Shown in pieces: positions 1-64,000 of a DNA stretch of 64,000 nt. Each line of letters starts with the position of its first letter. Position 1 is the first letter of the stretch. The stretch comes from Candidatus Omnitrophota bacterium (GTDB taxonomy: Bacteria > Omnitrophota > Gorgyraeia > Zapsychrales > Zapsychraceae): positions 67,848-131,847 of the forward strand of contig JADFXT010000006.1 of NCBI GenBank assembly GCA_015233405.1, given 5' to 3'. The notes beneath the pieces were generated by a model that made no database searches, was not told the DNA's origin, and saw nothing but the letters and a program-made list of their open reading frames with translations. Position numbers and translations under genes: made by a program.

Positions 1-1114
1 TCCCGAAATTCGTGATCCGAGGATCATTTCTCATTTTAAAGATAGGGCCGTCCACCTCGTTCTGGTCGATGATCTCATCTAAGATTTCTTCCGCATCTTT
101 CTGCATACTTCGAAACTTATACATATTAAAGATGCGGCCTCGACGTCCATAACGTTTTGAGATATAAAATATCGGTCCAGAGCTATCGATCTTAATCATC
201 ACAGCAATAACAAAAAAGACCGGCAAAAGGACAATGAATCCCATGAGGCTCATCATAAAATCAAACGCTCTTTTCCCCAACTGCTTCTTAAAAGGCATCT
301 CATCGCCATATTCAATCACAGGAATAATGCCGATATTGTATTTAATGAACTCCGTCGGCATCAAATCAAATCCTTGAGGGACCACGCGCACCGCAATACC
401 TAATTCCTTGGCCTTCTCGAGCAATTTCATAAAGACTTCGCCATCATGATGGATCGTTATAAAAACTTTATTGATAAATTCTGTTTTGGCGATATTTTCA
501 AAATCCGCCAACTTCCCGACGATATTGATATTGACGTCCTTGACATTTCCTTCCTTAAAATCATCTAAAAACCCGACAACTTTGATGCCGAGCCCAGGAT
601 TTCTACGAATTTCCCGCGCCAAAGTCGTTCCCACTTTTCCAGCCCCCACAATGAGGGCATTAAAATTGTTATAACCTCGGGAAACAATATAATCGACAAA
701 ATATCTTTTTGAAGCCCGCCAGATGGACAAAAAAACAATCATTAAAATGGTCCCTATCAAAAGGACGCTCCGCGGAAAACCGTGAACTTTAAGCACATAG
801 GTAATCGCCATGACGGCCAGAGAAGAAAAAAGGGCGCATTTAATAATTTTCCCTATTTCAAACCCTTCCAAGATTTCCCGACGAGTTTGATAAAGCGATT
901 GGGCATTTAGAAAGAGCATCATAGCAAAGATCCAGAAGATAAAAATAAAACGAAAAGGATTCTCTGGATCTACAAAAATATTGCTAAATGTGACAGGAAA
1001 TGGTAACGCATCATCTCTTAACAAACAGGCAAGATAAATGGCAAGACAAACGGCACTCATGTCAAACATGAGATAAATAAGCCGAATCAAATAACGTCTT
1101 TTTTTAATGATCAT
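1..1114 (-). CDS. polyprenyl glycosylphosphotransferase (WbaP/EpsB-type initiating sugar-phosphate transferase); C-terminus runs off the window
   Basis: My own minus-strand translation from ATG 1114..1112 gives MIIKKRRYLIRLIYLMFD... It has several N-terminal hydrophobic helices and a Rossmann-like ALIVGAGKVGTTLAREI. The bacterial sugar-transferase core follows: KRAFDFMMSLMGFIVLLPVFF...SSGPIFYISKRYGRRGRIFNMYKFRSM. It is missing from the ORF track because it is open at the window edge. ATGA overlap with the upstream stop. Confidence 0.85.
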   Translation of the reverse strand, partial: MIIKKRRYLIRLIYLMFDMSAVCLAIYLACLLRDDALPFPVTFSNIFVDPENPFRFIFIFWIFAMMLFLNAQSLYQTRREILEGFEIGKIIKCALFSSLAVMAITYVLKVHGFPRSVLLIGTILMIVFLSIWRASKRYFVDYIVSRGYNNFNALIVGAGKVGTTLAREIRRNPGLGIKVVGFLDDFKEGNVKDVNINIVGKLADFENIAKTEFINKVFITIHHDGEVFMKLLEKAKELGIAVRVVPQGFDLMPTEFIKYNIGIIPVIEYGDEMPFKKQLGKRAFDFMMSLMGFIVLLPVFFVIAVMIKIDSSGPIFYISKRYGRRGRIFNMYKFRSMQKDAEEILDEIIDQNEVDGPIFKMRNDPRITNFG

Positions 1115-1872
1115 CTTTTTACCTTGTTTACGTTAAACAGTTCACAAATTAAAAGCCAGATAAAAACGGTATTGCCGACCAGATATCGTTTCCATAATCT
1201 TTTCGGCTCGCTACAAAGCCTAAATAACCATTCCAACCCGCTATGCCGTATCCATTTGGGAGCCTGTTTTTTGGTCCCTGCGACAAAATCAAAAGCCGCG
1301 CCGACGCCAACCATCACGGGAACATCCAACAGAGCCCGGTGATTAGCCATCCAATAATCCTGTTTAGGAGAACCCAGTCCTACCCATAAAACATCTGGCT
1401 TGACGTCATTAATGAATTTAAGGACATTCGATGGCTCTTTATCGCCGATATTTCTTATTCCAGGAGCATAGCTTCCGGTAATCTTGATTTCCGGAAACTT
1501 CTTCCTTAAATTCTTAATGAGAAGCAGATTGACTTCATCGGTCCCGCCAAAAAAATAATGTCGAAGTCCATTTTTATGTCCGGCCTCGCAAACTTCCAAC
1601 ATCAAATCCGGACCATATGTTCGACGAACAGCTTTGTGTCCTCTCGCCTTTAAAAGCCATACCACCGGCATGCCATCGGGAGTCGTTATGCCCGACTTAT
1701 TGACAATATCCCGATAAACCTGATCTTTCTGACAATCAACGATAGTAGAAACCGGCGCAATGCAAACATACGTTTTTCGTCCTTCACGGACCCAATCTAA
1801 GATAATCTGACAGGTTTTCGGAAGATCGGTGACCGCAATATTAACGCCTAAGATATCTTTTTTCTCAATCAT
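1111..1872 (-). CDS. WecG/TagA/CpsF-family glycosyltransferase (GT26)
   Basis: 253 aa. Motifs: GVNIAVTDL, PDGMPVVW, FFGG..EV, VGLGSPKQDYW, VGAAFDFVAGTKKQAPKW, GLEWLFRL. Confidence 0.85.
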   Translation of the reverse strand: MIEKKDILGVNIAVTDLPKTCQIILDWVREGRKTYVCIAPVSTIVDCQKDQVYRDIVNKSGITTPDGMPVVWLLKARGHKAVRRTYGPDLMLEVCEAGHKNGLRHYFFGGTDEVNLLLIKNLRKKFPEIKITGSYAPGIRNIGDKEPSNVLKFINDVKPDVLWVGLGSPKQDYWMANHRALLDVPVMVGVGAAFDFVAGTKKQAPKWIRHSGLEWLFRLCSEPKRLWKRYLVGNTVFIWLLICELFNVNKVKR

Positions 1873-1959
1873 AACAGACTGATATTATATATAGTTAAGA
1901 AAGAATGCGATTAGGATACCACAAGGAAGGAAAAGGGGAAAGATTTTTCTAATCCATCA

Positions 1960-3339
1960 TCAATCTTTGCGAACAAAATGCTGTACGGTAAAAGCGATCA
2001 AAATAAGATATAAAGAAATGATGGGAAAAGAATATCGTATGAGGATACTGACTTGCGAATAAAAGACAACAAACAGAAAAATGAACCACCACGACCAAAA
2101 TATGATAAAACATCTTTCATCCAGAGGTTCCCTGCCGATAATTTTTTTGATGTTCCTCCACAAATACCCCCAGACAAAGAAAATCGCGCCAAAAGTCATG
2201 AGCGCCATTATCAATCGGACGGCATTCTTAAAAATTGTAAAATTATAAAGCTTTTGGATTGGCTGCGGAAAAACAGTAAAGCCTGCCGTGGATTCCCAGA
2301 AAGCCATTTTCAAACTGTCCAACAGACCAAAAACAAAATATTGATAAGGGTTATTTAAAATAAGCTGTCTCGTGGATTGGATCAAAGTTTGATTGACTTG
2401 GGAAGAAGACAATCCCAAGCTAACCAGTCTTGCCATTTCTTCCATACCATAAACATCCGATTGAAAATTAGACCAATACCGGCATTTTTCTTCGCCGTAT
2501 AAAGATTGGCAAACCCTTTCCCCAGGAATATAAGCCAAATAACTTCGCACATCCATTTGATTTACAGGCTGCATCCGTCGGAAAATATTCCCATAAATAA
2601 CCCATGGCCCCCTATCTGTCAGGACAAAATTCCCATTCGATTTCATGTTCAGAGATTTATAAGAGAGTACCGCAGAATAAAAACAACTTGAAGCCAAGAA
2701 CATAATGGCCAGCGAAGCCAACATCTTCTGTCGATTCAGGCGCGAATGTAAAATTAGAAAGATAGCAAATGATAATATATAAATAGGGAACAGGATTTCA
2801 AAGATACCCTTAATAAAAACAGCAAAAACAAAAGAAACTCCCAATCCCAAAGCCCAGGCATAGCTTAAATAAGATTTTCTAGCATTCCAGGCAATCCAAA
2901 TCCGATAAGTACAATAAATAATCAATAAGACAAACGGATAAACTGCTATTTCCGAGAACAAACAAAAGGCCGAATTAATAATCGATGGAGAAAAACCATA
3001 ATAAATAAGGATCGCAAAGATGATTCTCTTGTCCAACTTTAGAACGAGTAAAAGCCGATAAAGCAAAAATTGTGAAACCAATAACAATAAAATCTGAAAA
3101 AATTTTTGAGGATAAGAATAATCGACGTTTAAGAATCCCCCGACTTTCATGGCCATAGATATGATCCATGGATAAAATGGCTCTCGATTCGGACCCGTTA
3201 AAAAATAGGCGTGCCAGCCCTGGGTATTCAACATTTTTCCCAAAAACTCATACCCTAGCGCATCTGTGACAATTGTCATCTGGGCAGTAAACCCCAAATA
3301 AATCCAAAATATTCCTGATAAAATAAATGCCCAGATCAT
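1960..3339 (-). CDS. polytopic membrane protein, GT-C-like (family 39/83, ArnT/PMT_2-like) glycosyltransferase candidate
   Basis: 459 aa with more than 10 hydrophobic segments by eye. The first loop, TDALGYEF...GPNREPFYPW, resembles the acidic loop-1 pattern of GT-C enzymes. No soluble catalytic domain. Confidence 0.5.
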   Translation of the reverse strand: MIWAFILSGIFWIYLGFTAQMTIVTDALGYEFLGKMLNTQGWHAYFLTGPNREPFYPWIISMAMKVGGFLNVDYSYPQKFFQILLLLVSQFLLYRLLLVLKLDKRIIFAILIYYGFSPSIINSAFCLFSEIAVYPFVLLIIYCTYRIWIAWNARKSYLSYAWALGLGVSFVFAVFIKGIFEILFPIYILSFAIFLILHSRLNRQKMLASLAIMFLASSCFYSAVLSYKSLNMKSNGNFVLTDRGPWVIYGNIFRRMQPVNQMDVRSYLAYIPGERVCQSLYGEEKCRYWSNFQSDVYGMEEMARLVSLGLSSSQVNQTLIQSTRQLILNNPYQYFVFGLLDSLKMAFWESTAGFTVFPQPIQKLYNFTIFKNAVRLIMALMTFGAIFFVWGYLWRNIKKIIGREPLDERCFIIFWSWWFIFLFVVFYSQVSILIRYSFPIISLYLILIAFTVQHFVRKD

Positions 3340-4529
3340 TGCCGGAAATCTTTCTGTTTTAATTCCATTGCCTTCCGATATATATTCATTAAAACTTGAT
3401 AATTTTTTTCTGCTGTATATTGTTCATCAAATATTTTATATGCATTTTGCCCCATTTGTCGAGCAACTTGGGGATTGCCCAAAAGACATCGAATTTTGAT
3501 CGCTAAATCTTCGACGTCGCCAGATTTAAACAACACCCCAGTCTTTCCATCTTCGACAATCTCTTTTATCGCACCAATATTACTGGCGATGACAGGAACC
3601 CCGCAAGCATAAGCCTCTATAATGACGCGGGAAAATGTTTCATAACATTCCGACGGGACAATTAAAAATGAGGCGCCTTGCATCAAACGCATTGTTTCCT
3701 CCTGCGGCTTCTGTCCTAAAAATTCTATGGGCAATCCTCGCGATAAAATCATTAAATCTTTTTTTAAAGGCCCATCGCCAATAATCTTAAGCGCTAGAGG
3801 ATTGGAAATCCCAGCCCAAGCTTTCACGAGCGTCATAACGCCTTTATAATCCCGTAAAGCCCCCACATATAAAGCATAATCCTTCCGGGTTTCTAAAGGA
3901 CGGTCGAAATTTTTATTCAAGAAATTGGGTTTTATAAAAATCTTCTCTGCCGGAAAACCGTTTTCCACAAATTTTTGTTTACAAAAAGCGCTCGGCGCAA
4001 TAAAACAACTCACCTTATTTGTGAGAATCTGTTTTTTCTGCAAGGAGTGAATAATCTTAGTCAGCAAGAAAGATTTCAAATAAGAATTCTTCCAGCATTT
4101 TTGAAGAATGGCTTGCTGAATGCCAGAAGATACGCAATGGCTGCAAATCTTTTCTCGTCGATAAAATAAGGCATTGGGGCATAAAAATCGATAATTATGA
4201 AGGGTCTGAACTATAGGAAGTTTTTCATCATAACAGGCATCGTAGACAGAAGGAGTTATGACAAAAAAGGTGTTGTGGATATGCGCAATATCTGGCTTTT
4301 CCCGTTGGATAAGACTTTTTATTTCCTGGTATACATCCTTTGACCAAAATACATCTTTGAAAAAGAAATTTATCTTCTTTAAAAATCCAAACTCTTCAAT
4401 CGTTTTATTGGATCGCAGATAACAGACAACCTGATGCCCTTGGGATTCCAACATCTTTTTTTCTGCCGCAACCACTTCATCTTCCCCGCCCTGATAATAA
4501 TAGCTATTATGGATAACAAGGATTTTCAC
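3336..4529 (-). CDS. glycosyltransferase family 4 (GT-B fold)
   Basis: 397 aa. N-lobe MKILVIHNSYYYQGGEDEVV. C-lobe PSECYETFSRVIIEAYACGVPVIASNIGAIKEIVEDGKTGVLF (E-x7-E type). Confidence 0.85.
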   Translation of the reverse strand: MKILVIHNSYYYQGGEDEVVAAEKKMLESQGHQVVCYLRSNKTIEEFGFLKKINFFFKDVFWSKDVYQEIKSLIQREKPDIAHIHNTFFVITPSVYDACYDEKLPIVQTLHNYRFLCPNALFYRREKICSHCVSSGIQQAILQKCWKNSYLKSFLLTKIIHSLQKKQILTNKVSCFIAPSAFCKQKFVENGFPAEKIFIKPNFLNKNFDRPLETRKDYALYVGALRDYKGVMTLVKAWAGISNPLALKIIGDGPLKKDLMILSRGLPIEFLGQKPQEETMRLMQGASFLIVPSECYETFSRVIIEAYACGVPVIASNIGAIKEIVEDGKTGVLFKSGDVEDLAIKIRCLLGNPQVARQMGQNAYKIFDEQYTAEKNYQVLMNIYRKAMELKQKDFRQ

Positions 4530-6373
4530 GCCGGTTTCCTCTGCTCTTTTAAATAGCCCAAGGTCATCCCGAACAATGTCCAGACCGGAATAGCTGTATA
4601 AGGAAGCTCAAAAATCAATAAAAAATTAGCCGCGACAAACCAACTTATCAAGATTCCGCACAAAAGAATTCCTGTCACAGATTTTAAGGCAATAAATCCT
4701 CTAATCATAAACCACAAAAGTCCTAACAAACTCAGGATAAAACAAAACCCAATAATTCCAGATCGATAAATGATACTTAAGAATGAATTATGCGAGGCGA
4801 TCCATCCGTCCCTTTGCCACTCGCCTTCGCCCCAATCTAAAATTTCCAGACTGATAGATCGAAAAGGCTTGCCGAAATCAAACCCAAAAAATTTCTTCTG
4901 CCCTGTTAATTCGGCAATCATATCTCGCCATATAAAAAGACGGAAAACAGTATTAATATGCGCCCCCTCGACATTTCTACCTACGAATGATTGGGGTGGG
5001 CCATCTGATTTCTTCATAATGTTTGGCCAAAAGTTCTTGCCCGAATTGACCAAAGGGCTATTAGAATCTTTTATTCTTAAAGTCTCAAGTTTTATCACTG
5101 ATTTTTGAAAAACAGATTCTTCCACAATTTCAACAGCTTTAACTGCTGGCTCCTCTTGGCTCATTACAGGCGAAGAAGTGGCAATTTGATTCAATATGGG
5201 TTTTTCAGATGCAGTATTAATCCCCGTCGAGTTTGTCAATGTTGCCGCTGGAGTTGGAGATGATTGCACTACGGATACATCAAGAACTTTAGCAGGCGAA
5301 GAAGTGCCAAGCTGTTTTAAGGTTAAATTTTCCGATTCTGGATTAACCACAGTATTTGTTATCGATACAATTTCAGGACCAGCTACGGACTTCTCCTGGA
5401 CTGAAGCTTTCTTTTCTTCGAGCGCTTTGACAGAAAGTGCTTCCGATGCTTTTATATTTGAGGATGATATGGATTTCTTTGATTTTTCCAACTGCGTAAA
5501 ATCTTCTATAAGATCATTTTCAGGATTATACAATGCAACATTTTCTAACTTTTTCGGGACAAAAGCTGGCTTTCTTTTCTCTATTTCCGTTTGGTATTCC
5601 TTAAACACGGCCGCAATCCGTTTGATTTGAAAGATGCTATTAAAAGCATTCACAAAAGAGTACCGTATCATGATGAATAAAAACAACGAGAAAATAGAAA
5701 CAAACAATAAAATTTTGTAAGGGCAACGAAATGGAGAAATAATCGTCATCGCGATTATTAGAAAACAAAAGCCAATAAAAAACCCAAAAACATACGTTCT
5801 CGCTTCAGCGATAAAAGCATGATAAGGAAGCGTTAATAGTAAAAGGCCCAAAAAGAAATATCTCTCCCTCTTATTCGGAAGAGATTTTATAAGAATACCG
5901 GTGAGAGCCGCCATTGTTAATACCCATGAAAAATCAAAAAATCTAGCTAGAAAAAGGGCACAAAAAAGAAAAATAATGCACTTTCTGATCTCTTCCGTAA
6001 ATAATTCCTTACGATAAAAAACAACTCCAAATAGAATAAAAATCGGATAATAAAAAAGCGCCGCATGCCGAAAGGCCAATGGACCCCAATGATGATAACC
6101 ATAAAAAGCCTTTGAGAGGACAAACACAGCATAGCCGATAACCAGCCACCATTGCCGATTTGTTAATTGTTTGAAATCAATCGATAGAAAAAATAATGGA
6201 AGGCATAAAAATAAAAGAATTTCACCGACAAACACAGGGAAATTCAAAAATGAAAAGCTCAAATGCATTTCTGCAAACACTCTTGGGAATAGAACATAAA
6301 ATAAACTAAATATGCCGATCAAACCGAGGCCGGTATATCTTAAAGTGTTTTTATAATCTTTTCTTTCGCGCAT
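4526..6373 (-). CDS. Wzy_C-domain membrane protein (O-antigen polymerase / ligase / PglL-type O-oligosaccharyltransferase family) with a large low-complexity insert
   Basis: 615 aa with at least 10 TM segments. RLFIWRDMI...GFDFGKPF...WIASHNSFLSIIYRSGIIGF matches the R-x3-W ... H-N-x-[FY]-L loop of Wzy_C proteins. Residues ~255-465 are S/T/P/E/V/K-rich. Confidence 0.6.
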   Translation of the reverse strand: MRERKDYKNTLRYTGLGLIGIFSLFYVLFPRVFAEMHLSFSFLNFPVFVGEILLFLCLPLFFLSIDFKQLTNRQWWLVIGYAVFVLSKAFYGYHHWGPLAFRHAALFYYPIFILFGVVFYRKELFTEEIRKCIIFLFCALFLARFFDFSWVLTMAALTGILIKSLPNKRERYFFLGLLLLTLPYHAFIAEARTYVFGFFIGFCFLIIAMTIISPFRCPYKILLFVSIFSLFLFIMIRYSFVNAFNSIFQIKRIAAVFKEYQTEIEKRKPAFVPKKLENVALYNPENDLIEDFTQLEKSKKSISSSNIKASEALSVKALEEKKASVQEKSVAGPEIVSITNTVVNPESENLTLKQLGTSSPAKVLDVSVVQSSPTPAATLTNSTGINTASEKPILNQIATSSPVMSQEEPAVKAVEIVEESVFQKSVIKLETLRIKDSNSPLVNSGKNFWPNIMKKSDGPPQSFVGRNVEGAHINTVFRLFIWRDMIAELTGQKKFFGFDFGKPFRSISLEILDWGEGEWQRDGWIASHNSFLSIIYRSGIIGFCFILSLLGLLWFMIRGFIALKSVTGILLCGILISWFVAANFLLIFELPYTAIPVWTLFGMTLGYLKEQRKPA

Positions 6374-6377
6374 GTCC

Positions 6378-7511
6378 TTATCCGAGATTTAAAATCTTGT
6401 GGGATGTCTTTCTTAAACAAAACATAGCTTTTAAAGCATGCATCTTCAAATATGTGCGGCTGACAAATTGCAATAGGCTTTGCGGCAGCCACGAGAGAAT
6501 GAACAACAAAAAGAAATTAAGATTAAAACCGAGCACCTTTAAAGCCGCCCGAGCCGTTTTACGAACCTCCAGCTTGTTCTTATTGAGAATATAAAAATTA
6601 ATTCTTCGCAGGAAAAATGTTTTAGCTTGTTGATAATACCAGAAAGAAACGCTTTGAGGGCTTAAGAGTAGCTCGTCTTTTAAATGACTATAAATAGTTT
6701 TGTGAATGTGGATGGCACGATTAAATTCATCAAAGCTCAGGCTCCCTTCCTCATAATGAGCCCTACACATCAGCCGAATTTCCTCGTCTGTGAATTCCTT
6801 ATTGCTGACATAATGGACATGATCACGGATGATCCCGGACGTTTCTATAACAGACCGATTATCCTGATGCACTTTGCTGGCCGATTGAGCGTGGATTCTT
6901 ATGGCCATAAGGATATCCGAATTGCTTGTGATCTTGGCCCCACGGCTCATTAAAGTGACCCATAGCCCGTAATCGGCGGCGATCTTATAATCATTGTTAT
7001 AACCGCCAGCCGCAAGAACCGTTTCTCTTTTCATCAAAGAGCTTCCGTGATTGATAGGAGAATTCACAATGGCACGCAAGAGAATATCATCTCTTACTGC
7101 AGGAGAAAAATAAACTTTTTGAATGCTCTTATTCGAGAAAGTCGCAAGCCTGGAGCTTAAAATATCATATTCGCCGTTCTTTTTTAAAAAATCCGTCTGA
7201 CTTTGAAGCCAATGCGAGAAGGCGATATCATCCGCATCCATTCGGGCGATATAATGACCTTTCGCTAACTGAAATCCGAGATTAAGCGATCGCGTCTGGC
7301 CTAAATTTTCTTTATTTTTGTGTAAAACAATTCGCTCATCTTTGTAAGATTGGATAACCTCAACAGATTTATCTTTGCTGGCGTCGTCGATAATAAGGAA
7401 CTCAAAATCCTGGAAAGTTTGATGAAAAACACTTTCGATGGACTGCGGCAAATATTTCTCCGCATTATAGACCGTCATCAATACCGTTATGGGATATTCT
7501 TTTATTGTCAT
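6378..7511 (-). CDS. glycosyltransferase family 2 (GT-A fold)
   Basis: 377 aa. ITVLMTVYNAEKYLPQSIESVFHQTFQDFEFLIIDDASKDKS plus an ARMDADD (DxD) motif. Confidence 0.85.
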   Translation of the reverse strand: MTIKEYPITVLMTVYNAEKYLPQSIESVFHQTFQDFEFLIIDDASKDKSVEVIQSYKDERIVLHKNKENLGQTRSLNLGFQLAKGHYIARMDADDIAFSHWLQSQTDFLKKNGEYDILSSRLATFSNKSIQKVYFSPAVRDDILLRAIVNSPINHGSSLMKRETVLAAGGYNNDYKIAADYGLWVTLMSRGAKITSNSDILMAIRIHAQSASKVHQDNRSVIETSGIIRDHVHYVSNKEFTDEEIRLMCRAHYEEGSLSFDEFNRAIHIHKTIYSHLKDELLLSPQSVSFWYYQQAKTFFLRRINFYILNKNKLEVRKTARAALKVLGFNLNFFLLFILSWLPQSLLQFVSRTYLKMHALKAMFCLRKTSHKILNLG

Positions 7512-7517
7512 GGCCGT

Positions 7518-8531
7518 CTAGAGATCTTCAGCATTCCCGATCCCATAATCCCCATCCGCCCATCCCAAATAGGACATTGACCTAATGCTTTGGACAAGAG
7601 GATAAACAATCCTTTGATGAACAAAATTCCTGCCAGGAAAATTCGGCACCATCCCGCGCCAAGACTCTTTCTTGATTTGACTTAAAATTTCTTGAAACTC
7701 TTTGTCTGAAATCTTTTGTTCTTCTTTAGCTATACGAGCAATCATCGTCGCATAATCAAACAATCGATAAATCAAACAAATCAGAATATATTTATAAATC
7801 CTGGAGCATTGTTGTTCTTTAGGAATACCAGCCAACATTTTCTTTAAAGCATCCGGCCGTTTAAAATATAATGCATCACCAAAAATCAATTGCCCCTTCC
7901 CAACAAAAGAAAAATAATCTTTTCTTTTCCAATAGGCACGACGTAAATCCATCAGTTCAAACCCCTGCGTTTCCATAAACTTGTCCACATCCCGAAAAAG
8001 TGGCTGGCCTTCATACAGAGATAAAAACTCGACTTCTAGCTCGACACCAAAATTATCCGCTAAAGCGCTCAATCCTCCGGATAAGATATCCAACTCACTA
8101 CCCTGAGTATCAATTTTTATGAAATCAATTTCAGAAATGTCTTGTTCTTGAATAACGGCATCTAAATTCTTGACCTTTGCCGCAGGAATGATTCGTTCCT
8201 GCATAACTCGAAATCGTTCGCTATTCGGATATTGGGAAACGATTTCCATATTGGGCCTATAGACTGAAGATTTGCCTGATTCTTTTGTGACATAAAATTT
8301 CAAATCTTGTGATTGTGAGAATAACGCAACATTTAAATACGTCAGTTGCGGGTCACTCTTAAGTTTTACAAATTCCCGATCATCCGGCTCAAAGGCAATG
8401 ATCCGCATCTTAGAACGCACAGAATCCCATTTACGGGCTATTCCACCCATAGCCCCCACATCTACATAAGTGAGAGGAAAGGCAGGGTCAACGTGTTTCC
8501 AAAAATACGAATATTTTTCAGGCATGATCAT
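7518..8531 (-). CDS. FkbM-family SAM-dependent methyltransferase
   Basis: 337 aa. Motifs: YVDVGAMGG, IIAFEPDDREF, IDFIKIDTQGSELDIL. Confidence 0.75.
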   Translation of the reverse strand: MIMPEKYSYFWKHVDPAFPLTYVDVGAMGGIARKWDSVRSKMRIIAFEPDDREFVKLKSDPQLTYLNVALFSQSQDLKFYVTKESGKSSVYRPNMEIVSQYPNSERFRVMQERIIPAAKVKNLDAVIQEQDISEIDFIKIDTQGSELDILSGGLSALADNFGVELEVEFLSLYEGQPLFRDVDKFMETQGFELMDLRRAYWKRKDYFSFVGKGQLIFGDALYFKRPDALKKMLAGIPKEQQCSRIYKYILICLIYRLFDYATMIARIAKEEQKISDKEFQEILSQIKKESWRGMVPNFPGRNFVHQRIVYPLVQSIRSMSYLGWADGDYGIGNAEDL

Positions 8532-8560
8532 CTCCTTATGGACCGGGCAATGCTAGCTCT

Positions 8561-9505
8561 TTAAGCTTTAGTGATTTTCTTATATGTCGTCGATGTCATC
8601 TTGACACGTTCTTCTATATTAAACTTCGAATTATAAATCATCACATCCGATTTGTCCGCATTACGCTGGTCACAGTTCTCACAAATCAACCCACTGCCTT
8701 TAAACTTGCCTTGCTCATGGCATTCGACCAGCTTTTTATATAACGGAGAAGAAAATATTTCTTTAAGACTCTGCGTCTTTAAATCTCCTATGGTCAACTT
8801 GCCGTCATAATCAAAGCAGCACATATTGACCGTTCCGTCGACCTGAATCTGTAACGGGCCGTTAAAAGGCCGCCCGCATGTGATCAGTTTTTTTCTTTGA
8901 ATGCTGCGGAAATGCCCAGCATCGACCCAATTATGCGGCCGCCAGACTTCGAGCAAATCAACCTTCCCTTCCCACTCTTTAATCCAATCCTTGACGACTT
9001 TATCATTAGCGCCGTGAACCACGTTATAAGTTAATATGAGCTGCGTGGTCTTTTTATTTCTTGCAATTTCCATAAGGTTGTCTTTAACTCTCGAGAAAAT
9101 ATTCTTATTCTCCAATCCATGCACCTTGGTATACGTCTGGGGTGTCGTTCCATACAAACTTACCCGAATAGGTGAAACACCTAAGTCCTCCAATTCTTTA
9201 AATATCTTAGGCGTTAATAACGAGCCGTTCGTTAAAATAAGGACGTCGAGTTGTGGCTTCTTTTTCTTAGCATATCTAATTTTATTCAATAACGTTTTGT
9301 CTAATAATGGCTCGCCCATGCCCGGGAACGTCAACGTCGTATATTGGGATGTTTCCTTCTGGATCTTGTCAAAAATCGTCTTAAACAATTCCAGCGACAT
9401 AATTTCTTTTGTGCGGGTCAATTGGTTGGGATGCGGACAAATAATACAGCGATAATTACACTTCGTCGAGACTTCAATACGCATATCATTGTTCTTGGGA
9501 ATCAT
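8561..9505 (-). CDS. radical SAM enzyme with SPASM/twitch-like C-terminal auxiliary-cluster region
   Basis: 314 aa. CX3CX2C triad CNYRCIIC near the N-terminus and PGMGEPLLD. Cys-rich tail: CGRPF...VDGTVNMCCFDYDG..IGDL..QSLKEIF...CENC. Confidence 0.8.
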   Translation of the reverse strand: MIPKNNDMRIEVSTKCNYRCIICPHPNQLTRTKEIMSLELFKTIFDKIQKETSQYTTLTFPGMGEPLLDKTLLNKIRYAKKKKPQLDVLILTNGSLLTPKIFKELEDLGVSPIRVSLYGTTPQTYTKVHGLENKNIFSRVKDNLMEIARNKKTTQLILTYNVVHGANDKVVKDWIKEWEGKVDLLEVWRPHNWVDAGHFRSIQRKKLITCGRPFNGPLQIQVDGTVNMCCFDYDGKLTIGDLKTQSLKEIFSSPLYKKLVECHEQGKFKGSGLICENCDQRNADKSDVMIYNSKFNIEERVKMTSTTYKKITKA

Positions 9506-9540
9506 GAATAAATAACCCTTTCTAAGATTTGAATCCGATC

Positions 9541-11034
9541 TTAATTATATTTCTCCAAACAAATCTGTCTAAGTTCATTAAAAATCCTGTTGCCCTCTTC
9601 ATCAAACGTCTCCGCCCTTTTAATTTTGGGCCAATATTCTCTCGGCAATTTCACATAAAGAACAAAAACCCTGCGAATGCCTTGGATATCCTGACGGGTT
9701 AAAAAAGGCTTCGGCATATCCATCGGCACGGCAGTATTTAAGGAGCCCAAGATCAAGTCGTCAGCAATATATCCTTTTTCCAGGCAGACCTTATGCAAAG
9801 GAGAACCGTGAAAAGGTGCAAAGACCGCACAGTTCACCGAATCCGCCGTGATCTGCCGGTTGAGCTCTATCGTATCAAAAACTAGATCCCTTGTTTCGCC
9901 GGGAAAGCCGATGATATTATTGACCGTTAACGGCACGCCCACTTCTGCGATGATCTGGGAAGCTTTGATCATCGTCGCATTATCAAATGTTTTCTTTAAA
10001 ACTTTGGTGCGGAATTCCGCATTGCCATGCTCGAGCCCCATGGACATCCGATGGCAACCGACATCCTTTAATTTTTGAATGCGCTCTTTAGTTACCGTCT
10101 CGGGCCGAGTTTGCATCCAAAAGGGCAATTTGATTTCTTTATAAAAATCAATAAACTCATCAAATTCCGCCTGCGGACCGACAAGAAAATTATCCGACGA
10201 AAAATAAATGTATTCTGCTTTCCACGCCTTTACCAACTCGCGGATTTCCCGTTTGATGGTCTCGATGTTCTTGATCCTGAAAAACGTTTGCCCATGCGAT
10301 TTATATAATTTTGCCATAGACGGTGAGTTACAAAACGCGCATTGAAAAGGGCAGCCTCTATTTGTCTCGACGGGAATTGTCTGATAGACCGTACCGGCCA
10401 TCGGACGAAAGAACCGCTCGGGCTCAAACAAACTATAATCCGGGACTGGCAAAGAATTGATATCCACCAGCGGCCTGACCGGATTACAAATGATCTGCCC
10501 ATCTTTCTTAAAGCACAAATTTTTTATCTGCGAACAATCTTTGCCAGCGGCCATGTTCTCACAAAATTCTACAACCGTTTCTTCTCCTTCGCCCACGCAG
10601 ACAAAATCCACAGCCTCGTGCGCCAAAACTTTTTCCGGAGCGAATGTCGGAAATACCCCTCCGGCCATGACCGGAATATCAAAATCCTTGACGACATTTA
10701 AAAGTTCCAATCCCCTTTGATAAGTGCACTCAAGCATGGAAATCAGAATCAAATCCGGTGTGAATTCCTGAATTTTCTTTCTTAGGTCATCTTCCGGCAT
10801 TGTTTCTTTAGGCTTAACCCCGCGGGTACCATAATCGAACGGTTTGACCTGTAGATTTTCCTTCTTCGCGTCGTCGGAACCTTTCATGCCCTTCTCGGGA
10901 TAGAGCGTCGTATCAAATAATGCCAACTCGAACCCTTTTGGCTTTAAAAGGGCGGTAAAAATACCGATAGAGATGGCCGGCGGATTCATGAGTAATCCGT
11001 TCGGATAAAGAAAAAGGATTTTATATTTAGACAT
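9541..11034 (-). CDS. B12-binding-domain radical SAM enzyme (class B, methyltransferase-type)
   Basis: 497 aa. N-terminal B12-binding-like Rossmann (KILFLYPN...DLILISMLE). Radical SAM triad CPFQCAFC. RBS AAGGAG (11050..11045) lies 10 nt upstream of the ATG. Confidence 0.85.
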   Translation of the reverse strand: MSKYKILFLYPNGLLMNPPAISIGIFTALLKPKGFELALFDTTLYPEKGMKGSDDAKKENLQVKPFDYGTRGVKPKETMPEDDLRKKIQEFTPDLILISMLECTYQRGLELLNVVKDFDIPVMAGGVFPTFAPEKVLAHEAVDFVCVGEGEETVVEFCENMAAGKDCSQIKNLCFKKDGQIICNPVRPLVDINSLPVPDYSLFEPERFFRPMAGTVYQTIPVETNRGCPFQCAFCNSPSMAKLYKSHGQTFFRIKNIETIKREIRELVKAWKAEYIYFSSDNFLVGPQAEFDEFIDFYKEIKLPFWMQTRPETVTKERIQKLKDVGCHRMSMGLEHGNAEFRTKVLKKTFDNATMIKASQIIAEVGVPLTVNNIIGFPGETRDLVFDTIELNRQITADSVNCAVFAPFHGSPLHKVCLEKGYIADDLILGSLNTAVPMDMPKPFLTRQDIQGIRRVFVLYVKLPREYWPKIKRAETFDEEGNRIFNELRQICLEKYN

Positions 11035-11072
11035 ATTCGTTAATCTCCTTCAAGCTGGCATATCATTTCTAA

Positions 11073-11107
11073 ATGGAGCCCCACGGGTTTACCCGTGGTA
11101 CCTCCAT
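11073..11107. other. GC-rich imperfect stem-loop in the largest intergenic gap
   Basis: Sequence atggag-cc-ccacggg-ttta-cccgtgg-tac-ctccat. A 7-bp core stem with a 4-nt loop, plus a 6-bp outer stem. It sits between the stop at 11178 and the start at 11034. No U-tract follows it on the minus-strand transcript. Confidence 0.5.
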
Positions 11108-11177
11108 CTCTTCTAGATTATTCCTCGCGAACATCCCCGTAGCAGGGCGATTTCGCCTTCTTTAATTTTTTTTGCAT

Positions 11178-13043
11178 TCATCCACAGGCTTGCCTATGGT
11201 TTTCCCTGCCTGCCGGCAGGCAGGTGCAGAGGTGGATAAATTTATTAAGACTGTCTTCCGTAATTTTATAAACATATTTCTCTAAATACAGGGCCGCTCT
11301 TTCTCTTTGAGAAGCGAACTTCTTGTCGTCGAGACTATCAATTTCCTCCAGTGTCTTCTTCAAAGAGTCCCCATAAGTAACCGTCCATTTTAGGTCATGG
11401 CAATTAAACAGCGTATCAAAACTTAAAATAAAACCATTATTAAAATGAATGACCGGCCGCCCCATCTTTAAGGCTTCCATAGCGACCGCCGTTCCCCAAT
11501 AGATAACCACATTGGCCTCCGTGATGTCTTCTATTAAGGATTTATTATGAGATATCGTAATATTGGGCTTTAAATATAGTTCAGGAGATATCCGTTTCTT
11601 AAGATACTCCCACGGCAACAATGGATGTGTTCGAATATTAATTTTATAACGCTCGTCACCTTTCAGCTCCCGAAGGACATAATCCGCCATCAGCTGAACA
11701 TCTTTGATCCCTTCCAAGGCCAATAAAATATTTCCGTCGCGTTTGCGGGGGAGAGCTGTTTTAGAAAACACATTTTCGAATCTCAGCCCACAGGCAGGGA
11801 TAATCTTGTCCTCAGGATAAGAACCATAATGCCTCATCATCTCTTTGCTTTCCAGTCCTAACGTCAATATTTTATCCGGCAAAGGGACCGCGGCATATTC
11901 TTTCGCGCCAAGAAACAAATTGATGGCGGCCGGCGGGATCACCGTATGCTGATAACTGAAAATTTGCGTCGTCGGCGAATATTTTCTTAAGGCCAAGATC
12001 GTCATTTTCTCCCACGGATTATTTTCATAAACCATTACGATTTTTTTTACTCGCACCTTTTGGGCAAGTCGTTTCATGGCCGAATAACAAAGGAATTGAT
12101 ACGGCTGAATTTTATGGCCGGTTTGTCGCAATTCATTCTTGACGATTTCTGAAGCCTCATATCCGCAGAAAGAAATCTCCTTTCGGACTTTCACTCTGAA
12201 AAACAGTGGAATAAACGAATCTCTCCAAGCGTCCCACCAGGACACGAAATATTCCAGTGGAATGATAAGGTCCGTAGATATTTTTCGGATCTCTTGCATA
12301 GCGCGCCGATAATTTCCCAACACATTGACCAGGATCAAAAGGTTTTCCTTACCACGAACATGCGCCGTCAACTTTCCAAAGAAGGCGTCTTGATAAACCC
12401 CTGTGGTTTTAAAAGAACTATCATAGGTGAAACTTTTAATCACATAATACGGCTCATGGGTTAGCCTTGCCGCTATCCTTTTCTGAAGAAAAACACGGGC
12501 ACAAAGAATTCTTCCCGTCACAAGAAGAACGGTCCAGAGCGCATTGACGATCCTCTTAATATAGCTGGCAAGAAAAGCCTTGCCCTTTAAATAAAATCCC
12601 TTAAACCGTATGCCGTAGTCATTTCCCTTGATAAGACCAGCAAGATGATTGGACAAAAATGGCGACGCTCCGATAATGAATAAAAAATCATAATCCTTCC
12701 GCTTAATAGCGTTCATGCATTTTAAGAAACTTTCTAACGCGCTCGGCAATCTGGAGGTATAACGGTTCTTGGACGAGATATCCGTGGCCCACCACAACAA
12801 GCCCTTGTTATCCAAGGATAGCTCCGCGATCAAATCATTATAGGCGCTTATAAATTCCTCGCTGGACAATCCGGACAAAGGATCCTTGACGGCAAACACG
12901 TTCTGCGCAGATAAAAATGATTCAACATCCTCATTGATAGGCTCAAAGGAAAGATATTTACAATTCAGCCCTTTTTCCTTAAGGATTTTCGCAATCTGCG
13001 GTTTGATTATATGGCTATTGGGAATAAAAATAATTTGGGACAT
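11178..13043 (-). CDS. uncharacterised surface-carbohydrate biosynthesis protein, putative GT-B/TagF/capsule-type transferase
   Basis: 621 aa with no motif I can name with certainty. The C-terminal third (ILLALEG...NIRTHPLLP...VVIYWGTAVAMEALKMGRPVIHF) resembles the C-lobe of GT-B transferases. Confidence 0.35.
   Translation of the reverse strand: MSQIIFIPNSHIIKPQIAKILKEKGLNCKYLSFEPINEDVESFLSAQNVFAVKDPLSGLSSEEFISAYNDLIAELSLDNKGLLWWATDISSKNRYTSRLPSALESFLKCMNAIKRKDYDFLFIIGASPFLSNHLAGLIKGNDYGIRFKGFYLKGKAFLASYIKRIVNALWTVLLVTGRILCARVFLQKRIAARLTHEPYYVIKSFTYDSSFKTTGVYQDAFFGKLTAHVRGKENLLILVNVLGNYRRAMQEIRKISTDLIIPLEYFVSWWDAWRDSFIPLFFRVKVRKEISFCGYEASEIVKNELRQTGHKIQPYQFLCYSAMKRLAQKVRVKKIVMVYENNPWEKMTILALRKYSPTTQIFSYQHTVIPPAAINLFLGAKEYAAVPLPDKILTLGLESKEMMRHYGSYPEDKIIPACGLRFENVFSKTALPRKRDGNILLALEGIKDVQLMADYVLRELKGDERYKINIRTHPLLPWEYLKKRISPELYLKPNITISHNKSLIEDITEANVVIYWGTAVAMEALKMGRPVIHFNNGFILSFDTLFNCHDLKWTVTYGDSLKKTLEEIDSLDDKKFASQRERAALYLEKYVYKITEDSLNKFIHLCTCLPAGRENHRQACG
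11180..11237. repeat. GC-rich palindromic element overlapping the 3' end of the 621-aa CDS
   Basis: Perfect 20-nt palindrome cctgcctgccggcaggcagg (11205..11224). It is flanked by an outer inverted repeat, atccac (11180..11185) / gtggat (11232..11237). The element encodes the last ~19 codons (IHLCTCLPAGRENHRQACG) of the ORF 11178..13043. Confidence 0.6.
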
Positions 13044-13058
13044 AATAAAAATTTTTAA

Positions 13059-14960
13059 TTAAGAACTTGTAAGTAGTTTACGAAATCTTTCTATTGCTTT
13101 TCCGTCTCGAAAAGGATCCATCAAGGGAGAATTCAAGGGAAAAGGATTCTGCCAGAGCCCCGACCTAACTTCTTCAACCTTCTTTTTAAGTTCCTCATAA
13201 CTATGGGTCACAACACCTGGTGTTTGGCTGTAGATCATCTCTTTATACAACCCTTGTGGGTCGTGCCACACCGCCGGCTTATTAAAACTTAGCGCTTCAA
13301 AAGTTGTGGACGTAAAAGGAAAAGAAATGATCATGTCGGCAAAATTAATAACTTCTGTTGCATCAGAAAAGTTAAGAAATATTTTTATTCGCGGGTGGTC
13401 TGACATTTTCTGATATAAACGCAGCAAATCGCCCCCTCCACCAGGGTCAAAAAGAGAAAGGAACTCTCTACCTTTTTTCTCTTTCAGAAACAAAAAAATG
13501 CGCGAATCGCTTTCCACTAACCTTAAGAGATGTTCAGCAAACATTGTTCCTTCACTATAATTAACCAGACCATTTAAAGAATAGGTTGTGTCAAATGCCC
13601 CGATCACAAAATGCTGTTCATCCTTGTTCATGCCATCTAAACATTGCACGGTTTCATATTGACTCCACAAACATCCGACAATATGCGTTTCTTTTAAATG
13701 ATGCGGGTGGGAGCAAAAAAAATCACGGACAAACTCATTCCACGTCACAAAATGATCATAAAATAAATATGTCCAAAAAGGATGCCGCATCAAACACGAT
13801 TTACTCTCCGTACGAAAATTGCATCCCATGTTAATTGAATCTGTAAAATACCAAGTTTCTATTCCCGCCTGTTTTAACGCACAATTCCTGGCAATGTGAT
13901 GAAAACCAAAATCGCAATGAGTAACAAAATGTTTTATCTCAATTTTCTCCAAGGCATTTTTCCATCTAAAATAAACAAATAAAATCGCCATGGCATGTTG
14001 GAATTCGCCCTTATTTTGTTCGATGTAGTTCTTCCAAAAAATATTCAGCAATCGCCACCAAACGTGAAAATGGCAGAACAACTGTCCTGGTCTAGGAAGA
14101 TAAACCATATGAAATGGCTGTTGAGCTAATTTTATTCTTTGCGCTTTGCTGAATTGAGAAGATGAAAAGCAAACAACATCTTTCACCTGGATAGACTTTC
14201 CATCAGCAAAAAAAGCAGGGCCGCGTTTATTATCCTCTAACTGCCGAGAGCTGATTAAGGCAACACCAAAACGATAAGATTTTTTAGCGGAAACTTTTGG
14301 AAAAAACAATCCTAAAAATAGGCTAGCTAACGTTTGCAATAGAAGCAGAACGCTGGTCCCTATAATTTTCCCCATATTTTTTCTAAAATCTTGATGATAA
14401 CTCTCTTTGGAAAATTCTAGATTGTCATGATGGAAAAAATCCTGCCGACTCAAAAGTAGCAACTCGCGAATTTCATTATAATCCGCGATATTAACTTCCG
14501 GATAAAATATAATTGGATCGAAATTCAAATATTTAGAAACTCGCTCGACAACAATGTTCTGCGCGTAAAACTCTCCCAATCTTTCACATAAAAGCTTCTT
14601 AAAAGCATTTTCCGCTTCCCGATCTTTTAAAACATCACAAACAAAATCAATCAACAGCTTATGCTTCCGATAATATGCTGGATAAACAGCCTCCACAACT
14701 TCAACCGCTTTGTCCATGGCTATGCCATGAATCGTTTTACTTTCTATATCCTTAGTAGAAATAAAGAGTATCTTGCCTTCTTGAACAAGCTGATCAATAT
14801 GTGAAGGCAGAGAAGAAGGAAATTCTGCAATTTTTCCACCTTTTTTATGATGACAAGCAAAAGGCTCCATAGCATAAACAAGTGAAGCATCCTTCAGATA
14901 AGCCTCTACTGTTTTCTCATTTAGCTTAAAAAACGATTCTAAAACAATTTTCCGACTCAT
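13059..14960 (-). CDS. uncharacterised polysaccharide-biosynthesis protein with C-terminal PFTS motif (putative GT-B-like transferase)
   Basis: 633 aa with one central hydrophobic stretch (IIGTSVLLLLQTLASLFLGLFF). The C-terminus reads ...DHPRIKIFL...ADMIISFPFTSTTFEALSFNKPAV. I recall an NCBI family named for this PFTS motif, but that needs HMM confirmation. Confidence 0.45.
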   Translation of the reverse strand: MSRKIVLESFFKLNEKTVEAYLKDASLVYAMEPFACHHKKGGKIAEFPSSLPSHIDQLVQEGKILFISTKDIESKTIHGIAMDKAVEVVEAVYPAYYRKHKLLIDFVCDVLKDREAENAFKKLLCERLGEFYAQNIVVERVSKYLNFDPIIFYPEVNIADYNEIRELLLLSRQDFFHHDNLEFSKESYHQDFRKNMGKIIGTSVLLLLQTLASLFLGLFFPKVSAKKSYRFGVALISSRQLEDNKRGPAFFADGKSIQVKDVVCFSSSQFSKAQRIKLAQQPFHMVYLPRPGQLFCHFHVWWRLLNIFWKNYIEQNKGEFQHAMAILFVYFRWKNALEKIEIKHFVTHCDFGFHHIARNCALKQAGIETWYFTDSINMGCNFRTESKSCLMRHPFWTYLFYDHFVTWNEFVRDFFCSHPHHLKETHIVGCLWSQYETVQCLDGMNKDEQHFVIGAFDTTYSLNGLVNYSEGTMFAEHLLRLVESDSRIFLFLKEKKGREFLSLFDPGGGGDLLRLYQKMSDHPRIKIFLNFSDATEVINFADMIISFPFTSTTFEALSFNKPAVWHDPQGLYKEMIYSQTPGVVTHSYEELKKKVEEVRSGLWQNPFPLNSPLMDPFRDGKAIERFRKLLTSS

Positions 14961-15059
14961 ATCAGTAATAATCCATACTCTTTGTAATTCTTTATATCCT
15001 CGTTAATATCTAACGTTATCGAATCGACAGAAAAAATATAAAAAATATTCCGTATCATT

Positions 15060-16247
15060 TTATAATTCATCTATTAATGGGATTTGAGGTGATACGACCG
15101 GAAACATGATATTCAGGATTTCTTTATTCAAGAAATCTTTAAGGGCAAGGATTTGTTCTGCCGAAACAACTCCAAATATCATTTTCTGCCAATCATGGAC
15201 AGAAAGAAATCCTGCTTCTTTCTGTTGTTCGCCTGGTCTCAACAAGACCTTTAATTTCTCTCGTGCAAAAGAAAAATGAACATCACCTACTTCGAGCTCA
15301 AAATCTTTGACTAAAGATCTCTTTAACCTCAATTCCAAGACGGGCCCAATCAAACCCAAAAAATCAATCAAAGAAGTGATCCGGACGATATGTCCTCCAT
15401 TCCAAACATGCCGTGTTGAAATTTTATGCGGCATCTCACGCAAATAAAAACAAAGCGGGTGGCACAACCCCAGCTCAAAATGGACATCTCCGCTAGACGC
15501 TAAAGGCCCCGGATGAGTAGAATGAAATAAGGAAAGAAGCTCCATAGCATAAGCATCTTTAAAACCAAATTCGTAAATCACGTTATCTTTTTTAAAGACA
15601 TAACCCACAACATCATCATCGTTTTCAAAAACATAGGAAGACAGATTCATGCGCTGAGCGTTTTTAAGATAATAATTCCAAAGTGTCTCGCTTCGATTCA
15701 GAGCCCCAAGTACATTTTGATAGGTCAACTCAAACAATTCCTGCACTCGAGGGATATGGTGAGATTCCAAGAGGTTGATGTGGGTATCTGATTCATCTCG
15801 AGGAAAAACAGCCGTATCTACCGTTAACTGGCCAAAATTTGTAAATCCGGTGAATCCGTAAGGATACCAATAACCGTCAACTTTTTTACGCGAGATTCCA
15901 ATACACAATGCCGCATTTTTATCAATATAGTCAAACATCCTTTCTTTCAAGGCGGTGGCCACAGAAAAATCCCGAATCTTCGGATGAACGGCAATCATGG
16001 ACAATCCCGCAAGCTTTAAAGGGACGCCAAAATAGTTAAATTCCCGGTCCACTAAACCAAGGACTCCGACAATTTCTTTCCCCTGTTCTTTCGCAATAAT
16101 AAATTGCAAGCCCGGCCTGTAATTCAGAACAAAATCAAATAAAGCTCGGCCATCAGAATAATTCATGCCGAAACTCCTGGATAAGAAATCTAACACAGAC
16201 TCCCGATCCGAAGGACTCAATTGCGGATAAACTTTACATTCAAACAC
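15060..16247 (-). CDS. GNAT-family N-acyltransferase with C-terminal extension (Eis-like GNAT + SCP2-like layout)
   Basis: 395 aa. GNAT core VGVLGLVDREF...LAGLSMIAVHPKIRDFSVATALKERMFDYI, followed by ~200 extra residues. Assignment is by eye only. Confidence 0.45.
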   Translation of the reverse strand: MFECKVYPQLSPSDRESVLDFLSRSFGMNYSDGRALFDFVLNYRPGLQFIIAKEQGKEIVGVLGLVDREFNYFGVPLKLAGLSMIAVHPKIRDFSVATALKERMFDYIDKNAALCIGISRKKVDGYWYPYGFTGFTNFGQLTVDTAVFPRDESDTHINLLESHHIPRVQELFELTYQNVLGALNRSETLWNYYLKNAQRMNLSSYVFENDDDVVGYVFKKDNVIYEFGFKDAYAMELLSLFHSTHPGPLASSGDVHFELGLCHPLCFYLREMPHKISTRHVWNGGHIVRITSLIDFLGLIGPVLELRLKRSLVKDFELEVGDVHFSFAREKLKVLLRPGEQQKEAGFLSVHDWQKMIFGVVSAEQILALKDFLNKEILNIMFPVVSPQIPLIDEL

Positions 16248-16931
16248 TTAGACTCCTCCATCAATTGAAATAGCAGATCCGTTCACATAATCAGATTTAA
16301 TCAAGAACTCAATGGCGTTGACAATATTCGAAACATCGCCGAAAGTTTTCGTAGGGATTTGATTTAAAATCTCTTTCTTTTGCTGTTCATTAAGTTTATT
16401 AAGCATCCCTTTTTCAAAATATCCCAGCGTTATGACATTTGAAGTAATATTGAATCGGCCGTATTCTTTCGCTAAAACGCGAGACATTCCTAACAATCCT
16501 GATTTGCTCGCCGAATAAGCGATTGTTCCCGGAGAACCTTGAATCGCGCCCAACGAAGAAACGTGAACAATCCTCCCCCATCGAGCCTCAATCATTTGCG
16601 GAAGCAAAGCCTGAGACAAAAGAAAATCCCCTTTAAGATTCACGCCTAACACATGGTCCCAATCAGTCTCGTTATAATTCGCCGCTATCCCATCGATTTT
16701 TACCCCGGCAAAATGCAAAAGAACGAGCTTAGACAATTTATCTTTCCATCGCTGGACAAATGATTGAATAGCAAGCGGATCCTCTAAATTTAACTGTTCA
16801 AGAATCAAATTCTTATGAGACGGGAACTCCGGTAAAGTTTTATTATAAATCCCCACCACCATATCCATTTCAAGCAAAGGCATTACCAATTCTCTACCAA
16901 TCCCACCTGACACGCCCGTCATAATAATCAT
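16248..16931 (-). CDS. short-chain dehydrogenase/reductase, 3-oxoacyl-ACP reductase (FabG)-like
   Basis: The ORF track extends to 17033. I start the gene at ATG 16931 (MIIMTGVSGGIGRELV Rossmann), which gives an ATGA overlap with the upstream stop. Catalytic SSLGA...YSASKSG (S, YxxxK). Confidence 0.8.
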   Translation of the reverse strand: MIIMTGVSGGIGRELVMPLLEMDMVVGIYNKTLPEFPSHKNLILEQLNLEDPLAIQSFVQRWKDKLSKLVLLHFAGVKIDGIAANYNETDWDHVLGVNLKGDFLLSQALLPQMIEARWGRIVHVSSLGAIQGSPGTIAYSASKSGLLGMSRVLAKEYGRFNITSNVITLGYFEKGMLNKLNEQQKKEILNQIPTKTFGDVSNIVNAIEFLIKSDYVNGSAISIDGGV

Positions 16932-17905
16932 AAATTCCCCTCCCATTTTAGAATACACCCACCCCAAGAATATCCGACGCCAAAACCAAGAAGTAAAATT
17001 TGATTGCCTTTTTTCAAACGTTTTTCCTCCCAAGCGTCTTTAAGAGCAATTGGTAACGAGGCAGACACCGTATTGCCAATACGCTGATAATTCGTGTACA
17101 CTTTGCGTTCATCGATTTCCATTCGTCGGACAATATTATCGATCACCAATTTGCTGGCCTGATGGAAAATAAACAAATCAATATCTTGTAGTGTCTTTCC
17201 GCTTTTTTTAAGTAAACTCTCCACACATTGCGGCACAGTTCCCATAGTAAACATAAAGACCTTCGCGCCGTTCATGAGTAGTGCCGGTGGATGTTGTTCC
17301 ACCACGTCCTTTCGCGTTCCGCTATTTTTTACAATCAAATCACAATATCCTGAGCCGTCTGTTCCCATCTCAAAAGGTCCCAACCAATCCTTATCGCTAA
17401 AAGTTAAAACAGTCGCTGCCGCTCCATCACTAAAAACCGGACGACAAGTGCGATCTGCGCTATCAATATACTTTGTATATGTTTCGCTACAAATGACAAG
17501 TCCCTGCTTGACGAGTCCGGCTTCAATCAAAGACCCTCCCATGGCAAGCCCATAAACATAACCGGAACAGCCTAGATTAACATCGAAAGCCATGCATGAT
17601 TTCTTAAGGCCCAATCGGTCTTGCAAAATGCACGCAGAAGTAGGGAGAACATAATCCGGAGACTGCGTAATAAAAATAAGAAATTCTATGTCCTCTTTCT
17701 TAATCCCCGAGGAAAAAAGTTTTTCGGCAGCCAAAACTCCCATATCCACAGCGGTTTCCTGAGGACCCGAAATATAGCGCGTACTAATACCGGTCTTCTG
17801 CTCAATCTCATCAATACGCCAATCCGGATTATCCTTCTTAAGCGCCTGACCGTTTTCACAAAGACGAGGAAGGTAATATTCAATCGCCTGAATTCTAGCT
17901 TTCAT
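16928..17905 (-). CDS. 3-oxoacyl-ACP synthase III (KAS III / FabH-like)
   Basis: 325 aa. The catalytic triad contexts are present: AFDVNLGCSGYVYGL (Cys), IFHQAS (His), IGNTVSASLP (Asn). Confidence 0.85.
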   Translation of the reverse strand: MKARIQAIEYYLPRLCENGQALKKDNPDWRIDEIEQKTGISTRYISGPQETAVDMGVLAAEKLFSSGIKKEDIEFLIFITQSPDYVLPTSACILQDRLGLKKSCMAFDVNLGCSGYVYGLAMGGSLIEAGLVKQGLVICSETYTKYIDSADRTCRPVFSDGAAATVLTFSDKDWLGPFEMGTDGSGYCDLIVKNSGTRKDVVEQHPPALLMNGAKVFMFTMGTVPQCVESLLKKSGKTLQDIDLFIFHQASKLVIDNIVRRMEIDERKVYTNYQRIGNTVSASLPIALKDAWEEKRLKKGNQILLLGFGVGYSWGGCILKWEGNL

Positions 17906-17926
17906 AATCGGTTATTTTCCCTGAAA

Positions 17927-18172
17927 TCAAATTAACGAATGTTTCTTTAAAATATCCAAAATCTTTCTGACCGAATCCGCGGTGGCAATTTCTTTAATTC
18001 CGCCGACCTTTCCACTAAAAAACTTATCCAACGCCACAATAATCCCCAGATGTCCAAGCGAATCCCATTCTGTAAAATCCGCCATCACGCTATCGATAGT
18101 AATTTTCTTATCCTTTAAATTCAATGCTTTTTGAATAAGATTCAAAACTTCACTTTCGGAAATATGGGCCAT
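17927..18172 (-). CDS. acyl carrier protein
   Basis: The ORF track extends to 18226. The best start is ATG 18172, preceded by AAGGAGAG. The product is 81 aa with the phosphopantetheine-site context FTEWDSLGHL. Confidence 0.75.
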   Translation of the reverse strand: MAHISESEVLNLIQKALNLKDKKITIDSVMADFTEWDSLGHLGIIVALDKFFSGKVGGIKEIATADSVRKILDILKKHSLI

Positions 18173-18189
18173 AAAACGCTCTCCTTTTA

Positions 18190-19209
18190 TCAGCCTTTTA
18201 AAACTTCTTTCTTTAAAATTGTACAAATTTCCCCAACCAATCCTTCCTTCGTTTCATTATGACAATCAATGACCAAGGCTTTGCGATAATCCGGATTAAG
18301 CATATTTCGCGCAAAATCGAAATGAAGAATCGGCAAATCCACATTTACTTTCTTCTTAATATTCTGAACAATATTCTCTGCTTTCGCAGGATCAACTTTT
18401 ATCGGAATTGCCCACGGAACGACATCGCTCTCGAGACAAATCGGCACAAGTTTTGGAAAAAAAGATTTAACGGCCTTCCATATATTTCTTCGCCGTTCAA
18501 TATCAGCCACAACTTCCTCTTTAGTTTTAGGCAAAAGGCTTTCGGCCTGCTGAGGGAAAGAAACAACTTCAGGCAAATATCCATAAACCGAGGCGATTTC
18601 AAAAACGGCATCATTTCCGCATTGAATTTTTTGATATTTTTCTAGAGTCCTATAAGCCTTTTCAACCCAAACCTTGTCCCTCGGGCTTAAGAATTTTATT
18701 TTATTTTCAACTTCTTTAAGAAATTTTTCTCGAGAAGAAACCAACGCCCCGCCTAAAATGCAGGGAAAAATTTTAGAAAAACTTACAACGGAGAAATCTC
18801 CCCAACGTACCACATTTTGACCTTTATAACTGGAAGAAATGGTATGCGCGCAATCGCTTACAATAATCCACTTATTTTTCTTAGCAACATCTTCGATCAA
18901 AGAAAGATTTTGAGGAAATCCGAACTGATGAAAAACCATAATGGCTTTTGTACGATGCGACGGAGTCATTGTAGGAAATGCGGTTCTTGACAAAGCAGAC
19001 AGCACCGCTTGGCACATATAAGGAGCAACCAGGATCTCATCCATACGCTTTATTCCTAATGCGCGCAATCCAGCGACGAGACCTGCGCGGGCACAGGAAA
19101 CAGGAATTGCCCCTTTTCCAATCTGCGATTCCATGGGCTTAAGAAAACTGGACGAATGAACAATACCTCTCAATTCTCTCCTCCTTCCAGAAAATCTGGC
19201 GGCAACCAT
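18190..19209 (-). CDS. divergent DegT/DnrJ/EryC1/StrS-family PLP enzyme (aminotransferase-like)
   Basis: 339 aa. Motifs: VSCARAGLVAGLRALGI, DEILVAPYMC, TKAIMVFHQFGFP, IVSDCAHT, FSVVSFSKIFPCILGGALV. The Lys lies 7 residues before GG, as in the two other DegT homologues here. The alternative start at 19134 would remove the 40-nt overlap. Confidence 0.55.
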   Translation of the reverse strand: MVAARFSGRRRELRGIVHSSSFLKPMESQIGKGAIPVSCARAGLVAGLRALGIKRMDEILVAPYMCQAVLSALSRTAFPTMTPSHRTKAIMVFHQFGFPQNLSLIEDVAKKNKWIIVSDCAHTISSSYKGQNVVRWGDFSVVSFSKIFPCILGGALVSSREKFLKEVENKIKFLSPRDKVWVEKAYRTLEKYQKIQCGNDAVFEIASVYGYLPEVVSFPQQAESLLPKTKEEVVADIERRRNIWKAVKSFFPKLVPICLESDVVPWAIPIKVDPAKAENIVQNIKKKVNVDLPILHFDFARNMLNPDYRKALVIDCHNETKEGLVGEICTILKKEVLKG

Positions 19210-20300
19210 CCTTCATAAAAACGCTCCATATGACCTGCAACCTCTGCCTTCATCTGCTGACCGTCCATATAACAATGCCAGAAAGTCTTTGGCAATAAAA
19301 ATCCGCCACAACGCTCTTTGAAAGTAGAAATACTTTTTTCCTTATCTGTTGGAACATACAAGAACTGCGGATGATAATAAATCTCCCCAAGCTCATAAAA
19401 ACGAAAACCGGCATTTTTATAATAACGAATTGCTTCCCATTCAAGCAAATGCCGAGGAGAGAATTCCTCATAGTCCTCAACATTGGCCTGTGACCAACCA
19501 AAAGCCATACGGTGGAATTCCCCGCAATAAAGATAACTGATCGCCTGGCCGTCTTTAAACGCAACAAAAAGAGTCGCAAAGCCTTCCTGGGCGGCTTCAA
19601 ACATCACATCCCATGTTTCCTGTGGACGTGTGATACGTCCTGCAACTTGAATATGTAGGTCTTCATAACGGTAAAAAAGATCTTTTAATTCATCAAGATT
19701 TGTAGCTTTATTAAAAACTTTTATTGTGATCCCGGCAGCGGAAGCCCGATGAATATTTCGCCGATGATACTTACTGATATTTTCCAGCAATTTTTCTTCA
19801 GGTTCATGCAAATCAATAACCGAGGTATTATTCACAAATGGTAACATCCCATACCGCGCAAACTCAAAGGAATACCGGTGACTCAACTCTTCCCCTGAAC
19901 AAGCACTTCGATTTAGCGAATGAGTGGCCATCTGAATAAATTTTACATTATGAACCTTAACTAATTCACCAATTCGACTGAAAATAACCTTCATCACTTT
20001 CCGACGAAGACTCGGCCGAAGATGCATGACAGCGGGCGACCCAAGAGGAATCCCCGAATAGGAAAGTTCGTTATAATTCTTCCGCTCATTAAAAGAAACC
20101 GCCAAGGGGCATAGACCGATTACTTTACGCGTCTCCAGATGCAAAAGCGCAAAGGTATGATCTTCTTTGATCCTCGGGAATTTAAGACAATACGTTATCC
20201 AGTACCACGAGTGATAATAACTCGTCTGTTCGTTTTCTAAACACCAACCGTCCCAAGTTTGACGGTCAACCTCTTTAAAAGGAATAATTTTAAATTCCAT
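19170..20300 (-). CDS. FemAB / Acetyltransf_6 (CelD/BcsL-like) family acyl- or aminoacyl-transferase
   Basis: 376 aa. Motifs: SYYHSWYW, KYHRRNIHRA, ATLFVAFKDGQAISYLYCGEF..MAFGWSQ, FSPRHLLEWEAIRYYKNAGFRFYELGE. Confidence 0.55.
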   Translation of the reverse strand: MEFKIIPFKEVDRQTWDGWCLENEQTSYYHSWYWITYCLKFPRIKEDHTFALLHLETRKVIGLCPLAVSFNERKNYNELSYSGIPLGSPAVMHLRPSLRRKVMKVIFSRIGELVKVHNVKFIQMATHSLNRSACSGEELSHRYSFEFARYGMLPFVNNTSVIDLHEPEEKLLENISKYHRRNIHRASAAGITIKVFNKATNLDELKDLFYRYEDLHIQVAGRITRPQETWDVMFEAAQEGFATLFVAFKDGQAISYLYCGEFHRMAFGWSQANVEDYEEFSPRHLLEWEAIRYYKNAGFRFYELGEIYYHPQFLYVPTDKEKSISTFKERCGGFLLPKTFWHCYMDGQQMKAEVAGHMERFYEGWLPPDFLEGGEN

Positions 20301-20515
20301 TATGACACTCCATAACTGTTCATAAATGATAATCCCGGCAAGGTGAACATAACTGTTTGAGAACCCACATTCCCAACATTAAACAAACAATTAAAATCCG
20401 TATTGCAACAGGACACATCCCCGTCGGAGAAGATAAAAAAATCTTCACCTTCTAAACGATTACATCTATCAAACAGATATTGTTTGAGTTTTTTGAATAG
20501 TTTGAATATTAACAT
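20300..20515 (-). CDS. 71-aa Cys-rich micro-ORF resembling a detached SPASM/twitch segment (possibly a gene remnant)
   Basis: The ORF opens with TTG at 20530; the first ATG is at 20515. Its stop overlaps the next start (TAATG). DGDVSCCNTDFNCLFNVGNVGSQTV aligns without gaps to DGTVNMCCFDYDGKLTIGDLKTQSL of the rSAM at 8561..9505. Confidence 0.35.
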   Translation of the reverse strand: MLIFKLFKKLKQYLFDRCNRLEGEDFFIFSDGDVSCCNTDFNCLFNVGNVGSQTVMFTLPGLSFMNSYGVS

Positions 20516-20535
20516 GCCCCCTGATCTCAACCTTT

Positions 20536-21678
20536 TTAATTTTTAGATAGCCGCTGTAAACATTCCTGAAGCCTGGCTTCTCCTTGAGTCAAAGACAAAC
20601 GGACATAAGCCCCAGCCGATTGTCCATACGAAAGACCGTTGACGGAAGCGATCCCATAGCGCGTCAAAAGCTCTTGGGAATTCTTCTCTGGCTCAGCTCT
20701 CAACGAAGAAACATCCATCATCGCATAAAACGTACCTTCTGGCTTAATCAGACGAAACGGAGTGCGGCCTATCCCGGCGCCCATCAAATCCCTGCGAGAT
20801 TGATAAACACGGCTCATTTGACTTACAGAATCTTGACTTCCCGTCAAAGCTGCTAATGCTGCATACTGACTTTGAGAGCTCGCACAGGTCGCTGTGTGCT
20901 GATGAATAAGCCCTATTTTTGCAATCATTGGCTCGGCCGCCAGGATATATCCGATGCGCCAGCCAGTCATCGCATAATTTTTGGAGAACCCACCGACGAC
21001 AATGGCCCTATCCCGGACATTTTCAAACTGGCTTAACGATGTAAAATCCATGAAAACGATCCGGTCATAAATCTCATCCGAAACAATAATTAAATCATGT
21101 TTCACGGCAAGGGCCACGATATATTCTAATTCTTTTCGGCTAAACACATAACCCGACGGATTAACCGGATTATTGATAAGGATCATTTTTGTTTTTGGTG
21201 AAATGGACGACTCCAAACGGTTTAAATCCGGCGCCAAGTCTGCTTTCGCTGGGATAAATTTCGGAACGCCTTCATTTAAAAGGATCATATCTCCATAACT
21301 TAACCAGCACGGTTCAAACAAAATTACTTCATCTCCTGGATTTAAAAAAGCCTGCATCAAGTACATAATCCCCTGCTTCGCGCCGGGGCAGACCAACACC
21401 TCTTTCAAAGGCGCATATTGGGCTCGATAATATTGCTGATAAAATTCCGCGATGGCTTGCCGTAATTCCACGACTCCATAAGACGCTGTATAACCATTTT
21501 TTCCTTCACAAATAGCTTTCCAAGCCGCTTGTTTAATATGCTCGGGCGTATCAAAATCCGGCTGACCAAAGGTCAAATCGATAATATCCATTGCTTTCTG
21601 TAACTCTTTGACCTTCTGTGCCATGGCCATAGACTCAGAGGCTTTCAATAAACTCAAACGCTGGGCGAATTTCTGCAA
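20536..21678 (-). CDS. class I/II PLP-dependent aminotransferase (AspC-like)
   Basis: Motifs: GQPDF, NPSGYVF, SDEIYDR, FSKNYAMTGWRIGY. I set the start at TTG 21678, with AAGGAG 7 nt upstream and 1 nt after the upstream stop. The ORF-track start at 21708 is also TTG, and ATG 21630 is another option. Confidence 0.85.
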   Translation of the reverse strand: MQKFAQRLSLLKASESMAMAQKVKELQKAMDIIDLTFGQPDFDTPEHIKQAAWKAICEGKNGYTASYGVVELRQAIAEFYQQYYRAQYAPLKEVLVCPGAKQGIMYLMQAFLNPGDEVILFEPCWLSYGDMILLNEGVPKFIPAKADLAPDLNRLESSISPKTKMILINNPVNPSGYVFSRKELEYIVALAVKHDLIIVSDEIYDRIVFMDFTSLSQFENVRDRAIVVGGFSKNYAMTGWRIGYILAAEPMIAKIGLIHQHTATCASSQSQYAALAALTGSQDSVSQMSRVYQSRRDLMGAGIGRTPFRLIKPEGTFYAMMDVSSLRAEPEKNSQELLTRYGIASVNGLSYGQSAGAYVRLSLTQGEARLQECLQRLSKN

Positions 21679-21679
21679 C

Positions 21680-23692
21680 TCAATACTCCTTTGTATAAAG
21701 ATTTTCAATCAACATTTGCTGCAATTTGTCTCTTTGTTTCACAAATCTTTTTTCTTTATCCTTACTTAATAAACCCCCACGTCCATCCGCTATTCCGATA
21801 ATCCGTGACGGCCTATCAAAATAGTCAACAACAATGCTGCCCTTCGGGCCGATATACCCGCCGGAAACCACACAAATACCGCGCATATTTTTCATGCCGG
21901 CGGATTGAGCCGCTTTTTTAGTTTCAATCGCTAAATTTAACTCCGACGCTAAAGCCGCTTTTGTATCCACGCGGCAAACACGATGTCCCTTCCCACAGAT
22001 GGCATTCCAAAAATCTTCAGGAAATGCACCAGGACGGACCTCTAAAACAACAACATCCGAAGCCATGTCTAAGGCAGATTTTTTACTCAGAGTTTTGGCA
22101 TAATTTATCCCAAAAGAAATAACCGTTCCAATCTTTTCTAAAATAGTTTTCCGCTTTAATGTCCCCGGCAGTTTGACAACTCGAATGCCCTGTTGGCCCA
22201 AAACAGTTTTCAATATCAAAAAATCCTCATCGGAAGAAAAAACAAGGACGTCCTTCTTCGGTTTCGATTGAGACAACAATGCCAGAACACTTAAATATAG
22301 AACGCGTTTTTCCGAATACCAGGCCAAACGGCTTCTTTGAATTTTCCTGTCAAGGCCCTGCTCTCTTAATAAAGGCGCATCCTCATCCAATAATAACCAG
22401 TCCACTTGTCCGTCGAGAGCCTCAACGATCTTTTCCATATCTTTGATCATCCCAACCTCAACATTGCTGATGACGAACGCTGGACTTTGACGAATATAAG
22501 GAAATCTTGTCTTTCCGTCGGAAGAAATCGTCAAACAAAAAACAGATTCCTTACCTGTTTTCTTAGATTGACTGACCACATCCTGGGCTATCGTCTGGAT
22601 CTGTTCGAGCACACTGTGAAACATCTTGACAGCTGGAATCCCGGAACTCCCGAAACCCATAGCTCGGCCATCTTTCTTTTGTGCTTTACGAATCTTCTGC
22701 GCAATTTTTTCTGCTAAAGAATATGAGACGTTGACCCTGTCTTTTTCACTGACTTCCATAATCAGCCTCCGCGGGTCAATGTTATATTTTTTCGCGACAT
22801 CGTAAATAATCTTCGAAAAACCCGAATGAAACTGGGCGATACCCGACACCAAGCTCATATCATCAACGCCTTGGGTCCGCGTCACCATCGGCTTAATCAC
22901 GCGCTCACCTAAATCTAAGGTTTTATAAATATCGATTCCTGTCTGATAACCTAATTTATCCGCAACCATTACCAGTATTTCCGTCTGCGTATTTCCAGCG
23001 CTACGGCCAATTCCCTGCAGGGAAGAATCCACCATATCCGCTCCGCTGCGGATAGCCTCAAGCGTATTAGCAACCGCCAACTGCAGATTATTATGCCCAT
23101 GAAAACCAATCCGCTTGTTCGTCACGTCCCTCAGACCCTCGACATAACCGCGCACATCTTCCGGAAACATTCCGCCGGCAGAATCCACAACCGTAATCAC
23201 ATCCGCACCGAACTCATCGGATTGCTTTGCCAATTTTAAGAATTCTTTAATTGAGACAGCGTAAGACTTCATCAAATTGGAACAGACAACCATCCCTAAT
23301 TCTTTTGCCTTCTCAATATAGGGCTTGGCTTGGCTGATTTCCGTCACGTTAGTGCCAATGCGAATAAAATGCAGCCCTAAGCGATTTGCCATGATCAAAT
23401 CGTCCATCGTGCCAATCCCAGGGATAAAAAACATTCCTATCTTTGCTTTTGTTTGATTTAACGCCTTCTTCGCGGAGAGAATATACTCCTCGTCACTCGC
23501 GGCTGGATATCCTTTATTAACCCTCGCGGATCCCAACCCCGTCCCATGCCCAATTTCAATCCACGGGAAACCCGCCCGAGCTAATCCTAACACAATCAGA
23601 TAGGTATCTTCCGCCGTGAACTGATGATCGATCAGGTAACTGCCGTCGCGTAAGGTACAATCTAAAACATCGATTTTCTTTTTATTATCCAT
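21680..23692 (-). CDS. DmpG/HMGL-type pyruvate aldolase fused to a ~330-aa C-terminal domain of unknown function
   Basis: 670 aa. Residues 1-~335 carry VLDCTLRDGSY, IEIGHG, VDSAGG and GFHGHNNLQLAVANT (4-hydroxy-2-oxovalerate aldolase-like). I recognise no motif in residues ~340-670. Confidence 0.7.
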   Translation of the reverse strand: MDNKKKIDVLDCTLRDGSYLIDHQFTAEDTYLIVLGLARAGFPWIEIGHGTGLGSARVNKGYPAASDEEYILSAKKALNQTKAKIGMFFIPGIGTMDDLIMANRLGLHFIRIGTNVTEISQAKPYIEKAKELGMVVCSNLMKSYAVSIKEFLKLAKQSDEFGADVITVVDSAGGMFPEDVRGYVEGLRDVTNKRIGFHGHNNLQLAVANTLEAIRSGADMVDSSLQGIGRSAGNTQTEILVMVADKLGYQTGIDIYKTLDLGERVIKPMVTRTQGVDDMSLVSGIAQFHSGFSKIIYDVAKKYNIDPRRLIMEVSEKDRVNVSYSLAEKIAQKIRKAQKKDGRAMGFGSSGIPAVKMFHSVLEQIQTIAQDVVSQSKKTGKESVFCLTISSDGKTRFPYIRQSPAFVISNVEVGMIKDMEKIVEALDGQVDWLLLDEDAPLLREQGLDRKIQRSRLAWYSEKRVLYLSVLALLSQSKPKKDVLVFSSDEDFLILKTVLGQQGIRVVKLPGTLKRKTILEKIGTVISFGINYAKTLSKKSALDMASDVVVLEVRPGAFPEDFWNAICGKGHRVCRVDTKAALASELNLAIETKKAAQSAGMKNMRGICVVSGGYIGPKGSIVVDYFDRPSRIIGIADGRGGLLSKDKEKRFVKQRDKLQQMLIENLYTKEY

Positions 23693-23697
23693 AATGT

Positions 23698-24315
23698 TTA
23701 ACCTTTTTGAGGGGCATGATATAAATACATCGTAAATTCATACAAAGGATAATCATGGCGAATCGTGACATACGGCGTCAAGGTCTTTCCTAAAGCCAAT
23801 GCTTCCTCCGGCGAGAAATGGAAGTTTTTCTCCAATTTATAATCCACATAACTGGAAAGAAAATTGACCGCCACACCTTTGTTGCTCATCCGCATCATCG
23901 CCTTTAACATTGCCTCAACAAAAACCTTATGATTCTTCATTTTGTAACTTAAAGTGCCGGAGGCTAAAACAAAATCAAACTTTTTCTTAAAGGTACCGTC
24001 AAGAATGTCTCTGATCTCAAATTGAACTTTTGGAAAACACTCTCTGGCGCGCTCAATAAGCTTTTCGCTTATGTCAATCCCCATGTAATCAACATTCTTA
24101 AAACATTTTTTTAAGTACGGATAAAGGTCTCCGAGACCGCAACCGACGTCGCAAATCCGTTTTCCAGACAAATCTGCGATCTGCGACAAAACTTTAAACC
24201 GTAGCTCTTGGCTTTCCACGCTTCCCCACCCGACGGATTTGATATGGTGGCCGTATTGGTCATATCTCTCGTTATAAAACTTCTTGAGTTTATTTAATTC
24301 CGGACATTTATTCAT
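23698..24315 (-). CDS. class I SAM-dependent methyltransferase
   Basis: 205 aa. Motif I ICDVGCGLGDL. Confidence 0.75.
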   Translation of the reverse strand: MNKCPELNKLKKFYNERYDQYGHHIKSVGWGSVESQELRFKVLSQIADLSGKRICDVGCGLGDLYPYLKKCFKNVDYMGIDISEKLIERARECFPKVQFEIRDILDGTFKKKFDFVLASGTLSYKMKNHKVFVEAMLKAMMRMSNKGVAVNFLSSYVDYKLEKNFHFSPEEALALGKTLTPYVTIRHDYPLYEFTMYLYHAPQKG

Positions 24316-25060
24316 CTAAGAATTTCCTGACGTTGTCTTCCAAAATCTTTTTTTTCCATTCTTGGCACAATTTCATTTTCGCCAGCTCAGCGACGGAAAG
24401 CTTGACCGTCATCGAATAAGGCCGATCCGGATAATCCGTGCCCCAGAATACTCTTTCAGCCTTAATACTCTTAATGGCATATAAAAGATTTTGGATCACA
24501 TCGGAGCTGCGATAATAAAGCAGCGTATAGGACAAATCCAAATAAATGTTTTTATAAAATTTCGCAACCATCAGCGCGTCAAGGATCTTATGCCCTCCGG
24601 CGTGGCCTATGGCTATCCGGGCATGCGGAATTTTTTCCGCCAAGACAGCAATTTTCTCCGGGACATTCCCTAAAGCGATATTCTTTCCGTCGGGAAAGCA
24701 ATCGATCAAAACCGGCATATTTAAATCCGCCGCCTTTTTAATGAAAGAAATATATAACGGGTCATCCATACGCCGCTGTGCCAGACGTGGATGCAATTTG
24801 ATACCGGTTGCGCCTTTTTTCTTTAACTCACCGATTGTTTTTAATGAACTTTTTTTCAACTCCGGACTTGGAAAAACCCTAAAAAATCCGTCATACACCT
24901 CTGCCGCGGTCAGCACCTCTTCATTAGAGAAAGCAATATCGGGAATGTTTAGCAAAATAATCCCCTCGACCTTGTTTTTTTTTGCTTCCCGATAAAGAAA
25001 ATCCATGGCCCGACGGCAATCGCCTTTCGTCTTATCCAAATGACAATGCCCATCAATCAT
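24308..25060 (-). CDS. metal-dependent amidohydrolase-superfamily protein (Amidohydro_2 / LigI-LigJ-ACMSD-type)
   Basis: 250 aa. Motifs: IDGHCHL at the N-terminus, GIKLHP, AIGHAGG, FWGTDYP. Confidence 0.7.
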   Translation of the reverse strand: MIDGHCHLDKTKGDCRRAMDFLYREAKKNKVEGIILLNIPDIAFSNEEVLTAAEVYDGFFRVFPSPELKKSSLKTIGELKKKGATGIKLHPRLAQRRMDDPLYISFIKKAADLNMPVLIDCFPDGKNIALGNVPEKIAVLAEKIPHARIAIGHAGGHKILDALMVAKFYKNIYLDLSYTLLYYRSSDVIQNLLYAIKSIKAERVFWGTDYPDRPYSMTVKLSVAELAKMKLCQEWKKKILEDNVRKFLDE

Positions 25061-26262
25061 AATGCGACACTTTCTGTTTCAAACTGAACGGTTTCGCTTA
25101 CAAGATCGGCCAACGCCACAGCTTCTTTTCGATCTTTACCACGGGTGATCATCCATCCGGTCCGACTGCCATCTGTTTTTAATTCCGGGACAGTATCGCC
25201 GGGCCGAACAAATAAATCTGTTTGAACACCTTTTATGGCCTTAGCTTTATCCAGCCCTTTGACGCTCACGAGCTTTCCTGGCTTAGCCGCATAAAACCTT
25301 AGGACAACACCCCGTCTTTTTCTTTCAACCAGCTCGGTAACGTCTCCCGCGCACAGTCGTGTCCAATTTCCGACGATATCATAACCAGACACAGCTTCCA
25401 CCACCCGCGTAAAGACATAAAACCCTCCGCCGCGGCATCCGACCTCGACAATATGCGGGCCTTTGTCATTAATGATAACTTCAGAATGCGTCGGAGTATT
25501 ATCCACGCCCATGACATCATAAGCTGCTGTCATTAAATCAATGACTTGTTTTTCTTGTTTATCCGTAATGTCCGCCGGATACGCCAATTGGGTCGCGACC
25601 CGGTAAGGGCCTGCGGGCTTATATTTATCCGAAATCGTCAAAATATGATGTTTCTTGTCGACGGAAAATCCCTCAACCGTCAGCTCCGTGCCTTCAATGT
25701 ATTGTTCGACTAAAATCTTTCCTACCTTCGTATGTTCTTTTGCCATTTGAAAAGCAACGTCAACTTGAGACATCTCAAAGATCAAGGTCACGCCGCGCGA
25801 ACCAGCATTATCCACAGGTTTTGACACCAAAGGCAATCCCATTCTTTTCAGAACTTTTTTAAAATCCTCCAAATTCTCGACGATATCAAAATCCGGCTGA
25901 GCGAGCCCGGCTTTCTTAAAACGAACCCGCTGCTGGGACTTATCCAAACTGATTTCCATAGGCTGCCGGCCTAATCCCGGCAACACCAATGCTTCCCGAA
26001 TGGCCAAGACCGTCGGCAAAGTAATGTCCGACGCATACGAAATAACGCCATCTATCTTCGCTTCTTTAGCCCATGCCAGATTGCCTTCAATGTCCTTCAC
26101 GTCCAGAACACGGGCTTCGTTCGCGACCTTTAATCCTTCCGCTTTAGACGAACCGTCCGAAGCAAGAATATCATAACCAAGGTCTTTGGCTTTTTGGATA
26201 GCGTCCACCTGGGCCAATCCAGCACCGATAACCAATAACTTCTTATTCTTCACGATACTCAA
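25057..26262 (-). CDS. ATP-grasp ligase
   Basis: 401 aa. Motifs: KKLLVIGAGLAQ, LPLVSKPVDNAGSRGV, VEQYIEGTELTVEG, HSEVII..GPHIVEVGCRGGG. The start is uncertain: TTG 26262 or GTG 26253. Confidence 0.8.
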   Translation of the reverse strand: MSIVKNKKLLVIGAGLAQVDAIQKAKDLGYDILASDGSSKAEGLKVANEARVLDVKDIEGNLAWAKEAKIDGVISYASDITLPTVLAIREALVLPGLGRQPMEISLDKSQQRVRFKKAGLAQPDFDIVENLEDFKKVLKRMGLPLVSKPVDNAGSRGVTLIFEMSQVDVAFQMAKEHTKVGKILVEQYIEGTELTVEGFSVDKKHHILTISDKYKPAGPYRVATQLAYPADITDKQEKQVIDLMTAAYDVMGVDNTPTHSEVIINDKGPHIVEVGCRGGGFYVFTRVVEAVSGYDIVGNWTRLCAGDVTELVERKRRGVVLRFYAAKPGKLVSVKGLDKAKAIKGVQTDLFVRPGDTVPELKTDGSRTGWMITRGKDRKEAVALADLVSETVQFETESVAL

Positions 26263-26923
26263 TCTCCATCTTGTTTAAAGATTCCCGTAATCCGACGGCA
26301 TCCAAAGAACTTTCACCTTGGGCAATCTTTTTCATCCATGATTCTTCCTTTTTTATACGTTCAAGGCATTCCTGATAAATACTCTCAACATCCGCCAGCG
26401 GGATCACGGCAACGCCGTCATCATCTCCGACGATCAAATCCCCTGGATGAACGGGGATGCTTCCGCATTGAATGGGCACATTCACAGAGTCTGCCCAGCC
26501 TTTATGAGGACCGGCAGGCGTTATCCCTTTACAATAAACCGGAAATTTCATTCGCCGCATATCTTCCACATCTCTAATCGCCCCGTCGACAACCAAACCA
26601 GCAATCCCTCTTTTAGCGGCATAGGAAGCTTGAACTCCACCCCAAATCGCATTGCCTAAATACCCGCGGCCGTCTATCACAATCACATCCCCGGGTTGAG
26701 CAAATGTGAGCGCCAGATGGCTCATCATATTATTGCCAGACATGTTTTGAATGGTTAACGCCGGACCGCAAACACGGATCCCCTCAAAGATCGGCTTAAT
26801 CTCACCGTTCATGGCCGAATAACGGTTCAAACAATCCGAGACGATTGAGGCAGGGATTTCTTTAAATTTTTTGACCATTTCCGACGACGGCCTTTTAAAA
26901 TTCTTTATCACTTTGGCTTTCAT
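26243..26923 (-). CDS. RraA-family protein (4-hydroxy-4-methyl-2-oxoglutarate / CHA aldolase-oxaloacetate decarboxylase type)
   Basis: 226 aa. Motifs: PGDVIVIDGRGYLGNAIWGGVQASYAAKRGIAGLVVDGAIRDVED and FPVYCKGITPAGP. Confidence 0.8.
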   Translation of the reverse strand: MKAKVIKNFKRPSSEMVKKFKEIPASIVSDCLNRYSAMNGEIKPIFEGIRVCGPALTIQNMSGNNMMSHLALTFAQPGDVIVIDGRGYLGNAIWGGVQASYAAKRGIAGLVVDGAIRDVEDMRRMKFPVYCKGITPAGPHKGWADSVNVPIQCGSIPVHPGDLIVGDDDGVAVIPLADVESIYQECLERIKKEESWMKKIAQGESSLDAVGLRESLNKMEIEYREE

Positions 26924-26957
26924 AAGCTTCTCCTATTTTATGCTTTGATAATATCCT

Positions 26958-27869
26958 CTATTTTCTAAGTTCCACAAATATTGTATCTGAAGTAAAAAAC
27001 AACCTAAAAAACCATACGAAAGAAGGGAAATATTTAGCTAAACGTCTTAATATTTTTGCCAAGATTAAATTCTTTTCTTTATATTTAGCTACAATAATTT
27101 CTGGGGAAATCCACATATCCTCATCCATAATTATTGAGCATTTTAAACGACTTTTTTTGGCAATATTTTTTATTGCCCGAACACTAAATATCGTTAAATG
27201 ATAAGGAGCATATACCCATTTCCACTTCCTGGGATGCCTTCGATCAAATAAAAACCCGTTAATAACAGGCAACCTTAAAAAAATTATTCCTTCCTCATTC
27301 AATTTTTCTTTTATCATAGAAAAAAAGCTGACCGGATCCGGCAAATGTTCAATCACATCAAAAAGAGTGATAACATCAAATTTATGATCTGACAATTTAT
27401 CAAGTGAATTCGCTATTTTTAATCCTAACATTTTTCCATTTTGACAAGCCGCGTCAGAAATATCAACGCCATAACAATCCCAATTATCTTTATGGTGATA
27501 TAACATTAACCCAGGGCCACAACCAAAATCTAAATATTTGAGCCTTCTGTTAGTCTTAATACTTTCGGAAAATCGTTGTTTAAGAGATACAACCTTTTTA
27601 TATGTTAGGCCATTCGACGTATAATCAGCATAAACGTCTTTAATAGTTTGCTCTTTTAGCGGTTTTTCATCATCATTATAAAAACAAGACAAAGAATCCT
27701 CTGCCGGCTGAGGATTTATCATATAAAAATCACAATTCGAACAATAGGAATAATGAAAACCTTCCAAACATAAAACCCCATTCTGGCTGGTAAACGACGT
27801 TTGCAGCTGCCCTTGGCAAATTAAACATTTTTCTAAAGGTTTATTAAACTTAAACTCTTCCCGTCTCAT
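26958..27869 (-). CDS. class I SAM-dependent methyltransferase with N-terminal zinc ribbon
   Basis: 303 aa. CLICQG...CSNCDF, then YLDFGCGPGLM and ITLFDVIEHL. Confidence 0.7.
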   Translation of the reverse strand: MRREEFKFNKPLEKCLICQGQLQTSFTSQNGVLCLEGFHYSYCSNCDFYMINPQPAEDSLSCFYNDDEKPLKEQTIKDVYADYTSNGLTYKKVVSLKQRFSESIKTNRRLKYLDFGCGPGLMLYHHKDNWDCYGVDISDAACQNGKMLGLKIANSLDKLSDHKFDVITLFDVIEHLPDPVSFFSMIKEKLNEEGIIFLRLPVINGFLFDRRHPRKWKWVYAPYHLTIFSVRAIKNIAKKSRLKCSIIMDEDMWISPEIIVAKYKEKNLILAKILRRLAKYFPSFVWFFRLFFTSDTIFVELRK

Positions 27870-27889
27870 TAACTCAAATTCCTCTTTTA

Positions 27890-28825
27890 TTATTTTCTAA
27901 AAACTTTCAAAATCTTTTGAACTGTGCGCTTAACACCGCGCCCATCAATCAACTGTTTGGCCTTTTGAGATTTTTTTTCCCACAAGCGTTCATCTTCCCA
28001 CAAATTTAGAAGTTGTTGTTGTAGATGCCGTGGATTCATGCTGCCGCGCAAGCTTCCACCTTGCCTTAAGAAAACCGGTATAAAATTCTCTTCCTGTTTC
28101 GACTGAGGAAAAACTATCGTCGGGACTCCTAACCTGGTAAATTCCATCAAAGACGTTCCGCCGTTTGTCAGGCCGACTTTGGTCTTGGCCATGATTTCCG
28201 GTAAACGCTCAGGATTTCTTAAAATAGTCACCGGTCCTTTTTTATGGCCTACAAATTCAGAAATTTTTCCTTTCACCATTGGACCGACGACAAAAATAAT
28301 TTTTTTATTCTTATAAAAATCATCCTCTACAAAAATTTTTAACAACTTATCTAAATATCCTCGGCTATCTTTTCCACCTAAAACCGCAACCGCATCAAAT
28401 GTTCGTTTTTTCTGTACAGTTTGCTTTAAGATTTCTTTGCGGATAAGCGCAAACTTTAATACCTTGGCTCCGCCGCGCAGATTGACCGTCTGCGTTATCA
28501 CTCCATCTGTTTTAGAATACCAATCCAACCCGACGGTCGGCCGATTCTGTTTCTTGAGCCATTTAAAGACTTCTGGTTGAAAATCCGTGTGAACATCGAC
28601 GATCACGCCATCAAAAATCTTATTCTTTATAGAAGCAAGTCCTGTGACAAAATGGTCATATCCCGAAATAGCTTTCGATAAACCGATGTTTCTATCATCG
28701 GGAATAATAGCTATAGCCGTAACCTTCTGTTTTTCCACACGTAGACAATCTATAACAAACTTACTGCGTTTAAGATGTCCCATTCCCCATTTTTGGGAAC
28801 CAGCGGCCAGATAGAGAATATTCAT
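27890..28825 (-). CDS. PseG/SpsG-like nucleotide-sugar hydrolase (GT28 C-terminal-domain family)
   Basis: The ORF track opens with TTG at 28834. ATG 28825 (MNILYLAAGSQKWGMGHLKRS) overlaps the upstream stop (TGATG). It has a G-x-GH-x2-R N-terminus and the C-lobe GLTNGGTSLMEFTRLGVPTIVFP. Confidence 0.55.
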   Translation of the reverse strand: MNILYLAAGSQKWGMGHLKRSKFVIDCLRVEKQKVTAIAIIPDDRNIGLSKAISGYDHFVTGLASIKNKIFDGVIVDVHTDFQPEVFKWLKKQNRPTVGLDWYSKTDGVITQTVNLRGGAKVLKFALIRKEILKQTVQKKRTFDAVAVLGGKDSRGYLDKLLKIFVEDDFYKNKKIIFVVGPMVKGKISEFVGHKKGPVTILRNPERLPEIMAKTKVGLTNGGTSLMEFTRLGVPTIVFPQSKQEENFIPVFLRQGGSLRGSMNPRHLQQQLLNLWEDERLWEKKSQKAKQLIDGRGVKRTVQKILKVFRK

Positions 28826-29874
28826 CAACGCCAATCCCCTTTTTGTACCAAAGCCGGGGCCTCTAAGTCACGAGTGGCTTTCTTGCCCAAAATTTTCTCC
28901 AACAAAGACGGAGCGAGACCTGTTCCTGGTCGAAGAACCGATAAATTCTCTGAAGTAAAAATATCTCCCTTTTTCATATTCCTGACGATAAAGCATGATC
29001 GCCGCCCGCGCCGCAAATGAACTTTTTCCACAGCCTGTACTTGCTTAACATGATTGCCCAAAGCCTGTTCGCATTCCCGCATGGCTCGCACCATACTTTC
29101 AAATTCATCCATATTAAGAGCAAAGTCGTGGTCCGGAGACTTCCCGCCGGGTATGGTTACATGTTTCTCATATAAATTCGCACCCAAAGCTGTCGCTGCA
29201 ACAGACACCGATATTCCAGACGTATGGTCCGAATACCCAACTGGGCAACGAAATGCGTTCCTCAATGTATCGAGACATCTTAAATGGACCGAATCAAATG
29301 GTGCAGGATACTGAATCCCACAATGAAAAAGAGCTATTCGCTGTTCGCCAACGCCTTCTATGGCGCTCACCGCTTGCCGAATCTCTTTTAAATTCGCCAT
29401 TCCCGTCGATAAAAGGATCGGAAGCTTCAGTTTCCCTAGATGTTTTAAAAGAGGGATATGCGTGATTTCAAACGAAGCGACTTTCATCGCCGGGACTCCT
29501 ATGTGCGCCAACTGATCAGCACTTTCTTCATCAAAAGGCGTTGCCAAGAAATCGATTTTATTTTCCTTACAACAATTTTTTAATTCTTTCAGCCAAGAGA
29601 CCGGCAATTCCATGTCTTTATAAAGCGCATAAACATTCTTACCGAATTTGGCAAATTTATCCTTGAGCCTTGTTTCCGGGATATCTATATTCGCTGCGAT
29701 TTTATCCGCCTTAAACAACTGGAATTTTACCGCATTGGCCCCCGCTTTCGCTGCCCGTCGGATCATCTCAAACGCCCGGGATTTTTTTTGATCATGGTTC
29801 GAACCGATTTCCGCGATAATATAGCAAGAATCAACGCCCACATGATGTTTGCCTATATAAAAACTTTTTCTCAT
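28825..29874 (-). CDS. nonulosonic acid synthase, NeuB/PseI/LegI/SpsE family (copy 1)
   Basis: 349 aa. Motifs: YIIAEIGSNHDQK, ANAVKFQ, GYSDHTSG, YEKHVT. A C-terminal SAF domain is present (RRSCFIVRNMKKGDIFTSENLSVLRPGTG). Confidence 0.85.
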   Translation of the reverse strand: MRKSFYIGKHHVGVDSCYIIAEIGSNHDQKKSRAFEMIRRAAKAGANAVKFQLFKADKIAANIDIPETRLKDKFAKFGKNVYALYKDMELPVSWLKELKNCCKENKIDFLATPFDEESADQLAHIGVPAMKVASFEITHIPLLKHLGKLKLPILLSTGMANLKEIRQAVSAIEGVGEQRIALFHCGIQYPAPFDSVHLRCLDTLRNAFRCPVGYSDHTSGISVSVAATALGANLYEKHVTIPGGKSPDHDFALNMDEFESMVRAMRECEQALGNHVKQVQAVEKVHLRRGRRSCFIVRNMKKGDIFTSENLSVLRPGTGLAPSLLEKILGKKATRDLEAPALVQKGDWR

Positions 29875-30629
29875 TTTTTCACCACTTGGTCTTCTTTTAA
29901 AGATTTCAATAATCCCTCATTCCTGACAATGTGCGCATTGATTTCATAGATATCTCGTCGATTATCAAGAAAACTTTTAATATCCTCTGCCGTGAAATGG
30001 GGCTTACCCTTCCGGGCAAATTCTTCAAGAATGGTTTTAATCACAATAAAATCTTCCTCTTCATCCAGCGTAAAACGATATTTGCTGTCATCCGTCTTAT
30101 TGCCTAGAGTAATCTTTTTAAAGAGTTCCGGATGTTTATGAAGATATTGCGTCACATGCTCCCGCTCGGATTTCAGTTTGGATTCTTTCCAGGCAACTTC
30201 CAAACTCTTAAAAGAAAGAACTTCACAATCCAGCCCTTCGGCAAAGGTCGGACCTGTATGGACATAATCCACCTTATCTTTCTCATAAACACCAATCGCG
30301 CCGTCGCAAATTGCCGGATCTAATAGCGGGCTATCACCGGTAATCCGGACAACCGTCTGTGGCTGATATTTCTTTGCCGCCTGATAAAATCTATCCAACA
30401 CATCTTCTTCGCTGCCGCGGTAAACATCAAAGCCAATACTTTTTACAAAATCATGCAAAGGGTCGCTTTCCGCATCCACAGATGTCGCGACGACAACCTT
30501 ATCAATTTTCTTAGACATGCTTAAACGTTCCAACAAATGCTGGATCATGGGCTTTCCCAGAACAGTCTTAAGGACTTTTCCGGGTAACCGTGACGACGAC
30601 ATCCGAGCTTGAACAATGGCTAAAATCAT
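29871..30629 (-). CDS. SpsF/FlmC-type cytidylyltransferase (CTP_transf_3)
   Basis: 252 aa. N-terminus ILAIVQARMSSSRLPGKVL. Confidence 0.7.
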   Translation of the reverse strand: MILAIVQARMSSSRLPGKVLKTVLGKPMIQHLLERLSMSKKIDKVVVATSVDAESDPLHDFVKSIGFDVYRGSEEDVLDRFYQAAKKYQPQTVVRITGDSPLLDPAICDGAIGVYEKDKVDYVHTGPTFAEGLDCEVLSFKSLEVAWKESKLKSEREHVTQYLHKHPELFKKITLGNKTDDSKYRFTLDEEEDFIVIKTILEEFARKGKPHFTAEDIKSFLDNRRDIYEINAHIVRNEGLLKSLKEDQVVKK

Positions 30630-31940
30630 TTATGTTAACCTTTTAAATCCCGCGTGGCACACAGGACCTTTTAATAAAGATTTTAACGTGCCCGACTTGA
30701 TGGCCTTCGCTATTTTCTTAAAAGTCTCATCCGAAGCTTTTAAATATTGATCAACAATCACCGTCGTATGAGCATAAGACACATAAACAGCATTGGTCGC
30801 CAAAAAACCTTTTTTAAGCATCTCCTGCGTAAAAATAGTTTTAATAACTAGCGGCTCTTCTTCTTTGATGGCTAGAATCGGAATCGACGGAAAACCGACG
30901 ATCTCAATGTTTAAAGAATACTTCTTAAAAATATCGGTTAATCGTTTACCAATATATTCCCCGACCTTGATCAAATGCTGCGCAACGTTATTCCGCTCAA
31001 AAATCTTGATGACTTCAAGCGCCGCGACAAAACCAATGCGTTCGGTCCAATAGGTGCTGCTGATAAACGTATTCTGGGCGGACTCCATCACGTCTTTTCT
31101 GCCGATGATCGCCGAAATAGGATACCCATTGCCCAACGCTTTTCCTAAAATGGCAATGTCAGGATTAACACCATAGAGCAAATGCATCCCGCCGGTCGTC
31201 ACGCGAAATCCTGACGAAACCTCGTCGAAGATAAGGACCGCTCCGATATCTTTGGCAATAGCCTTCACTTCTTTGAGGAAAACGACATCAACCTTTTTAT
31301 GCCGACCGACTTCCATGATAATGACGCCGATCTCATCTTTGTTTTTGGCAACCAGTTCTTTTAACTCTTCGATTTGCCCGTAACGAAACGGCAATGAAGT
31401 TCCTTTAAGAGCCCTTGGAACGCCTAAAGGTTCCAAGCCGGGCAACAATTGCCCGTCGAGATTCTTGTCATCAGCCAAATTCGCCGCCAAATACCAATCA
31501 TGCCAGCCATGATAACCGCAAAAAGCCACCTTATCTTTTTTGGAATAAGCCCGACCAATGCGAACTCCTATCGCGCAAGCCTCTCCGCCTGTCTTTGAGA
31601 ACCTTGCCATTTGTGCCCAAGGATGTAGCTTAATAAGCTTTTGAGCCAATTCAAATTCTTCATAACAATTTAGCGTCGACATATTCCCATCTTTAATCGC
31701 CTTCATGACCGCTCTGTTAACTTGCGGATGAGCATAACCTAAAATATTCGCGCCAATGCCCATAATGCTCATATCGATATACTTTTTGCCATCTAAGTCC
31801 CAAACTTCAACGCCTTTGGCTTTTTTGTAATAGGCCGGCCATTGGTCCGGAAGAAACATCTCCGGCCTCTTAGATAACAACTGTGTCCCGCCGGGAATAA
31901 GTTGTTTGGCTTGCTTATATAATGCTTGTGATTTTCCCAT
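30630..31940 (-). CDS. class III PLP aminotransferase (glutamate-1-semialdehyde aminomutase-like)
   Basis: Motifs: LIPGGTQLLSKRP, FDEVSSGFR, ILGKALGNGYPISA. I set the start at ATG 31940 (GGAG 6 nt upstream) rather than 31952. Confidence 0.8.
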   Translation of the reverse strand: MGKSQALYKQAKQLIPGGTQLLSKRPEMFLPDQWPAYYKKAKGVEVWDLDGKKYIDMSIMGIGANILGYAHPQVNRAVMKAIKDGNMSTLNCYEEFELAQKLIKLHPWAQMARFSKTGGEACAIGVRIGRAYSKKDKVAFCGYHGWHDWYLAANLADDKNLDGQLLPGLEPLGVPRALKGTSLPFRYGQIEELKELVAKNKDEIGVIIMEVGRHKKVDVVFLKEVKAIAKDIGAVLIFDEVSSGFRVTTGGMHLLYGVNPDIAILGKALGNGYPISAIIGRKDVMESAQNTFISSTYWTERIGFVAALEVIKIFERNNVAQHLIKVGEYIGKRLTDIFKKYSLNIEIVGFPSIPILAIKEEEPLVIKTIFTQEMLKKGFLATNAVYVSYAHTTVIVDQYLKASDETFKKIAKAIKSGTLKSLLKGPVCHAGFKRLT

Positions 31941-31942
31941 GA

Positions 31943-32803
31943 TTAGCTCCATTTATAAGGCAATAAAATATCCTCATCTTGAATGGTTAAACAATTTAAA
32001 CGTTCTTTTAAACTTAAAATCTTATTAAGAAACTCTAGATTCTTAACATGCTCCTTTAAATGTTCCAAACTATCAACGCCGACAATCACCTTATCCAGAT
32101 AGGGATTAGATACGGCATAATTCAAACAAAGCGCACTCAGCGGAATCTGATGGCCCTGCGAAATTTTTCGCAAATCCTCAAGAGGCTTTCTCGCTTTGAA
32201 CAATTTTTCCGATAACTGATCCGGATCTAAATAAACAAGTCCTTGAAGAAAAATGGACCGCGCGTGCAATTCGACATTCATTTCTTTTAGCGTCGGGAAA
32301 TAGGGTTCAAATCTTCTGTCGAAGACGCTGTAAGGAACCTGAAGAATATCCGGGATAATTTTCTTCTTTAACAATAATTCAAGTTCTTCGGGAAGATACA
32401 GCGAAAAACCGGCTTTCCGAAGAAGCCCCTCGTTCTTTAAACGCTCTAAAGATTTCCAAAGATCAGCATTATTTCTAAAATCATCAAACCGATGGAATAA
32501 ATACCCGTAAAGGTTCTTCGATCTTAATCGGCGAAGGGATTCCTTAAAGATCTCCTCCACATCTTGGCCTTGACTTGTAAATTTGGAAACAATATCAAAA
32601 TCAAATTTCTCTTGGTTGATAAATTCTCCAATAACCGCCTCGCTTGTCCCATACGCCGCAGACGTGTCTAAAGTCTTAATGCCTTCCCGACGAGCAAATT
32701 CAAGAATTTTAAAAGCCTCATCCTTTGAAACCTGTCCGGTTTTATTGGCAATGCCATACGAACAACCAAATTGTACGGTTCCAAGCCCGAGCTTATGGAT
32801 CAT
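31943..32803 (-). CDS. aldo/keto reductase
   Basis: 286 aa. Motifs: LGLGTVQFG..YG and LDTSAAYG. Length and pattern are typical of AKRs. Confidence 0.75.
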   Translation of the reverse strand: MIHKLGLGTVQFGCSYGIANKTGQVSKDEAFKILEFARREGIKTLDTSAAYGTSEAVIGEFINQEKFDFDIVSKFTSQGQDVEEIFKESLRRLRSKNLYGYLFHRFDDFRNNADLWKSLERLKNEGLLRKAGFSLYLPEELELLLKKKIIPDILQVPYSVFDRRFEPYFPTLKEMNVELHARSIFLQGLVYLDPDQLSEKLFKARKPLEDLRKISQGHQIPLSALCLNYAVSNPYLDKVIVGVDSLEHLKEHVKNLEFLNKILSLKERLNCLTIQDEDILLPYKWS

Positions 32804-34950
32804 GTTTTATTCTTAAAAACAATATTTTTGATAATAGAAACGATCTTTTGTGCTTCCACTAATGTCATGCTCGCATAAACCGGAATGGACAGACACTGCT
32901 CATAATATCTCTCCGTCTTTTGACAATCTCTCCATTTTGTTCCAAAAGTGTTTTGATAAAACGGATGCGTATAAACGGGGATATAATGGACCTGCGTGGC
33001 AATTCCATGAGTTTTTAACTCTGCCATCAATTGAGCCCGCGTGATGCCGATTTTCTTAAAATCAAACAACAGAACATACAGATGGAAACTGCTATCACAA
33101 TTCTCCGCCTCGAACGGCGTTTGAATATGTTCCAGGCCGCCAAAGGCACGGTTATAAAAATCGACTATTTCCCGTCGACGTTTACGAAACAGCTCAAGTT
33201 TCTTAAGCTGAGAACTCCCTAACGCACACTGTATATCCGTGATGCGATAATTGAACCCTAAATATTTCTGTTCATAATACCAATAGCGTCGATGCCCCTC
33301 TGAATTCTTATCTAAGGCATTGTCTTTATACTCAAACTCCTCTGGGGCGCTGGTTATCCCATGAGACCGAAGATATTGAAGCCTTCTTACTAAATCCTTA
33401 TCCTTGGCTAAAACCGCACCACCTTCGCCGGTGGTGATATGTTTAACAGGATGAAAACTTAAGATAACCATGTCCGAATACGCGCAAGACCCCACTTTGG
33501 TATTCTTATATTTTGATCCCAAGGCATGACAGGCATCCTCAATGATATAAATTTTATGACCATATTCCTGTTCTTTCTTTTGAATAACTTCTCGAATAGC
33601 TTCCATGTCGCAACTTTGCCCTGCAAAATGCACCGGAATAACCGCTTTGGTTTGCGGTGTGATTTTCTTTTCAATTTCTTGAGCAGAAATGTTATACGTT
33701 GTTGGGTCAATGTCCGCAAAAACCGGTTTAGCCCCGCAATAAACCGCGCAATTTGCCGACGCGACAAAGGTATTTGCCGACGTGACGACTTCATCCCCCG
33801 GGCCAACACCGACGGCTAAGCAGGCGATATGTAAGGCGGAGGTCCCGGAATTGACTGCTACCGCAAATTTCGCATCCGTTGCCACGCAAAGAGCCTTTTC
33901 AAATTCTTCGATTTTTGGCCCTTGCGTCAAATTGCGAGACTTAAGGACTTCGACGACGACCGCGATATCATCCTCATCAATACTTTGTCGTCCATAAGGG
34001 ATGGTTTCTAATTGCGGATAAATGACTTTATGAGAAAAATTTCTTATTTTAAGGTACGCTTCATTTTCATAGTCTTTTACAAAACGATTCACGGTCTCTT
34101 CGATGGTCGGCAATTTCCGGCCGATTCCTTTAGATAACTTCGCCGTATCTAGCGATAAATTCTTGCTTCGTTTGGCTTTTAATCCTGCTTTGTCGACGGA
34201 AACGGATTTGATATAATCCTGCGGCAATCCTGTTTTCTTCGCGACCATCTTTAAGAAATCAAATTTTGAAATCGCCGTACGGGTTCCGCAATTAAAAATG
34301 CCGGACAAATTCTTTGTAATAACTCCCCGGATAATTTCCGCCAGATCAACCGTGTAGAGCGAGGAAAAATAAACATCCCGAAAACCCACGACGAGCCGAT
34401 GATGCGTCAACTCTTGAATAACCCATTCGCCTAAACTATATTTATCTTTCCGCGCGTTCCAGCCAAAGAAATTCGTCCGCAAAATAACGCTTTGCGGCAA
34501 TTGCGAAACAATCGCCTCTGCTTTCACCTTTGTTTTCGCGTAAACATTAAGCGGATGAAGAGCATCTTCTTCTTTATACCGGCCTTTTTTGCCGTCATAA
34601 ACCAAATCCGTCGAGATATGGATAAGCTTGGTCTTCTTAGGGTCAAGGCTTTCAGCCAAATTCTGCGTGCCCTTGACATTGCAATCCTGGGCGAGCTTGG
34701 GATTTTCTTCGCAAATATCCACATTCGCTTGGGCGGCGCAGTGAATAACGACGTCCGGAACAAATTCTTTAAGGAAATTTCCCATCTTTTGTTTATCCGA
34801 AAGATCCATCTTGGTAATATAGACATCGCCTATCGCTATCGGGTAAGAATGATACCATCCCAAAATTTGATAACGACGCTTCAAGCAATAGGCCAAATTG
34901 CTGCCCAGAAGTCCGCTAATTCCTGTAATAAGTATTTTTTTCTTGTTCAT
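32800..34950 (-). CDS. fusion protein: N-terminal RmlD-like SDR (dTDP-4-dehydrorhamnose reductase family) + C-terminal PseC-like DegT aminotransferase
   Basis: 716 aa. Residues 1-~300 carry KILITGISGLLGSNL and YAKTKVKAE (YxxxK). From ~317 the sequence reads IPYGRQSIDEDDIAVVVEVLKSRNLTQGPKIEEFEKAL, NSGTSALH, IPVHFAGQ, IIEDACHALGS, LSFHPVKHITTGEGGAVL. Confidence 0.8.
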   Translation of the reverse strand: MNKKKILITGISGLLGSNLAYCLKRRYQILGWYHSYPIAIGDVYITKMDLSDKQKMGNFLKEFVPDVVIHCAAQANVDICEENPKLAQDCNVKGTQNLAESLDPKKTKLIHISTDLVYDGKKGRYKEEDALHPLNVYAKTKVKAEAIVSQLPQSVILRTNFFGWNARKDKYSLGEWVIQELTHHRLVVGFRDVYFSSLYTVDLAEIIRGVITKNLSGIFNCGTRTAISKFDFLKMVAKKTGLPQDYIKSVSVDKAGLKAKRSKNLSLDTAKLSKGIGRKLPTIEETVNRFVKDYENEAYLKIRNFSHKVIYPQLETIPYGRQSIDEDDIAVVVEVLKSRNLTQGPKIEEFEKALCVATDAKFAVAVNSGTSALHIACLAVGVGPGDEVVTSANTFVASANCAVYCGAKPVFADIDPTTYNISAQEIEKKITPQTKAVIPVHFAGQSCDMEAIREVIQKKEQEYGHKIYIIEDACHALGSKYKNTKVGSCAYSDMVILSFHPVKHITTGEGGAVLAKDKDLVRRLQYLRSHGITSAPEEFEYKDNALDKNSEGHRRYWYYEQKYLGFNYRITDIQCALGSSQLKKLELFRKRRREIVDFYNRAFGGLEHIQTPFEAENCDSSFHLYVLLFDFKKIGITRAQLMAELKTHGIATQVHYIPVYTHPFYQNTFGTKWRDCQKTERYYEQCLSIPVYASMTLVEAQKIVSIIKNIVFKNKT

Positions 34951-34952
34951 AT

Positions 34953-35684
34953 TTAAACCTTAGAAAGAAATTTCTTATAAAGGCACTGTGCCATTGCAAG
35001 ATCCACCACATCATCGATATCAACAGATCGTTCTCTCGGCATCACATACGCCGCGGTCTTTTTAGGAATCAGCCGCTTTCCATTCAAAAAACAATCTGTT
35101 TTAACTAAATAAACCGCACCATTAAGGCTATATAACGGTGGCAATTGTTGTCTTTGCGTCGGGACTTTTGCATTTTTTATCGCGTTTTCCACAAGACCTT
35201 CTGAGTTGATCTTCTTCATCCATAGAGGATGCTCCTGCGCTTCCTTGACGCTGACAACGCCGTCTACTTTCCCATTTTTTTTGATCAACAAACGCACACA
35301 ATTATCAATATCTTCCGCCGTTCTTAAAGGCGACGTTGGCTGTAATAACATAAGAAATTCCGGCACATACCCTTCATGTTCCTCATACCATCGCAGCGCA
35401 TGAACAATACTTTCATCAGACGGTGATTTGTCGGACGCTAATTCTTTAGGCCTCAAGAAAGGGATTTCCGCGCCGTATTTTTTTGCTACTTTTGCTATTT
35501 TTAAAGAATCGGTCGAGACAGCGATCCTCGAGAGAAATCGGCTCTTTTTAGCCGCATCGATAGTCCAGGCAATCAACGGCTTGCCGCAAAAGTCCGTAAT
35601 GTTCTTGTCCGGAATCCCTTTGCTGCCGCCTCGCGCTAAAATCAAACCTAAAATTTCGATATTTTTTTTCATGAGTATTCTCAC
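34953..35684 (-). CDS. CMP-nonulosonic acid synthetase (acylneuraminate cytidylyltransferase family, copy 1)
   Basis: 243 aa. Motifs: LGLILARGGSKGIPDKNI, LLQPTSPLR, NGAVY. Confidence 0.8.
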   Translation of the reverse strand: MRILMKKNIEILGLILARGGSKGIPDKNITDFCGKPLIAWTIDAAKKSRFLSRIAVSTDSLKIAKVAKKYGAEIPFLRPKELASDKSPSDESIVHALRWYEEHEGYVPEFLMLLQPTSPLRTAEDIDNCVRLLIKKNGKVDGVVSVKEAQEHPLWMKKINSEGLVENAIKNAKVPTQRQQLPPLYSLNGAVYLVKTDCFLNGKRLIPKKTAAYVMPRERSVDIDDVVDLAMAQCLYKKFLSKV

Positions 35685-36742
35685 TGAAGAAATTGCAATT
35701 TTTCTGCGGCTTTTTTATATTCTTCCCATTGCCCGACATCCACATAAGAATTTTGGGAAATCGGATAAATGCCGACAGATTCCTTTTGAGCCAGAAGAAC
35801 CTTCAAAAGATCAGTCATATCAAAACATTTCTGAGGAATATATTTCAAAACTTTCTTAGACACGACATACAATCCCGTATTGATCGTAAAATCATATTCG
35901 GGCTTTTCATTGATCTTCTTTAATTTGCCGCCTTTAGAAAATTCAAAAACCCCATAAGGGATACGGTAATGCTGTAATGACCCCACAGCGGTTAAAAGAT
36001 GGTTGTTTTCTTTATGAAATTTTAACAAGTCGGTATAATCAGCTCCGACGAAGACATCGCAATTGGACACAAAGAACACATCCGGCATATTTGAAGGCAA
36101 AAGCTTTAAACTCCCGGCGGTCCCTAAAAACTCTTTTTCCCAAACAAAATGAATTTCGTAGGGCTTGTTAATATTATCAAAATAATTTTTGATCATCCCG
36201 CCTTTATAATTGAGCGTCACATAAAAAGTCTTAACTCCCTGAGAGAGGAACTTATCCATAATGACCTCAATAACCGGCTTATCTCCGATAGGGATAAGCG
36301 ACTTAGGAAAAATCTTCGTAAAAGGCCCCAGCCGTTCACCTTTTCCTCCGGACATGATTACGACAGGGACATTTGTTTCTATCAACGGATACGCCGATTT
36401 CGTGTCAAAAGCATCTTCCCAAGACCAAACATTCACAACGCGCTTGTTCTGATCGACAACCGGAACGACATTAATTTTTGTTTCCAGCATCAACTGCTTC
36501 ACAGATTCTTTAGAGCATAAATTATCAGCAAAGATAGGATTAGCATTGAAAATTTTAAAAACCGAATCCGTTAATTTCCCATTCGCCAAAAGATGCCGCC
36601 GGATATCTCCGTCGGTCACAACGCCTTTCAGCGTTTTATTTTTATCAACAATAATAAGGATTCTTTCTCCTCCAATATCCATTCTCTTAAGAGTTTCTTT
36701 AATATTCAAATTGTGATAAACCAGCAATTTTTCTAGTTCCAT
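35681..36742 (-). CDS. CBS-pair + sugar-1-phosphate nucleotidyltransferase (PtmE-like architecture)
   Basis: 353 aa. CBS segments: ILIIVDKNKTLKGVVTDGDIRRHL and VVPVVDQNKRVVNV. NTP-transferase segment: VVIMSGGKGERLGPFTKIFPKSLIPIGDKPVIE. Confidence 0.65.
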   Translation of the reverse strand: MELEKLLVYHNLNIKETLKRMDIGGERILIIVDKNKTLKGVVTDGDIRRHLLANGKLTDSVFKIFNANPIFADNLCSKESVKQLMLETKINVVPVVDQNKRVVNVWSWEDAFDTKSAYPLIETNVPVVIMSGGKGERLGPFTKIFPKSLIPIGDKPVIEVIMDKFLSQGVKTFYVTLNYKGGMIKNYFDNINKPYEIHFVWEKEFLGTAGSLKLLPSNMPDVFFVSNCDVFVGADYTDLLKFHKENNHLLTAVGSLQHYRIPYGVFEFSKGGKLKKINEKPEYDFTINTGLYVVSKKVLKYIPQKCFDMTDLLKVLLAQKESVGIYPISQNSYVDVGQWEEYKKAAEKLQFLQ

Positions 36743-36743
36743 A

Positions 36744-37973
36744 TTAGCTCACCTGATGTTTTAAGTTCCATTGGCCCTGTTTCTGCTCCCAGAGATGCGG
36801 CGGCCTGGCCTTATCGATAAGTTCATAAAACCGCTGTTCGGTAATCCCCATATATTCTAAGTTTTCCTTAAAATAAATTTGCGGGAACTCCCCATCAAAA
36901 CGGCGGATTAAAAGGACCGCCTCCTCTCGTCTAAGGTGTTCATTACGGACTTCTTGCGCGGCATCATTCGTGGCGCGTCCGATTCCAAATTTAATATAGT
37001 AAGTATAGTAATGAAACCAGTCGATCTTATCGTCAATGCTGTTATATTTGCTGTAACTGCCTTCGGTGCGCTCCACATTGGGATAGAAATCCGTGTTTTC
37101 AACAGAAAAATAATAAGCGGATTGGGGATCCCATTTGACATAATACCCTAAATAATGCACCCTTGTTTTCGTTTGCTCCAACAAATGAGGATTGGCCGGA
37201 AGATACGGCTCCAAATCTGAGCGAGTCAATCCATAATCCGTCATTAATTGTTTGGCGCTCACTCCTCCTAAAAATATTTCCTCAAGGCGACGATCAGCAG
37301 CATAATAAGAGTTATCTCTGATGGCTTTTGTATTATCCTGAATCGGGTTGCCATATTCCGCTTCATTCTCCCCATAAAACACCAAAGGAATGTTGTAAGT
37401 AATGGAAATTTTGGGAGCTAAATTTTTCTGCCCTAAAATAAATGGCTGAAAAGGATGCACTAAGTTTTCAAAAGCTAATTTTGTTAACAACCGATGGGCT
37501 TTCTGGTTAGGCATATGCGTAACATTATCAAAACCCGTATTGACCCAGGCCTGAAAATTGCGCCTACCCATATCTGTATAAATATGCGGCGGCCACGTCA
37601 CTAAAAGCGGATGCATTCCGTATTTATATTTTAAAAGATATGCGGCCTGAACACTGTCCTTTCCACCGCTTCCCGGGACGACGACATCATAGCTGCCGTC
37701 TTTGCTACGATAATGCGAAAGCATTTCTTTGAGTTCTTCTTCCCTTTGTTTCCAATCAATGGTCTTTTTCTTCTCGGCAAAACGGCAGGCCTCACAAACG
37801 CCGTCCTCATCAAAAAAGATGGTGCGCTTGCTGGAGCCTTTAATGTTCTTAAATTCGATGCTGGAAGACGGTCGTTGATTCGAGATAACGCATCTCTTAC
37901 AAAACTTAACATCGACCGGAAGGCCATACATCCCTGTTTGATTATGATTCGATTCTGAACGTTTTTTTGTCAT
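36744..37973 (-). CDS. N-acetyl sugar amidotransferase (WbuX/WbpG/PseA/PtmG family, PP-loop)
   Basis: 409 aa. N-terminal Cys4 (CKRCV...CEAC) plus the PP-loop VVVPGSGGKDS. Confidence 0.8.
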   Translation of the reverse strand: MTKKRSESNHNQTGMYGLPVDVKFCKRCVISNQRPSSSIEFKNIKGSSKRTIFFDEDGVCEACRFAEKKKTIDWKQREEELKEMLSHYRSKDGSYDVVVPGSGGKDSVQAAYLLKYKYGMHPLLVTWPPHIYTDMGRRNFQAWVNTGFDNVTHMPNQKAHRLLTKLAFENLVHPFQPFILGQKNLAPKISITYNIPLVFYGENEAEYGNPIQDNTKAIRDNSYYAADRRLEEIFLGGVSAKQLMTDYGLTRSDLEPYLPANPHLLEQTKTRVHYLGYYVKWDPQSAYYFSVENTDFYPNVERTEGSYSKYNSIDDKIDWFHYYTYYIKFGIGRATNDAAQEVRNEHLRREEAVLLIRRFDGEFPQIYFKENLEYMGITEQRFYELIDKARPPHLWEQKQGQWNLKHQVS

Positions 37974-37980
37974 AGGTTTT

Positions 37981-38586
37981 CTATAGGTTGATAAAGTTTT
38001 TTAAAATTTTTAAGCCAGCTTCGCGGCTTTTCTCCGGATGAAATTGGACCCCAAACACATTTCCTTTCTCGACAACAGCGACGAATTTATGGTCATTATA
38101 CGTCGATAATGCCACGACATCCGTGTAATTGACGAGCTCATAGGAATGCATAAAATAAAATTGTTCCTGAGCTGCGATTCCTTTCATGATTTTAGACGGT
38201 TTGATAGTTTCAACTGTCGACCATCCAATATGCGGAATGCGGCCTTTAACCGGCATTTTTAACACTTCGCCTCCAACGGCTGAAAGCCCGACGGTTTCTC
38301 CATATTCATAACCTTTTTCGGATAATATTTGCATCCCCAAACAAATGCCCAGAGTCGGTTTCTTAAGAACGCCTTCTTTGATATCCTTTAACCACGCAGA
38401 AATTTCGGACATAACATCCCGATATGTCCCCACACCCGGTAAAATGATTTTATCTACCTTTTTAAGATCTTTGGCCGAATGCAAAATAGATATCTTCATT
38501 CCCAAAGAGGTCGCCTCTAAGGCTTTTTTTATATTAAAAATGTTCCCCGCATTTCCGTAATCGATAATGCCAATTTTTTGTATCAT
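37981..38586 (-). CDS. hisH: HisH-like glutamine amidotransferase subunit (glycan-locus paralogue, WbuY-type)
   Basis: 201 aa. Motifs: ILPGVG, GICLGMQ (nucleophile Cys), VQFHPEKS. Confidence 0.85.
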   Translation of the reverse strand: MIQKIGIIDYGNAGNIFNIKKALEATSLGMKISILHSAKDLKKVDKIILPGVGTYRDVMSEISAWLKDIKEGVLKKPTLGICLGMQILSEKGYEYGETVGLSAVGGEVLKMPVKGRIPHIGWSTVETIKPSKIMKGIAAQEQFYFMHSYELVNYTDVVALSTYNDHKFVAVVEKGNVFGVQFHPEKSREAGLKILKNFINL

Positions 38587-39338
38587 AGAGAAACCTCGAT
38601 ATTTTTGGATTCCAGATGTTTTTTAATTTCTTTGATCTTAAGCACGTCATAATGGAGCACGCTGGCCACGGCGACAGCATCCACTTGTCCTTGTGTGATC
38701 ACACTTTCAATATGTTCTAAATTTCCAGCACCGCCGGAAGCGACCACAGGAATAGACACCGCCTGAGAAACATTCTTCATCAGTTCAATGTCGAATCCTT
38801 TCTTACGGCCTTCCGCATCCACCGCCGTCAATAGGATTTCTCCGGCGCCAAGGTCTTGGGCTTCTTTGGCCCACTCAATAGCGTCCTTGTTCGTCTTGAT
38901 GCGTCCGCAATCCGTATAACATTCCCACCAGCCGTCCCACTTTTTCGCTTCAATGGAAACAACTACGCACTGATTCCCGAACACTTTGGCGGATTCCCGA
39001 ATTAAATTCGGATTCTGGATGGCGTACGTATTCATCACAACTTTATCCGCGCCATGATGGAGCAATTTTGCAACATCATCCACGGTCTTGATGCCTCCGC
39101 CGACGCAAAAGGGGACAAAAATATTCTGGGAGGTTTTTTGAATGTACTCATAAAAGATTTCTCTTCTAAACAGGCTCGCGACACAATCGATATAAAAAAT
39201 TTCATCCGCGCCTTGCTCGTAATATTTTAAAGCCAGATCTTCCGGCTTCCCCATCTTTCGCCACCCCTCAAAATGAACCCCTTTGATCACATAAGGCGGC
39301 TTGACATCCAATCTCGCGATAATTCTGATTTTATTCAT
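38583..39338 (-). CDS. hisF: HisF-like cyclase/synthase subunit (glycan-locus paralogue, WbuZ-type)
   Basis: 251 aa. Motifs: RIIARLDVK, GGGI, GADKV, GAGEILLT, DAEGRKKGFD, VVASGGAG. Confidence 0.85.
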   Translation of the reverse strand: MNKIRIIARLDVKPPYVIKGVHFEGWRKMGKPEDLALKYYEQGADEIFYIDCVASLFRREIFYEYIQKTSQNIFVPFCVGGGIKTVDDVAKLLHHGADKVVMNTYAIQNPNLIRESAKVFGNQCVVVSIEAKKWDGWWECYTDCGRIKTNKDAIEWAKEAQDLGAGEILLTAVDAEGRKKGFDIELMKNVSQAVSIPVVASGGAGNLEHIESVITQGQVDAVAVASVLHYDVLKIKEIKKHLESKNIEVSL

Positions 39339-39373
39339 AATTTTCTCTCTATTCTTTTACAATCGTGATACTC

Positions 39374-40711
39374 TTAACCATTATTTTTTTCATTCTTCTG
39401 TGTCATTAAGCTAACCATAAAATCCCCGATCCTCTTTTTGACCAACCCGTCACATTTCATCCATCTTGACCGGGCAAGCGCTCTGGATGAAGCCAAAGAC
39501 TTCTGAGTTACCTCGTCGAACAAAAGCTGATCCAATAACGGCTTAAATTCTTCTTTAGAAGAGGCATGCAATCCTCCGCCTATATGCTCACACATTTCTT
39601 GACTAAAAATACCGCTAATATTTGCCGTCAGCATATTGATATCCAACGCAATCGCGTTTAAGTTCATTGTAGAATAATAAGAAATAAAAAAATCACTGGC
39701 ACACAACAGCTCTAAGGTTTCCAGGCCCTTGTCCTCAATAATCTTAGGATGTTTTAAAACCTCCGGGTCCAAATCATTATTTCTCGTCTGGGGATGCAAT
39801 TTGACGATGACCTTAAAATTCTCCGGCACCGACTCTAATACCGTCTTAACAATATAAGTATTGCTATCATATAATTCTGGACACCGCGAAAGCCCAACAG
39901 ACGGAATGATAATTAAAATAACCTTCTCTTGAGTTTTTAACCCTAATATATTGCGCGCATTAGTCCGCATAGGTTCTTTATTCAAGACTCCATCTTTATA
40001 AAATTGATCATGTTCAAGAAATCCAACCACAACCATTTTAGATTTCGGCCGGACTCCTTCTTGAAAGAAAAGCATTTTATGCCTTTCTCCGATAACCAAG
40101 AAAAATTTTTCTTCCCCATCCCCCAGGCATTTCGGCTCCCGATAAACCACACCCCATAACTCCCCCAATATCCTATAAACAGCCCTATTCCATGCGAGCC
40201 TTTTTTCTCGACAATAATTCATCATGTTAAAACTCTTCTTTCCTTCCCTTTCTTTGATATACTCTAACCATCTCTGCGAAAAAAATCGATAATAAGTCGC
40301 CGTTCTCTGTATGCTTAAAGTTGGGATCCCTCGTTTATTGGCAAGATTGATCACGGCGCGAGATAGCGTTTGCGTAGATACAGGAGTGAATATTATCTTT
40401 GGATTATATTGAGCAATTATTTTCTTGGCATAAATCCGTTCATAAATCCTTTCTATCAAGACATATATTCCTAACGTACCCAATATTCTTCTTAAGAAAA
40501 CGGATTTAATACAATTATCGTAAAAATTAAAATAATGATTCTCAATAGAAAATTCATCCAACAAAGGTTTACTGCTGTTTCCAAAATCAAAATAAAAAAC
40601 GATCGGCGTTAAAGAATATTTTTCTCTTAAATAAGCCAACAGAGGAATTGTATATTTTGCCGTATATCCAGCCCTTAAAATTACAATAATATTATTAGAC
40701 ATGTTCTGCAT
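39374..40711 (-). CDS. conserved hypothetical, putative GT-B-type transferase (paralogue A of 56860..58194)
   Basis: 445 aa. Motifs: IIVILRAGYTAKYTIPLL, LGDGEEKF, VGFLEHD, KLHPQ, FFISYYSTMNLNAIALDINMLT, RWMKCDG. It is collinear along its whole length with the 444-aa ORF at 56860..58194. Confidence 0.35.
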   Translation of the reverse strand: MQNMSNNIIVILRAGYTAKYTIPLLAYLREKYSLTPIVFYFDFGNSSKPLLDEFSIENHYFNFYDNCIKSVFLRRILGTLGIYVLIERIYERIYAKKIIAQYNPKIIFTPVSTQTLSRAVINLANKRGIPTLSIQRTATYYRFFSQRWLEYIKEREGKKSFNMMNYCREKRLAWNRAVYRILGELWGVVYREPKCLGDGEEKFFLVIGERHKMLFFQEGVRPKSKMVVVGFLEHDQFYKDGVLNKEPMRTNARNILGLKTQEKVILIIIPSVGLSRCPELYDSNTYIVKTVLESVPENFKVIVKLHPQTRNNDLDPEVLKHPKIIEDKGLETLELLCASDFFISYYSTMNLNAIALDINMLTANISGIFSQEMCEHIGGGLHASSKEEFKPLLDQLLFDEVTQKSLASSRALARSRWMKCDGLVKKRIGDFMVSLMTQKNEKNNG

Positions 40712-40718
40712 TTTAGAA

Positions 40719-41906
40719 TTACTCCAATCCTTGGATGTCGTAAAACTCTTTTTTAATAATATCTTTTAATGATGATTCCTTTAAGATCTTCTTAATTCGT
40801 CCGGCGGCGTTCCCCTCTCCATACAAATTAGGAGCCCGTTTTAAGGCCCTTTGAAAATCAACAGAATATAGCTTTTCAAAAACTTTTTTAATCGACGCTT
40901 TCGTCGGAGAACAATGAATAACACTTTGCCCGGCGATCCGTCCTTTCTGGCGATCTCCGATATCGATAGTCCCTATTTTAAAACAAGGGGTCTCGATAAG
41001 CCCGCTCGAAGAATTTCCTACGACCGCATCAACAAATTTCATCGTCGACAAATAATTCAATTGCCCCATGGAAACAAAAACTTTGGAACGCTTGGCATGC
41101 TCAGATACATATTTATCGATCATCTGATTGATCAGACGCCCGCCGAAATCAGCGTTGGATTTAGTAAAAACAATGAATGTGTCTTCCAGTTTCTCTAAGA
41201 CAGACAATAAATTCTTAAATTGTGTCCCCGCCGTATTGCCCTCTAGCGTAACCGGATGATAGGACACGAGAATGTTGCGCTTCTGAAACTTTACACCTAA
41301 AGCTTTCTCCAAATCCTCTTTCGACAAGAGCTTCATCTTTTTGATATTATCAATCCCCAAAGCCCCCACATTAAAAACTCGACGAGGATGCTCTCCCAAT
41401 TGAATGACGCGGTTTCGATAGACCTCTGTTGCCGTGCAATGCCAAACGCTCATTTTGGTGATCGAATGCCGCATCGCTTCATCCATCATCCCCCAGCTTG
41501 CCTCACCGCCGTATAAATGCATAATGGGAATGCGTAAGGTCATGGCCGCAATCGCCACGGCTAATGCCTCGAATCTGTCGCCTAACACGACCAGAATATC
41601 CGGATTTAATTCCTTTAACGCATCAACAAAACGGATAATCCCAACCCCGATGGATTTTCCCATGCCTTTATCGACATCAGGATTTAATGGAATTTTAACT
41701 TTCTGATCAATAAAAAAACCGTCCTTCTCGATCTGTCGGTAGGTCCAGCCAAATTCCGCAGACAAATGCATCCCCGAAACTAAAACCTTTAACCGCAAGT
41801 TTTGATCCTGCTTTATCTCGTCCATTAATGGTCTTAAAAGGCCGTAATCCGAACGCCCTCCGGTAAAAACGCATATTGTTCGCTTCTTTTGTCGTGTCTC
41901 AGACAT
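40719..41906 (-). CDS. neuC: UDP-N-acetylglucosamine 2-epimerase (hydrolysing), NeuC/LegG family (copy 1)
   Basis: Motifs: ICVFTGGRSDYGLL, VVLGDRFE, HLYGGE, MDEAMRHSITKMS. I set the start at ATG 41906 (AGGA 5 nt upstream); the ORF track extends to 41930. Confidence 0.8.
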   Translation of the reverse strand: MSETRQKKRTICVFTGGRSDYGLLRPLMDEIKQDQNLRLKVLVSGMHLSAEFGWTYRQIEKDGFFIDQKVKIPLNPDVDKGMGKSIGVGIIRFVDALKELNPDILVVLGDRFEALAVAIAAMTLRIPIMHLYGGEASWGMMDEAMRHSITKMSVWHCTATEVYRNRVIQLGEHPRRVFNVGALGIDNIKKMKLLSKEDLEKALGVKFQKRNILVSYHPVTLEGNTAGTQFKNLLSVLEKLEDTFIVFTKSNADFGGRLINQMIDKYVSEHAKRSKVFVSMGQLNYLSTMKFVDAVVGNSSSGLIETPCFKIGTIDIGDRQKGRIAGQSVIHCSPTKASIKKVFEKLYSVDFQRALKRAPNLYGEGNAAGRIKKILKESSLKDIIKKEFYDIQGLE

Positions 41907-41913
41907 TACTTTC

Positions 41914-42720
41914 CTATCCTTTATGATCATAACAGTCCAAAGCTAATTTTATATCTTCCTCTAACGTTACGCCCGTCGGAAAAAACTCGAAGGTCAGCCA
42001 TCCTTGATACTCGACCTTTTCTAAAGCCGCCTTGATTCCCCGGTGATCAAAGCCTTTTGCCCCGGGCGGGCTTAAAAAAGGATCATTAATATGCATATGC
42101 GCTATCCTGTTAGCGTATTTAATAATCTTTTCTTCACAAGGCTCCTGATTCATCCACATGCTTCCCGTATCCAACATCAACCTAAAACTGGGATGGTTGA
42201 CTTTCGCGACGAGCTGAGCAGACTCGTCAGCGGTCGTAAGAAAATCACACCCATATCCGGAGGAGACCGGCTCTAAGCATATTTGCACTCCCAAATCTTT
42301 CGCACAATGCGCCAAAGATAAAAAGAACGTCTCTGCGATAGCGCACGCCTTATCAAAAGGCATCTGGTCACGCTTACGATTCTTCCAGGAGCCGAATACA
42401 ATAAACTCCCCGCCCAGATCAGCGCAAAGCTCGATCATTTGCTTGACATAATCTTCGCAGCGTAACCGTAACGAATCCGTATCAAAAATCTTCAGCTCTT
42501 CATGGCCAAACAACAACGCTTGTAGTCCTATAACTTTGATTCCTTCCTCGGCGCAGAGATCTTGAACACTTTTTCGTTGCACTTTCGAAGTTGTAACAGG
42601 GTCATCCCATAATACCTTGGGAGCGATCTCTATGCCTTTAATGGGCGTCTGCGCAATCAAACGCACAACATCTCTAAACGATTTTTCCTTAAAAGCAAGA
42701 TTTGATATGCCAAGGATCAT
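41914..42720 (-). CDS. xylose-isomerase-like TIM-barrel protein (sugar phosphate isomerase/epimerase family)
   Basis: 268 aa. The alternating beta/alpha pattern with conserved acidic/His positions (LEPV, HMHINDP, TFEF) is typical of the AP_endonuc_2 fold. Assignment is by eye. Confidence 0.6.
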   Translation of the reverse strand: MILGISNLAFKEKSFRDVVRLIAQTPIKGIEIAPKVLWDDPVTTSKVQRKSVQDLCAEEGIKVIGLQALLFGHEELKIFDTDSLRLRCEDYVKQMIELCADLGGEFIVFGSWKNRKRDQMPFDKACAIAETFFLSLAHCAKDLGVQICLEPVSSGYGCDFLTTADESAQLVAKVNHPSFRLMLDTGSMWMNQEPCEEKIIKYANRIAHMHINDPFLSPPGAKGFDHRGIKAALEKVEYQGWLTFEFFPTGVTLEEDIKLALDCYDHKG

Positions 42721-42731
42721 CCGCTATGGCC

Positions 42732-43727
42732 TCAACTCATCTGTTCATGATTAAGAACGGACTTTAAATTATTCTTTCTTTTAATACGCTCTTCTTGGTG
42801 CCGCACAAAAAAATTCTCGCTGATCTTACCGAATAATAAAGCCTGTAAACCGATAAAGACCAAAATAATCTCTACCGCCTGAAAAATTCCCGGCGTTAGA
42901 ATATGAACCTGCGGCACAAACAAGGCCACCCCGGAAAAGATCGTTACAGCTAAACTTAAAGATAAAATCCCGCACAGCGCCGTATAATACGCAAGGTCTT
43001 GATTAAATGTGACGGTGAAAAAAGCCGTTACGAGGTCTAAGAGCGCCATATTCAAACGGCGAATGCTCGTATATTTGGAAACGCCATGGCCGCGGTGATA
43101 ATGCCTGATTGGCATCTCTTTGACTTTAAACCCTTGTTTAAAAGCATAGACGACGGCAAAACGATACAAGTCTCCATACAAAGATAAATACGCGATGACC
43201 TCTCTACGAAAACATTTGAGCCCTGAAAAATAATCCGCGAAATTTAACCCCGTAAGTTTTCTCATGACAAAATTAAATATTCTCGACGAAAAAATAACGC
43301 TCTTGGAATCAAGGCGGGAAACCCTTTTTCCCGAGACCAAATCCCAGCCGCTTTCCAATTCTTTGATCATCAAAGGAATATCCTGCGCATCATACTGAAG
43401 GTCGCTATCCATAAAAACAATATATTTGCCTTTCGCATATTCAACGCCCACCTCGAGCGCGGCAGCCTTCCCTTTTTTACGGAACAAATTGACAACCGTG
43501 ACGTTAGAATAGGTGTTATAAAGATGGGCCAATACTTTCTCGGCGCCATCATTAGAACCATCATTGACGAATACGACCTCAAAACTTTTTTGAGCCAGAC
43601 GCATGGCTTCTTTAACCTGATTAAATAACGGCTCTAAGTTTTTCTCCTCGTTATATCCGGGAGTCACAATAGAAACATCCACGCTTGAACCGTTTTTCTG
43701 GCACTCATTTTTTTGTACGAATTCCAT
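42732..43727 (-). CDS. polyprenyl-phosphate glycosyltransferase (GT2; GtrB/ArnC/DPM1-like) with C-terminal TM helices
   Basis: 331 aa. Motifs: VSIVTPGYNEEKNL, VFVNDGSNDG, FRKKGKAAAL, FMDSDLQYD, VSGKRVSR, RGHGVSKY. Two hydrophobic C-terminal helices. Confidence 0.8.
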   Translation of the reverse strand: MEFVQKNECQKNGSSVDVSIVTPGYNEEKNLEPLFNQVKEAMRLAQKSFEVVFVNDGSNDGAEKVLAHLYNTYSNVTVVNLFRKKGKAAALEVGVEYAKGKYIVFMDSDLQYDAQDIPLMIKELESGWDLVSGKRVSRLDSKSVIFSSRIFNFVMRKLTGLNFADYFSGLKCFRREVIAYLSLYGDLYRFAVVYAFKQGFKVKEMPIRHYHRGHGVSKYTSIRRLNMALLDLVTAFFTVTFNQDLAYYTALCGILSLSLAVTIFSGVALFVPQVHILTPGIFQAVEIILVFIGLQALLFGKISENFFVRHQEERIKRKNNLKSVLNHEQMS

Positions 43728-43737
43728 ATCTCCTCCT

Positions 43738-44706
43738 CTAGCTTGAGAGGGAATCTCCCTTTGGTCTTAAGATATCTAAAACAGTATTGATAGAAACCGC
43801 CCTGGCGCTATTGCTGGGACGATTCCTTTGAATAACATGATAAAAATTTTCTAAGGCATTCTTCAAATTATTATTCTCGTCAAACTGAAAAGTCTGTTGT
43901 TTTTCGATGATCTCTTTATCAAGAGAAAACCGTGTCCGCTTATACAGCGTGAGCGTTAAAACGTCTTTTTGGTCAGGAGCATAAATGATGGTCCCTTTTT
44001 CCCCGTAAATAATGACTTTTCTGTCTTTTTGCGGGCAATGGAGATTGATCTCAATCGTCCCCCGACAAGAATTCTGTTTAGATTGATAATGGATCACGGC
44101 GGCGGTCGGAACACCTTCCGTAACTAAAAACGAATCTGAAGAAAAAGTTAAATTCTCCAAAGGCAGAAAAATATCGAGAATCGAGAGCGCATGGCTTCCT
44201 AATAATAAATAAACATCATAGGGCAAAAAACGTCCAAGTTGTTTTAAAGAAATCGAGATGCTCTGAACATCTCCGATCATCCCTTGAAGGATCATATTTT
44301 GCGCAGCCTGCAAGCCTTGAGAATAAGTATACGTGTATTCAGTCTCTAATATGAGCCCTCGGGTCTTGGCTTGTTCGACAATGGATTGGGCTTCGTGGCC
44401 TATTACTGCCAGCGGTTTTTCGACCAAAATATTTTTGCCATGGCAAAGCGCCTCTGTGACTACGTCCACATGCGTATTAATCGGCGTTGCAATGATCACA
44501 TGAGAAACACCTTTATCATTCCACACGTCGTCGATATTCGCCGTAAATTCCGGGCCATAAGTTTGGGCGATCATGTCCGGCGACAATTTCTTTAAAGAAG
44601 GAAAGAAAACATAAGCGAGATGAAACTGGCTACTCTCCTTAAGATATTTATAGATCTTCTTTCCCCAATAGCCGTATCCAATTAATGCGACATTTTCTAT
44701 TTTCAT
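43738..44706 (-). CDS. Gfo/Idh/MocA-family NAD(P) oxidoreductase
   Basis: I set the start at ATG 44706 (MKIENVALIGYGYWGKKI Rossmann), an ATGA overlap with the upstream stop. ILVEKPLA motif. Confidence 0.8.
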   Translation of the reverse strand: MKIENVALIGYGYWGKKIYKYLKESSQFHLAYVFFPSLKKLSPDMIAQTYGPEFTANIDDVWNDKGVSHVIIATPINTHVDVVTEALCHGKNILVEKPLAVIGHEAQSIVEQAKTRGLILETEYTYTYSQGLQAAQNMILQGMIGDVQSISISLKQLGRFLPYDVYLLLGSHALSILDIFLPLENLTFSSDSFLVTEGVPTAAVIHYQSKQNSCRGTIEINLHCPQKDRKVIIYGEKGTIIYAPDQKDVLTLTLYKRTRFSLDKEIIEKQQTFQFDENNNLKNALENFYHVIQRNRPSNSARAVSINTVLDILRPKGDSLSS

Positions 44707-45857
44707 AGATGAAATAAACTCCCTTTGTCCCAAGCCTCATTAATTTCCAAGGCGATACGATTACATCGTGCCCCGGCTTTAAAACAAGTATGAGCATCCC
44801 AATCGGGGTCATGATTCGCAAGGACCATTCTGTTGAATTCCTTAAAATCATCCGTAACTTTCCCCAAAATCATATCCTTAAAAGAAGGGCTCGCCGTGCT
44901 GGAACAGCGATAAACATGCCCATCTGCGCCAAAAGTCATTTGATAATAACTATAGATACATTGTTTAAAACGCATTTTTTCTACGTCTTGGAATCCCGGC
45001 GGATGCCAGAAGATGTAAGGTTTCTCAGAGGTACTCAAAGATAAATGCGGCTGAACAATTTTTTCACATTTCTTTCCAAAAGGAATTTCCACGTTTTCAC
45101 GATACTTCCGGACATCTTTAAAATCTTTTCCATAAAGGTCATAGGGAACGGAGAACCTCAGCGAATCCACTTTGATATCCTTCATGATCTGGACAATCCC
45201 TTTAATTTCTTCGGGAGAAGAATTATAAGCGTTCATCAGATAACACACCCGAATCGATGGATAAGCCTTGTTCCCGCGCAGTTTAACGAGCATCCGTATC
45301 CCTTCGATAATCCGGGAAAAGAAATCCTCTTTTACATTCTTCGTCTTGCAATGGCTTTTGACCGTACCGGCATCCAAGCTTGTTGAAATATAATCCTGAG
45401 GAGAGTCCGCCAATCGAATAACCGACGAGCAAAACTTTCTCTGTTCTTCCAACTCAATAAATAAAGAACCATTCGTATGAATGCCGAAATAGTTATGATA
45501 TTTTTTTGTCAGCTTAAGGTAATCCAGCAAATATTCATTCATCAGCGGCTCGGTGTAGGCTCCTCCATAGATATAAAAAGGAATGGCCCCTTTCAGCTTC
45601 TCGAGAATGACAAGACCTTGCTCTTCCCAATGGCCAAGCCCACGGTCCAACGCCTTTCCCTGGCAATAATAACAATTAAAATTACACGGGGTTTTCCGGT
45701 CAGCCGGCAAATGAATTTCCATTTGCCTCGGATAAATCAGCTCTCCATTAAAAACCCGGGACACGTCATTACCCAAATGGTCACAAATAATTTTGGGGTA
45801 TTGATAACTTGAAGGCCGTTCGGCCTTCTTATGATTTGCTAATTTTTCTTTGGGCAT
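44703..45857 (-). CDS. radical SAM enzyme (no obvious SPASM or B12 domain)
   Basis: 384 aa. Triad CNFNCYYC, GGEP-like YIYGGAYTEPL, and scattered C-terminal Cys (ADGHVYRCSS..., CFKAGARC). Confidence 0.75.
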   Translation of the reverse strand: MPKEKLANHKKAERPSSYQYPKIICDHLGNDVSRVFNGELIYPRQMEIHLPADRKTPCNFNCYYCQGKALDRGLGHWEEQGLVILEKLKGAIPFYIYGGAYTEPLMNEYLLDYLKLTKKYHNYFGIHTNGSLFIELEEQRKFCSSVIRLADSPQDYISTSLDAGTVKSHCKTKNVKEDFFSRIIEGIRMLVKLRGNKAYPSIRVCYLMNAYNSSPEEIKGIVQIMKDIKVDSLRFSVPYDLYGKDFKDVRKYRENVEIPFGKKCEKIVQPHLSLSTSEKPYIFWHPPGFQDVEKMRFKQCIYSYYQMTFGADGHVYRCSSTASPSFKDMILGKVTDDFKEFNRMVLANHDPDWDAHTCFKAGARCNRIALEINEAWDKGSLFHL

Positions 45858-45895
45858 TTTTCTCCTGTTTTTTAAAAAACAACTAAACCGATATT

Positions 45896-46678
45896 TTATT
45901 TGTTACAACAAATCGCATAACATGACAACCCCGGCAGTTTTAACCCAATCTTCCTCAAAAATGCAGTCAACTTGTATTCTCCAACCAAAGTGTTCTTATA
46001 AACTTTATTAATAAAATCATTTCCCGCCCATCCTCCAATGCCTTTCTTTTCTTTCTGAAAAACAAGCCCCAGTTTTTCAAAAAAAACTTCAATGGCCCTG
46101 AAGATCAAAATAGACGGAAAAATATATCCGCTTTCAACAACCCTTAGGCCTGATTTTTCTATCGTATCCGACAACTGCTTGACGGTATATCTTCGACAAT
46201 GTCCAAGCCATTGGTCATGCAAAGAAAAAAGAGCCGGAAAAGCTGGCCCGGTAATTAAAAAAACGGCTTTATCATTAACGGCTTTACTCTTAACAATCCC
46301 TTCCAGCATACTGACTTCATCTTCGACGTGCTCTAAAACATCCAATAAAAGAACGGCATCGATACTTGCCTTTACGATCTTGCCATCGCCTAGCATATCC
46401 TCAAATGACCTATAAAGTGAAACGCGGGGATTTTGCTTAAAATACTCCTTGGTCCCTTCATCCAATTTGATATCCACCCCAATTAATTTCGTATCCGGCA
46501 AGAAACCTGAAACCCTTTCCAAAAAATATCCATCCCCGCAGCCAATATCCAAAATGGTCGACTGGGAGCTAATATGTTCCCTTATTAAACTAAATAATAT
46601 CTCCACCCTAGCCAATTCCCAAGGATGGCGTTGATATTTTTCGCTCGTCTTAAATACTGTTATTTCTCTGCAGTCCAT
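45896..46678 (-). CDS. class I SAM-dependent methyltransferase
   Basis: 260 aa. Motifs: ILDIGCGDGYF and LLLDVLEHV. Confidence 0.8.
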   Translation of the reverse strand: MDCREITVFKTSEKYQRHPWELARVEILFSLIREHISSQSTILDIGCGDGYFLERVSGFLPDTKLIGVDIKLDEGTKEYFKQNPRVSLYRSFEDMLGDGKIVKASIDAVLLLDVLEHVEDEVSMLEGIVKSKAVNDKAVFLITGPAFPALFSLHDQWLGHCRRYTVKQLSDTIEKSGLRVVESGYIFPSILIFRAIEVFFEKLGLVFQKEKKGIGGWAGNDFINKVYKNTLVGEYKLTAFLRKIGLKLPGLSCYAICCNK

Positions 46679-46697
46679 CTGTGTCGTCCTGAAATGT

Positions 46698-48287
46698 TTA
46701 CGCTAATGGAGTACATTTAATTTTAATCATCCGACGAATATGATCTCTATAGCTGTCGGGATTTATATATTTCATGAATATTAAAGAAAAAGTCTCTCTT
46801 AAAGAAATCCTTTCCTCACCAAACTCAACAGTCATTAAATACTCCGGATCATGCCAAAGGTAATCGGACATATTATAATCAGGATATGGGCTTAGTTTCG
46901 CGTATTTCTGCTTTATCTCTTCGAACATGGCTCGATTACGCGCTTCATCTTTATCAACCGCGAATCTTTTTTCATCGCCGAAGGCGGCTTTCAACATGCC
47001 GGTAAATTCATAAAACCGCCACGGCTCATCAAGAACGTTAAGCCGTTTTGTTCGATCATCCACTAAAAAAGTCGTATGGTTCCGGACGACATCATCCCTT
47101 TTCATCGCCTCAATGAAAGAAACCTGCTTAAACCAAGCCCTCTGAAAGACTAAACAATTTTTGACATTACTTAAAAAGAATCCGGCAAGCAACAATGATA
47201 AAAGGATCTCTAAAATATTCCGTTTTAGTCTGAGCCTATTAAAAAGGACTTTTAACCCATACAGAATGATGAAAGCCGCTCCCAAAGGAACCAAAATCTG
47301 GTCTCTGGTCCTCCAGCCCCAACCATAATCCCAACCACCTCTTCCTACAGCGACATATGGCAATATCGCCAAATTATAAAAAACTATTCCTAAAACAACG
47401 AAATAAATATTTTTCCTGTCAAAAATTGTTATTTGGGATTTCATAATTCTATAGACAATAACCGCCAACAGTAATAAAACCAAAAAATAAATTTGGCCGT
47501 CTGTTTTCCCTAAGTTCATGACAAATGCATTCTTTATCGGTAAAAGAAGATTGTTTTCGGCAGAATATACGGAATACTTCGGGGTTCTTAAAATAGCTCT
47601 CAAATCCACGCTGTTATATCCAACAAATAGATCGACCGGAGGAAAAAAGAGGCGCCTTGCTTCCCAATAAATCAACGGAACAAGCGCAAAAAAGAAATAT
47701 TTTTTTAATTTTCCTAAAGATTTTCTTAAATCCATATCTAATTTTTCATGATACGCAATAAGCATAAAGACAGGGATGGAAAGAACTATCGTCGATTCAA
47801 GCTGAAAAGACAAAAAGAAACAGCAACAAGAAATCAGATAATAAATCCAACGTTTCTTAAAAACATACTGCAGTAACAAATATGTCGCCATAAAAAACAT
47901 AAAAACACAAAACATGTGCGGCGCCATCACCTGGCCGACTTTAGCAAAGTTAACGGGAAACAACCCAAAGATCAGAGCAAGCACCAATTTATCGGTTAAG
48001 ACAATTTCTTTTATAGTGGTCAAAATATAGAACAAAATCAAAGCCGCGCCCAGATGGCTTATCAAAATGGTCAGACGATACAACAAAGGAAAATCATTAA
48101 AGGTGACATGAATGAATGCTTTTAAAGGTAACCCTGCATTCTTATAAGTGGTCCATACCGCAGAATCCTTAACATGAAATGTCGTCCAGTCATCCCAATA
48201 AACGCCATCATTAAACAGCATCAACCCATGGCTTAAAAGGACTAAAAGGATAATTATTAAAATTTGTCGTCGGTATTCTTTTATCAT
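46698..48287 (-). CDS. polytopic membrane protein with C-terminal soluble domain, GT-C-like glycosyltransferase candidate
   Basis: 529 aa. The first loop after TM1 carries an acidic motif, FNDGVYWDDW. About 10 further hydrophobic segments are followed by a ~130-aa hydrophilic tail. Confidence 0.4.
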   Translation of the reverse strand: MIKEYRRQILIIILLVLLSHGLMLFNDGVYWDDWTTFHVKDSAVWTTYKNAGLPLKAFIHVTFNDFPLLYRLTILISHLGAALILFYILTTIKEIVLTDKLVLALIFGLFPVNFAKVGQVMAPHMFCVFMFFMATYLLLQYVFKKRWIYYLISCCCFFLSFQLESTIVLSIPVFMLIAYHEKLDMDLRKSLGKLKKYFFFALVPLIYWEARRLFFPPVDLFVGYNSVDLRAILRTPKYSVYSAENNLLLPIKNAFVMNLGKTDGQIYFLVLLLLAVIVYRIMKSQITIFDRKNIYFVVLGIVFYNLAILPYVAVGRGGWDYGWGWRTRDQILVPLGAAFIILYGLKVLFNRLRLKRNILEILLSLLLAGFFLSNVKNCLVFQRAWFKQVSFIEAMKRDDVVRNHTTFLVDDRTKRLNVLDEPWRFYEFTGMLKAAFGDEKRFAVDKDEARNRAMFEEIKQKYAKLSPYPDYNMSDYLWHDPEYLMTVEFGEERISLRETFSLIFMKYINPDSYRDHIRRMIKIKCTPLA

Positions 48288-50167
48288 AATTTTGAAGTAG
48301 ATTGGGCCGCTCTTAATTGTTGTCTTTGGGCAAATTCATTTAAGACATAACTATTCCATAAAAATAAACGGCAATCATCTTTTAACGCCTTGTGATTTGT
48401 GAATTTTTCCTGAATCAAATTTCGTGCGTTGTCATTCCAATAAGGCGCGGCTTTAAATTCCAAGCTATTATCCGAGAACCATCGGCTTAAAGGCGCGCTA
48501 AATCCGACTTTTTTGCGCCAGACAATATTTTTCGGCAAATAACGCTCTGCCATTTTCTTAAGGATATATTTGGAGTGCTCTCCCTTTAACTTAAACGTCG
48601 ACGGAATGGTGCGTACGCAGTCCACCAAATCGACATCCAAGAATGGCGCCCGGACTTCTAAGCTATGCATCATGCTTAAGCGATCCACTTTAACAAGGAT
48701 CTGGTCTTGCAAAAATAAATTTCCATAAAATTCCAGGGCTTTGTCGACCAGATTCTTTTGCGAGCTCTTGTCCCAGAACTCAATGGCTTCCGAATAGAGA
48801 TCCTCCAATTTGACCGGAGCATTGGTCAAAATTTCAATCTCCGACTTAGGGATTGGACCCAGCCACAACGGATTCCAAAGTGATGCCGGGCTTGCGTAAC
48901 CCTTAAGCAACCGTTCCAGGCGAAAACGAAATGTCATATACGAATGTGAGATCGGAAGCCGTGACAATACAGATAAAATCCCGTCGTGGCAAGGCTTCGG
49001 TAAAAGACGTTTGACCCATGATATAATTTTTAACGCGCGAAACGTATCATACCCCGCAAAAAGCTCATCTCCGGCATCCCCGCCTAACGCCACGGTAATT
49101 TTCTTTCTCGCATGGCGACAGAGAAGATAGTAGGACATCATCGAGCTGTCACTAAAAGGCTCATCCAATAATGAAAACATTTGTTCCTGCAGTAGCGGCA
49201 GCTTTTGAGGATCAAACGTTTCCGCAAAATGCTGCGTGCCCAATAAACCAGACACTAAAAGAGCGGATTTCGTTTCATCAAACGTCGGATCTAGAAAACC
49301 GATGGAGAACGAATGCAAATTCTTCCCTTTTAATTTTTCTCCGGCCAAAGCAGAAACGATGGACGAATCCAACCCTCCGCTTAAAAATACGCCTAAAGGC
49401 ACGTCGGAAACGAGCCTCCTATGAACGGCGCTGCGTAACAGATTGTCAACCCGCTCGACCCAATATTTTTCGTCTTTAGCATAATCCGGCTCTATCTTAT
49501 AAGACCAATAGCGGGTGATCTTACAATCATGATTCTTAATATCAAAAACAAGGTTATGCCCGCCGGGAAGCTTCTTCACTTCCTCATAAATGCTCCAATT
49601 CGCCGGGAAATATCCATGGGCATGATACTTTTGAACGCCTCTGACCGAAACATTTAGCGTCAGCGACCGATGCTTCTTTAAAGCCTTAAGCTCGGAAGCA
49701 AAAGCAAAAATCCCTCTTTGGATAGAATAATAGAGCGGTTTCTTCCCGAACCGGTCCCGGCTTAAAAAAATCTTGCCTTTTGTCCTGTCGAGAATCGCAA
49801 ACGCCCACATCCCGTTAAGGTGCTCGACAAGCTTTTCTCCCCAGGCTTTATACCCATGAATCAATATCTCCGTGTCAGAATGGCTCGACTGAAAAACATG
49901 GCCTAAAGACTCGAGCTCTTTACGCAATTCGCGCTCATTATAAATTTGGCCGTTATAAATCACGACAATGTCTTCTTCCCGGGATTTCATGGGTTGATGG
50001 CCGCCTTCTTTATCGCGGATCATCAAACGCGTATGCCCCAAGTAAACAGGACGTGACGGGTCCTGATAAAAATTCATTTCATCAGGCCCGCGAAGGCGGA
50101 GCGTCTTGGCCATCTCGACGATGTCTTGATATTCTCCACTGCCTAAAAATCCTACAATGCCACACAT
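48284..50167 (-). CDS. asnB: asparagine synthase (glutamine-hydrolysing)-family amidotransferase
   Basis: 627 aa. MCGIVGF (nucleophile Cys2) and the PP-loop FLSGGLDSS. Confidence 0.9.
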   Translation of the reverse strand: MCGIVGFLGSGEYQDIVEMAKTLRLRGPDEMNFYQDPSRPVYLGHTRLMIRDKEGGHQPMKSREEDIVVIYNGQIYNERELRKELESLGHVFQSSHSDTEILIHGYKAWGEKLVEHLNGMWAFAILDRTKGKIFLSRDRFGKKPLYYSIQRGIFAFASELKALKKHRSLTLNVSVRGVQKYHAHGYFPANWSIYEEVKKLPGGHNLVFDIKNHDCKITRYWSYKIEPDYAKDEKYWVERVDNLLRSAVHRRLVSDVPLGVFLSGGLDSSIVSALAGEKLKGKNLHSFSIGFLDPTFDETKSALLVSGLLGTQHFAETFDPQKLPLLQEQMFSLLDEPFSDSSMMSYYLLCRHARKKITVALGGDAGDELFAGYDTFRALKIISWVKRLLPKPCHDGILSVLSRLPISHSYMTFRFRLERLLKGYASPASLWNPLWLGPIPKSEIEILTNAPVKLEDLYSEAIEFWDKSSQKNLVDKALEFYGNLFLQDQILVKVDRLSMMHSLEVRAPFLDVDLVDCVRTIPSTFKLKGEHSKYILKKMAERYLPKNIVWRKKVGFSAPLSRWFSDNSLEFKAAPYWNDNARNLIQEKFTNHKALKDDCRLFLWNSYVLNEFAQRQQLRAAQSTSKL

Positions 50168-50201
50168 TTAAAGCATTCCTTTCCGGAATCTCTCTAAAAA
50201 A

Positions 50202-51230
50202 TTACGAACTTAAAGTGATAGCGTCATCCTTTTTATAATTCTTTTGTGCACGTTGGCCGATGACTTTGTCCCACAGCATCGGGCTTAATCCGACGGCGGG
50301 CCGCTTAGCCACGATATTATCTTCAGTAAATCTTTCTCCTTGAGCGATATCCTTCGCAGCATAAAGGCTTCGACGGACGATCAACAAATTCTTTGACTCA
50401 TTACGAGTTGGCTTCTTTTTCCCATCTCCAAGCGCCTGTTCAATATGGCGAATAGCCGAAATCATTTGCTTTAATTCCCCCGGCTCTAAAGATGCGCTTT
50501 GATCCGGGCCAGGAAGATTCCGATCTAACGTAAAATGCTTCTCAATCACCCGCGCCCCTAACACGACGGCGGCGATAGCAACTTCCGTGCCTAGCGTATG
50601 GTCCGAATACCCGACATTAACGCCGCATTCCTTTTGAATGGTCAACATCGCCCGTAAATTGACATCTTCAAACCGGGTCGGATAATCCGTGTGACAATGA
50701 AGGACAGTAATATCCTTCTTTAAGACGCCTTGCCCCATCAAAATTTTAATAGCAATCTTGATTTCTCGTAAATCCGCCATTCCCGTAGATAGAATTGTTT
50801 TCTTCTTAAGCCGCCCAATTTTTCTTAAATAAGGCAGATTGGTTATCTCTCCCGACGGGATCTTAAAGATCTTCATGCCTAGACTCTTTAAAAAGTCAAC
50901 ACTGGGAAGATCAAAAGGCGTTGACAAAAAAAGGATTCCCTTTGTACGGCAATAATCAGAAACTTCTCTAAAGGCTTCTTGCGTTAGCCGGAGTTTCTCC
51001 AGCATCGGATGCTGAAACTCGGCGGACGTATTTTTCGCCTGATACACCGCTGTTTTGGCATAAGGCGTCACGACAAAATCCGCGCTCTTAAATGTTTGGA
51101 ACTTAACGGCATCCGCTCCCGCAGCCTTGGCGGCATCCACTAATTTCTTAGCCAGATGGATATCGCCGTTATGATTGACTCCAGCCTCAGCAATAATAAA
51201 AACTTTATTCATTGCCCGAGAATTCATCAT
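50202..51230 (-). CDS. neuB: nonulosonic acid synthase, NeuB/LegI family (copy 2)
   Basis: 342 aa. Motifs: VFIIAEAGVNHNGD, ADAVKFQTF, GYSDHTLG, IEKHFTLDRNLPGPDQSAS. SAF domain present (RRSLYAAKDIAQGERFTEDNIVAKRPAVG). Confidence 0.9.
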   Translation of the reverse strand: MMNSRAMNKVFIIAEAGVNHNGDIHLAKKLVDAAKAAGADAVKFQTFKSADFVVTPYAKTAVYQAKNTSAEFQHPMLEKLRLTQEAFREVSDYCRTKGILFLSTPFDLPSVDFLKSLGMKIFKIPSGEITNLPYLRKIGRLKKKTILSTGMADLREIKIAIKILMGQGVLKKDITVLHCHTDYPTRFEDVNLRAMLTIQKECGVNVGYSDHTLGTEVAIAAVVLGARVIEKHFTLDRNLPGPDQSASLEPGELKQMISAIRHIEQALGDGKKKPTRNESKNLLIVRRSLYAAKDIAQGERFTEDNIVAKRPAVGLSPMLWDKVIGQRAQKNYKKDDAITLSS

Positions 51231-52093
51231 ACGTTAAGCCCTTTCGACGATAAATCTAAAGTGTCAGCCTCAAAAGCATAAGTTTCTTTTAATAAATTCG
51301 TGTCGATATATTGCTTAATCCGGCTACCTTGAGGAACTTTTATTATTTTTGTGTCCTTATTGCCATACTGACGCGCCAATTCTTTTGCAATGGCCAAGAT
51401 CGTCCAATGCTTTCGGCACCCGACATTAAAACTTCCTGGCTTCGGAGATACTGATATTTTCTCAAAAGCCCGGGCCACATCGCGAACATGGATAAAATTA
51501 ACGACCCGTTCTCCATTTCCAAAAACAGTAATGGTGTTTTTTTCCTTCAATTCCTTAAGCATCATTGGGATGATGCGGTCCTCTCTCATCAAAGGGCCAA
51601 TGACCTGGGCCACTCTTAAATGCACCACCTTCATCGTCGAAGATAAAAAGAAATTCAAAAGGACCTCTGCATTAAATTTTGCGAGCCCATACAATCCATC
51701 CCCGTTTCCAGACATATTCACAACGCTTTTCTCCGAATAGGTCCCATTTTGCTGCGGATACATAGCAATGCTTGAGGCATGAATAAATGCTTTTGGTTTT
51801 ACCATTTGCGCCAAGACAATCATATTCTTTGTCATCAGGAGATTCTCTTCTAACAAACTTATCTGCGTTCTATTTTGCGGCGTGCAAATCACCGATGCTA
51901 AATGAATAATGAAATCAATTTTCTTTGCCTTAAAGGTTTGTCCGATACGACGCACCTGCTGTTCTTGCCTTAAATCACAACAGTAATCCTGTTGTCTATC
52001 GCGGCCAAGAGTAAAAACCTTATGCCGCTTCCTAAGGCGCTCTGTGACTGCCTGCCCGATAAATCCATTGCTTCCTGTTATTAAAATCTTCAT
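51227..52093 (-). CDS. NAD-dependent epimerase/dehydratase-family SDR
   Basis: I set the start at ATG 52093 (MKILITGSNGFIGQ), an ATGA overlap with the upstream stop. YGLAKF (YxxxK). Confidence 0.8.
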   Translation of the reverse strand: MKILITGSNGFIGQAVTERLRKRHKVFTLGRDRQQDYCCDLRQEQQVRRIGQTFKAKKIDFIIHLASVICTPQNRTQISLLEENLLMTKNMIVLAQMVKPKAFIHASSIAMYPQQNGTYSEKSVVNMSGNGDGLYGLAKFNAEVLLNFFLSSTMKVVHLRVAQVIGPLMREDRIIPMMLKELKEKNTITVFGNGERVVNFIHVRDVARAFEKISVSPKPGSFNVGCRKHWTILAIAKELARQYGNKDTKIIKVPQGSRIKQYIDTNLLKETYAFEADTLDLSSKGLNV

Positions 52094-53082
52094 TTGCTCT
52101 CCCACTTCTGATAAACATCTCCCGGAACAAACTGTTCTTCAAAATATCTGAGAATAACGCCTTTTTTATAAGTGATCTCCAGCTGTTCTTTTCCCATCAG
52201 CGCCCGCAAAAAAATCTCTACTTCATTAACGCCGACCAAAGCCCGCATATAGGTCGTCCCGGAAAATCTTGGATTAATTTCAAAAATGACCGGGCCTCGC
52301 GCAGTGTCGCGGAATTGAAAATTCATTGGCCCATGCGCTTGTAATGCCCCGCTGACCTGTTTAATGAAATCATGAAAAGCAAAACACCGCTCATCCAAAA
52401 CAGCCCTAAACGTGTTACCATCTTTTAAAATGCGGCGTAAAACCACAACGCTTAAAATGTCCCCATTAAGAGAAAGGCTGCCACTCGTATATTCCTCGTC
52501 GGGCGTTCCTACCAGCTCTTGAATCACAGGCGTCGGGCAAACCTTTAAAGCGTTCTCCAATTCCAAACGGTCTTTAACCGTGTACAGATGCCAGGAGCGA
52601 AACCCAAATCTGGATTTAACGATAAACGGAAAACTGTGCTGCTTTAAGAATTCTTCCGCCTCCTCAGGCAATGCGGAATCCGGAAAAGGGAATCCTTTAC
52701 TCTTTAAAAATTGGGCCGTGGCATATTTATCTTTACAAATCGCGCACGCCTTAGGGTCTGAGACAACGATCTTGACCGGCGACTTCGATTCGAACTGTTC
52801 CTTTAATTGAGAAAAAATCTCGACTTCGAAATCCAATCCAACAAAGACGATGTCAATATGCTCATCTTTAATGATTTTACTGACGGCCTCGACCCATTGT
52901 TCTCTGGACACCTTTGGGCTCAAGACATCCGGCAGAATAAATCCCTTTTCAACCCAATAAAGCCCGACCGCATGAGGAAAATAATCCGTCCCCAAAATAT
53001 GACACGAAATTTCCGACGCCTTTAACGCCTTAATAATGCTTTGACCTAATAAAGACCCGACTCCGGTAACGAGAACATTCAT
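52090..53082 (-). CDS. ATP-grasp ligase (second, unrelated copy)
   Basis: I set the start at ATG 53082 (MNVLVTGVGS), a TGATG junction. Motifs: FPFIVKSRFGFRS, IQELVG, FQFR..GPVIFEINPRFSG. Confidence 0.7.
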   Translation of the reverse strand: MNVLVTGVGSLLGQSIIKALKASEISCHILGTDYFPHAVGLYWVEKGFILPDVLSPKVSREQWVEAVSKIIKDEHIDIVFVGLDFEVEIFSQLKEQFESKSPVKIVVSDPKACAICKDKYATAQFLKSKGFPFPDSALPEEAEEFLKQHSFPFIVKSRFGFRSWHLYTVKDRLELENALKVCPTPVIQELVGTPDEEYTSGSLSLNGDILSVVVLRRILKDGNTFRAVLDERCFAFHDFIKQVSGALQAHGPMNFQFRDTARGPVIFEINPRFSGTTYMRALVGVNEVEIFLRALMGKEQLEITYKKGVILRYFEEQFVPGDVYQKWESK

Positions 53083-53798
53083 CAAAACAGCTCCTGTAAT
53101 AAACGACACGCCCCGCCTAGATCTTTAATCTCATGCATATCCGACCCCAAAGAAACACAAGGATTATATTTATGGCAAAACATCCGTGCGGCTTTAAAAA
53201 AATCCTCATTCATATATCTCGCATTCCATTCAAATGCGATCTCGGTCTTCGCAATAGCTCGAATGATTTCTTCAAGATGCTGCATCGAGAAATTTTTATG
53301 GTGCTTTAAAGACATCCCAAACGGATGGGCCAAGACATGAATGCCTTTTGCTTTAATCATGGCCATGCTATAACGAAATTCTTCCTCGAGGCTCTTTTCT
53401 GGGCCCAATTTCAAAGGATCGACAAAATCTCCCTGATAAGGAATGCGATGGACGCTCCCTAAAACAATTTCAGCTAAAGATAAATCTTCCGGCGTAACAT
53501 CCAAAAGGCCGCTCTCATCCATCACTTTTGTCTCTATGCCAATCCACACGCGAAGATTTCTCTTCTGGCGTTTTTGGTCCGCCTCACGAAAAAAATCTTT
53601 AAAATAGGTGCTTTCTTTTCTGATATGTTCCGTTAAGGCAATCAACTCTAACTTTTGCTCCTCGGCTTTCTCAAAAATTTCCTCAATAGAATGTTTCCCA
53701 TCCGTCCAGGAAGTATGAATATGGCAATCCTGCCGGATATTCTCAAGGGTCAAATCATGAAAACGTAGAAATTTTAATCCCGCCATCTGGCTTTTCAT
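53082..53798 (-). CDS. PHP-domain phosphoesterase (histidinol-phosphatase family)
   Basis: 238 aa. Motifs: DCHIHTSWTDGKHS, ALTEHI, LAHP, GSDMH. Confidence 0.7.
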   Translation of the reverse strand: MKSQMAGLKFLRFHDLTLENIRQDCHIHTSWTDGKHSIEEIFEKAEEQKLELIALTEHIRKESTYFKDFFREADQKRQKRNLRVWIGIETKVMDESGLLDVTPEDLSLAEIVLGSVHRIPYQGDFVDPLKLGPEKSLEEEFRYSMAMIKAKGIHVLAHPFGMSLKHHKNFSMQHLEEIIRAIAKTEIAFEWNARYMNEDFFKAARMFCHKYNPCVSLGSDMHEIKDLGGACRLLQELF

Positions 53799-55000
53799 TT
53801 TTTATTCCCTAAGCTCTTAATACTTTCCACAACTCTTTTGATGTCCTCTGCCGCAAGATCCACGCTGCACGGCAAATTGAGTACGCGCTCAAAATATTTC
53901 TTGGCCTTTTGAATTTTATACGCCTGCTGCTTTTTATATGGCTTTTGCAAATGGTTCAAATACCAAATCGGCCGCGTCTGGATTTTTTCCTTGGAAAGAT
54001 CTTCCATCAACTCAAGATTGCTCAGACCGAAATCTTTCTTATCGACGACAAGCGAATAAAACCAATAATTGCTAAAGCCGTAAGCCGGCTCCTCGATAAA
54101 GGACAACCCTGGCACGCCGCTTAACAAGTTCTTATAAAGCTCAAAATTCGTTCTTTTCGTCGCTATAAAAGCTTCTAATTTCTCCATTTGAGCCAAGCCG
54201 ATGGCCGACGCAACATTGGTCAGGCGATAATTATAGCCAACTTCATGATGAATATACTGGACCTCATCGTCCTTGGCTTGCGTTGTTAAATATTTTGCTT
54301 TTTCCGCCCAGGTTTTATTATTCGTGACGATCATCCCACCGCCGCCGGCCGTAATGATTTTATTCCCGTTAAAAGATAAACAGCCTACATCTGCGATACT
54401 GCCGGTCATTTTTCCGCTATATTTTCCTTGCCGATAATAAGACCCCAACGATTCCGTCGCGTCTTCGATCACAAAAAGGTTATACTGTTTCGCTAAAATC
54501 ATTAAGGGTTCCATATCCACAGGATGCCCGAAAATATGAACAGGAATGATCGCTTTTATCTGCTTCTTGGTCTTTTTATTGATAAGCATCCCCTTACGGG
54601 ACAAACATTCTTCGGTAAAGAAATCTTTGAGCTTCTGAACATCCATGTTCAGATAATCATCACAATCCATAAAAACAGGCTGCGCACCGACATAGCGCAC
54701 CGCATTAACCGGCGCAATGAATGTCACCGTCGGAACAATAACTTCATCACCAGCACCAACGCCAGCTAACAACAAAGAAATATGAAGTGCGGAAGTTCCA
54801 TTGATACATGCAACCGCCTGTTTCGTGCCTACATAAGAACACATTGTTTCTTCAAATTTCTGCACATATTTTCCTGCCGAAGAAACCCAGCCAGTGTCCA
54901 GGCACTCTTTGACATACGTCCATTCATTGCCCTGAATCACAGGCACAGATAATGGGATAAAACTATTTACAGGATTAGCTGTTTTTATATTTGGCATCAT
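53795..55000 (-). CDS. DegT/DnrJ/EryC1/StrS-family sugar aminotransferase (LegC/PglE-like)
   Basis: 401 aa. Motifs: INGTSALH, GDEVIVPTVTF, IPVHIFGHP, IEDATESLGS, LSFNGNKIITAGGGGMIV. Confidence 0.85.
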   Translation of the reverse strand: MMPNIKTANPVNSFIPLSVPVIQGNEWTYVKECLDTGWVSSAGKYVQKFEETMCSYVGTKQAVACINGTSALHISLLLAGVGAGDEVIVPTVTFIAPVNAVRYVGAQPVFMDCDDYLNMDVQKLKDFFTEECLSRKGMLINKKTKKQIKAIIPVHIFGHPVDMEPLMILAKQYNLFVIEDATESLGSYYRQGKYSGKMTGSIADVGCLSFNGNKIITAGGGGMIVTNNKTWAEKAKYLTTQAKDDEVQYIHHEVGYNYRLTNVASAIGLAQMEKLEAFIATKRTNFELYKNLLSGVPGLSFIEEPAYGFSNYWFYSLVVDKKDFGLSNLELMEDLSKEKIQTRPIWYLNHLQKPYKKQQAYKIQKAKKYFERVLNLPCSVDLAAEDIKRVVESIKSLGNKK

Positions 55001-55961
55001 CTGGATTTAATAGGATCTTTTGGTCAATAAGATTTTTTACTTCCCTAATCCCGTCAGGCAATCTGCGGGAAATTTGAAAACCCAATTCTTTCTTTATTTT
55101 TTCAAACGAGACCCGATAATCCCGCGGGTCGTCATTACGAGAGACATAGTGCACTTGAAGGATAGGGATCAGCTTTTTAATTTCATCAACGATCATTTGC
55201 TTTTGATAATTCTCGGACGTATCGCCGACATTAAAAACATTATAAGCGACTTTCTTAGCATCAGCATTAAGAACGAGATCAATGGCCCGTCCAAAATCAT
55301 AAACATGGCAATACGGCCGCCAGAATTTCTCCCCGAAAACTTCCAACTTGCGACCCAAAGCAAATTCCTTCGTAAACTCATTAACCGTTAGGTCAAACCT
55401 CATGCGAGGCGAAAGGCCATAAACCGTTGCGAACCTCAAGGCCGTCGGAGAAAATTGCTCGTCTTTTTTAATTTCTTTTAAAAATACGCTCTCAAATTTA
55501 ACTTTCAATTCTGCATACAAAGAAACCGGCGCCAGAGGAGAATTCTCATCAACATATCCGTTAGGGTCCGCCATTTTTCCATAATTGCTGCAGGTCGAGG
55601 CAAAAATAAATCGCGGCGTTTTTCTTTTGATGGCTTCTTCCAATAAGTGCGTCGATGCTTCAAGATTGATTTTTCTAGCTAAATCCGGCTGCTTAGCGCA
55701 CGCCGGGTCACCGACGATAGCCGCCAAATGGACCACACCGTCAAATTGATTGTCGTTAAATAAAGAAGGGATTGTCGTCTTGTCCGTGAGATCTCCTTTG
55801 ACGAATTTAAAATTTGGATGATGCCAGACCCCTAAAAGCCCCTCGCCTCCAAAGCTTAAATTATCAACAACAACAATGTTATATCCACGGCTTAACAATG
55901 CTCCCGTAACCACGGACCCTACATAACCAGCCCCGCCAGTAATCAAAATATTACGCCCCAT
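54975..55961 (-). CDS. NAD-dependent nucleotide-sugar epimerase/dehydratase (extended SDR)
   Basis: 328 aa. Motifs: ILITGGAGYVGS and YAELK (YxxxK). Confidence 0.8.
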   Translation of the reverse strand: MGRNILITGGAGYVGSVVTGALLSRGYNIVVVDNLSFGGEGLLGVWHHPNFKFVKGDLTDKTTIPSLFNDNQFDGVVHLAAIVGDPACAKQPDLARKINLEASTHLLEEAIKRKTPRFIFASTCSNYGKMADPNGYVDENSPLAPVSLYAELKVKFESVFLKEIKKDEQFSPTALRFATVYGLSPRMRFDLTVNEFTKEFALGRKLEVFGEKFWRPYCHVYDFGRAIDLVLNADAKKVAYNVFNVGDTSENYQKQMIVDEIKKLIPILQVHYVSRNDDPRDYRVSFEKIKKELGFQISRRLPDGIREVKNLIDQKILLNPDDAKYKNS

Positions 55962-55972
55962 ACTACTCCTCT

Positions 55973-56857
55973 CTATTTTTGCGCCTCAATATACAAAGAA
56001 ATTTTAGGATATGTCTTATCAAAAAAATTAACATCTCGTAACACCGGCGAGAAACTTTGCCCATAAGAAGAAGCGTACACTTTATTAAAACCAGTCTTCT
56101 TCAACATTCTCTGCGCTTTCTCCAAATTCCACCAATTCATATGGTTCCCCGGATATTTTTTCTGAATATCGACGGGGCACAAAGATGTACAATAGTTCAA
56201 CACCTCTTCATATTTCATTTTTTGAAAAAGAGTTTTTAGCTCCTCCACTGTAATACGTTGCGTCGCGCCATCAGAATGTAAGGGAGAAACGCTCGCAGCA
56301 AAATCATAAAGAAAAATTTCCCCCAAAGGCGCCGTATCCATTGGCTTTGCGATCTTCTTTTTAGCCAGCCTAACTGGGTCTGTATAAGTATTAATCCAAA
56401 AGAAAAAATGTCTGTCATTTCTTTTGTACGCTTCGTAATACAGATCAATATTGGGACATGTCAATCGAAAAATTCCTCCGTCTTTCAAAATCCTAAAAGA
56501 TTCTTTAAACATATTTTCTGCCGCGGCATCCGTTATATGTTCAACGGTATGGCTCGAGTAAACCAAAGAAGCCGTCGATTCTTTGACGGGAAACGGCATT
56601 AAAGACATTAAATCAAAATTAATCCCTGTCTTGACTTTTTCCTCATGGCCCTTATACCATTCAGACTGCAAATCAATATTCGTCCATGCGGGATGATAAA
56701 AACCGCCGGCCCCTATATTATAAAATCGTCTCTTTTGGATACTTTCTTCACCGTAAAGGCTGCGATATAAATCCAAGCCATACTCTTCATTCTTTGTCTT
56801 GATTTTTGTTAAAGAAAAACCCAGCCGATTAACAATTTTATGAATAAGGCGCCGCAT
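55973..56857 (-). CDS. putative SAM-dependent methyltransferase (Methyltransf_11-like, degenerate motif I)
   Basis: 294 aa. Motifs: FYNIGAGGF, VYSSHTVEHI, LKDGGIFRL. Confidence 0.5.
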   Translation of the reverse strand: MRRLIHKIVNRLGFSLTKIKTKNEEYGLDLYRSLYGEESIQKRRFYNIGAGGFYHPAWTNIDLQSEWYKGHEEKVKTGINFDLMSLMPFPVKESTASLVYSSHTVEHITDAAAENMFKESFRILKDGGIFRLTCPNIDLYYEAYKRNDRHFFFWINTYTDPVRLAKKKIAKPMDTAPLGEIFLYDFAASVSPLHSDGATQRITVEELKTLFQKMKYEEVLNYCTSLCPVDIQKKYPGNHMNWWNLEKAQRMLKKTGFNKVYASSYGQSFSPVLRDVNFFDKTYPKISLYIEAQK

Positions 56858-56859
56858 AG

Positions 56860-58194
56860 TTATCCTTTCCAGCTTTTTGCGAAGGACTCAATTAATTGAG
56901 CAATTCTTTCTTTAACTTTCCCATCGCACTTCATCCAGCGTAAACGGGCCCTTGCCCGTTGTTGAGCATAAAATTTTTCCATGACCTCGTCATAAAAAAA
57001 GGCATTTAACATCTCTTTGAGTTCCCAGTCATAACGCACATGCGGCCCGCCCATAATATTTTCATTAAGATCCTGCTGGCCTACCCGCGCAAGATTAAAT
57101 GTCAGCATCGGAACATCCAACGCTATCGCGCATAAATTGACCGTGGATTCGTAGGAAACATAATAATCGGCGGCGTGAAGCAAATCCAAAGTATCATTTT
57201 CTTTGTCCACACGAAACAATGGATTTTCTAACAAAACAGGGTCAAATTCTTTTTCTTTTCCTGGACGAGGATGATATTTAAGGATAATCCGAAACTTATT
57301 CCCTTCCGCTTCCAAGACTTGGGCCAGCGTCTTTAGAATTAAAGTATTATAATCATACAAATTTATTCTCTGAAGGTGGCCGGGAGGAACATTAAAAAGC
57401 ACCATCTTTTGCGTCGGTGAAATCCCCAGCTGATTTCTCATCTGTGTGCGTAAAGGCTCCTTGACCAATTGCCCTTGTGGATAAAACATGTCGTGTTCAA
57501 GATGGCCAACCACTACGATTTTGTTATCCTCCTCTATTCCCTCTTGAATAAATAAATCTTTAAAACCTTCCCCGATGACGGCAAACTTTGACTCTTCTCC
57601 GTCGCCCAAACAAACGCTCTGCTTATAAGAAAGATTGAAAAGTTTATCTACAATCTTTTCCAGAAAAGAAATAATATTCTCGCGTATATGAGTTAAAAAA
57701 ACCGCAAAAGACTCCCTTTTACTCAAAATTTTATTATCGGCTAATCGCTGTTGTCGTTTAAGCCATTTATACCAAAGATCCATCGGCCCAGCATGAACCC
57801 GTTGAAGAGTTATACTGGGAATTCCTTTAGCATTAGCCTGACGAATAATCGCTCTCGACAGTGCCTGTGTTCCCGCAGGGGTTATAATAACCAACGGGTT
57901 AAATTGTTCTAAAATCTTTTTTGCCTCTTTCCTTTCTTTGATCCTTGAAAGGAATCGTCCCGAAATCCCGCCTGAGGATATTAATTTCCGCATCCATGGA
58001 TTTCTGATATTTATTGACTGATCATAGTAATAATTTTCAATATTATGCTTATCTAACAGCGGCTTAATATTTTTTCCTAAGGACAAACTATACACAATGG
58101 GATTAAATCCGTGCTGGTCCCGTAAATAGAGCAAAAGCGGAATTTCATGTTTTGCCGTATAATCTGTTCTAAGAATTACAAGAATATTTTTCAT
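56860..58194 (-). CDS. conserved hypothetical, putative GT-B-type transferase (paralogue B of 39374..40711)
   Basis: 444 aa. Motifs: ILVILRTDYTAKHEIPLL, LGDGEESKF, VGHLEHD, KYHPR, YYVSYESTVNLCAIALDVPMLT, RWMKCDG. Confidence 0.35.
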   Translation of the reverse strand: MKNILVILRTDYTAKHEIPLLLYLRDQHGFNPIVYSLSLGKNIKPLLDKHNIENYYYDQSINIRNPWMRKLISSGGISGRFLSRIKERKEAKKILEQFNPLVIITPAGTQALSRAIIRQANAKGIPSITLQRVHAGPMDLWYKWLKRQQRLADNKILSKRESFAVFLTHIRENIISFLEKIVDKLFNLSYKQSVCLGDGEESKFAVIGEGFKDLFIQEGIEEDNKIVVVGHLEHDMFYPQGQLVKEPLRTQMRNQLGISPTQKMVLFNVPPGHLQRINLYDYNTLILKTLAQVLEAEGNKFRIILKYHPRPGKEKEFDPVLLENPLFRVDKENDTLDLLHAADYYVSYESTVNLCAIALDVPMLTFNLARVGQQDLNENIMGGPHVRYDWELKEMLNAFFYDEVMEKFYAQQRARARLRWMKCDGKVKERIAQLIESFAKSWKG

Positions 58195-58203
58195 CTGATT
58201 GAC

Positions 58204-60000
58204 TTAATTATTCGCTGTTTTGATAAACCGGTTATAAAGCCCGTTGGGAACGACAATCAAATCCTCATGATTGCCTGACTCCACGATTTTTCCATCATCT
58301 AAAACAAGAATTTTATCCGCATTCTTTATTGTAGAAAGCCGATGCGTAATGGCAATGATCGTTCTGTCGCCGATAAAATTATCAATAGCTTTCATAATTT
58401 CTTTTTCAGACAATGCGTCTAAATTGCTGGTGGCCTCATCCCAAATAAGGATTCGGGGATTTAAAATAAAAGCGCGGGCAATGGCAATGCGCTGGCGCTG
58501 GCCTACGGACAATTTAACGCCGCGGTCCCCTAAGATAGTATTAAGACCCTGCGGCAAATTTCTGATAAAAGAATCCGCGTAAGCAGCTTTCGCGGCTTCC
58601 ATAATTTTCTCCTCAGAAACCTGCGGATTCCCTAACCCAATATTAAAAGCAACGGTGTCATTAAATAAAAATGTGTCCTGACTTACGATCCCGATTTGTT
58701 TACGCCAGAAATCCGTATCGATTTGGTTCAAATCACAGCCGTCGACCTTAATTTTCCCTTCCTGAGGAGAATAAAACTTTAAAAGCAGATCAATAATGGT
58801 TGTCTTGCCGGCCCCGGAAGAGCCCACCAAAGCAATAACCTTTCCAAAGGGAATAACAAAGGAAAGCTTTTGTAAAACGATCCTGTCTTTTTCGCTATAG
58901 CGAAAATAAACATCATCAAATTCAATCGTTTCGTTAAATATCTTTTTCTCAGCGGGGCTCTGCGATTTTGCATCTTCTTCTGAGACATAAAAATCTTTCG
59001 AGAAAGAAGAGACCGCCTTAATCAGATGCCGGTTGGCGGAGAAATTGACAAAGAAATCATTAAAACTGGACACGACTGGCATGAGCCGGGATAAAACAGC
59101 AATAAAAAGAATGACGCTCTGAATCCACAACGACGTCGAGGCGTCGAATAAAAATGATCCCACAAATACTAAGGCGATCAGAGACAGCATGCTGATAAAC
59201 TGCACGGATGCCTTGACGGCTTCCGTTACAACCACAATATTAAAACGCATCTGTAAAAGCTCTTCATTCTCAAAAGTATGTTTTTGCGCAAAGAACGATT
59301 CTTTAACAAACTGCCTGATCGTTTTCATGCCGGAGATCGTCTCGAGCAATAAAGAATTACGATTTTCTAACCCCGTCTTAAAATCAGCACCCACCTTTCT
59401 TGCCATAAGATGGAACCGGGTCATCAACAAAGACGTAATCGCTAGAATCAATAACGCAAGGCCTGTCATCGCCCAAGAAAGTTTGAACATGAAGAATAAA
59501 AGAACAATCCCAATAAAAGTCTTTGGAATAATATCAATCACGCGGGAAGCGAAAGAAGCAACGACGAGACAATGATTCCCGAGGATAGAATAAAAATAGC
59601 CCCCTTTCCTTTCATAAAGAGATTGGAGGGGAATCTTTAAAAGTTTTTTGTATATTTTATCCGATAAATAAACGCCTGTCTTTTTCTGCATAATTCCGCT
59701 GGCCCAAAGACTGAGAAAAAAACAAATGAATTGTAAAAGAACGGCGAGAGCAAAAAAGCCTAATACGATTCTAACCCGTACAACAGTAGGAAACTGATGA
59801 AGATAATTGGTAAAAATGCCAACGACATTTCCGATCATCGGCAATTTAATCGTAACATTCGGAACATCTTGAATGATCTGAAGAAACGGGACCAACAATC
59901 CGATCCCGAAGATTTCCGTGACCGTCGTCAAAAGACTAATCAAAACAGAAGCAACAATCAGAAAAGGATATTGAGCGATTATAGAAAAAAGAAACGCCAT
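58204..60000 (-). CDS. ABC exporter half-transporter (fused TMD-NBD, MsbA/PglK-like)
   Basis: 598 aa with 6 N-terminal TM helices. Walker A GSSGAGKTT, signature LSVGQRQR, Walker B ILIWDEATS. Confidence 0.9.
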   Translation of the reverse strand: MAFLFSIIAQYPFLIVASVLISLLTTVTEIFGIGLLVPFLQIIQDVPNVTIKLPMIGNVVGIFTNYLHQFPTVVRVRIVLGFFALAVLLQFICFFLSLWASGIMQKKTGVYLSDKIYKKLLKIPLQSLYERKGGYFYSILGNHCLVVASFASRVIDIIPKTFIGIVLLFFMFKLSWAMTGLALLILAITSLLMTRFHLMARKVGADFKTGLENRNSLLLETISGMKTIRQFVKESFFAQKHTFENEELLQMRFNIVVVTEAVKASVQFISMLSLIALVFVGSFLFDASTSLWIQSVILFIAVLSRLMPVVSSFNDFFVNFSANRHLIKAVSSFSKDFYVSEEDAKSQSPAEKKIFNETIEFDDVYFRYSEKDRIVLQKLSFVIPFGKVIALVGSSGAGKTTIIDLLLKFYSPQEGKIKVDGCDLNQIDTDFWRKQIGIVSQDTFLFNDTVAFNIGLGNPQVSEEKIMEAAKAAYADSFIRNLPQGLNTILGDRGVKLSVGQRQRIAIARAFILNPRILIWDEATSNLDALSEKEIMKAIDNFIGDRTIIAITHRLSTIKNADKILVLDDGKIVESGNHEDLIVVPNGLYNRFIKTANN

Positions 60001-60003
60001 AGA

Positions 60004-60849
60004 TTATTTCCTCCCCCACACAAAGAATGCTTGGCCCCAGGACTCGTCACAAGCCCACGGATGAGAGCCTTGTTTCCTGCGCTGAGATAAAAGATTTTCA
60101 TAAACTGTCACCAAAGCTCGCTCAAAAGCCGACGGCATAAGCGTAAACGGAAACTCCGGCGAGAAAGAAATGGCCGGAAAAGGATACACTCCGCTGGCCT
60201 TGACGGCTTTTAACCCATTTTTTTGTAAAAGTTTGACATAATAACCGCTATCATAATCATTACGGTAAAGCGGTTTCTTGGTATTCTTTTTTCCCGAATT
60301 TCCTCCGACCGGGGCTTTCTTAAGGACATCATTTACGGGCTTAAAAACTGTTTGCACGCTCGTTTTCTCAGGAACCACATAGGCGGTAAAAACCCCGCCT
60401 TTCTTTAAAACCCGAATTTGCTCCTCGATGATTTTGGAAGGAGTTTTAAAATGCTCCAATAAACCAATACTGGTAATGACATCAAATTCCTCGTCCTCAA
60501 ACGGAAGTTCGTGAGCATCAGCGACAACAAACTGGGCAAGATGCGCGTGCTTATTTTTCTTAAAAATTTCCTCTGCATCCTTTAAAACCTCCGGCACAAT
60601 GTCAACGAGCGTAACAGAATATCCACTCTGTGCAAAAAACGACGATAACGACCCTCGTCCTGCGCCGACTTCTAAACAATGCCCTTTCGACGGGATCTTG
60701 ACGACCTCTTTTAAAAAAGAAAAATGCTGCTGAAACGCTAGTTCGATCTGATTCTGCGGACGTCCTTTACAAAACCAATTCGTCTTTTTGGTTTCTCTTT
60801 TCTTCCAATTCGCCGCAAAACGGCGCACATTATCCTGTTGCGATCTCAA
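60004..60849 (-). CDS. class I SAM-dependent methyltransferase
   Basis: 281 aa. Motifs: LEVGAGRGSLS and ITSIGLLEHF. TTG start within a TTGA overlap with the upstream stop. Confidence 0.8.
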   Translation of the reverse strand: MRSQQDNVRRFAANWKKRETKKTNWFCKGRPQNQIELAFQQHFSFLKEVVKIPSKGHCLEVGAGRGSLSSFFAQSGYSVTLVDIVPEVLKDAEEIFKKNKHAHLAQFVVADAHELPFEDEEFDVITSIGLLEHFKTPSKIIEEQIRVLKKGGVFTAYVVPEKTSVQTVFKPVNDVLKKAPVGGNSGKKNTKKPLYRNDYDSGYYVKLLQKNGLKAVKASGVYPFPAISFSPEFPFTLMPSAFERALVTVYENLLSQRRKQGSHPWACDESWGQAFFVWGRK

Positions 60850-61817
60850 CGTGAATCCTTTTTTTGAAAATAGTGTTTTAGTTTCTGTGCCATGAAAATC
60901 TCGGTCTTTTTCATCGACTCCACCGTTGCCCCGCCGATATGCGGCGTTAAAATGAGATTGGTGTTTTTGCGTGCATATTGAAAAATGGCCCGAGATTTCA
61001 GATTAAAACTTTTCGCCTCTTCTTCCGCCAAGACATCCAAGGCCGCGCCCTTAAGCTGTCCGGAGCGTAGCGCTTGAATCAACGCTTGTTCCTCCACCAC
61101 TTGCCCGCGGGACGTATTGACCAAATAACTTCCCTTTTTAATATTTCGGAATTCTGCTTTTCCCAATAGCCCGACGGTATTTTCATTAAGGGCCACGTGC
61201 ACAGAAATAATATCGGCATGTTGCAAAAGTTCTTTAAGCGTGCGGCACTGATGGATATTCCGTGGCAAAGATTTCTTAATCAACGGGTCATAGACCAAAA
61301 TCGTCATCCCAAAGGCCGAAGCCAGCCTCGCGACCTTCGTCCCAAGACGACCGTACCCAACAATCCCCAGTGTTTTCCCGCTTAATTCCTCTCCGAAAAA
61401 TAAGTTGCGGTCCCAAAGACCTTTCTGTACAGAATTATGAGCAGCAGGAATTTTTCTTATAAGCGCTAACATCAGCGCGAGCGTAAGCTCGGCGGTAGCT
61501 GCAATATTTTTTAAGAACTTGGTCTCACCTTTTAAAGACAGGACATCCATCCCTTTTGTTTTGGCATAATCGACATCAATATGGTTCGTCCCGGTTGCCG
61601 CTGTTGCAATAACCTTTAACCGTTTAGCCTGGTCAATGACCTGTTTATCAATCTTATGCGCGAAACGGACGATGAGCCCGTCGACATCACAGACTTTTTC
61701 TAATAATTGCCTGCGCGTCAATTTGTCACAAAATGTGACATCCGCGAAACTGTTTAAAAGCAACTTCGCCTCTGGGCAATAACAAAACGATTCCGTATTT
61801 AAAAGACGCGGTCTCAA
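60846..61817 (-). CDS. D-isomer-specific 2-hydroxyacid dehydrogenase (phosphoglycerate-dehydrogenase-like)
   Basis: 323 aa. Motifs: LKVIATAATGTNHIDV, GIVGYGRLGTKVA (NAD), NTSRG, TPHIGG. TTG start 1 nt after the upstream stop. Confidence 0.85.
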   Translation of the reverse strand: MRPRLLNTESFCYCPEAKLLLNSFADVTFCDKLTRRQLLEKVCDVDGLIVRFAHKIDKQVIDQAKRLKVIATAATGTNHIDVDYAKTKGMDVLSLKGETKFLKNIAATAELTLALMLALIRKIPAAHNSVQKGLWDRNLFFGEELSGKTLGIVGYGRLGTKVARLASAFGMTILVYDPLIKKSLPRNIHQCRTLKELLQHADIISVHVALNENTVGLLGKAEFRNIKKGSYLVNTSRGQVVEEQALIQALRSGQLKGAALDVLAEEEAKSFNLKSRAIFQYARKNTNLILTPHIGGATVESMKKTEIFMAQKLKHYFQKKDSR

Positions 61818-61818
61818 A

Positions 61819-62538
61819 TCAATTTCTTCCTTTTTTATGAGTAAGGATCAGCTCGGCCATATCAAAATCTTCCTGTGTATCGATATTAATCGAGCTTACG
61901 CGTGACATCAGATATAACAGCGGCTGCTCGCCGACAATTTGGTTCTTCTCCATCAACAAAGCGCGGCTCATCAGATAAATAGCACCATTACGAACGTAAA
62001 CGGCCTTAAAATCCTGACGGCGTTTTAATTTTCCCTGTGCGCAAAACGGGATCAATTGTCCGCGCTTTTCCGTGTACATGATCGACGGATGAACAGAGGC
62101 CCCTTCATAACAAGAAATCAGGCTGTCCTGTTTCCGGCTTAAAAACAACCACACCGCTTGGTCAATATGTTTCGCTGTCCTTAAGGGCGCCGTACACTGA
62201 AGCAACAGGACATGGTCAACTTTCTTTTCAGCCTTTTTTTCCCATTCCTTGACGGCATGTTGTAAGACACCTAACGTCGAAGCTTTATCCGTTGCCAAAC
62301 TCCTCGGACGGATAAAAGGCACTTGTGCCCCACAGCGCCGGGCAATTGCGGCAATATTCTTCGAATCCGTCGAAACAATTGCGTTCTGCCCCCAACGGCT
62401 TTGATGTGCCGCCTCAATGGTATAGGCAATCAAGGGCTTGCCGGCCAACGAAAGGATATTTTTATTTTTGAGTCCTTTCGAGCCGCCGCGCGCCGGAATC
62501 ACGGTCAAAATAGTAGGAAAACAATTTTTGTTTTTCAT
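61819..62538 (-). CDS. neuA: CMP-nonulosonic acid synthetase (acylneuraminate cytidylyltransferase, copy 2)
   Basis: 239 aa. Motifs: LTVIPARGGSKGLKNKNI, LLQCTAPLR, NGAIY. Confidence 0.85.
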   Translation of the reverse strand: MKNKNCFPTILTVIPARGGSKGLKNKNILSLAGKPLIAYTIEAAHQSRWGQNAIVSTDSKNIAAIARRCGAQVPFIRPRSLATDKASTLGVLQHAVKEWEKKAEKKVDHVLLLQCTAPLRTAKHIDQAVWLFLSRKQDSLISCYEGASVHPSIMYTEKRGQLIPFCAQGKLKRRQDFKAVYVRNGAIYLMSRALLMEKNQIVGEQPLLYLMSRVSSINIDTQEDFDMAELILTHKKGRN

Positions 62539-62553
62539 AAAATCAATCCCGAA

Positions 62554-63747
62554 TTAATACATCATTTTCTTTTGAATCGATAATGGGCACTTCGCCAAAA
62601 TGTCGACGATCTTTTTTCCCGCTTTTCCGTCGCCATAGAGCGCATCTTTAAGATACTTCCCGTGCTTTAATTGTTTCTTGATGGCTTGGGCGATTTCACC
62701 TGCGTTATAACCGACGTCCAGAATATTTCTACCCCGCTCCCGGCCCGCTTGACGTGTGCCAATATTGACCGAAGGCACTCCTAAAAATGCGCCTTCCCGG
62801 ATCGCACTACTGGAATTTCCGATCAAACAAGCGCAATTGTTAATGAGAATTGCATAATCTTCGACGGAGAAGTTACGATAAAAATGAATTTGTTTATTTC
62901 CATGCTGTTCGCGGTAGATCCGTAACCCCTTAGAGATATCATCAGACCCTGCATCCACATTCGGCCAAAGCCAGACGGTCTGCATGCCGACCTGTTCAAC
63001 GGCGCTAAGCGTTGCTTGAATCTGGTCAAATCCCTGGCCGTATTCCGTCGTGACCGGATGCTGCAGAACAACCATGTAAGGTTTAGAAAAATCGATCCTG
63101 CAGCCTGTCCCGCCGTAACGGGTAAGGCGGCTGATCTCTTTAAGATTGACCGTCGTCAATATATCCATGGCCGGACATCCGACCTGATAAATCGACTTGG
63201 GATCCTCTCCCATCTTAATAAGGCGCTGACGGCTTAACGCTGTCGTCGGAAAATGAATATGCGCCAATTTGGTGATCGCATGGCGAACGCTTTCATCAAT
63301 GGAGCCCGTCACCTCACCGCCTTGTGTATGCGCTAAAGGGATATTCATATAACTCGAGGCTACCGCTGTCGCTAGTGTTTCATAACGGTCCGCAACAGTT
63401 AACACAATATCCGGTTTTAAGTTTTCGAAAATGGTCGCCAGCTCAATGATCCCCAAGCCCGTTGATTTCGCCATTGTCGTCGGATTTTCGCCTTCAATAA
63501 CGATATAAACCGTCGCGTTCGGCTCAAATCCATCCTTACGAATAATATCAATGACGTTGCCGAACCGGTAAAGAATAGCAGAAGCCCCAACAACCAATTG
63601 AAGCTCCAAATCAGGATGCGCTTGGATGGACTTTAAAACGCTTTTGATACGACCATAATTCGCCCGACTGTGGACGACGACACAAATTTTTCTTTTGCCT
63701 ACGGTCTTCTTTGTCTTTTTTAGACTGACGCTGAGATTATTTTTCAC
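62554..63747 (-). CDS. neuC: UDP-N-acetylglucosamine 2-epimerase (hydrolysing), NeuC family (copy 2)
   Basis: 397 aa. Motifs: ICVVVHSRANYG, VADRYE, HTQGGEVTGSIDESVRHAITKLAHIHF. Confidence 0.8.
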   Translation of the reverse strand: MKNNLSVSLKKTKKTVGKRKICVVVHSRANYGRIKSVLKSIQAHPDLELQLVVGASAILYRFGNVIDIIRKDGFEPNATVYIVIEGENPTTMAKSTGLGIIELATIFENLKPDIVLTVADRYETLATAVASSYMNIPLAHTQGGEVTGSIDESVRHAITKLAHIHFPTTALSRQRLIKMGEDPKSIYQVGCPAMDILTTVNLKEISRLTRYGGTGCRIDFSKPYMVVLQHPVTTEYGQGFDQIQATLSAVEQVGMQTVWLWPNVDAGSDDISKGLRIYREQHGNKQIHFYRNFSVEDYAILINNCACLIGNSSSAIREGAFLGVPSVNIGTRQAGRERGRNILDVGYNAGEIAQAIKKQLKHGKYLKDALYGDGKAGKKIVDILAKCPLSIQKKMMY

Positions 63748-64000
63748 TTGTTATTTCCCCATTTTCCGATATAAATTTTCCTTAAATTTTCTTCGCTGTC
63801 CGTTAACGGACGATTCGAAACGCCCCAGGCCTTTTCACATTCATCTCTATATCGAGCCAGCTCGGCAAAATCCTCCGGTAACGTCGACATCTTTTGGTCC
63901 GGCCCGGGCAGGTTCCGGTCGATCGTAAAATGTTTCTCTACATAACAGGCCCCTAACACAACCGCCATTTTTGCCAATTCGACACCTAAACTGTGGTCGG
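63744..64000 (-). CDS. NeuB-family nonulosonic acid synthase (copy 3), N-terminus off window; C-terminus lacks a SAF domain
   Basis: My own translation across the window edge gives ...DHSLGVELAKMAVVLGACYVEKHFTIDRNLPGPDQKMS.... The 'M' that opens the ORF-track entry is an internal TTG (Leu). The protein ends ...SEENLRKIYIGKWGNNK*, about 60 aa short of copies 1 and 2. Confidence 0.8.
   Translation of the reverse strand, partial: DHSLGVELAKMAVVLGACYVEKHFTIDRNLPGPDQKMSTLPEDFAELARYRDECEKAWGVSNRPLTDSEENLRKIYIGKWGNNK

What the first reader, a model, noticed from the sequence alone, without database searches (positions are those of the whole stretch)
27890..64000. Three nonulosonic-acid synthase genes and duplicated NeuC/NeuA: up to three NulO pathways in one locus, with no canonical N-acetyltransferase
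The window holds three NeuB-family genes (28825..29874, 50202..51230, 63744..64000). It also holds two hydrolysing 2-epimerases (40719..41906, 62554..63747) and two NeuA-type plus one SpsF-type cytidylyltransferase. Further components are a PseG/SpsG-like hydrolase, a PseC-like aminotransferase, a LegC/PglE-like aminotransferase and a PtmE-like CBS nucleotidyltransferase. In established Pse, Leg and Neu pathways these roles are normally present once each. The PseG/SpsG + SpsE + SpsF trio also recalls the Bacillus sps-type legionaminic acid route. I see no left-handed beta-helix (PglD/LegH-type) acetyltransferase anywhere in the window. The only acyl-transfer candidates are one Eis-like GNAT, one FemAB-like protein and two ATP-grasp ligases. 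This suggests the N5/N7 substituents are not simple acetyl groups.
Basis: partly seen in the sequence, partly recalled or inferred. Interest (0 to 1): 0.65.

Follow-up and report, generated by a model that had tools for sequence, protein, structure and literature searches.

The report
Three sialic-acid-like sugar pathways, one locus
A surface-sugar gene cluster from an uncultured Omnitrophota bacterium holds three different, non-redundant pathways for nine-carbon sialic-acid-like sugars and lacks the usual acetyl-adding enzymes, so its sugars probably carry unusual side groups; this is an interesting variant of known biology, not a new kind of system.

Summary
Window 27890-64000 holds three NeuB-family synthases, two hydrolysing 2-epimerases, three CMP-transferases, a PseG-like protein, a PseC-type and a LegC-type aminotransferase, and a PtmE-like nucleotidyltransferase. 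All lie on the minus strand in one polysaccharide locus of a Candidatus Omnitrophica MAG.

The copies are deep paralogues (31-44% identity), not duplicates. They sort into three sets of hydrolase, synthase and cytidylyltransferase:
- Pse-like: NeuB1, with the Pse-type Phe and a PseC equivalog.
- Leg-like: NeuB2, a LegC equivalog and a LegG-like NeuC1.
- Neu-like: SAF-less NeuB3 and a GNE-like NeuC2.

No hexapeptide or PseH-type acetyltransferase occurs in any frame of the window, although related loci have them. The canonical 4,6-dehydratases are also missing.

In their place are:
- two ATP-grasp ligases;
- an ACP/KAS III/ketoreductase/GNAT set;
- a WbuX-HisH-HisF amidotransferase (acetamidino formation);
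- an SDR most similar to PDB 6VO6.

Multi-NulO genomes and non-acetyl N-acyl groups are already known, and I found another three-NeuB contig (L093). Verdict: a real, moderately interesting new variant.

The parts
63744..64000 (-). NeuB3: C-terminal 84 aa of a NeuB-family synthase cut by the window end. It has no SAF domain. Neu-like module.
   Evidence: PF03102 61 bits. Frame 63744-63998. H215 and E234/H236 equivalents are present (DHSLG...VEKHFT). The best relative is the 274-aa SAF-less NeuB of L007, 50% over all 84 aa.
62554..63747 (-). NeuC2: UDP-sugar-hydrolysing 2-epimerase, GNE/NeuC-like. Neu-like module.
   Evidence: TIGR03568 405 against cutoff 236. Best PDB match is the human GNE epimerase domain 4ZHT at 250 bits, against LegG-type 5XVS/5ZLR at 222. 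Orthologues (60% identity or more) have a DegT gene within 8 kb in only 3 of 19 loci.
61819..62538 (-). NeuA2: CMP-NulO synthetase of the Neu-like module.
   Evidence: PF02348. Best PDB matches are CMP-Neu5Ac synthetases 6IFD (127 bits) and 1EYR.
60846..61817 (-). D-2-hydroxyacid dehydrogenase (PGDH / glyoxylate-reductase-like). A recurrent partner of NeuC2-type modules; role unknown.
   Evidence: PF02826 and PF00389. Present in 10 of 19 NeuC2-type loci.
60004..60849 (-). SAM methyltransferase, recurrent in NeuC2-type modules.
   Evidence: PF08241 85 bits. Homologues at 41-47% identity sit next to NeuC2 orthologues in L014 and L021.
58204..60000 (-). ABC exporter (MsbA-like half transporter).
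   Evidence: PF00005 and PF00664. Found near NeuC2-type modules in 9 of 19 loci.
56860..58194 (-). unk444: GT-B protein, paralogue of unk445. Candidate NulO transferase of the Neu-like module.
   Evidence: 43.5% identical to unk445 over the full length. Weak hits to NF046086 BFO_1060 family (43 bits, cutoff 200) and to Glyphos_transf.
55973..56857 (-). Methyltransferase.
   Evidence: PF08241.
54975..55961 (-). SDR328: extended SDR that overlaps LegC. It is not a LegB/PglF/PseB-type dehydratase. Candidate NDP-sugar C4 dehydrogenase.
   Evidence: Best PDB match 6VO6 at 180 bits; the next best is 92 bits or less. The motif STCSNYG lacks the Asp/Glu of 4,6-dehydratases. TIGR04180 LegB scores only 53 against a cutoff of 475.
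53795..55000 (-). LegC-family 4-aminotransferase. Leg-like module.
   Evidence: TIGR04181 495 against cutoff 420.
53082..53798 (-). PHP-domain phosphoesterase, sitting where LegH would normally be.
   Evidence: PF02811.
52090..53109 (-). ATP-grasp ligase (PRK12767 type). Candidate N7-acylating enzyme of the Leg-like module.
   Evidence: NF009402 316 against cutoff 218. PF15632 and PF02655.
51227..52105 (-). SDR292: NAD-dependent epimerase/reductase.
   Evidence: PF01370 120 bits.
50202..51230 (-). NeuB2: Neu/Leg-type NulO synthase with SAF domain. Leg-like module.
   Evidence: TIGR03569 470 against cutoff 400. Motif KIPSGEI has Gly at the specificity position. Clusters with NeuBs from loci that carry WbuX and DegT.
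48284..50167 (-). AsnB-type glutamine amidotransferase.
   Evidence: TIGR01536 460 against cutoff 267.
41914..48287 (-). Tailoring and transfer genes between NeuB2 and NeuC1: a polytopic membrane protein (46698-48287), methyltransferase, radical SAM enzyme, GFO/IDH/MocA oxidoreductase, GT2, and a sugar-epimerase-like TIM barrel.
40719..41930 (-). NeuC1: LegG-type NDP-sugar-hydrolysing 2-epimerase.
   Evidence: TIGR03568 459. Best PDB match is the GDP/UDP-diNAcBac 2-epimerase 5ZLR at 298 bits, against GNE at 179.
39374..40711 (-). unk445 (HQL24_05340): GT-B protein. Candidate NulO transferase of the Leg-like module.
   Evidence: AlphaFold model pLDDT 93 with a GT-B fold. The HP motif is nearly invariant. 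Relatives match Glyphos_transf, Capsule_synth and polysialyltransferase families.
36744..39338 (-). WbuX (36744-37973), HisH-like (37981-38586) and HisF/WbuZ-like (38583-39338): an N-acetyl-sugar amidotransferase system that makes acetamidino groups.
   Evidence: TIGR03573 346 against cutoff 203. TIGR01855 207. TIGR00735 298 and TIGR03572 275.
35681..36742 (-). PtmE-like CBS plus sugar-1-phosphate nucleotidyltransferase.
   Evidence: PF00571 and PF00483.
34953..35684 (-). NeuA1: CMP-NulO synthetase, assigned to the Leg-like module by position next to PtmE.
   Evidence: PF02348. Best PDB matches 6IFD (141 bits) and 9FTB.
32800..34950 (-). Fusion of an RmlD-like reductase domain (aa 1-300) and a PseC aminotransferase (aa 317-710). 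Pse-like module.
   Evidence: TIGR03588 502 against cutoff 423; TIGR01214 163 against cutoff 224. The N-terminal half's best PDB matches are dTDP-4-dehydrorhamnose reductases. More than 120 homologous fusions exist.
30630..32803 (-). Aldo/keto reductase (31943-32803) and class-III aminotransferase (30630-31952): conserved accessory pair of this Pse-like variant.
   Evidence: Syntenic in L051, L134, L135 and L136. Fused to the PseC fusion in P0130.
29871..30629 (-). SpsF/KdsB-like cytidylyltransferase of the Pse-like module.
   Evidence: PF02348 132 bits. Best PDB match 6OEW at 130 bits. 72% identical to its L051 counterpart.
28825..29874 (-). NeuB1: Pse/SpsE-clade synthase with SAF domain.
   Evidence: Below both the NeuB and PseI cutoffs (327 against 400; 316 against 340). 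Best PDB match SpsE 1VLI at 207 bits. Motif KVASFEI has Phe as in C. jejuni PseI. Sits in the clade with CjPseI and BsSpsE.
27890..28834 (-). PseG/SpsG-like GT28-fold protein, putative NDP-sugar hydrolase.
   Evidence: PF04101 25 bits; TIGR03590 37.5 against cutoff 153. The same position is occupied in L051, L134 and L136.
20536..27869 (-). Putative acyl-donor factory linked to the Pse-like module: methyltransferase, RraA-type aldolase, L-amino-acid-ligase-type ATP-grasp (25057-26262), Amidohydro_2, methyltransferase, DmpG-type aldolase (21680-23692), and a class I/II aminotransferase.
   Evidence: The same gene series follows the module in L134.
15060..20300 (-). FemAB-like protein (19170-20300), truncated DegT-like protein (18190-19209), ACP (17930-18172), KAS III (16928-17905), 3-oxoacyl reductase (16248-17033) and Eis-like GNAT (15060-16247): an acyl-ACP based N-acylation set.
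   Evidence: The ACP is 58.5% identical, KAS III 68% and the SDR 54% to the ACP-FabH-SDR-GNAT::CT block beside the NeuB1 orthologue in L052.

Best explanation
The region is the upstream two-thirds of one co-directional, lipid-linked surface-polysaccharide locus of an uncultured Omnitrophota bacterium. An initiating phosphoglycosyltransferase, WecG, GT4, a Wzy-like protein and GT2 lie at 1-8 kb. The region encodes three separate CMP-nonulosonate modules, each with its own sugar-nucleotide hydrolase, PEP-condensing synthase and cytidylyltransferase.

1. Pse-like module (27890-34950): RmlD-like::PseC fusion, AKR, class-III aminotransferase, SpsF-like cytidylyltransferase, NeuB1, PseG-like protein.
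2. Leg-like module (34953-55961): SDR328, LegC, PHP, ATP-grasp, SDR292, NeuB2 and tailoring genes, then LegG-type NeuC1, a GT-B transferase candidate, WbuX/HisH/HisF, PtmE and NeuA1.
3. Neu-like module (55973-64000 and beyond): SAF-less NeuB3, GNE-like NeuC2, NeuA2, a 2-hydroxyacid dehydrogenase, methyltransferases, an ABC exporter and a second GT-B transferase candidate.

Inferred chemistry:
- N5 keeps the acetyl group of GlcNAc. In at least one sugar it is converted to acetamidino by WbuX/HisH/HisF.
- The 4-amino group (future N7) of the Pse-like and Leg-like intermediates is not acetylated by PseH or LegH. It is acylated instead by ATP-grasp carboxylate-amine ligases and/or by the acyl-ACP-dependent GNAT. 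The donors would be made by the adjacent aldolase/aminotransferase and KAS III/ketoreductase genes.

Shown: gene identities, non-redundancy, absence of canonical acetyltransferases and dehydratases in the window, and conservation of the variant modules elsewhere.

Inferred: the product stereochemistry, which enzyme acylates which amine, and the role of the two GT-B proteins as NulO transferases.
For: - Family assignments above curated cutoffs: PseC, LegC, NeuB2, both NeuC copies, WbuX and the ATP-grasp NF009402.
- Deep divergence of the paralogues and separate clades in the tree.
- Specificity residue: Phe in NeuB1 and Gly in NeuB2, following the rule in PMC7371886.
- NeuC1 is closest to LegG-type 5ZLR. 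NeuC2 is closest to GNE.
- NeuC2-type modules elsewhere usually lack any DegT gene (3 of 19) but keep NeuB (18 of 19) and NeuA (17 of 19).
- No beta-helix or PseH homologue in the window, with a positive control in related loci.
- The Pse-like variant with the fusion recurs without any GNAT but with an L-amino-acid-ligase-type ATP-grasp in L134 and L136. L134 also has the RraA, Amidohydro_2 and HMGL genes. L051 and L135 carry a GNAT instead.
- The ACP/KAS III/KR block sits beside a NeuB1 orthologue and a GNAT::cytidylyltransferase fusion in L052.
- Two paralogous GT-B proteins lie one per module. They carry an HP motif and have a weak link to the T. forsythia Pse/Leg-derivative transferase family.
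Against: - Neither a PseB/PglF/LegB-type 4,6-dehydratase nor any N-acetyltransferase is in the window. The contig continues for tens of kb that I could not read, so ordinary enzymes may be encoded nearby.
- L134 and L136 do have a PseB-like gene directly upstream of the fusion, which the window lacks.
- NeuB1 is below the cutoffs of both the PseI and NeuB equivalog models, and the PseG-like hit is weak.
- NeuB3 is only an 84-aa fragment.
- The Leg-versus-Neu call for NeuB2 rests on context, because no characterised LegI sequence was available for the tree.
- No enzyme of the ATP-grasp, GNAT395 or FemAB set has been shown to act on a NulO precursor.
- Three conserved genes (RmlD-like domain, AKR, class-III aminotransferase) have no assigned step.
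Confidence: 0.6

Rival explanations
1. Ordinary pathways, incomplete view. The locus makes standard Pse5Ac7Ac and Leg5Ac7Ac (plus an acetamidino form) and Neu5Ac. The missing dehydratases and PseH/LegH acetyltransferases lie outside the 64-kb window. The ATP-grasp, GNAT and FemAB genes decorate other sugars of the polysaccharide.
For: - The contig is 141 kb and the window ends inside NeuB3.
- L134 and L136 have a PseB-like gene right next to the fusion, so this variant does use PseB.
- Relatives L051 and L135 use a GNAT.
- Canonical Leg clusters place LegB-LegC-LegH upstream of NeuB, as in L093.
Against: - In the window the slots where PseH (between AKR and the class-III aminotransferase) and LegH (after LegC) normally sit are closed or filled by PHP plus an ATP-grasp.
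- L134 and L136 show the Pse-like module from its PseB-like gene to the ATP-grasp without any acetyltransferase.
- The ATP-grasp and aldolase series is syntenic with the module in L134, and the ATP-grasp also follows the module in L136.
Confidence: 0.28
2. Simple redundancy: the three NeuB, two NeuC and three cytidylyltransferase genes are duplicates that serve one pathway.
For: All belong to the same Pfam families.
Against: - Pairwise identities of 31-44% are as low as those to characterised enzymes of different pathways.
- The genes fall in different clades and have different specificity residues.
- They have different best solved relatives and different partner aminotransferases.
Confidence: 0.02
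3. Assembly or binning chimera: the Neu-like module at 56-64 kb, whose closest relatives are in Proteobacteria, Methylomirabilota and Desulfobacterota, was joined artificially to an Omnitrophota locus.
For: - The best NeuC2 relatives (69%) are not Omnitrophota.
- GC rises to 0.445-0.47 in the last 4 kb, against about 0.41 elsewhere.
Against: - Strand, GC skew and tight or overlapping gene spacing are continuous across the whole window.
- unk444 in the Neu-like module is a 43.5% paralogue of unk445 in the Leg-like module. Almost no other relatives exist among 1.84 billion representatives, which ties the two parts to one genome.
- Horizontal acquisition explains the phylogeny equally well.
Confidence: 0.04
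4. One of the NeuB homologues makes a different ulosonic or keto-acid sugar, not a nonulosonate. For example, NeuB3 together with the 2-hydroxyacid dehydrogenase might do so.
For: - The SAF-less clade is uncharacterised.
- A 2-hydroxyacid dehydrogenase recurs in the module with no known role.
- E134 is replaced by Asp in the closest homologue, L007.
Against: It is flanked by a bona fide hydrolysing UDP-GlcNAc 2-epimerase and a CMP-sialate-synthetase-like enzyme. The metal and PEP ligands are kept in the fragment.
Confidence: 0.06

Closest known systems
Campylobacter jejuni NCTC 11168: Pse and Leg pathways in the flagellar glycosylation locus, plus Neu5Ac for LOS (three NeuB paralogues, cjNeuB1-3)
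   Same: One organism holds Neu-, Leg- and Pse-type synthases (PMC7371886). The Leg route uses a PtmE-type nucleotidyltransferase, LegC, LegG, LegI and LegF. WbuX-like enzymes (PseA/PtmG) give acetamidino forms (PMC5378307; pathway details from my own knowledge of Schoenhofen et al. 2009).
   Different: In C. jejuni the Neu genes lie in a separate LOS locus, and the acceptors are flagellins served by Maf transferases. Here all three sit in one polysaccharide locus with no Maf. PseB, PseH, LegB and LegH are present in C. jejuni but absent from the window.
Bacillus subtilis sps legionaminic acid route (SpsM, C, D, G, E, F; PMC7439481)
   Same: NeuB1's best solved relative is SpsE (207 bits). The cytidylyltransferase is SpsF/KdsB-like rather than NeuA-like, and the hydrolase is a GT28-fold SpsG/PseG-like protein rather than NeuC.
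   Different: - There is no SpsM-type dehydratase and no SpsD GNAT.
- The aminotransferase is a PseC equivalog fused to an RmlD-like domain.
- There is an extra AKR and class-III aminotransferase.
- NeuB1 has Phe, as in PseI.
Tannerella forsythia CMP-Pse5Am7Gra / CMP-Leg-derivative loci with the adjacent transferase Tanf_01245 / TFUB4_00887 (BFO_1060 family; PMC5420450, PMC5378307)
   Same: - A 442-445 aa transferase with an HP motif sits next to the NulO genes, and a methyltransferase lies between them in strain UB4.
- The N5 substituent is acetimidoyl and the N7 acyl group is not acetyl.
- The genes for the non-acetyl groups are unknown there too.
   Different: Sequence similarity is marginal (43 bits against a cutoff of 200). 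T. forsythia has one NulO per strain and keeps PseB/C/H/G/I/F.
Shewanella oneidensis sfmABCDE flagellin-modification cluster (PMC3765264)
   Same: A NeuB-like protein is combined with a 3-oxoacyl-ACP reductase, a methyltransferase and an ATP-grasp ligase. Clear PseH, PseG, PseI and PseF orthologues are lacking.
   Different: It is a flagellin system with Maf proteins, a single NulO-like sugar and a TPP enzyme. Gene order is not shared.
Leptospira NulO cluster (PMC3438082) and PDB 6NCS (290-aa NeuB) / 6OEW (cytidylyltransferase)
   Same: NeuB3 is SAF-less like the 290-aa NeuB homologue 6NCS, and 6OEW is the closest solved relative of the SpsF-like cytidylyltransferase. From memory, both structures are from Leptospira, which has more than one NulO synthase in one cluster; neither point was checked here.
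   Different: Leptospira has two pathways, not three, and its tailoring genes differ. I did not compare gene content in detail.
PDB 6VO6/6VO8. From memory this is C. jejuni Cj1427, the GDP-D-glycero-D-manno-heptose C4 dehydrogenase; its function is described in PMC10680097 and PMC7949155.
   Same: SDR328 matches it over the full length (180 bits). Both lack the Asp/Glu acid-base pair of 4,6-dehydratases.
   Different: Cj1427 feeds epimerases and reductases of heptose synthesis. Here the SDR overlaps a LegC-type aminotransferase. I could not verify with the tools that 6VO6 is Cj1427.

Membership tests
NeuB / NulO synthase family (PF03102) | NeuB TIM-barrel domain with metal and PEP ligands (Nm numbering K129, E134, H215, E234, H236) | tested here: met
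   All three match PF03102 (268, 314 and 61 bits). The ligands align in NeuB1 and NeuB2. H215 and E234/H236 are visible in the NeuB3 fragment.
NeuB / NulO synthase family (PF03102) | C-terminal SAF (antifreeze-like) domain supplying R314 | tested here: met
   Met for NeuB1 and NeuB2 (PF08666, with R aligned). Not met for NeuB3, which ends after the barrel. SAF-less NeuBs are common: about 30% of UniProt sequences (PMC8208679).
Pseudaminic acid pathway (PseB, C, H, G, I, F) | PseB inverting 4,6-dehydratase (Polysacc_synt_2, TIGR03589) | tested here: not met
   No ORF reaches it (best 34 bits against a cutoff of 408). tblastn with the PseB-like proteins of L051, L134 and L136 finds only weak generic SDR matches. 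It may lie outside the window.
Pseudaminic acid pathway (PseB, C, H, G, I, F) | PseC aminotransferase (TIGR03588) | tested here: met
   502 bits against a cutoff of 423.5, residues 317-710 of the fusion.
Pseudaminic acid pathway (PseB, C, H, G, I, F) | PseH GNAT N-acetyltransferase | tested here: not met
   No TIGR03585 or Acetyltransf_3 hit in any ORF. tblastn with the L051 GNAT and the L052 GNAT domain finds nothing in the window.
Pseudaminic acid pathway (PseB, C, H, G, I, F) | PseG UDP-sugar hydrolase (TIGR03590) | tested here: inconclusive
   37.5 bits against a cutoff of 153.6; PF04101 25 bits. The position is conserved in L051, L134 and L136.
Pseudaminic acid pathway (PseB, C, H, G, I, F) | PseI synthase (TIGR03586) with Phe at the C2-specificity position | tested here: inconclusive
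   316 bits against a cutoff of 340, so below it. However, Phe is present (KVASFEI versus CjPseI KIASFEA) and NeuB1 sits in the clade with CjPseI and SpsE.
Pseudaminic acid pathway (PseB, C, H, G, I, F) | PseF cytidylyltransferase (TIGR03584) | tested here: not met
   The module's cytidylyltransferase (29871-30629) scores 29.6 against a cutoff of 205.7 and is KdsB/SpsF-like.
Legionaminic acid pathway (C. jejuni GDP route: PtmE, LegB, C, H, G, I, F) | LegB / PglF-type 4,6-dehydratase | tested here: not met
   SDR328 scores 53 on TIGR04180 against a cutoff of 475. It lacks the acid-base dyad and resembles 6VO6 instead.
Legionaminic acid pathway (C. jejuni GDP route: PtmE, LegB, C, H, G, I, F) | LegC aminotransferase (TIGR04181) | tested here: met
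   495.5 against a cutoff of 420.
Legionaminic acid pathway (C. jejuni GDP route: PtmE, LegB, C, H, G, I, F) | LegH / PglD left-handed beta-helix N-acetyltransferase | tested here: not met
   No Hexapep Pfam hit. The six-frame pattern scan is negative, with a positive control in related loci.
Legionaminic acid pathway (C. jejuni GDP route: PtmE, LegB, C, H, G, I, F) | LegG hydrolysing 2-epimerase, LegI synthase, LegF CMP-transferase and PtmE nucleotidyltransferase | tested here: met
   - NeuC1: TIGR03568 459 bits, closest to LegG-type 5ZLR.
- NeuB2: TIGR03569 470 against 400, with Gly at the specificity site.
- NeuA1: NeuA family.
- CBS plus NTP_transferase.
The Leg-versus-Neu specificity of NeuB2 is inferred from context only.
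Neu5Ac pathway (NeuC, NeuB, NeuA) | UDP-GlcNAc-hydrolysing 2-epimerase, synthase and CMP-synthetase adjacent, with no 4-aminotransferase | tested here: met
   NeuB3-NeuC2-NeuA2 are contiguous. NeuC2 is closest to GNE. Orthologous modules mostly lack DegT. The substrate was not tested, and the genes upstream of NeuB3 were not seen.
Bacillus subtilis sps Leg route | SpsM dehydratase, SpsC, SpsD GNAT, SpsG, SpsE and SpsF | tested here: not met
   SpsE-, SpsF- and SpsG-like proteins are present. No SpsM-type dehydratase and no SpsD-type GNAT were found.
BFO_1060 family NulO-derivative transferases (NF046086) | Profile score above the cutoff; conserved C-terminal domain with HP motif | tested here: inconclusive
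   unk444 scores 43 bits against a cutoff of 200, and unk445 has no hit. The HP motif is nearly invariant in the family alignment and the fold is GT-B.

The most novel reading that the evidence does not exclude
Both diamino-sugar modules are uncharacterised biosynthetic variants.

(a) The widespread 'RmlD-like::PseC + AKR + class-III aminotransferase + SpsF-like CT + NeuB + PseG-like' module makes a Pse-like nonulosonate that carries an extra modification, for example a third amino group introduced by oxidation and omega-transamination. Its amine is acylated by an L-amino-acid-ligase-type ATP-grasp with a custom gamma-hydroxy amino or keto acid built by the adjacent aldolases. This would give a genetic basis for the many non-acetyl N-acyl NulOs whose enzymes are unknown.

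(b) The Leg-like module starts with a Cj1427-like C4 dehydrogenase instead of a 4,6-dehydratase. It would therefore keep the C9 hydroxyl and give a 5,7-diamino-3,5,7-trideoxy, fusaminic-acid-like sugar.
Probability: 0.25. Interest if true: 0.7.

Novelty: new variant of a known kind. Interest (0 to 1): 0.45.

Why it matters
Nonulosonic acids shape how bacterial surfaces are recognised. Dozens of N-acyl variants are known chemically (glyceroyl, hydroxybutyryl, alanyl, glutamyl and others). [quoted passage not shown]

This locus, and the conserved variant modules it revealed in other phyla, give concrete candidates for ATP-grasp-based and acyl-ACP-based N-acylation. It also points to a recurrent but unstudied Pse-like module, with more than 120 RmlD::PseC fusion clusters in public data.

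It also suggests that an Omnitrophota bacterium, a member of a phylum I recall as ultra-small and possibly host-dependent, invests at least 60 kb in a surface glycan with up to three sialic-acid-like sugars. None of this overturns known pathway logic.

Tried and rejected
- **Retrieving the rest of the contig.** I tried exact-protein look-ups, a GTDB genome scan and a metagenome scan. None holds this contig; the best match was 69% identity. What lies upstream of NeuB3 is therefore unknown.
- **PDB-only classification of the synthases.** All pairwise identities are 32-38% and no LegI structure exists, so this was not discriminating. I used a context-labelled NJ tree and the published specificity residue instead.
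- **Position 184 rule** (Asn/Tyr, Tyr or Ser; PMC7371886). NeuB1 has Ile and NeuB2 has Thr, so the rule does not transfer to these distant lineages.
- **Word-based homologue search for unk445.** It found only itself. The exhaustive profile search was needed.
- **First AlphaFold run** with a 2-sequence alignment. It gave pLDDT 49 and was useless. The 55-sequence alignment gave pLDDT 93.
- **Foldseek against PDB.** It gave only a generic GT-B fold with no sialyltransferase-specific match.
- **Homologues of unk621 and unk633** among the large unannotated proteins of related loci. None were found.
- **Verifying that PDB 6VO6 is Cj1427.** This failed.
- **Rejected explanations.** Recent duplication is rejected. 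A flagellin glycosylation island is rejected because there is no Maf or flagellin, while a PGT, WecG, a Wzy-like protein and an ABC exporter are present.

Full report
**Source and setting.** Every gene in the 64-kb window lies on the minus strand. Spacing is tight or overlapping, GC is about 0.41 and GC skew is uniform.

NeuB1 (28825-29874) is 100% identical to MBF0522454.1, annotated 'N-acetylneuraminate synthase family protein [Candidatus Omnitrophica bacterium]', from a 141,180-bp MAG contig. The protein at 39374-40711 is HQL24_05340 / MBF0522464.1.

The low-coordinate end encodes typical lipid-linked polysaccharide machinery:
- the N-terminal part of a Bac_transf-type initiating phosphoglycosyltransferase that runs off the window;
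- WecG/TagA;
- GT4;
- a Wzy-like membrane protein;
- GT2.

No Maf or flagellin is present. This is therefore a cell-surface polysaccharide locus, not a flagellin glycosylation island.

**Check of the observation.** The third NeuB is a C-terminal fragment in frame 63744-63998. It stops shortly after the TIM barrel and so has no SAF domain.

No ORF has a hexapeptide-repeat hit. A six-frame scan with PROSITE PS00101 and a looser four-unit pattern finds nothing in the window. The same scan finds beta-helix genes in 28 related loci. Examples are the classical LegC-LbH pair in L093 and beta-helix genes beside NeuC in L041, L042 and L128.

**Are the copies redundant?** No. The evidence is as follows.
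- Pairwise identities are low: NeuB1/NeuB2 36%, NeuB3 fragment/NeuB2 44%, NeuB3 fragment/NeuB1 37%, NeuC1/NeuC2 31%, NeuA1/NeuA2 38%, and the SpsF-like enzyme against NeuA1 22%.
- These values equal the distances to solved enzymes of different pathways: CjPseI, BsSpsE, NmNeuB and PDB 6NCS.
- In an NJ tree of 120 NeuB homologues labelled by gene context, the three fall apart. NeuB1 sits with CjPseI and BsSpsE. NeuB2 sits with NeuBs from loci that carry WbuX and DegT genes. The closest relative of the NeuB3 fragment, the 274-aa NeuB of L007 (50% over all 84 residues), sits in a separate SAF-less clade whose members all neighbour NeuC2-type epimerases.
- At the position that PMC7371886 links to C2 specificity (Gly in Neu and Leg, Phe in Pse), NeuB1 has Phe (KVASFEI) and NeuB2 has Gly (KIPSGEI).

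**Three modules.** The genes sort one-to-one into three sets of hydrolase, synthase and cytidylyltransferase.

*1. Pse-like module, 27890-34950.*
- It contains a 716-aa fusion of an RmlD-like reductase and a PseC equivalog (TIGR03588 502 against 423.5; the N-terminal half is closest to dTDP-4-dehydrorhamnose reductases).
- It also contains an aldo/keto reductase, a class-III (GSA-aminomutase-like) aminotransferase, an SpsF/KdsB-like cytidylyltransferase, NeuB1 and a weak PseG/SpsG-like GT28-fold protein.
- This is a conserved and widespread variant. More than 120 protein clusters share the fusion at over 50% identity, and one carries the AKR fused on as well.
- The same gene series occurs in L051, L134, L135 and L136.

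*2. Leg-like module, 34953-55961.*
- SDR328 overlaps a LegC equivalog (TIGR04181 495 against 420).
- Next come a PHP phosphoesterase, an ATP-grasp ligase (NF009402 316 against 218), a second SDR and NeuB2 (TIGR03569 470 against 400).
- AsnB and tailoring genes follow.
- NeuC1 is closest to the LegG-type GDP/UDP-diNAcBac 2-epimerase 5ZLR (298 bits, against 179 for GNE).
- The module ends with the GT-B protein unk445, WbuX/HisH/HisF, a PtmE-like CBS-nucleotidyltransferase and NeuA1.

*3. Neu-like module, 55973 to beyond 64000.*
- It contains SAF-less NeuB3, NeuC2, NeuA2, a D-2-hydroxyacid dehydrogenase, methyltransferases, an ABC exporter and the GT-B protein unk444.
- NeuC2 is closest to the human GNE epimerase domain (250 bits, against 222 for LegG).
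- Of 19 loci with a NeuC2 orthologue (60% identity or more) and at least 6 kb on both sides, 18 have a NeuB, 17 a NeuA, 10 the dehydrogenase and 9 the ABC exporter. Only 3 have any DegT-family aminotransferase within 8 kb.
- This fits a mono-amino, ManNAc-derived sugar that needs no N-acetyltransferase.

**What is missing, and what stands in its place.** In the closest relative of the Pse-like module (L051; NeuB 75%, cytidylyltransferase 72%), a PseB-like dehydratase precedes PseC, and an Acetyltransf_3 GNAT sits between the AKR and the class-III aminotransferase. Neither has a homologue anywhere in the window.

L134 and L136 show the module from its PseB-like gene to the ATP-grasp. They have a PseB-like gene, but they also lack any GNAT. 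In both, an L-amino-acid-ligase-type ATP-grasp and a methyltransferase follow the module. L134 additionally carries an RraA-type aldolase, Amidohydro_2 and a DmpG-type aldolase in the same order as window 21680-27869. L135 and L051 represent the GNAT sub-variant.

In the Leg-like module, LegB's place is taken by SDR328. Its only strong solved relative is 6VO6 (180 bits; all others 92 or less), and its active-site motif STCSNYG lacks the Asp/Glu of 4,6-dehydratases. From memory, 6VO6 is C. jejuni Cj1427, the alpha-ketoglutarate-dependent GDP-heptose C4 dehydrogenase (function in PMC10680097 and PMC7949155). I could not verify the PDB code. LegH's place is taken by the PHP protein and an ATP-grasp ligase.

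Further downstream lies an ACP (17930-18172, DSL motif), KAS III (NF006829 271 against 249), a 3-oxoacyl reductase and an Eis-like GNAT. This reproduces the ACP-FabH-SDR-GNAT::cytidylyltransferase block found beside a NeuB1 orthologue in L052/L053. The ACP is 58.5% identical and KAS III 68%.

WbuX (TIGR03573 346 against 203) with HisH- and HisF-like subunits is an N-acetyl-sugar amidotransferase system. It implies an N-acetyl group that is converted to acetamidino.

**Mechanistic reading.**
- From established pathway chemistry, the hexosamine C2 acetamido group becomes N5 of the NulO, and the 4-amino group becomes N7. N5-acetyl is therefore inherited from GlcNAc, and only N7 needs an acyl transfer.
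- My best explanation is that N7 of the Pse-like and Leg-like intermediates is acylated by the ATP-grasp ligases and/or the acyl-ACP-dependent GNAT. The donors would be made by neighbouring genes. N5 would be amidinated in at least one sugar.
- This is inference. No activity was tested, and the roles of the RmlD-like domain, the AKR, the class-III aminotransferase, the PHP protein and the 2-hydroxyacid dehydrogenase remain open.
- Genetic precedent exists in the Shewanella sfm cluster, which combines a NeuB-like protein, a 3-oxoacyl-ACP reductase, a methyltransferase and an ATP-grasp, with no clear PseH/G/I/F (PMC3765264).

**Candidate transferases.** unk445 and unk444 are 43.5% identical paralogues, one in the Leg-like module and one in the Neu-like module.
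- The family is rare: 7 representatives at E of 1e-30 or below, out of 1.84 billion.
- Its members match Glyphos_transf (42 of 55), Capsule_synth (20) and polysialyltransferase (4) families.
- An HP motif is nearly invariant.
- The AlphaFold model (pLDDT 93) has a GT-B fold.
- unk444 weakly hits the BFO_1060 family, the Tannerella forsythia Pse/Leg-derivative transferases. Those are the same size and sit next to their NulO loci.
- They are plausible NulO transferases, but this is not shown.

**How unusual is it?**
- C. jejuni carries all three NeuB types.
- SAF-less NeuBs make up about 30% of database sequences.
- Non-acetyl N-acyl NulOs are chemically well known.
- Among 64 related loci of 15 kb or more, 6 have two NeuB genes. 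One metagenomic contig (L093) has three within 10 kb.

The new elements are the co-location of three complete late-stage sets in one polysaccharide locus, the Omnitrophota host, the lack of both canonical first-step dehydratases and both canonical acetyltransferases in 64 kb, and the conserved but uncharacterised variant modules. I rate this a new variant of a known kind, of moderate interest.

**Limits.**
- The sequence beyond 64000 could not be obtained.
- The tree is neighbour-joining without a characterised LegI.
- NeuB1 and the PseG-like protein are below equivalog cutoffs.
- NeuB3 is a fragment.

Noticed in passing
window 32800-34950; P0121-P0240; L134-L136: The RmlD-like reductase::PseC fusion (about 715 aa) is very common in public data. 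More than 120 clusters share over 50% identity, in Omnitrophica, Phycisphaerales and others. One 1043-aa protein also fuses the aldo/keto reductase. The conserved module 'fusion + AKR + class-III aminotransferase + SpsF-like CT + NeuB + PseG-like' is, to my knowledge, uncharacterised.
   Followed up: partly
window 60846-61817; L001-L133: A D-2-hydroxyacid dehydrogenase recurs beside NeuC2-type NeuB-NeuC-NeuA modules (10 of 19 loci). It often comes with a methyltransferase, an ABC exporter, and in some loci a TPP enzyme or a Maf-like protein. It has no known role in sialic acid synthesis.
   Followed up: partly
window 17930-18172: A small acyl carrier protein gene (about 81 aa, EWDSLGH motif) lies in the 284-nt 'gap' between the KAS III gene and the DegT-like gene. 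It is easily missed with a minimum ORF length of 100 aa.
   Followed up: yes
window 8561-14960: This stretch holds a radical SAM/SPASM protein, a B12-binding radical SAM protein and two 621/633-aa proteins with no Pfam hit. L007 has a 29% relative of the 621-aa protein near its NulO genes. Function unknown.
   Followed up: no
window 21680-23692: A 670-aa protein. Its first 340 aa are a 4-hydroxy-2-oxovalerate (DmpG-type) aldolase above the equivalog cutoff, and its C-terminal 330 aa have no annotation. It is 65% identical to a counterpart in L051 and is also present in L134.
   Followed up: partly
window 18190-19209: A 339-aa protein matches only the central third of the DegT/LegC aminotransferase profile. 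It is a truncated or divergent PLP fold of unknown function, next to a FemAB-like protein.
   Followed up: no
L093 (Ga0316202_10000282), 5989-19338: A metagenomic contig with three NeuB homologues, two NeuA genes, a NeuC, a LegC, a beta-helix acetyltransferase and a PtmE-like gene within 13 kb. It is an independent example of a triple-synthase locus, this one with canonical LegB-LegC-LegH.
   Followed up: partly
window 46698-48287: A 529-aa polytopic membrane protein with no Pfam hit lies between AsnB and a methyltransferase. It could be a GT-C-type glycosyltransferase or a polymerase.
   Followed up: no
window 60001-64000: GC rises to 0.445-0.47 in the last 4 kb, against about 0.41 elsewhere. 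NeuC2's closest relatives are in other phyla (69%). This is compatible with horizontal acquisition of the Neu-like module.
   Followed up: partly
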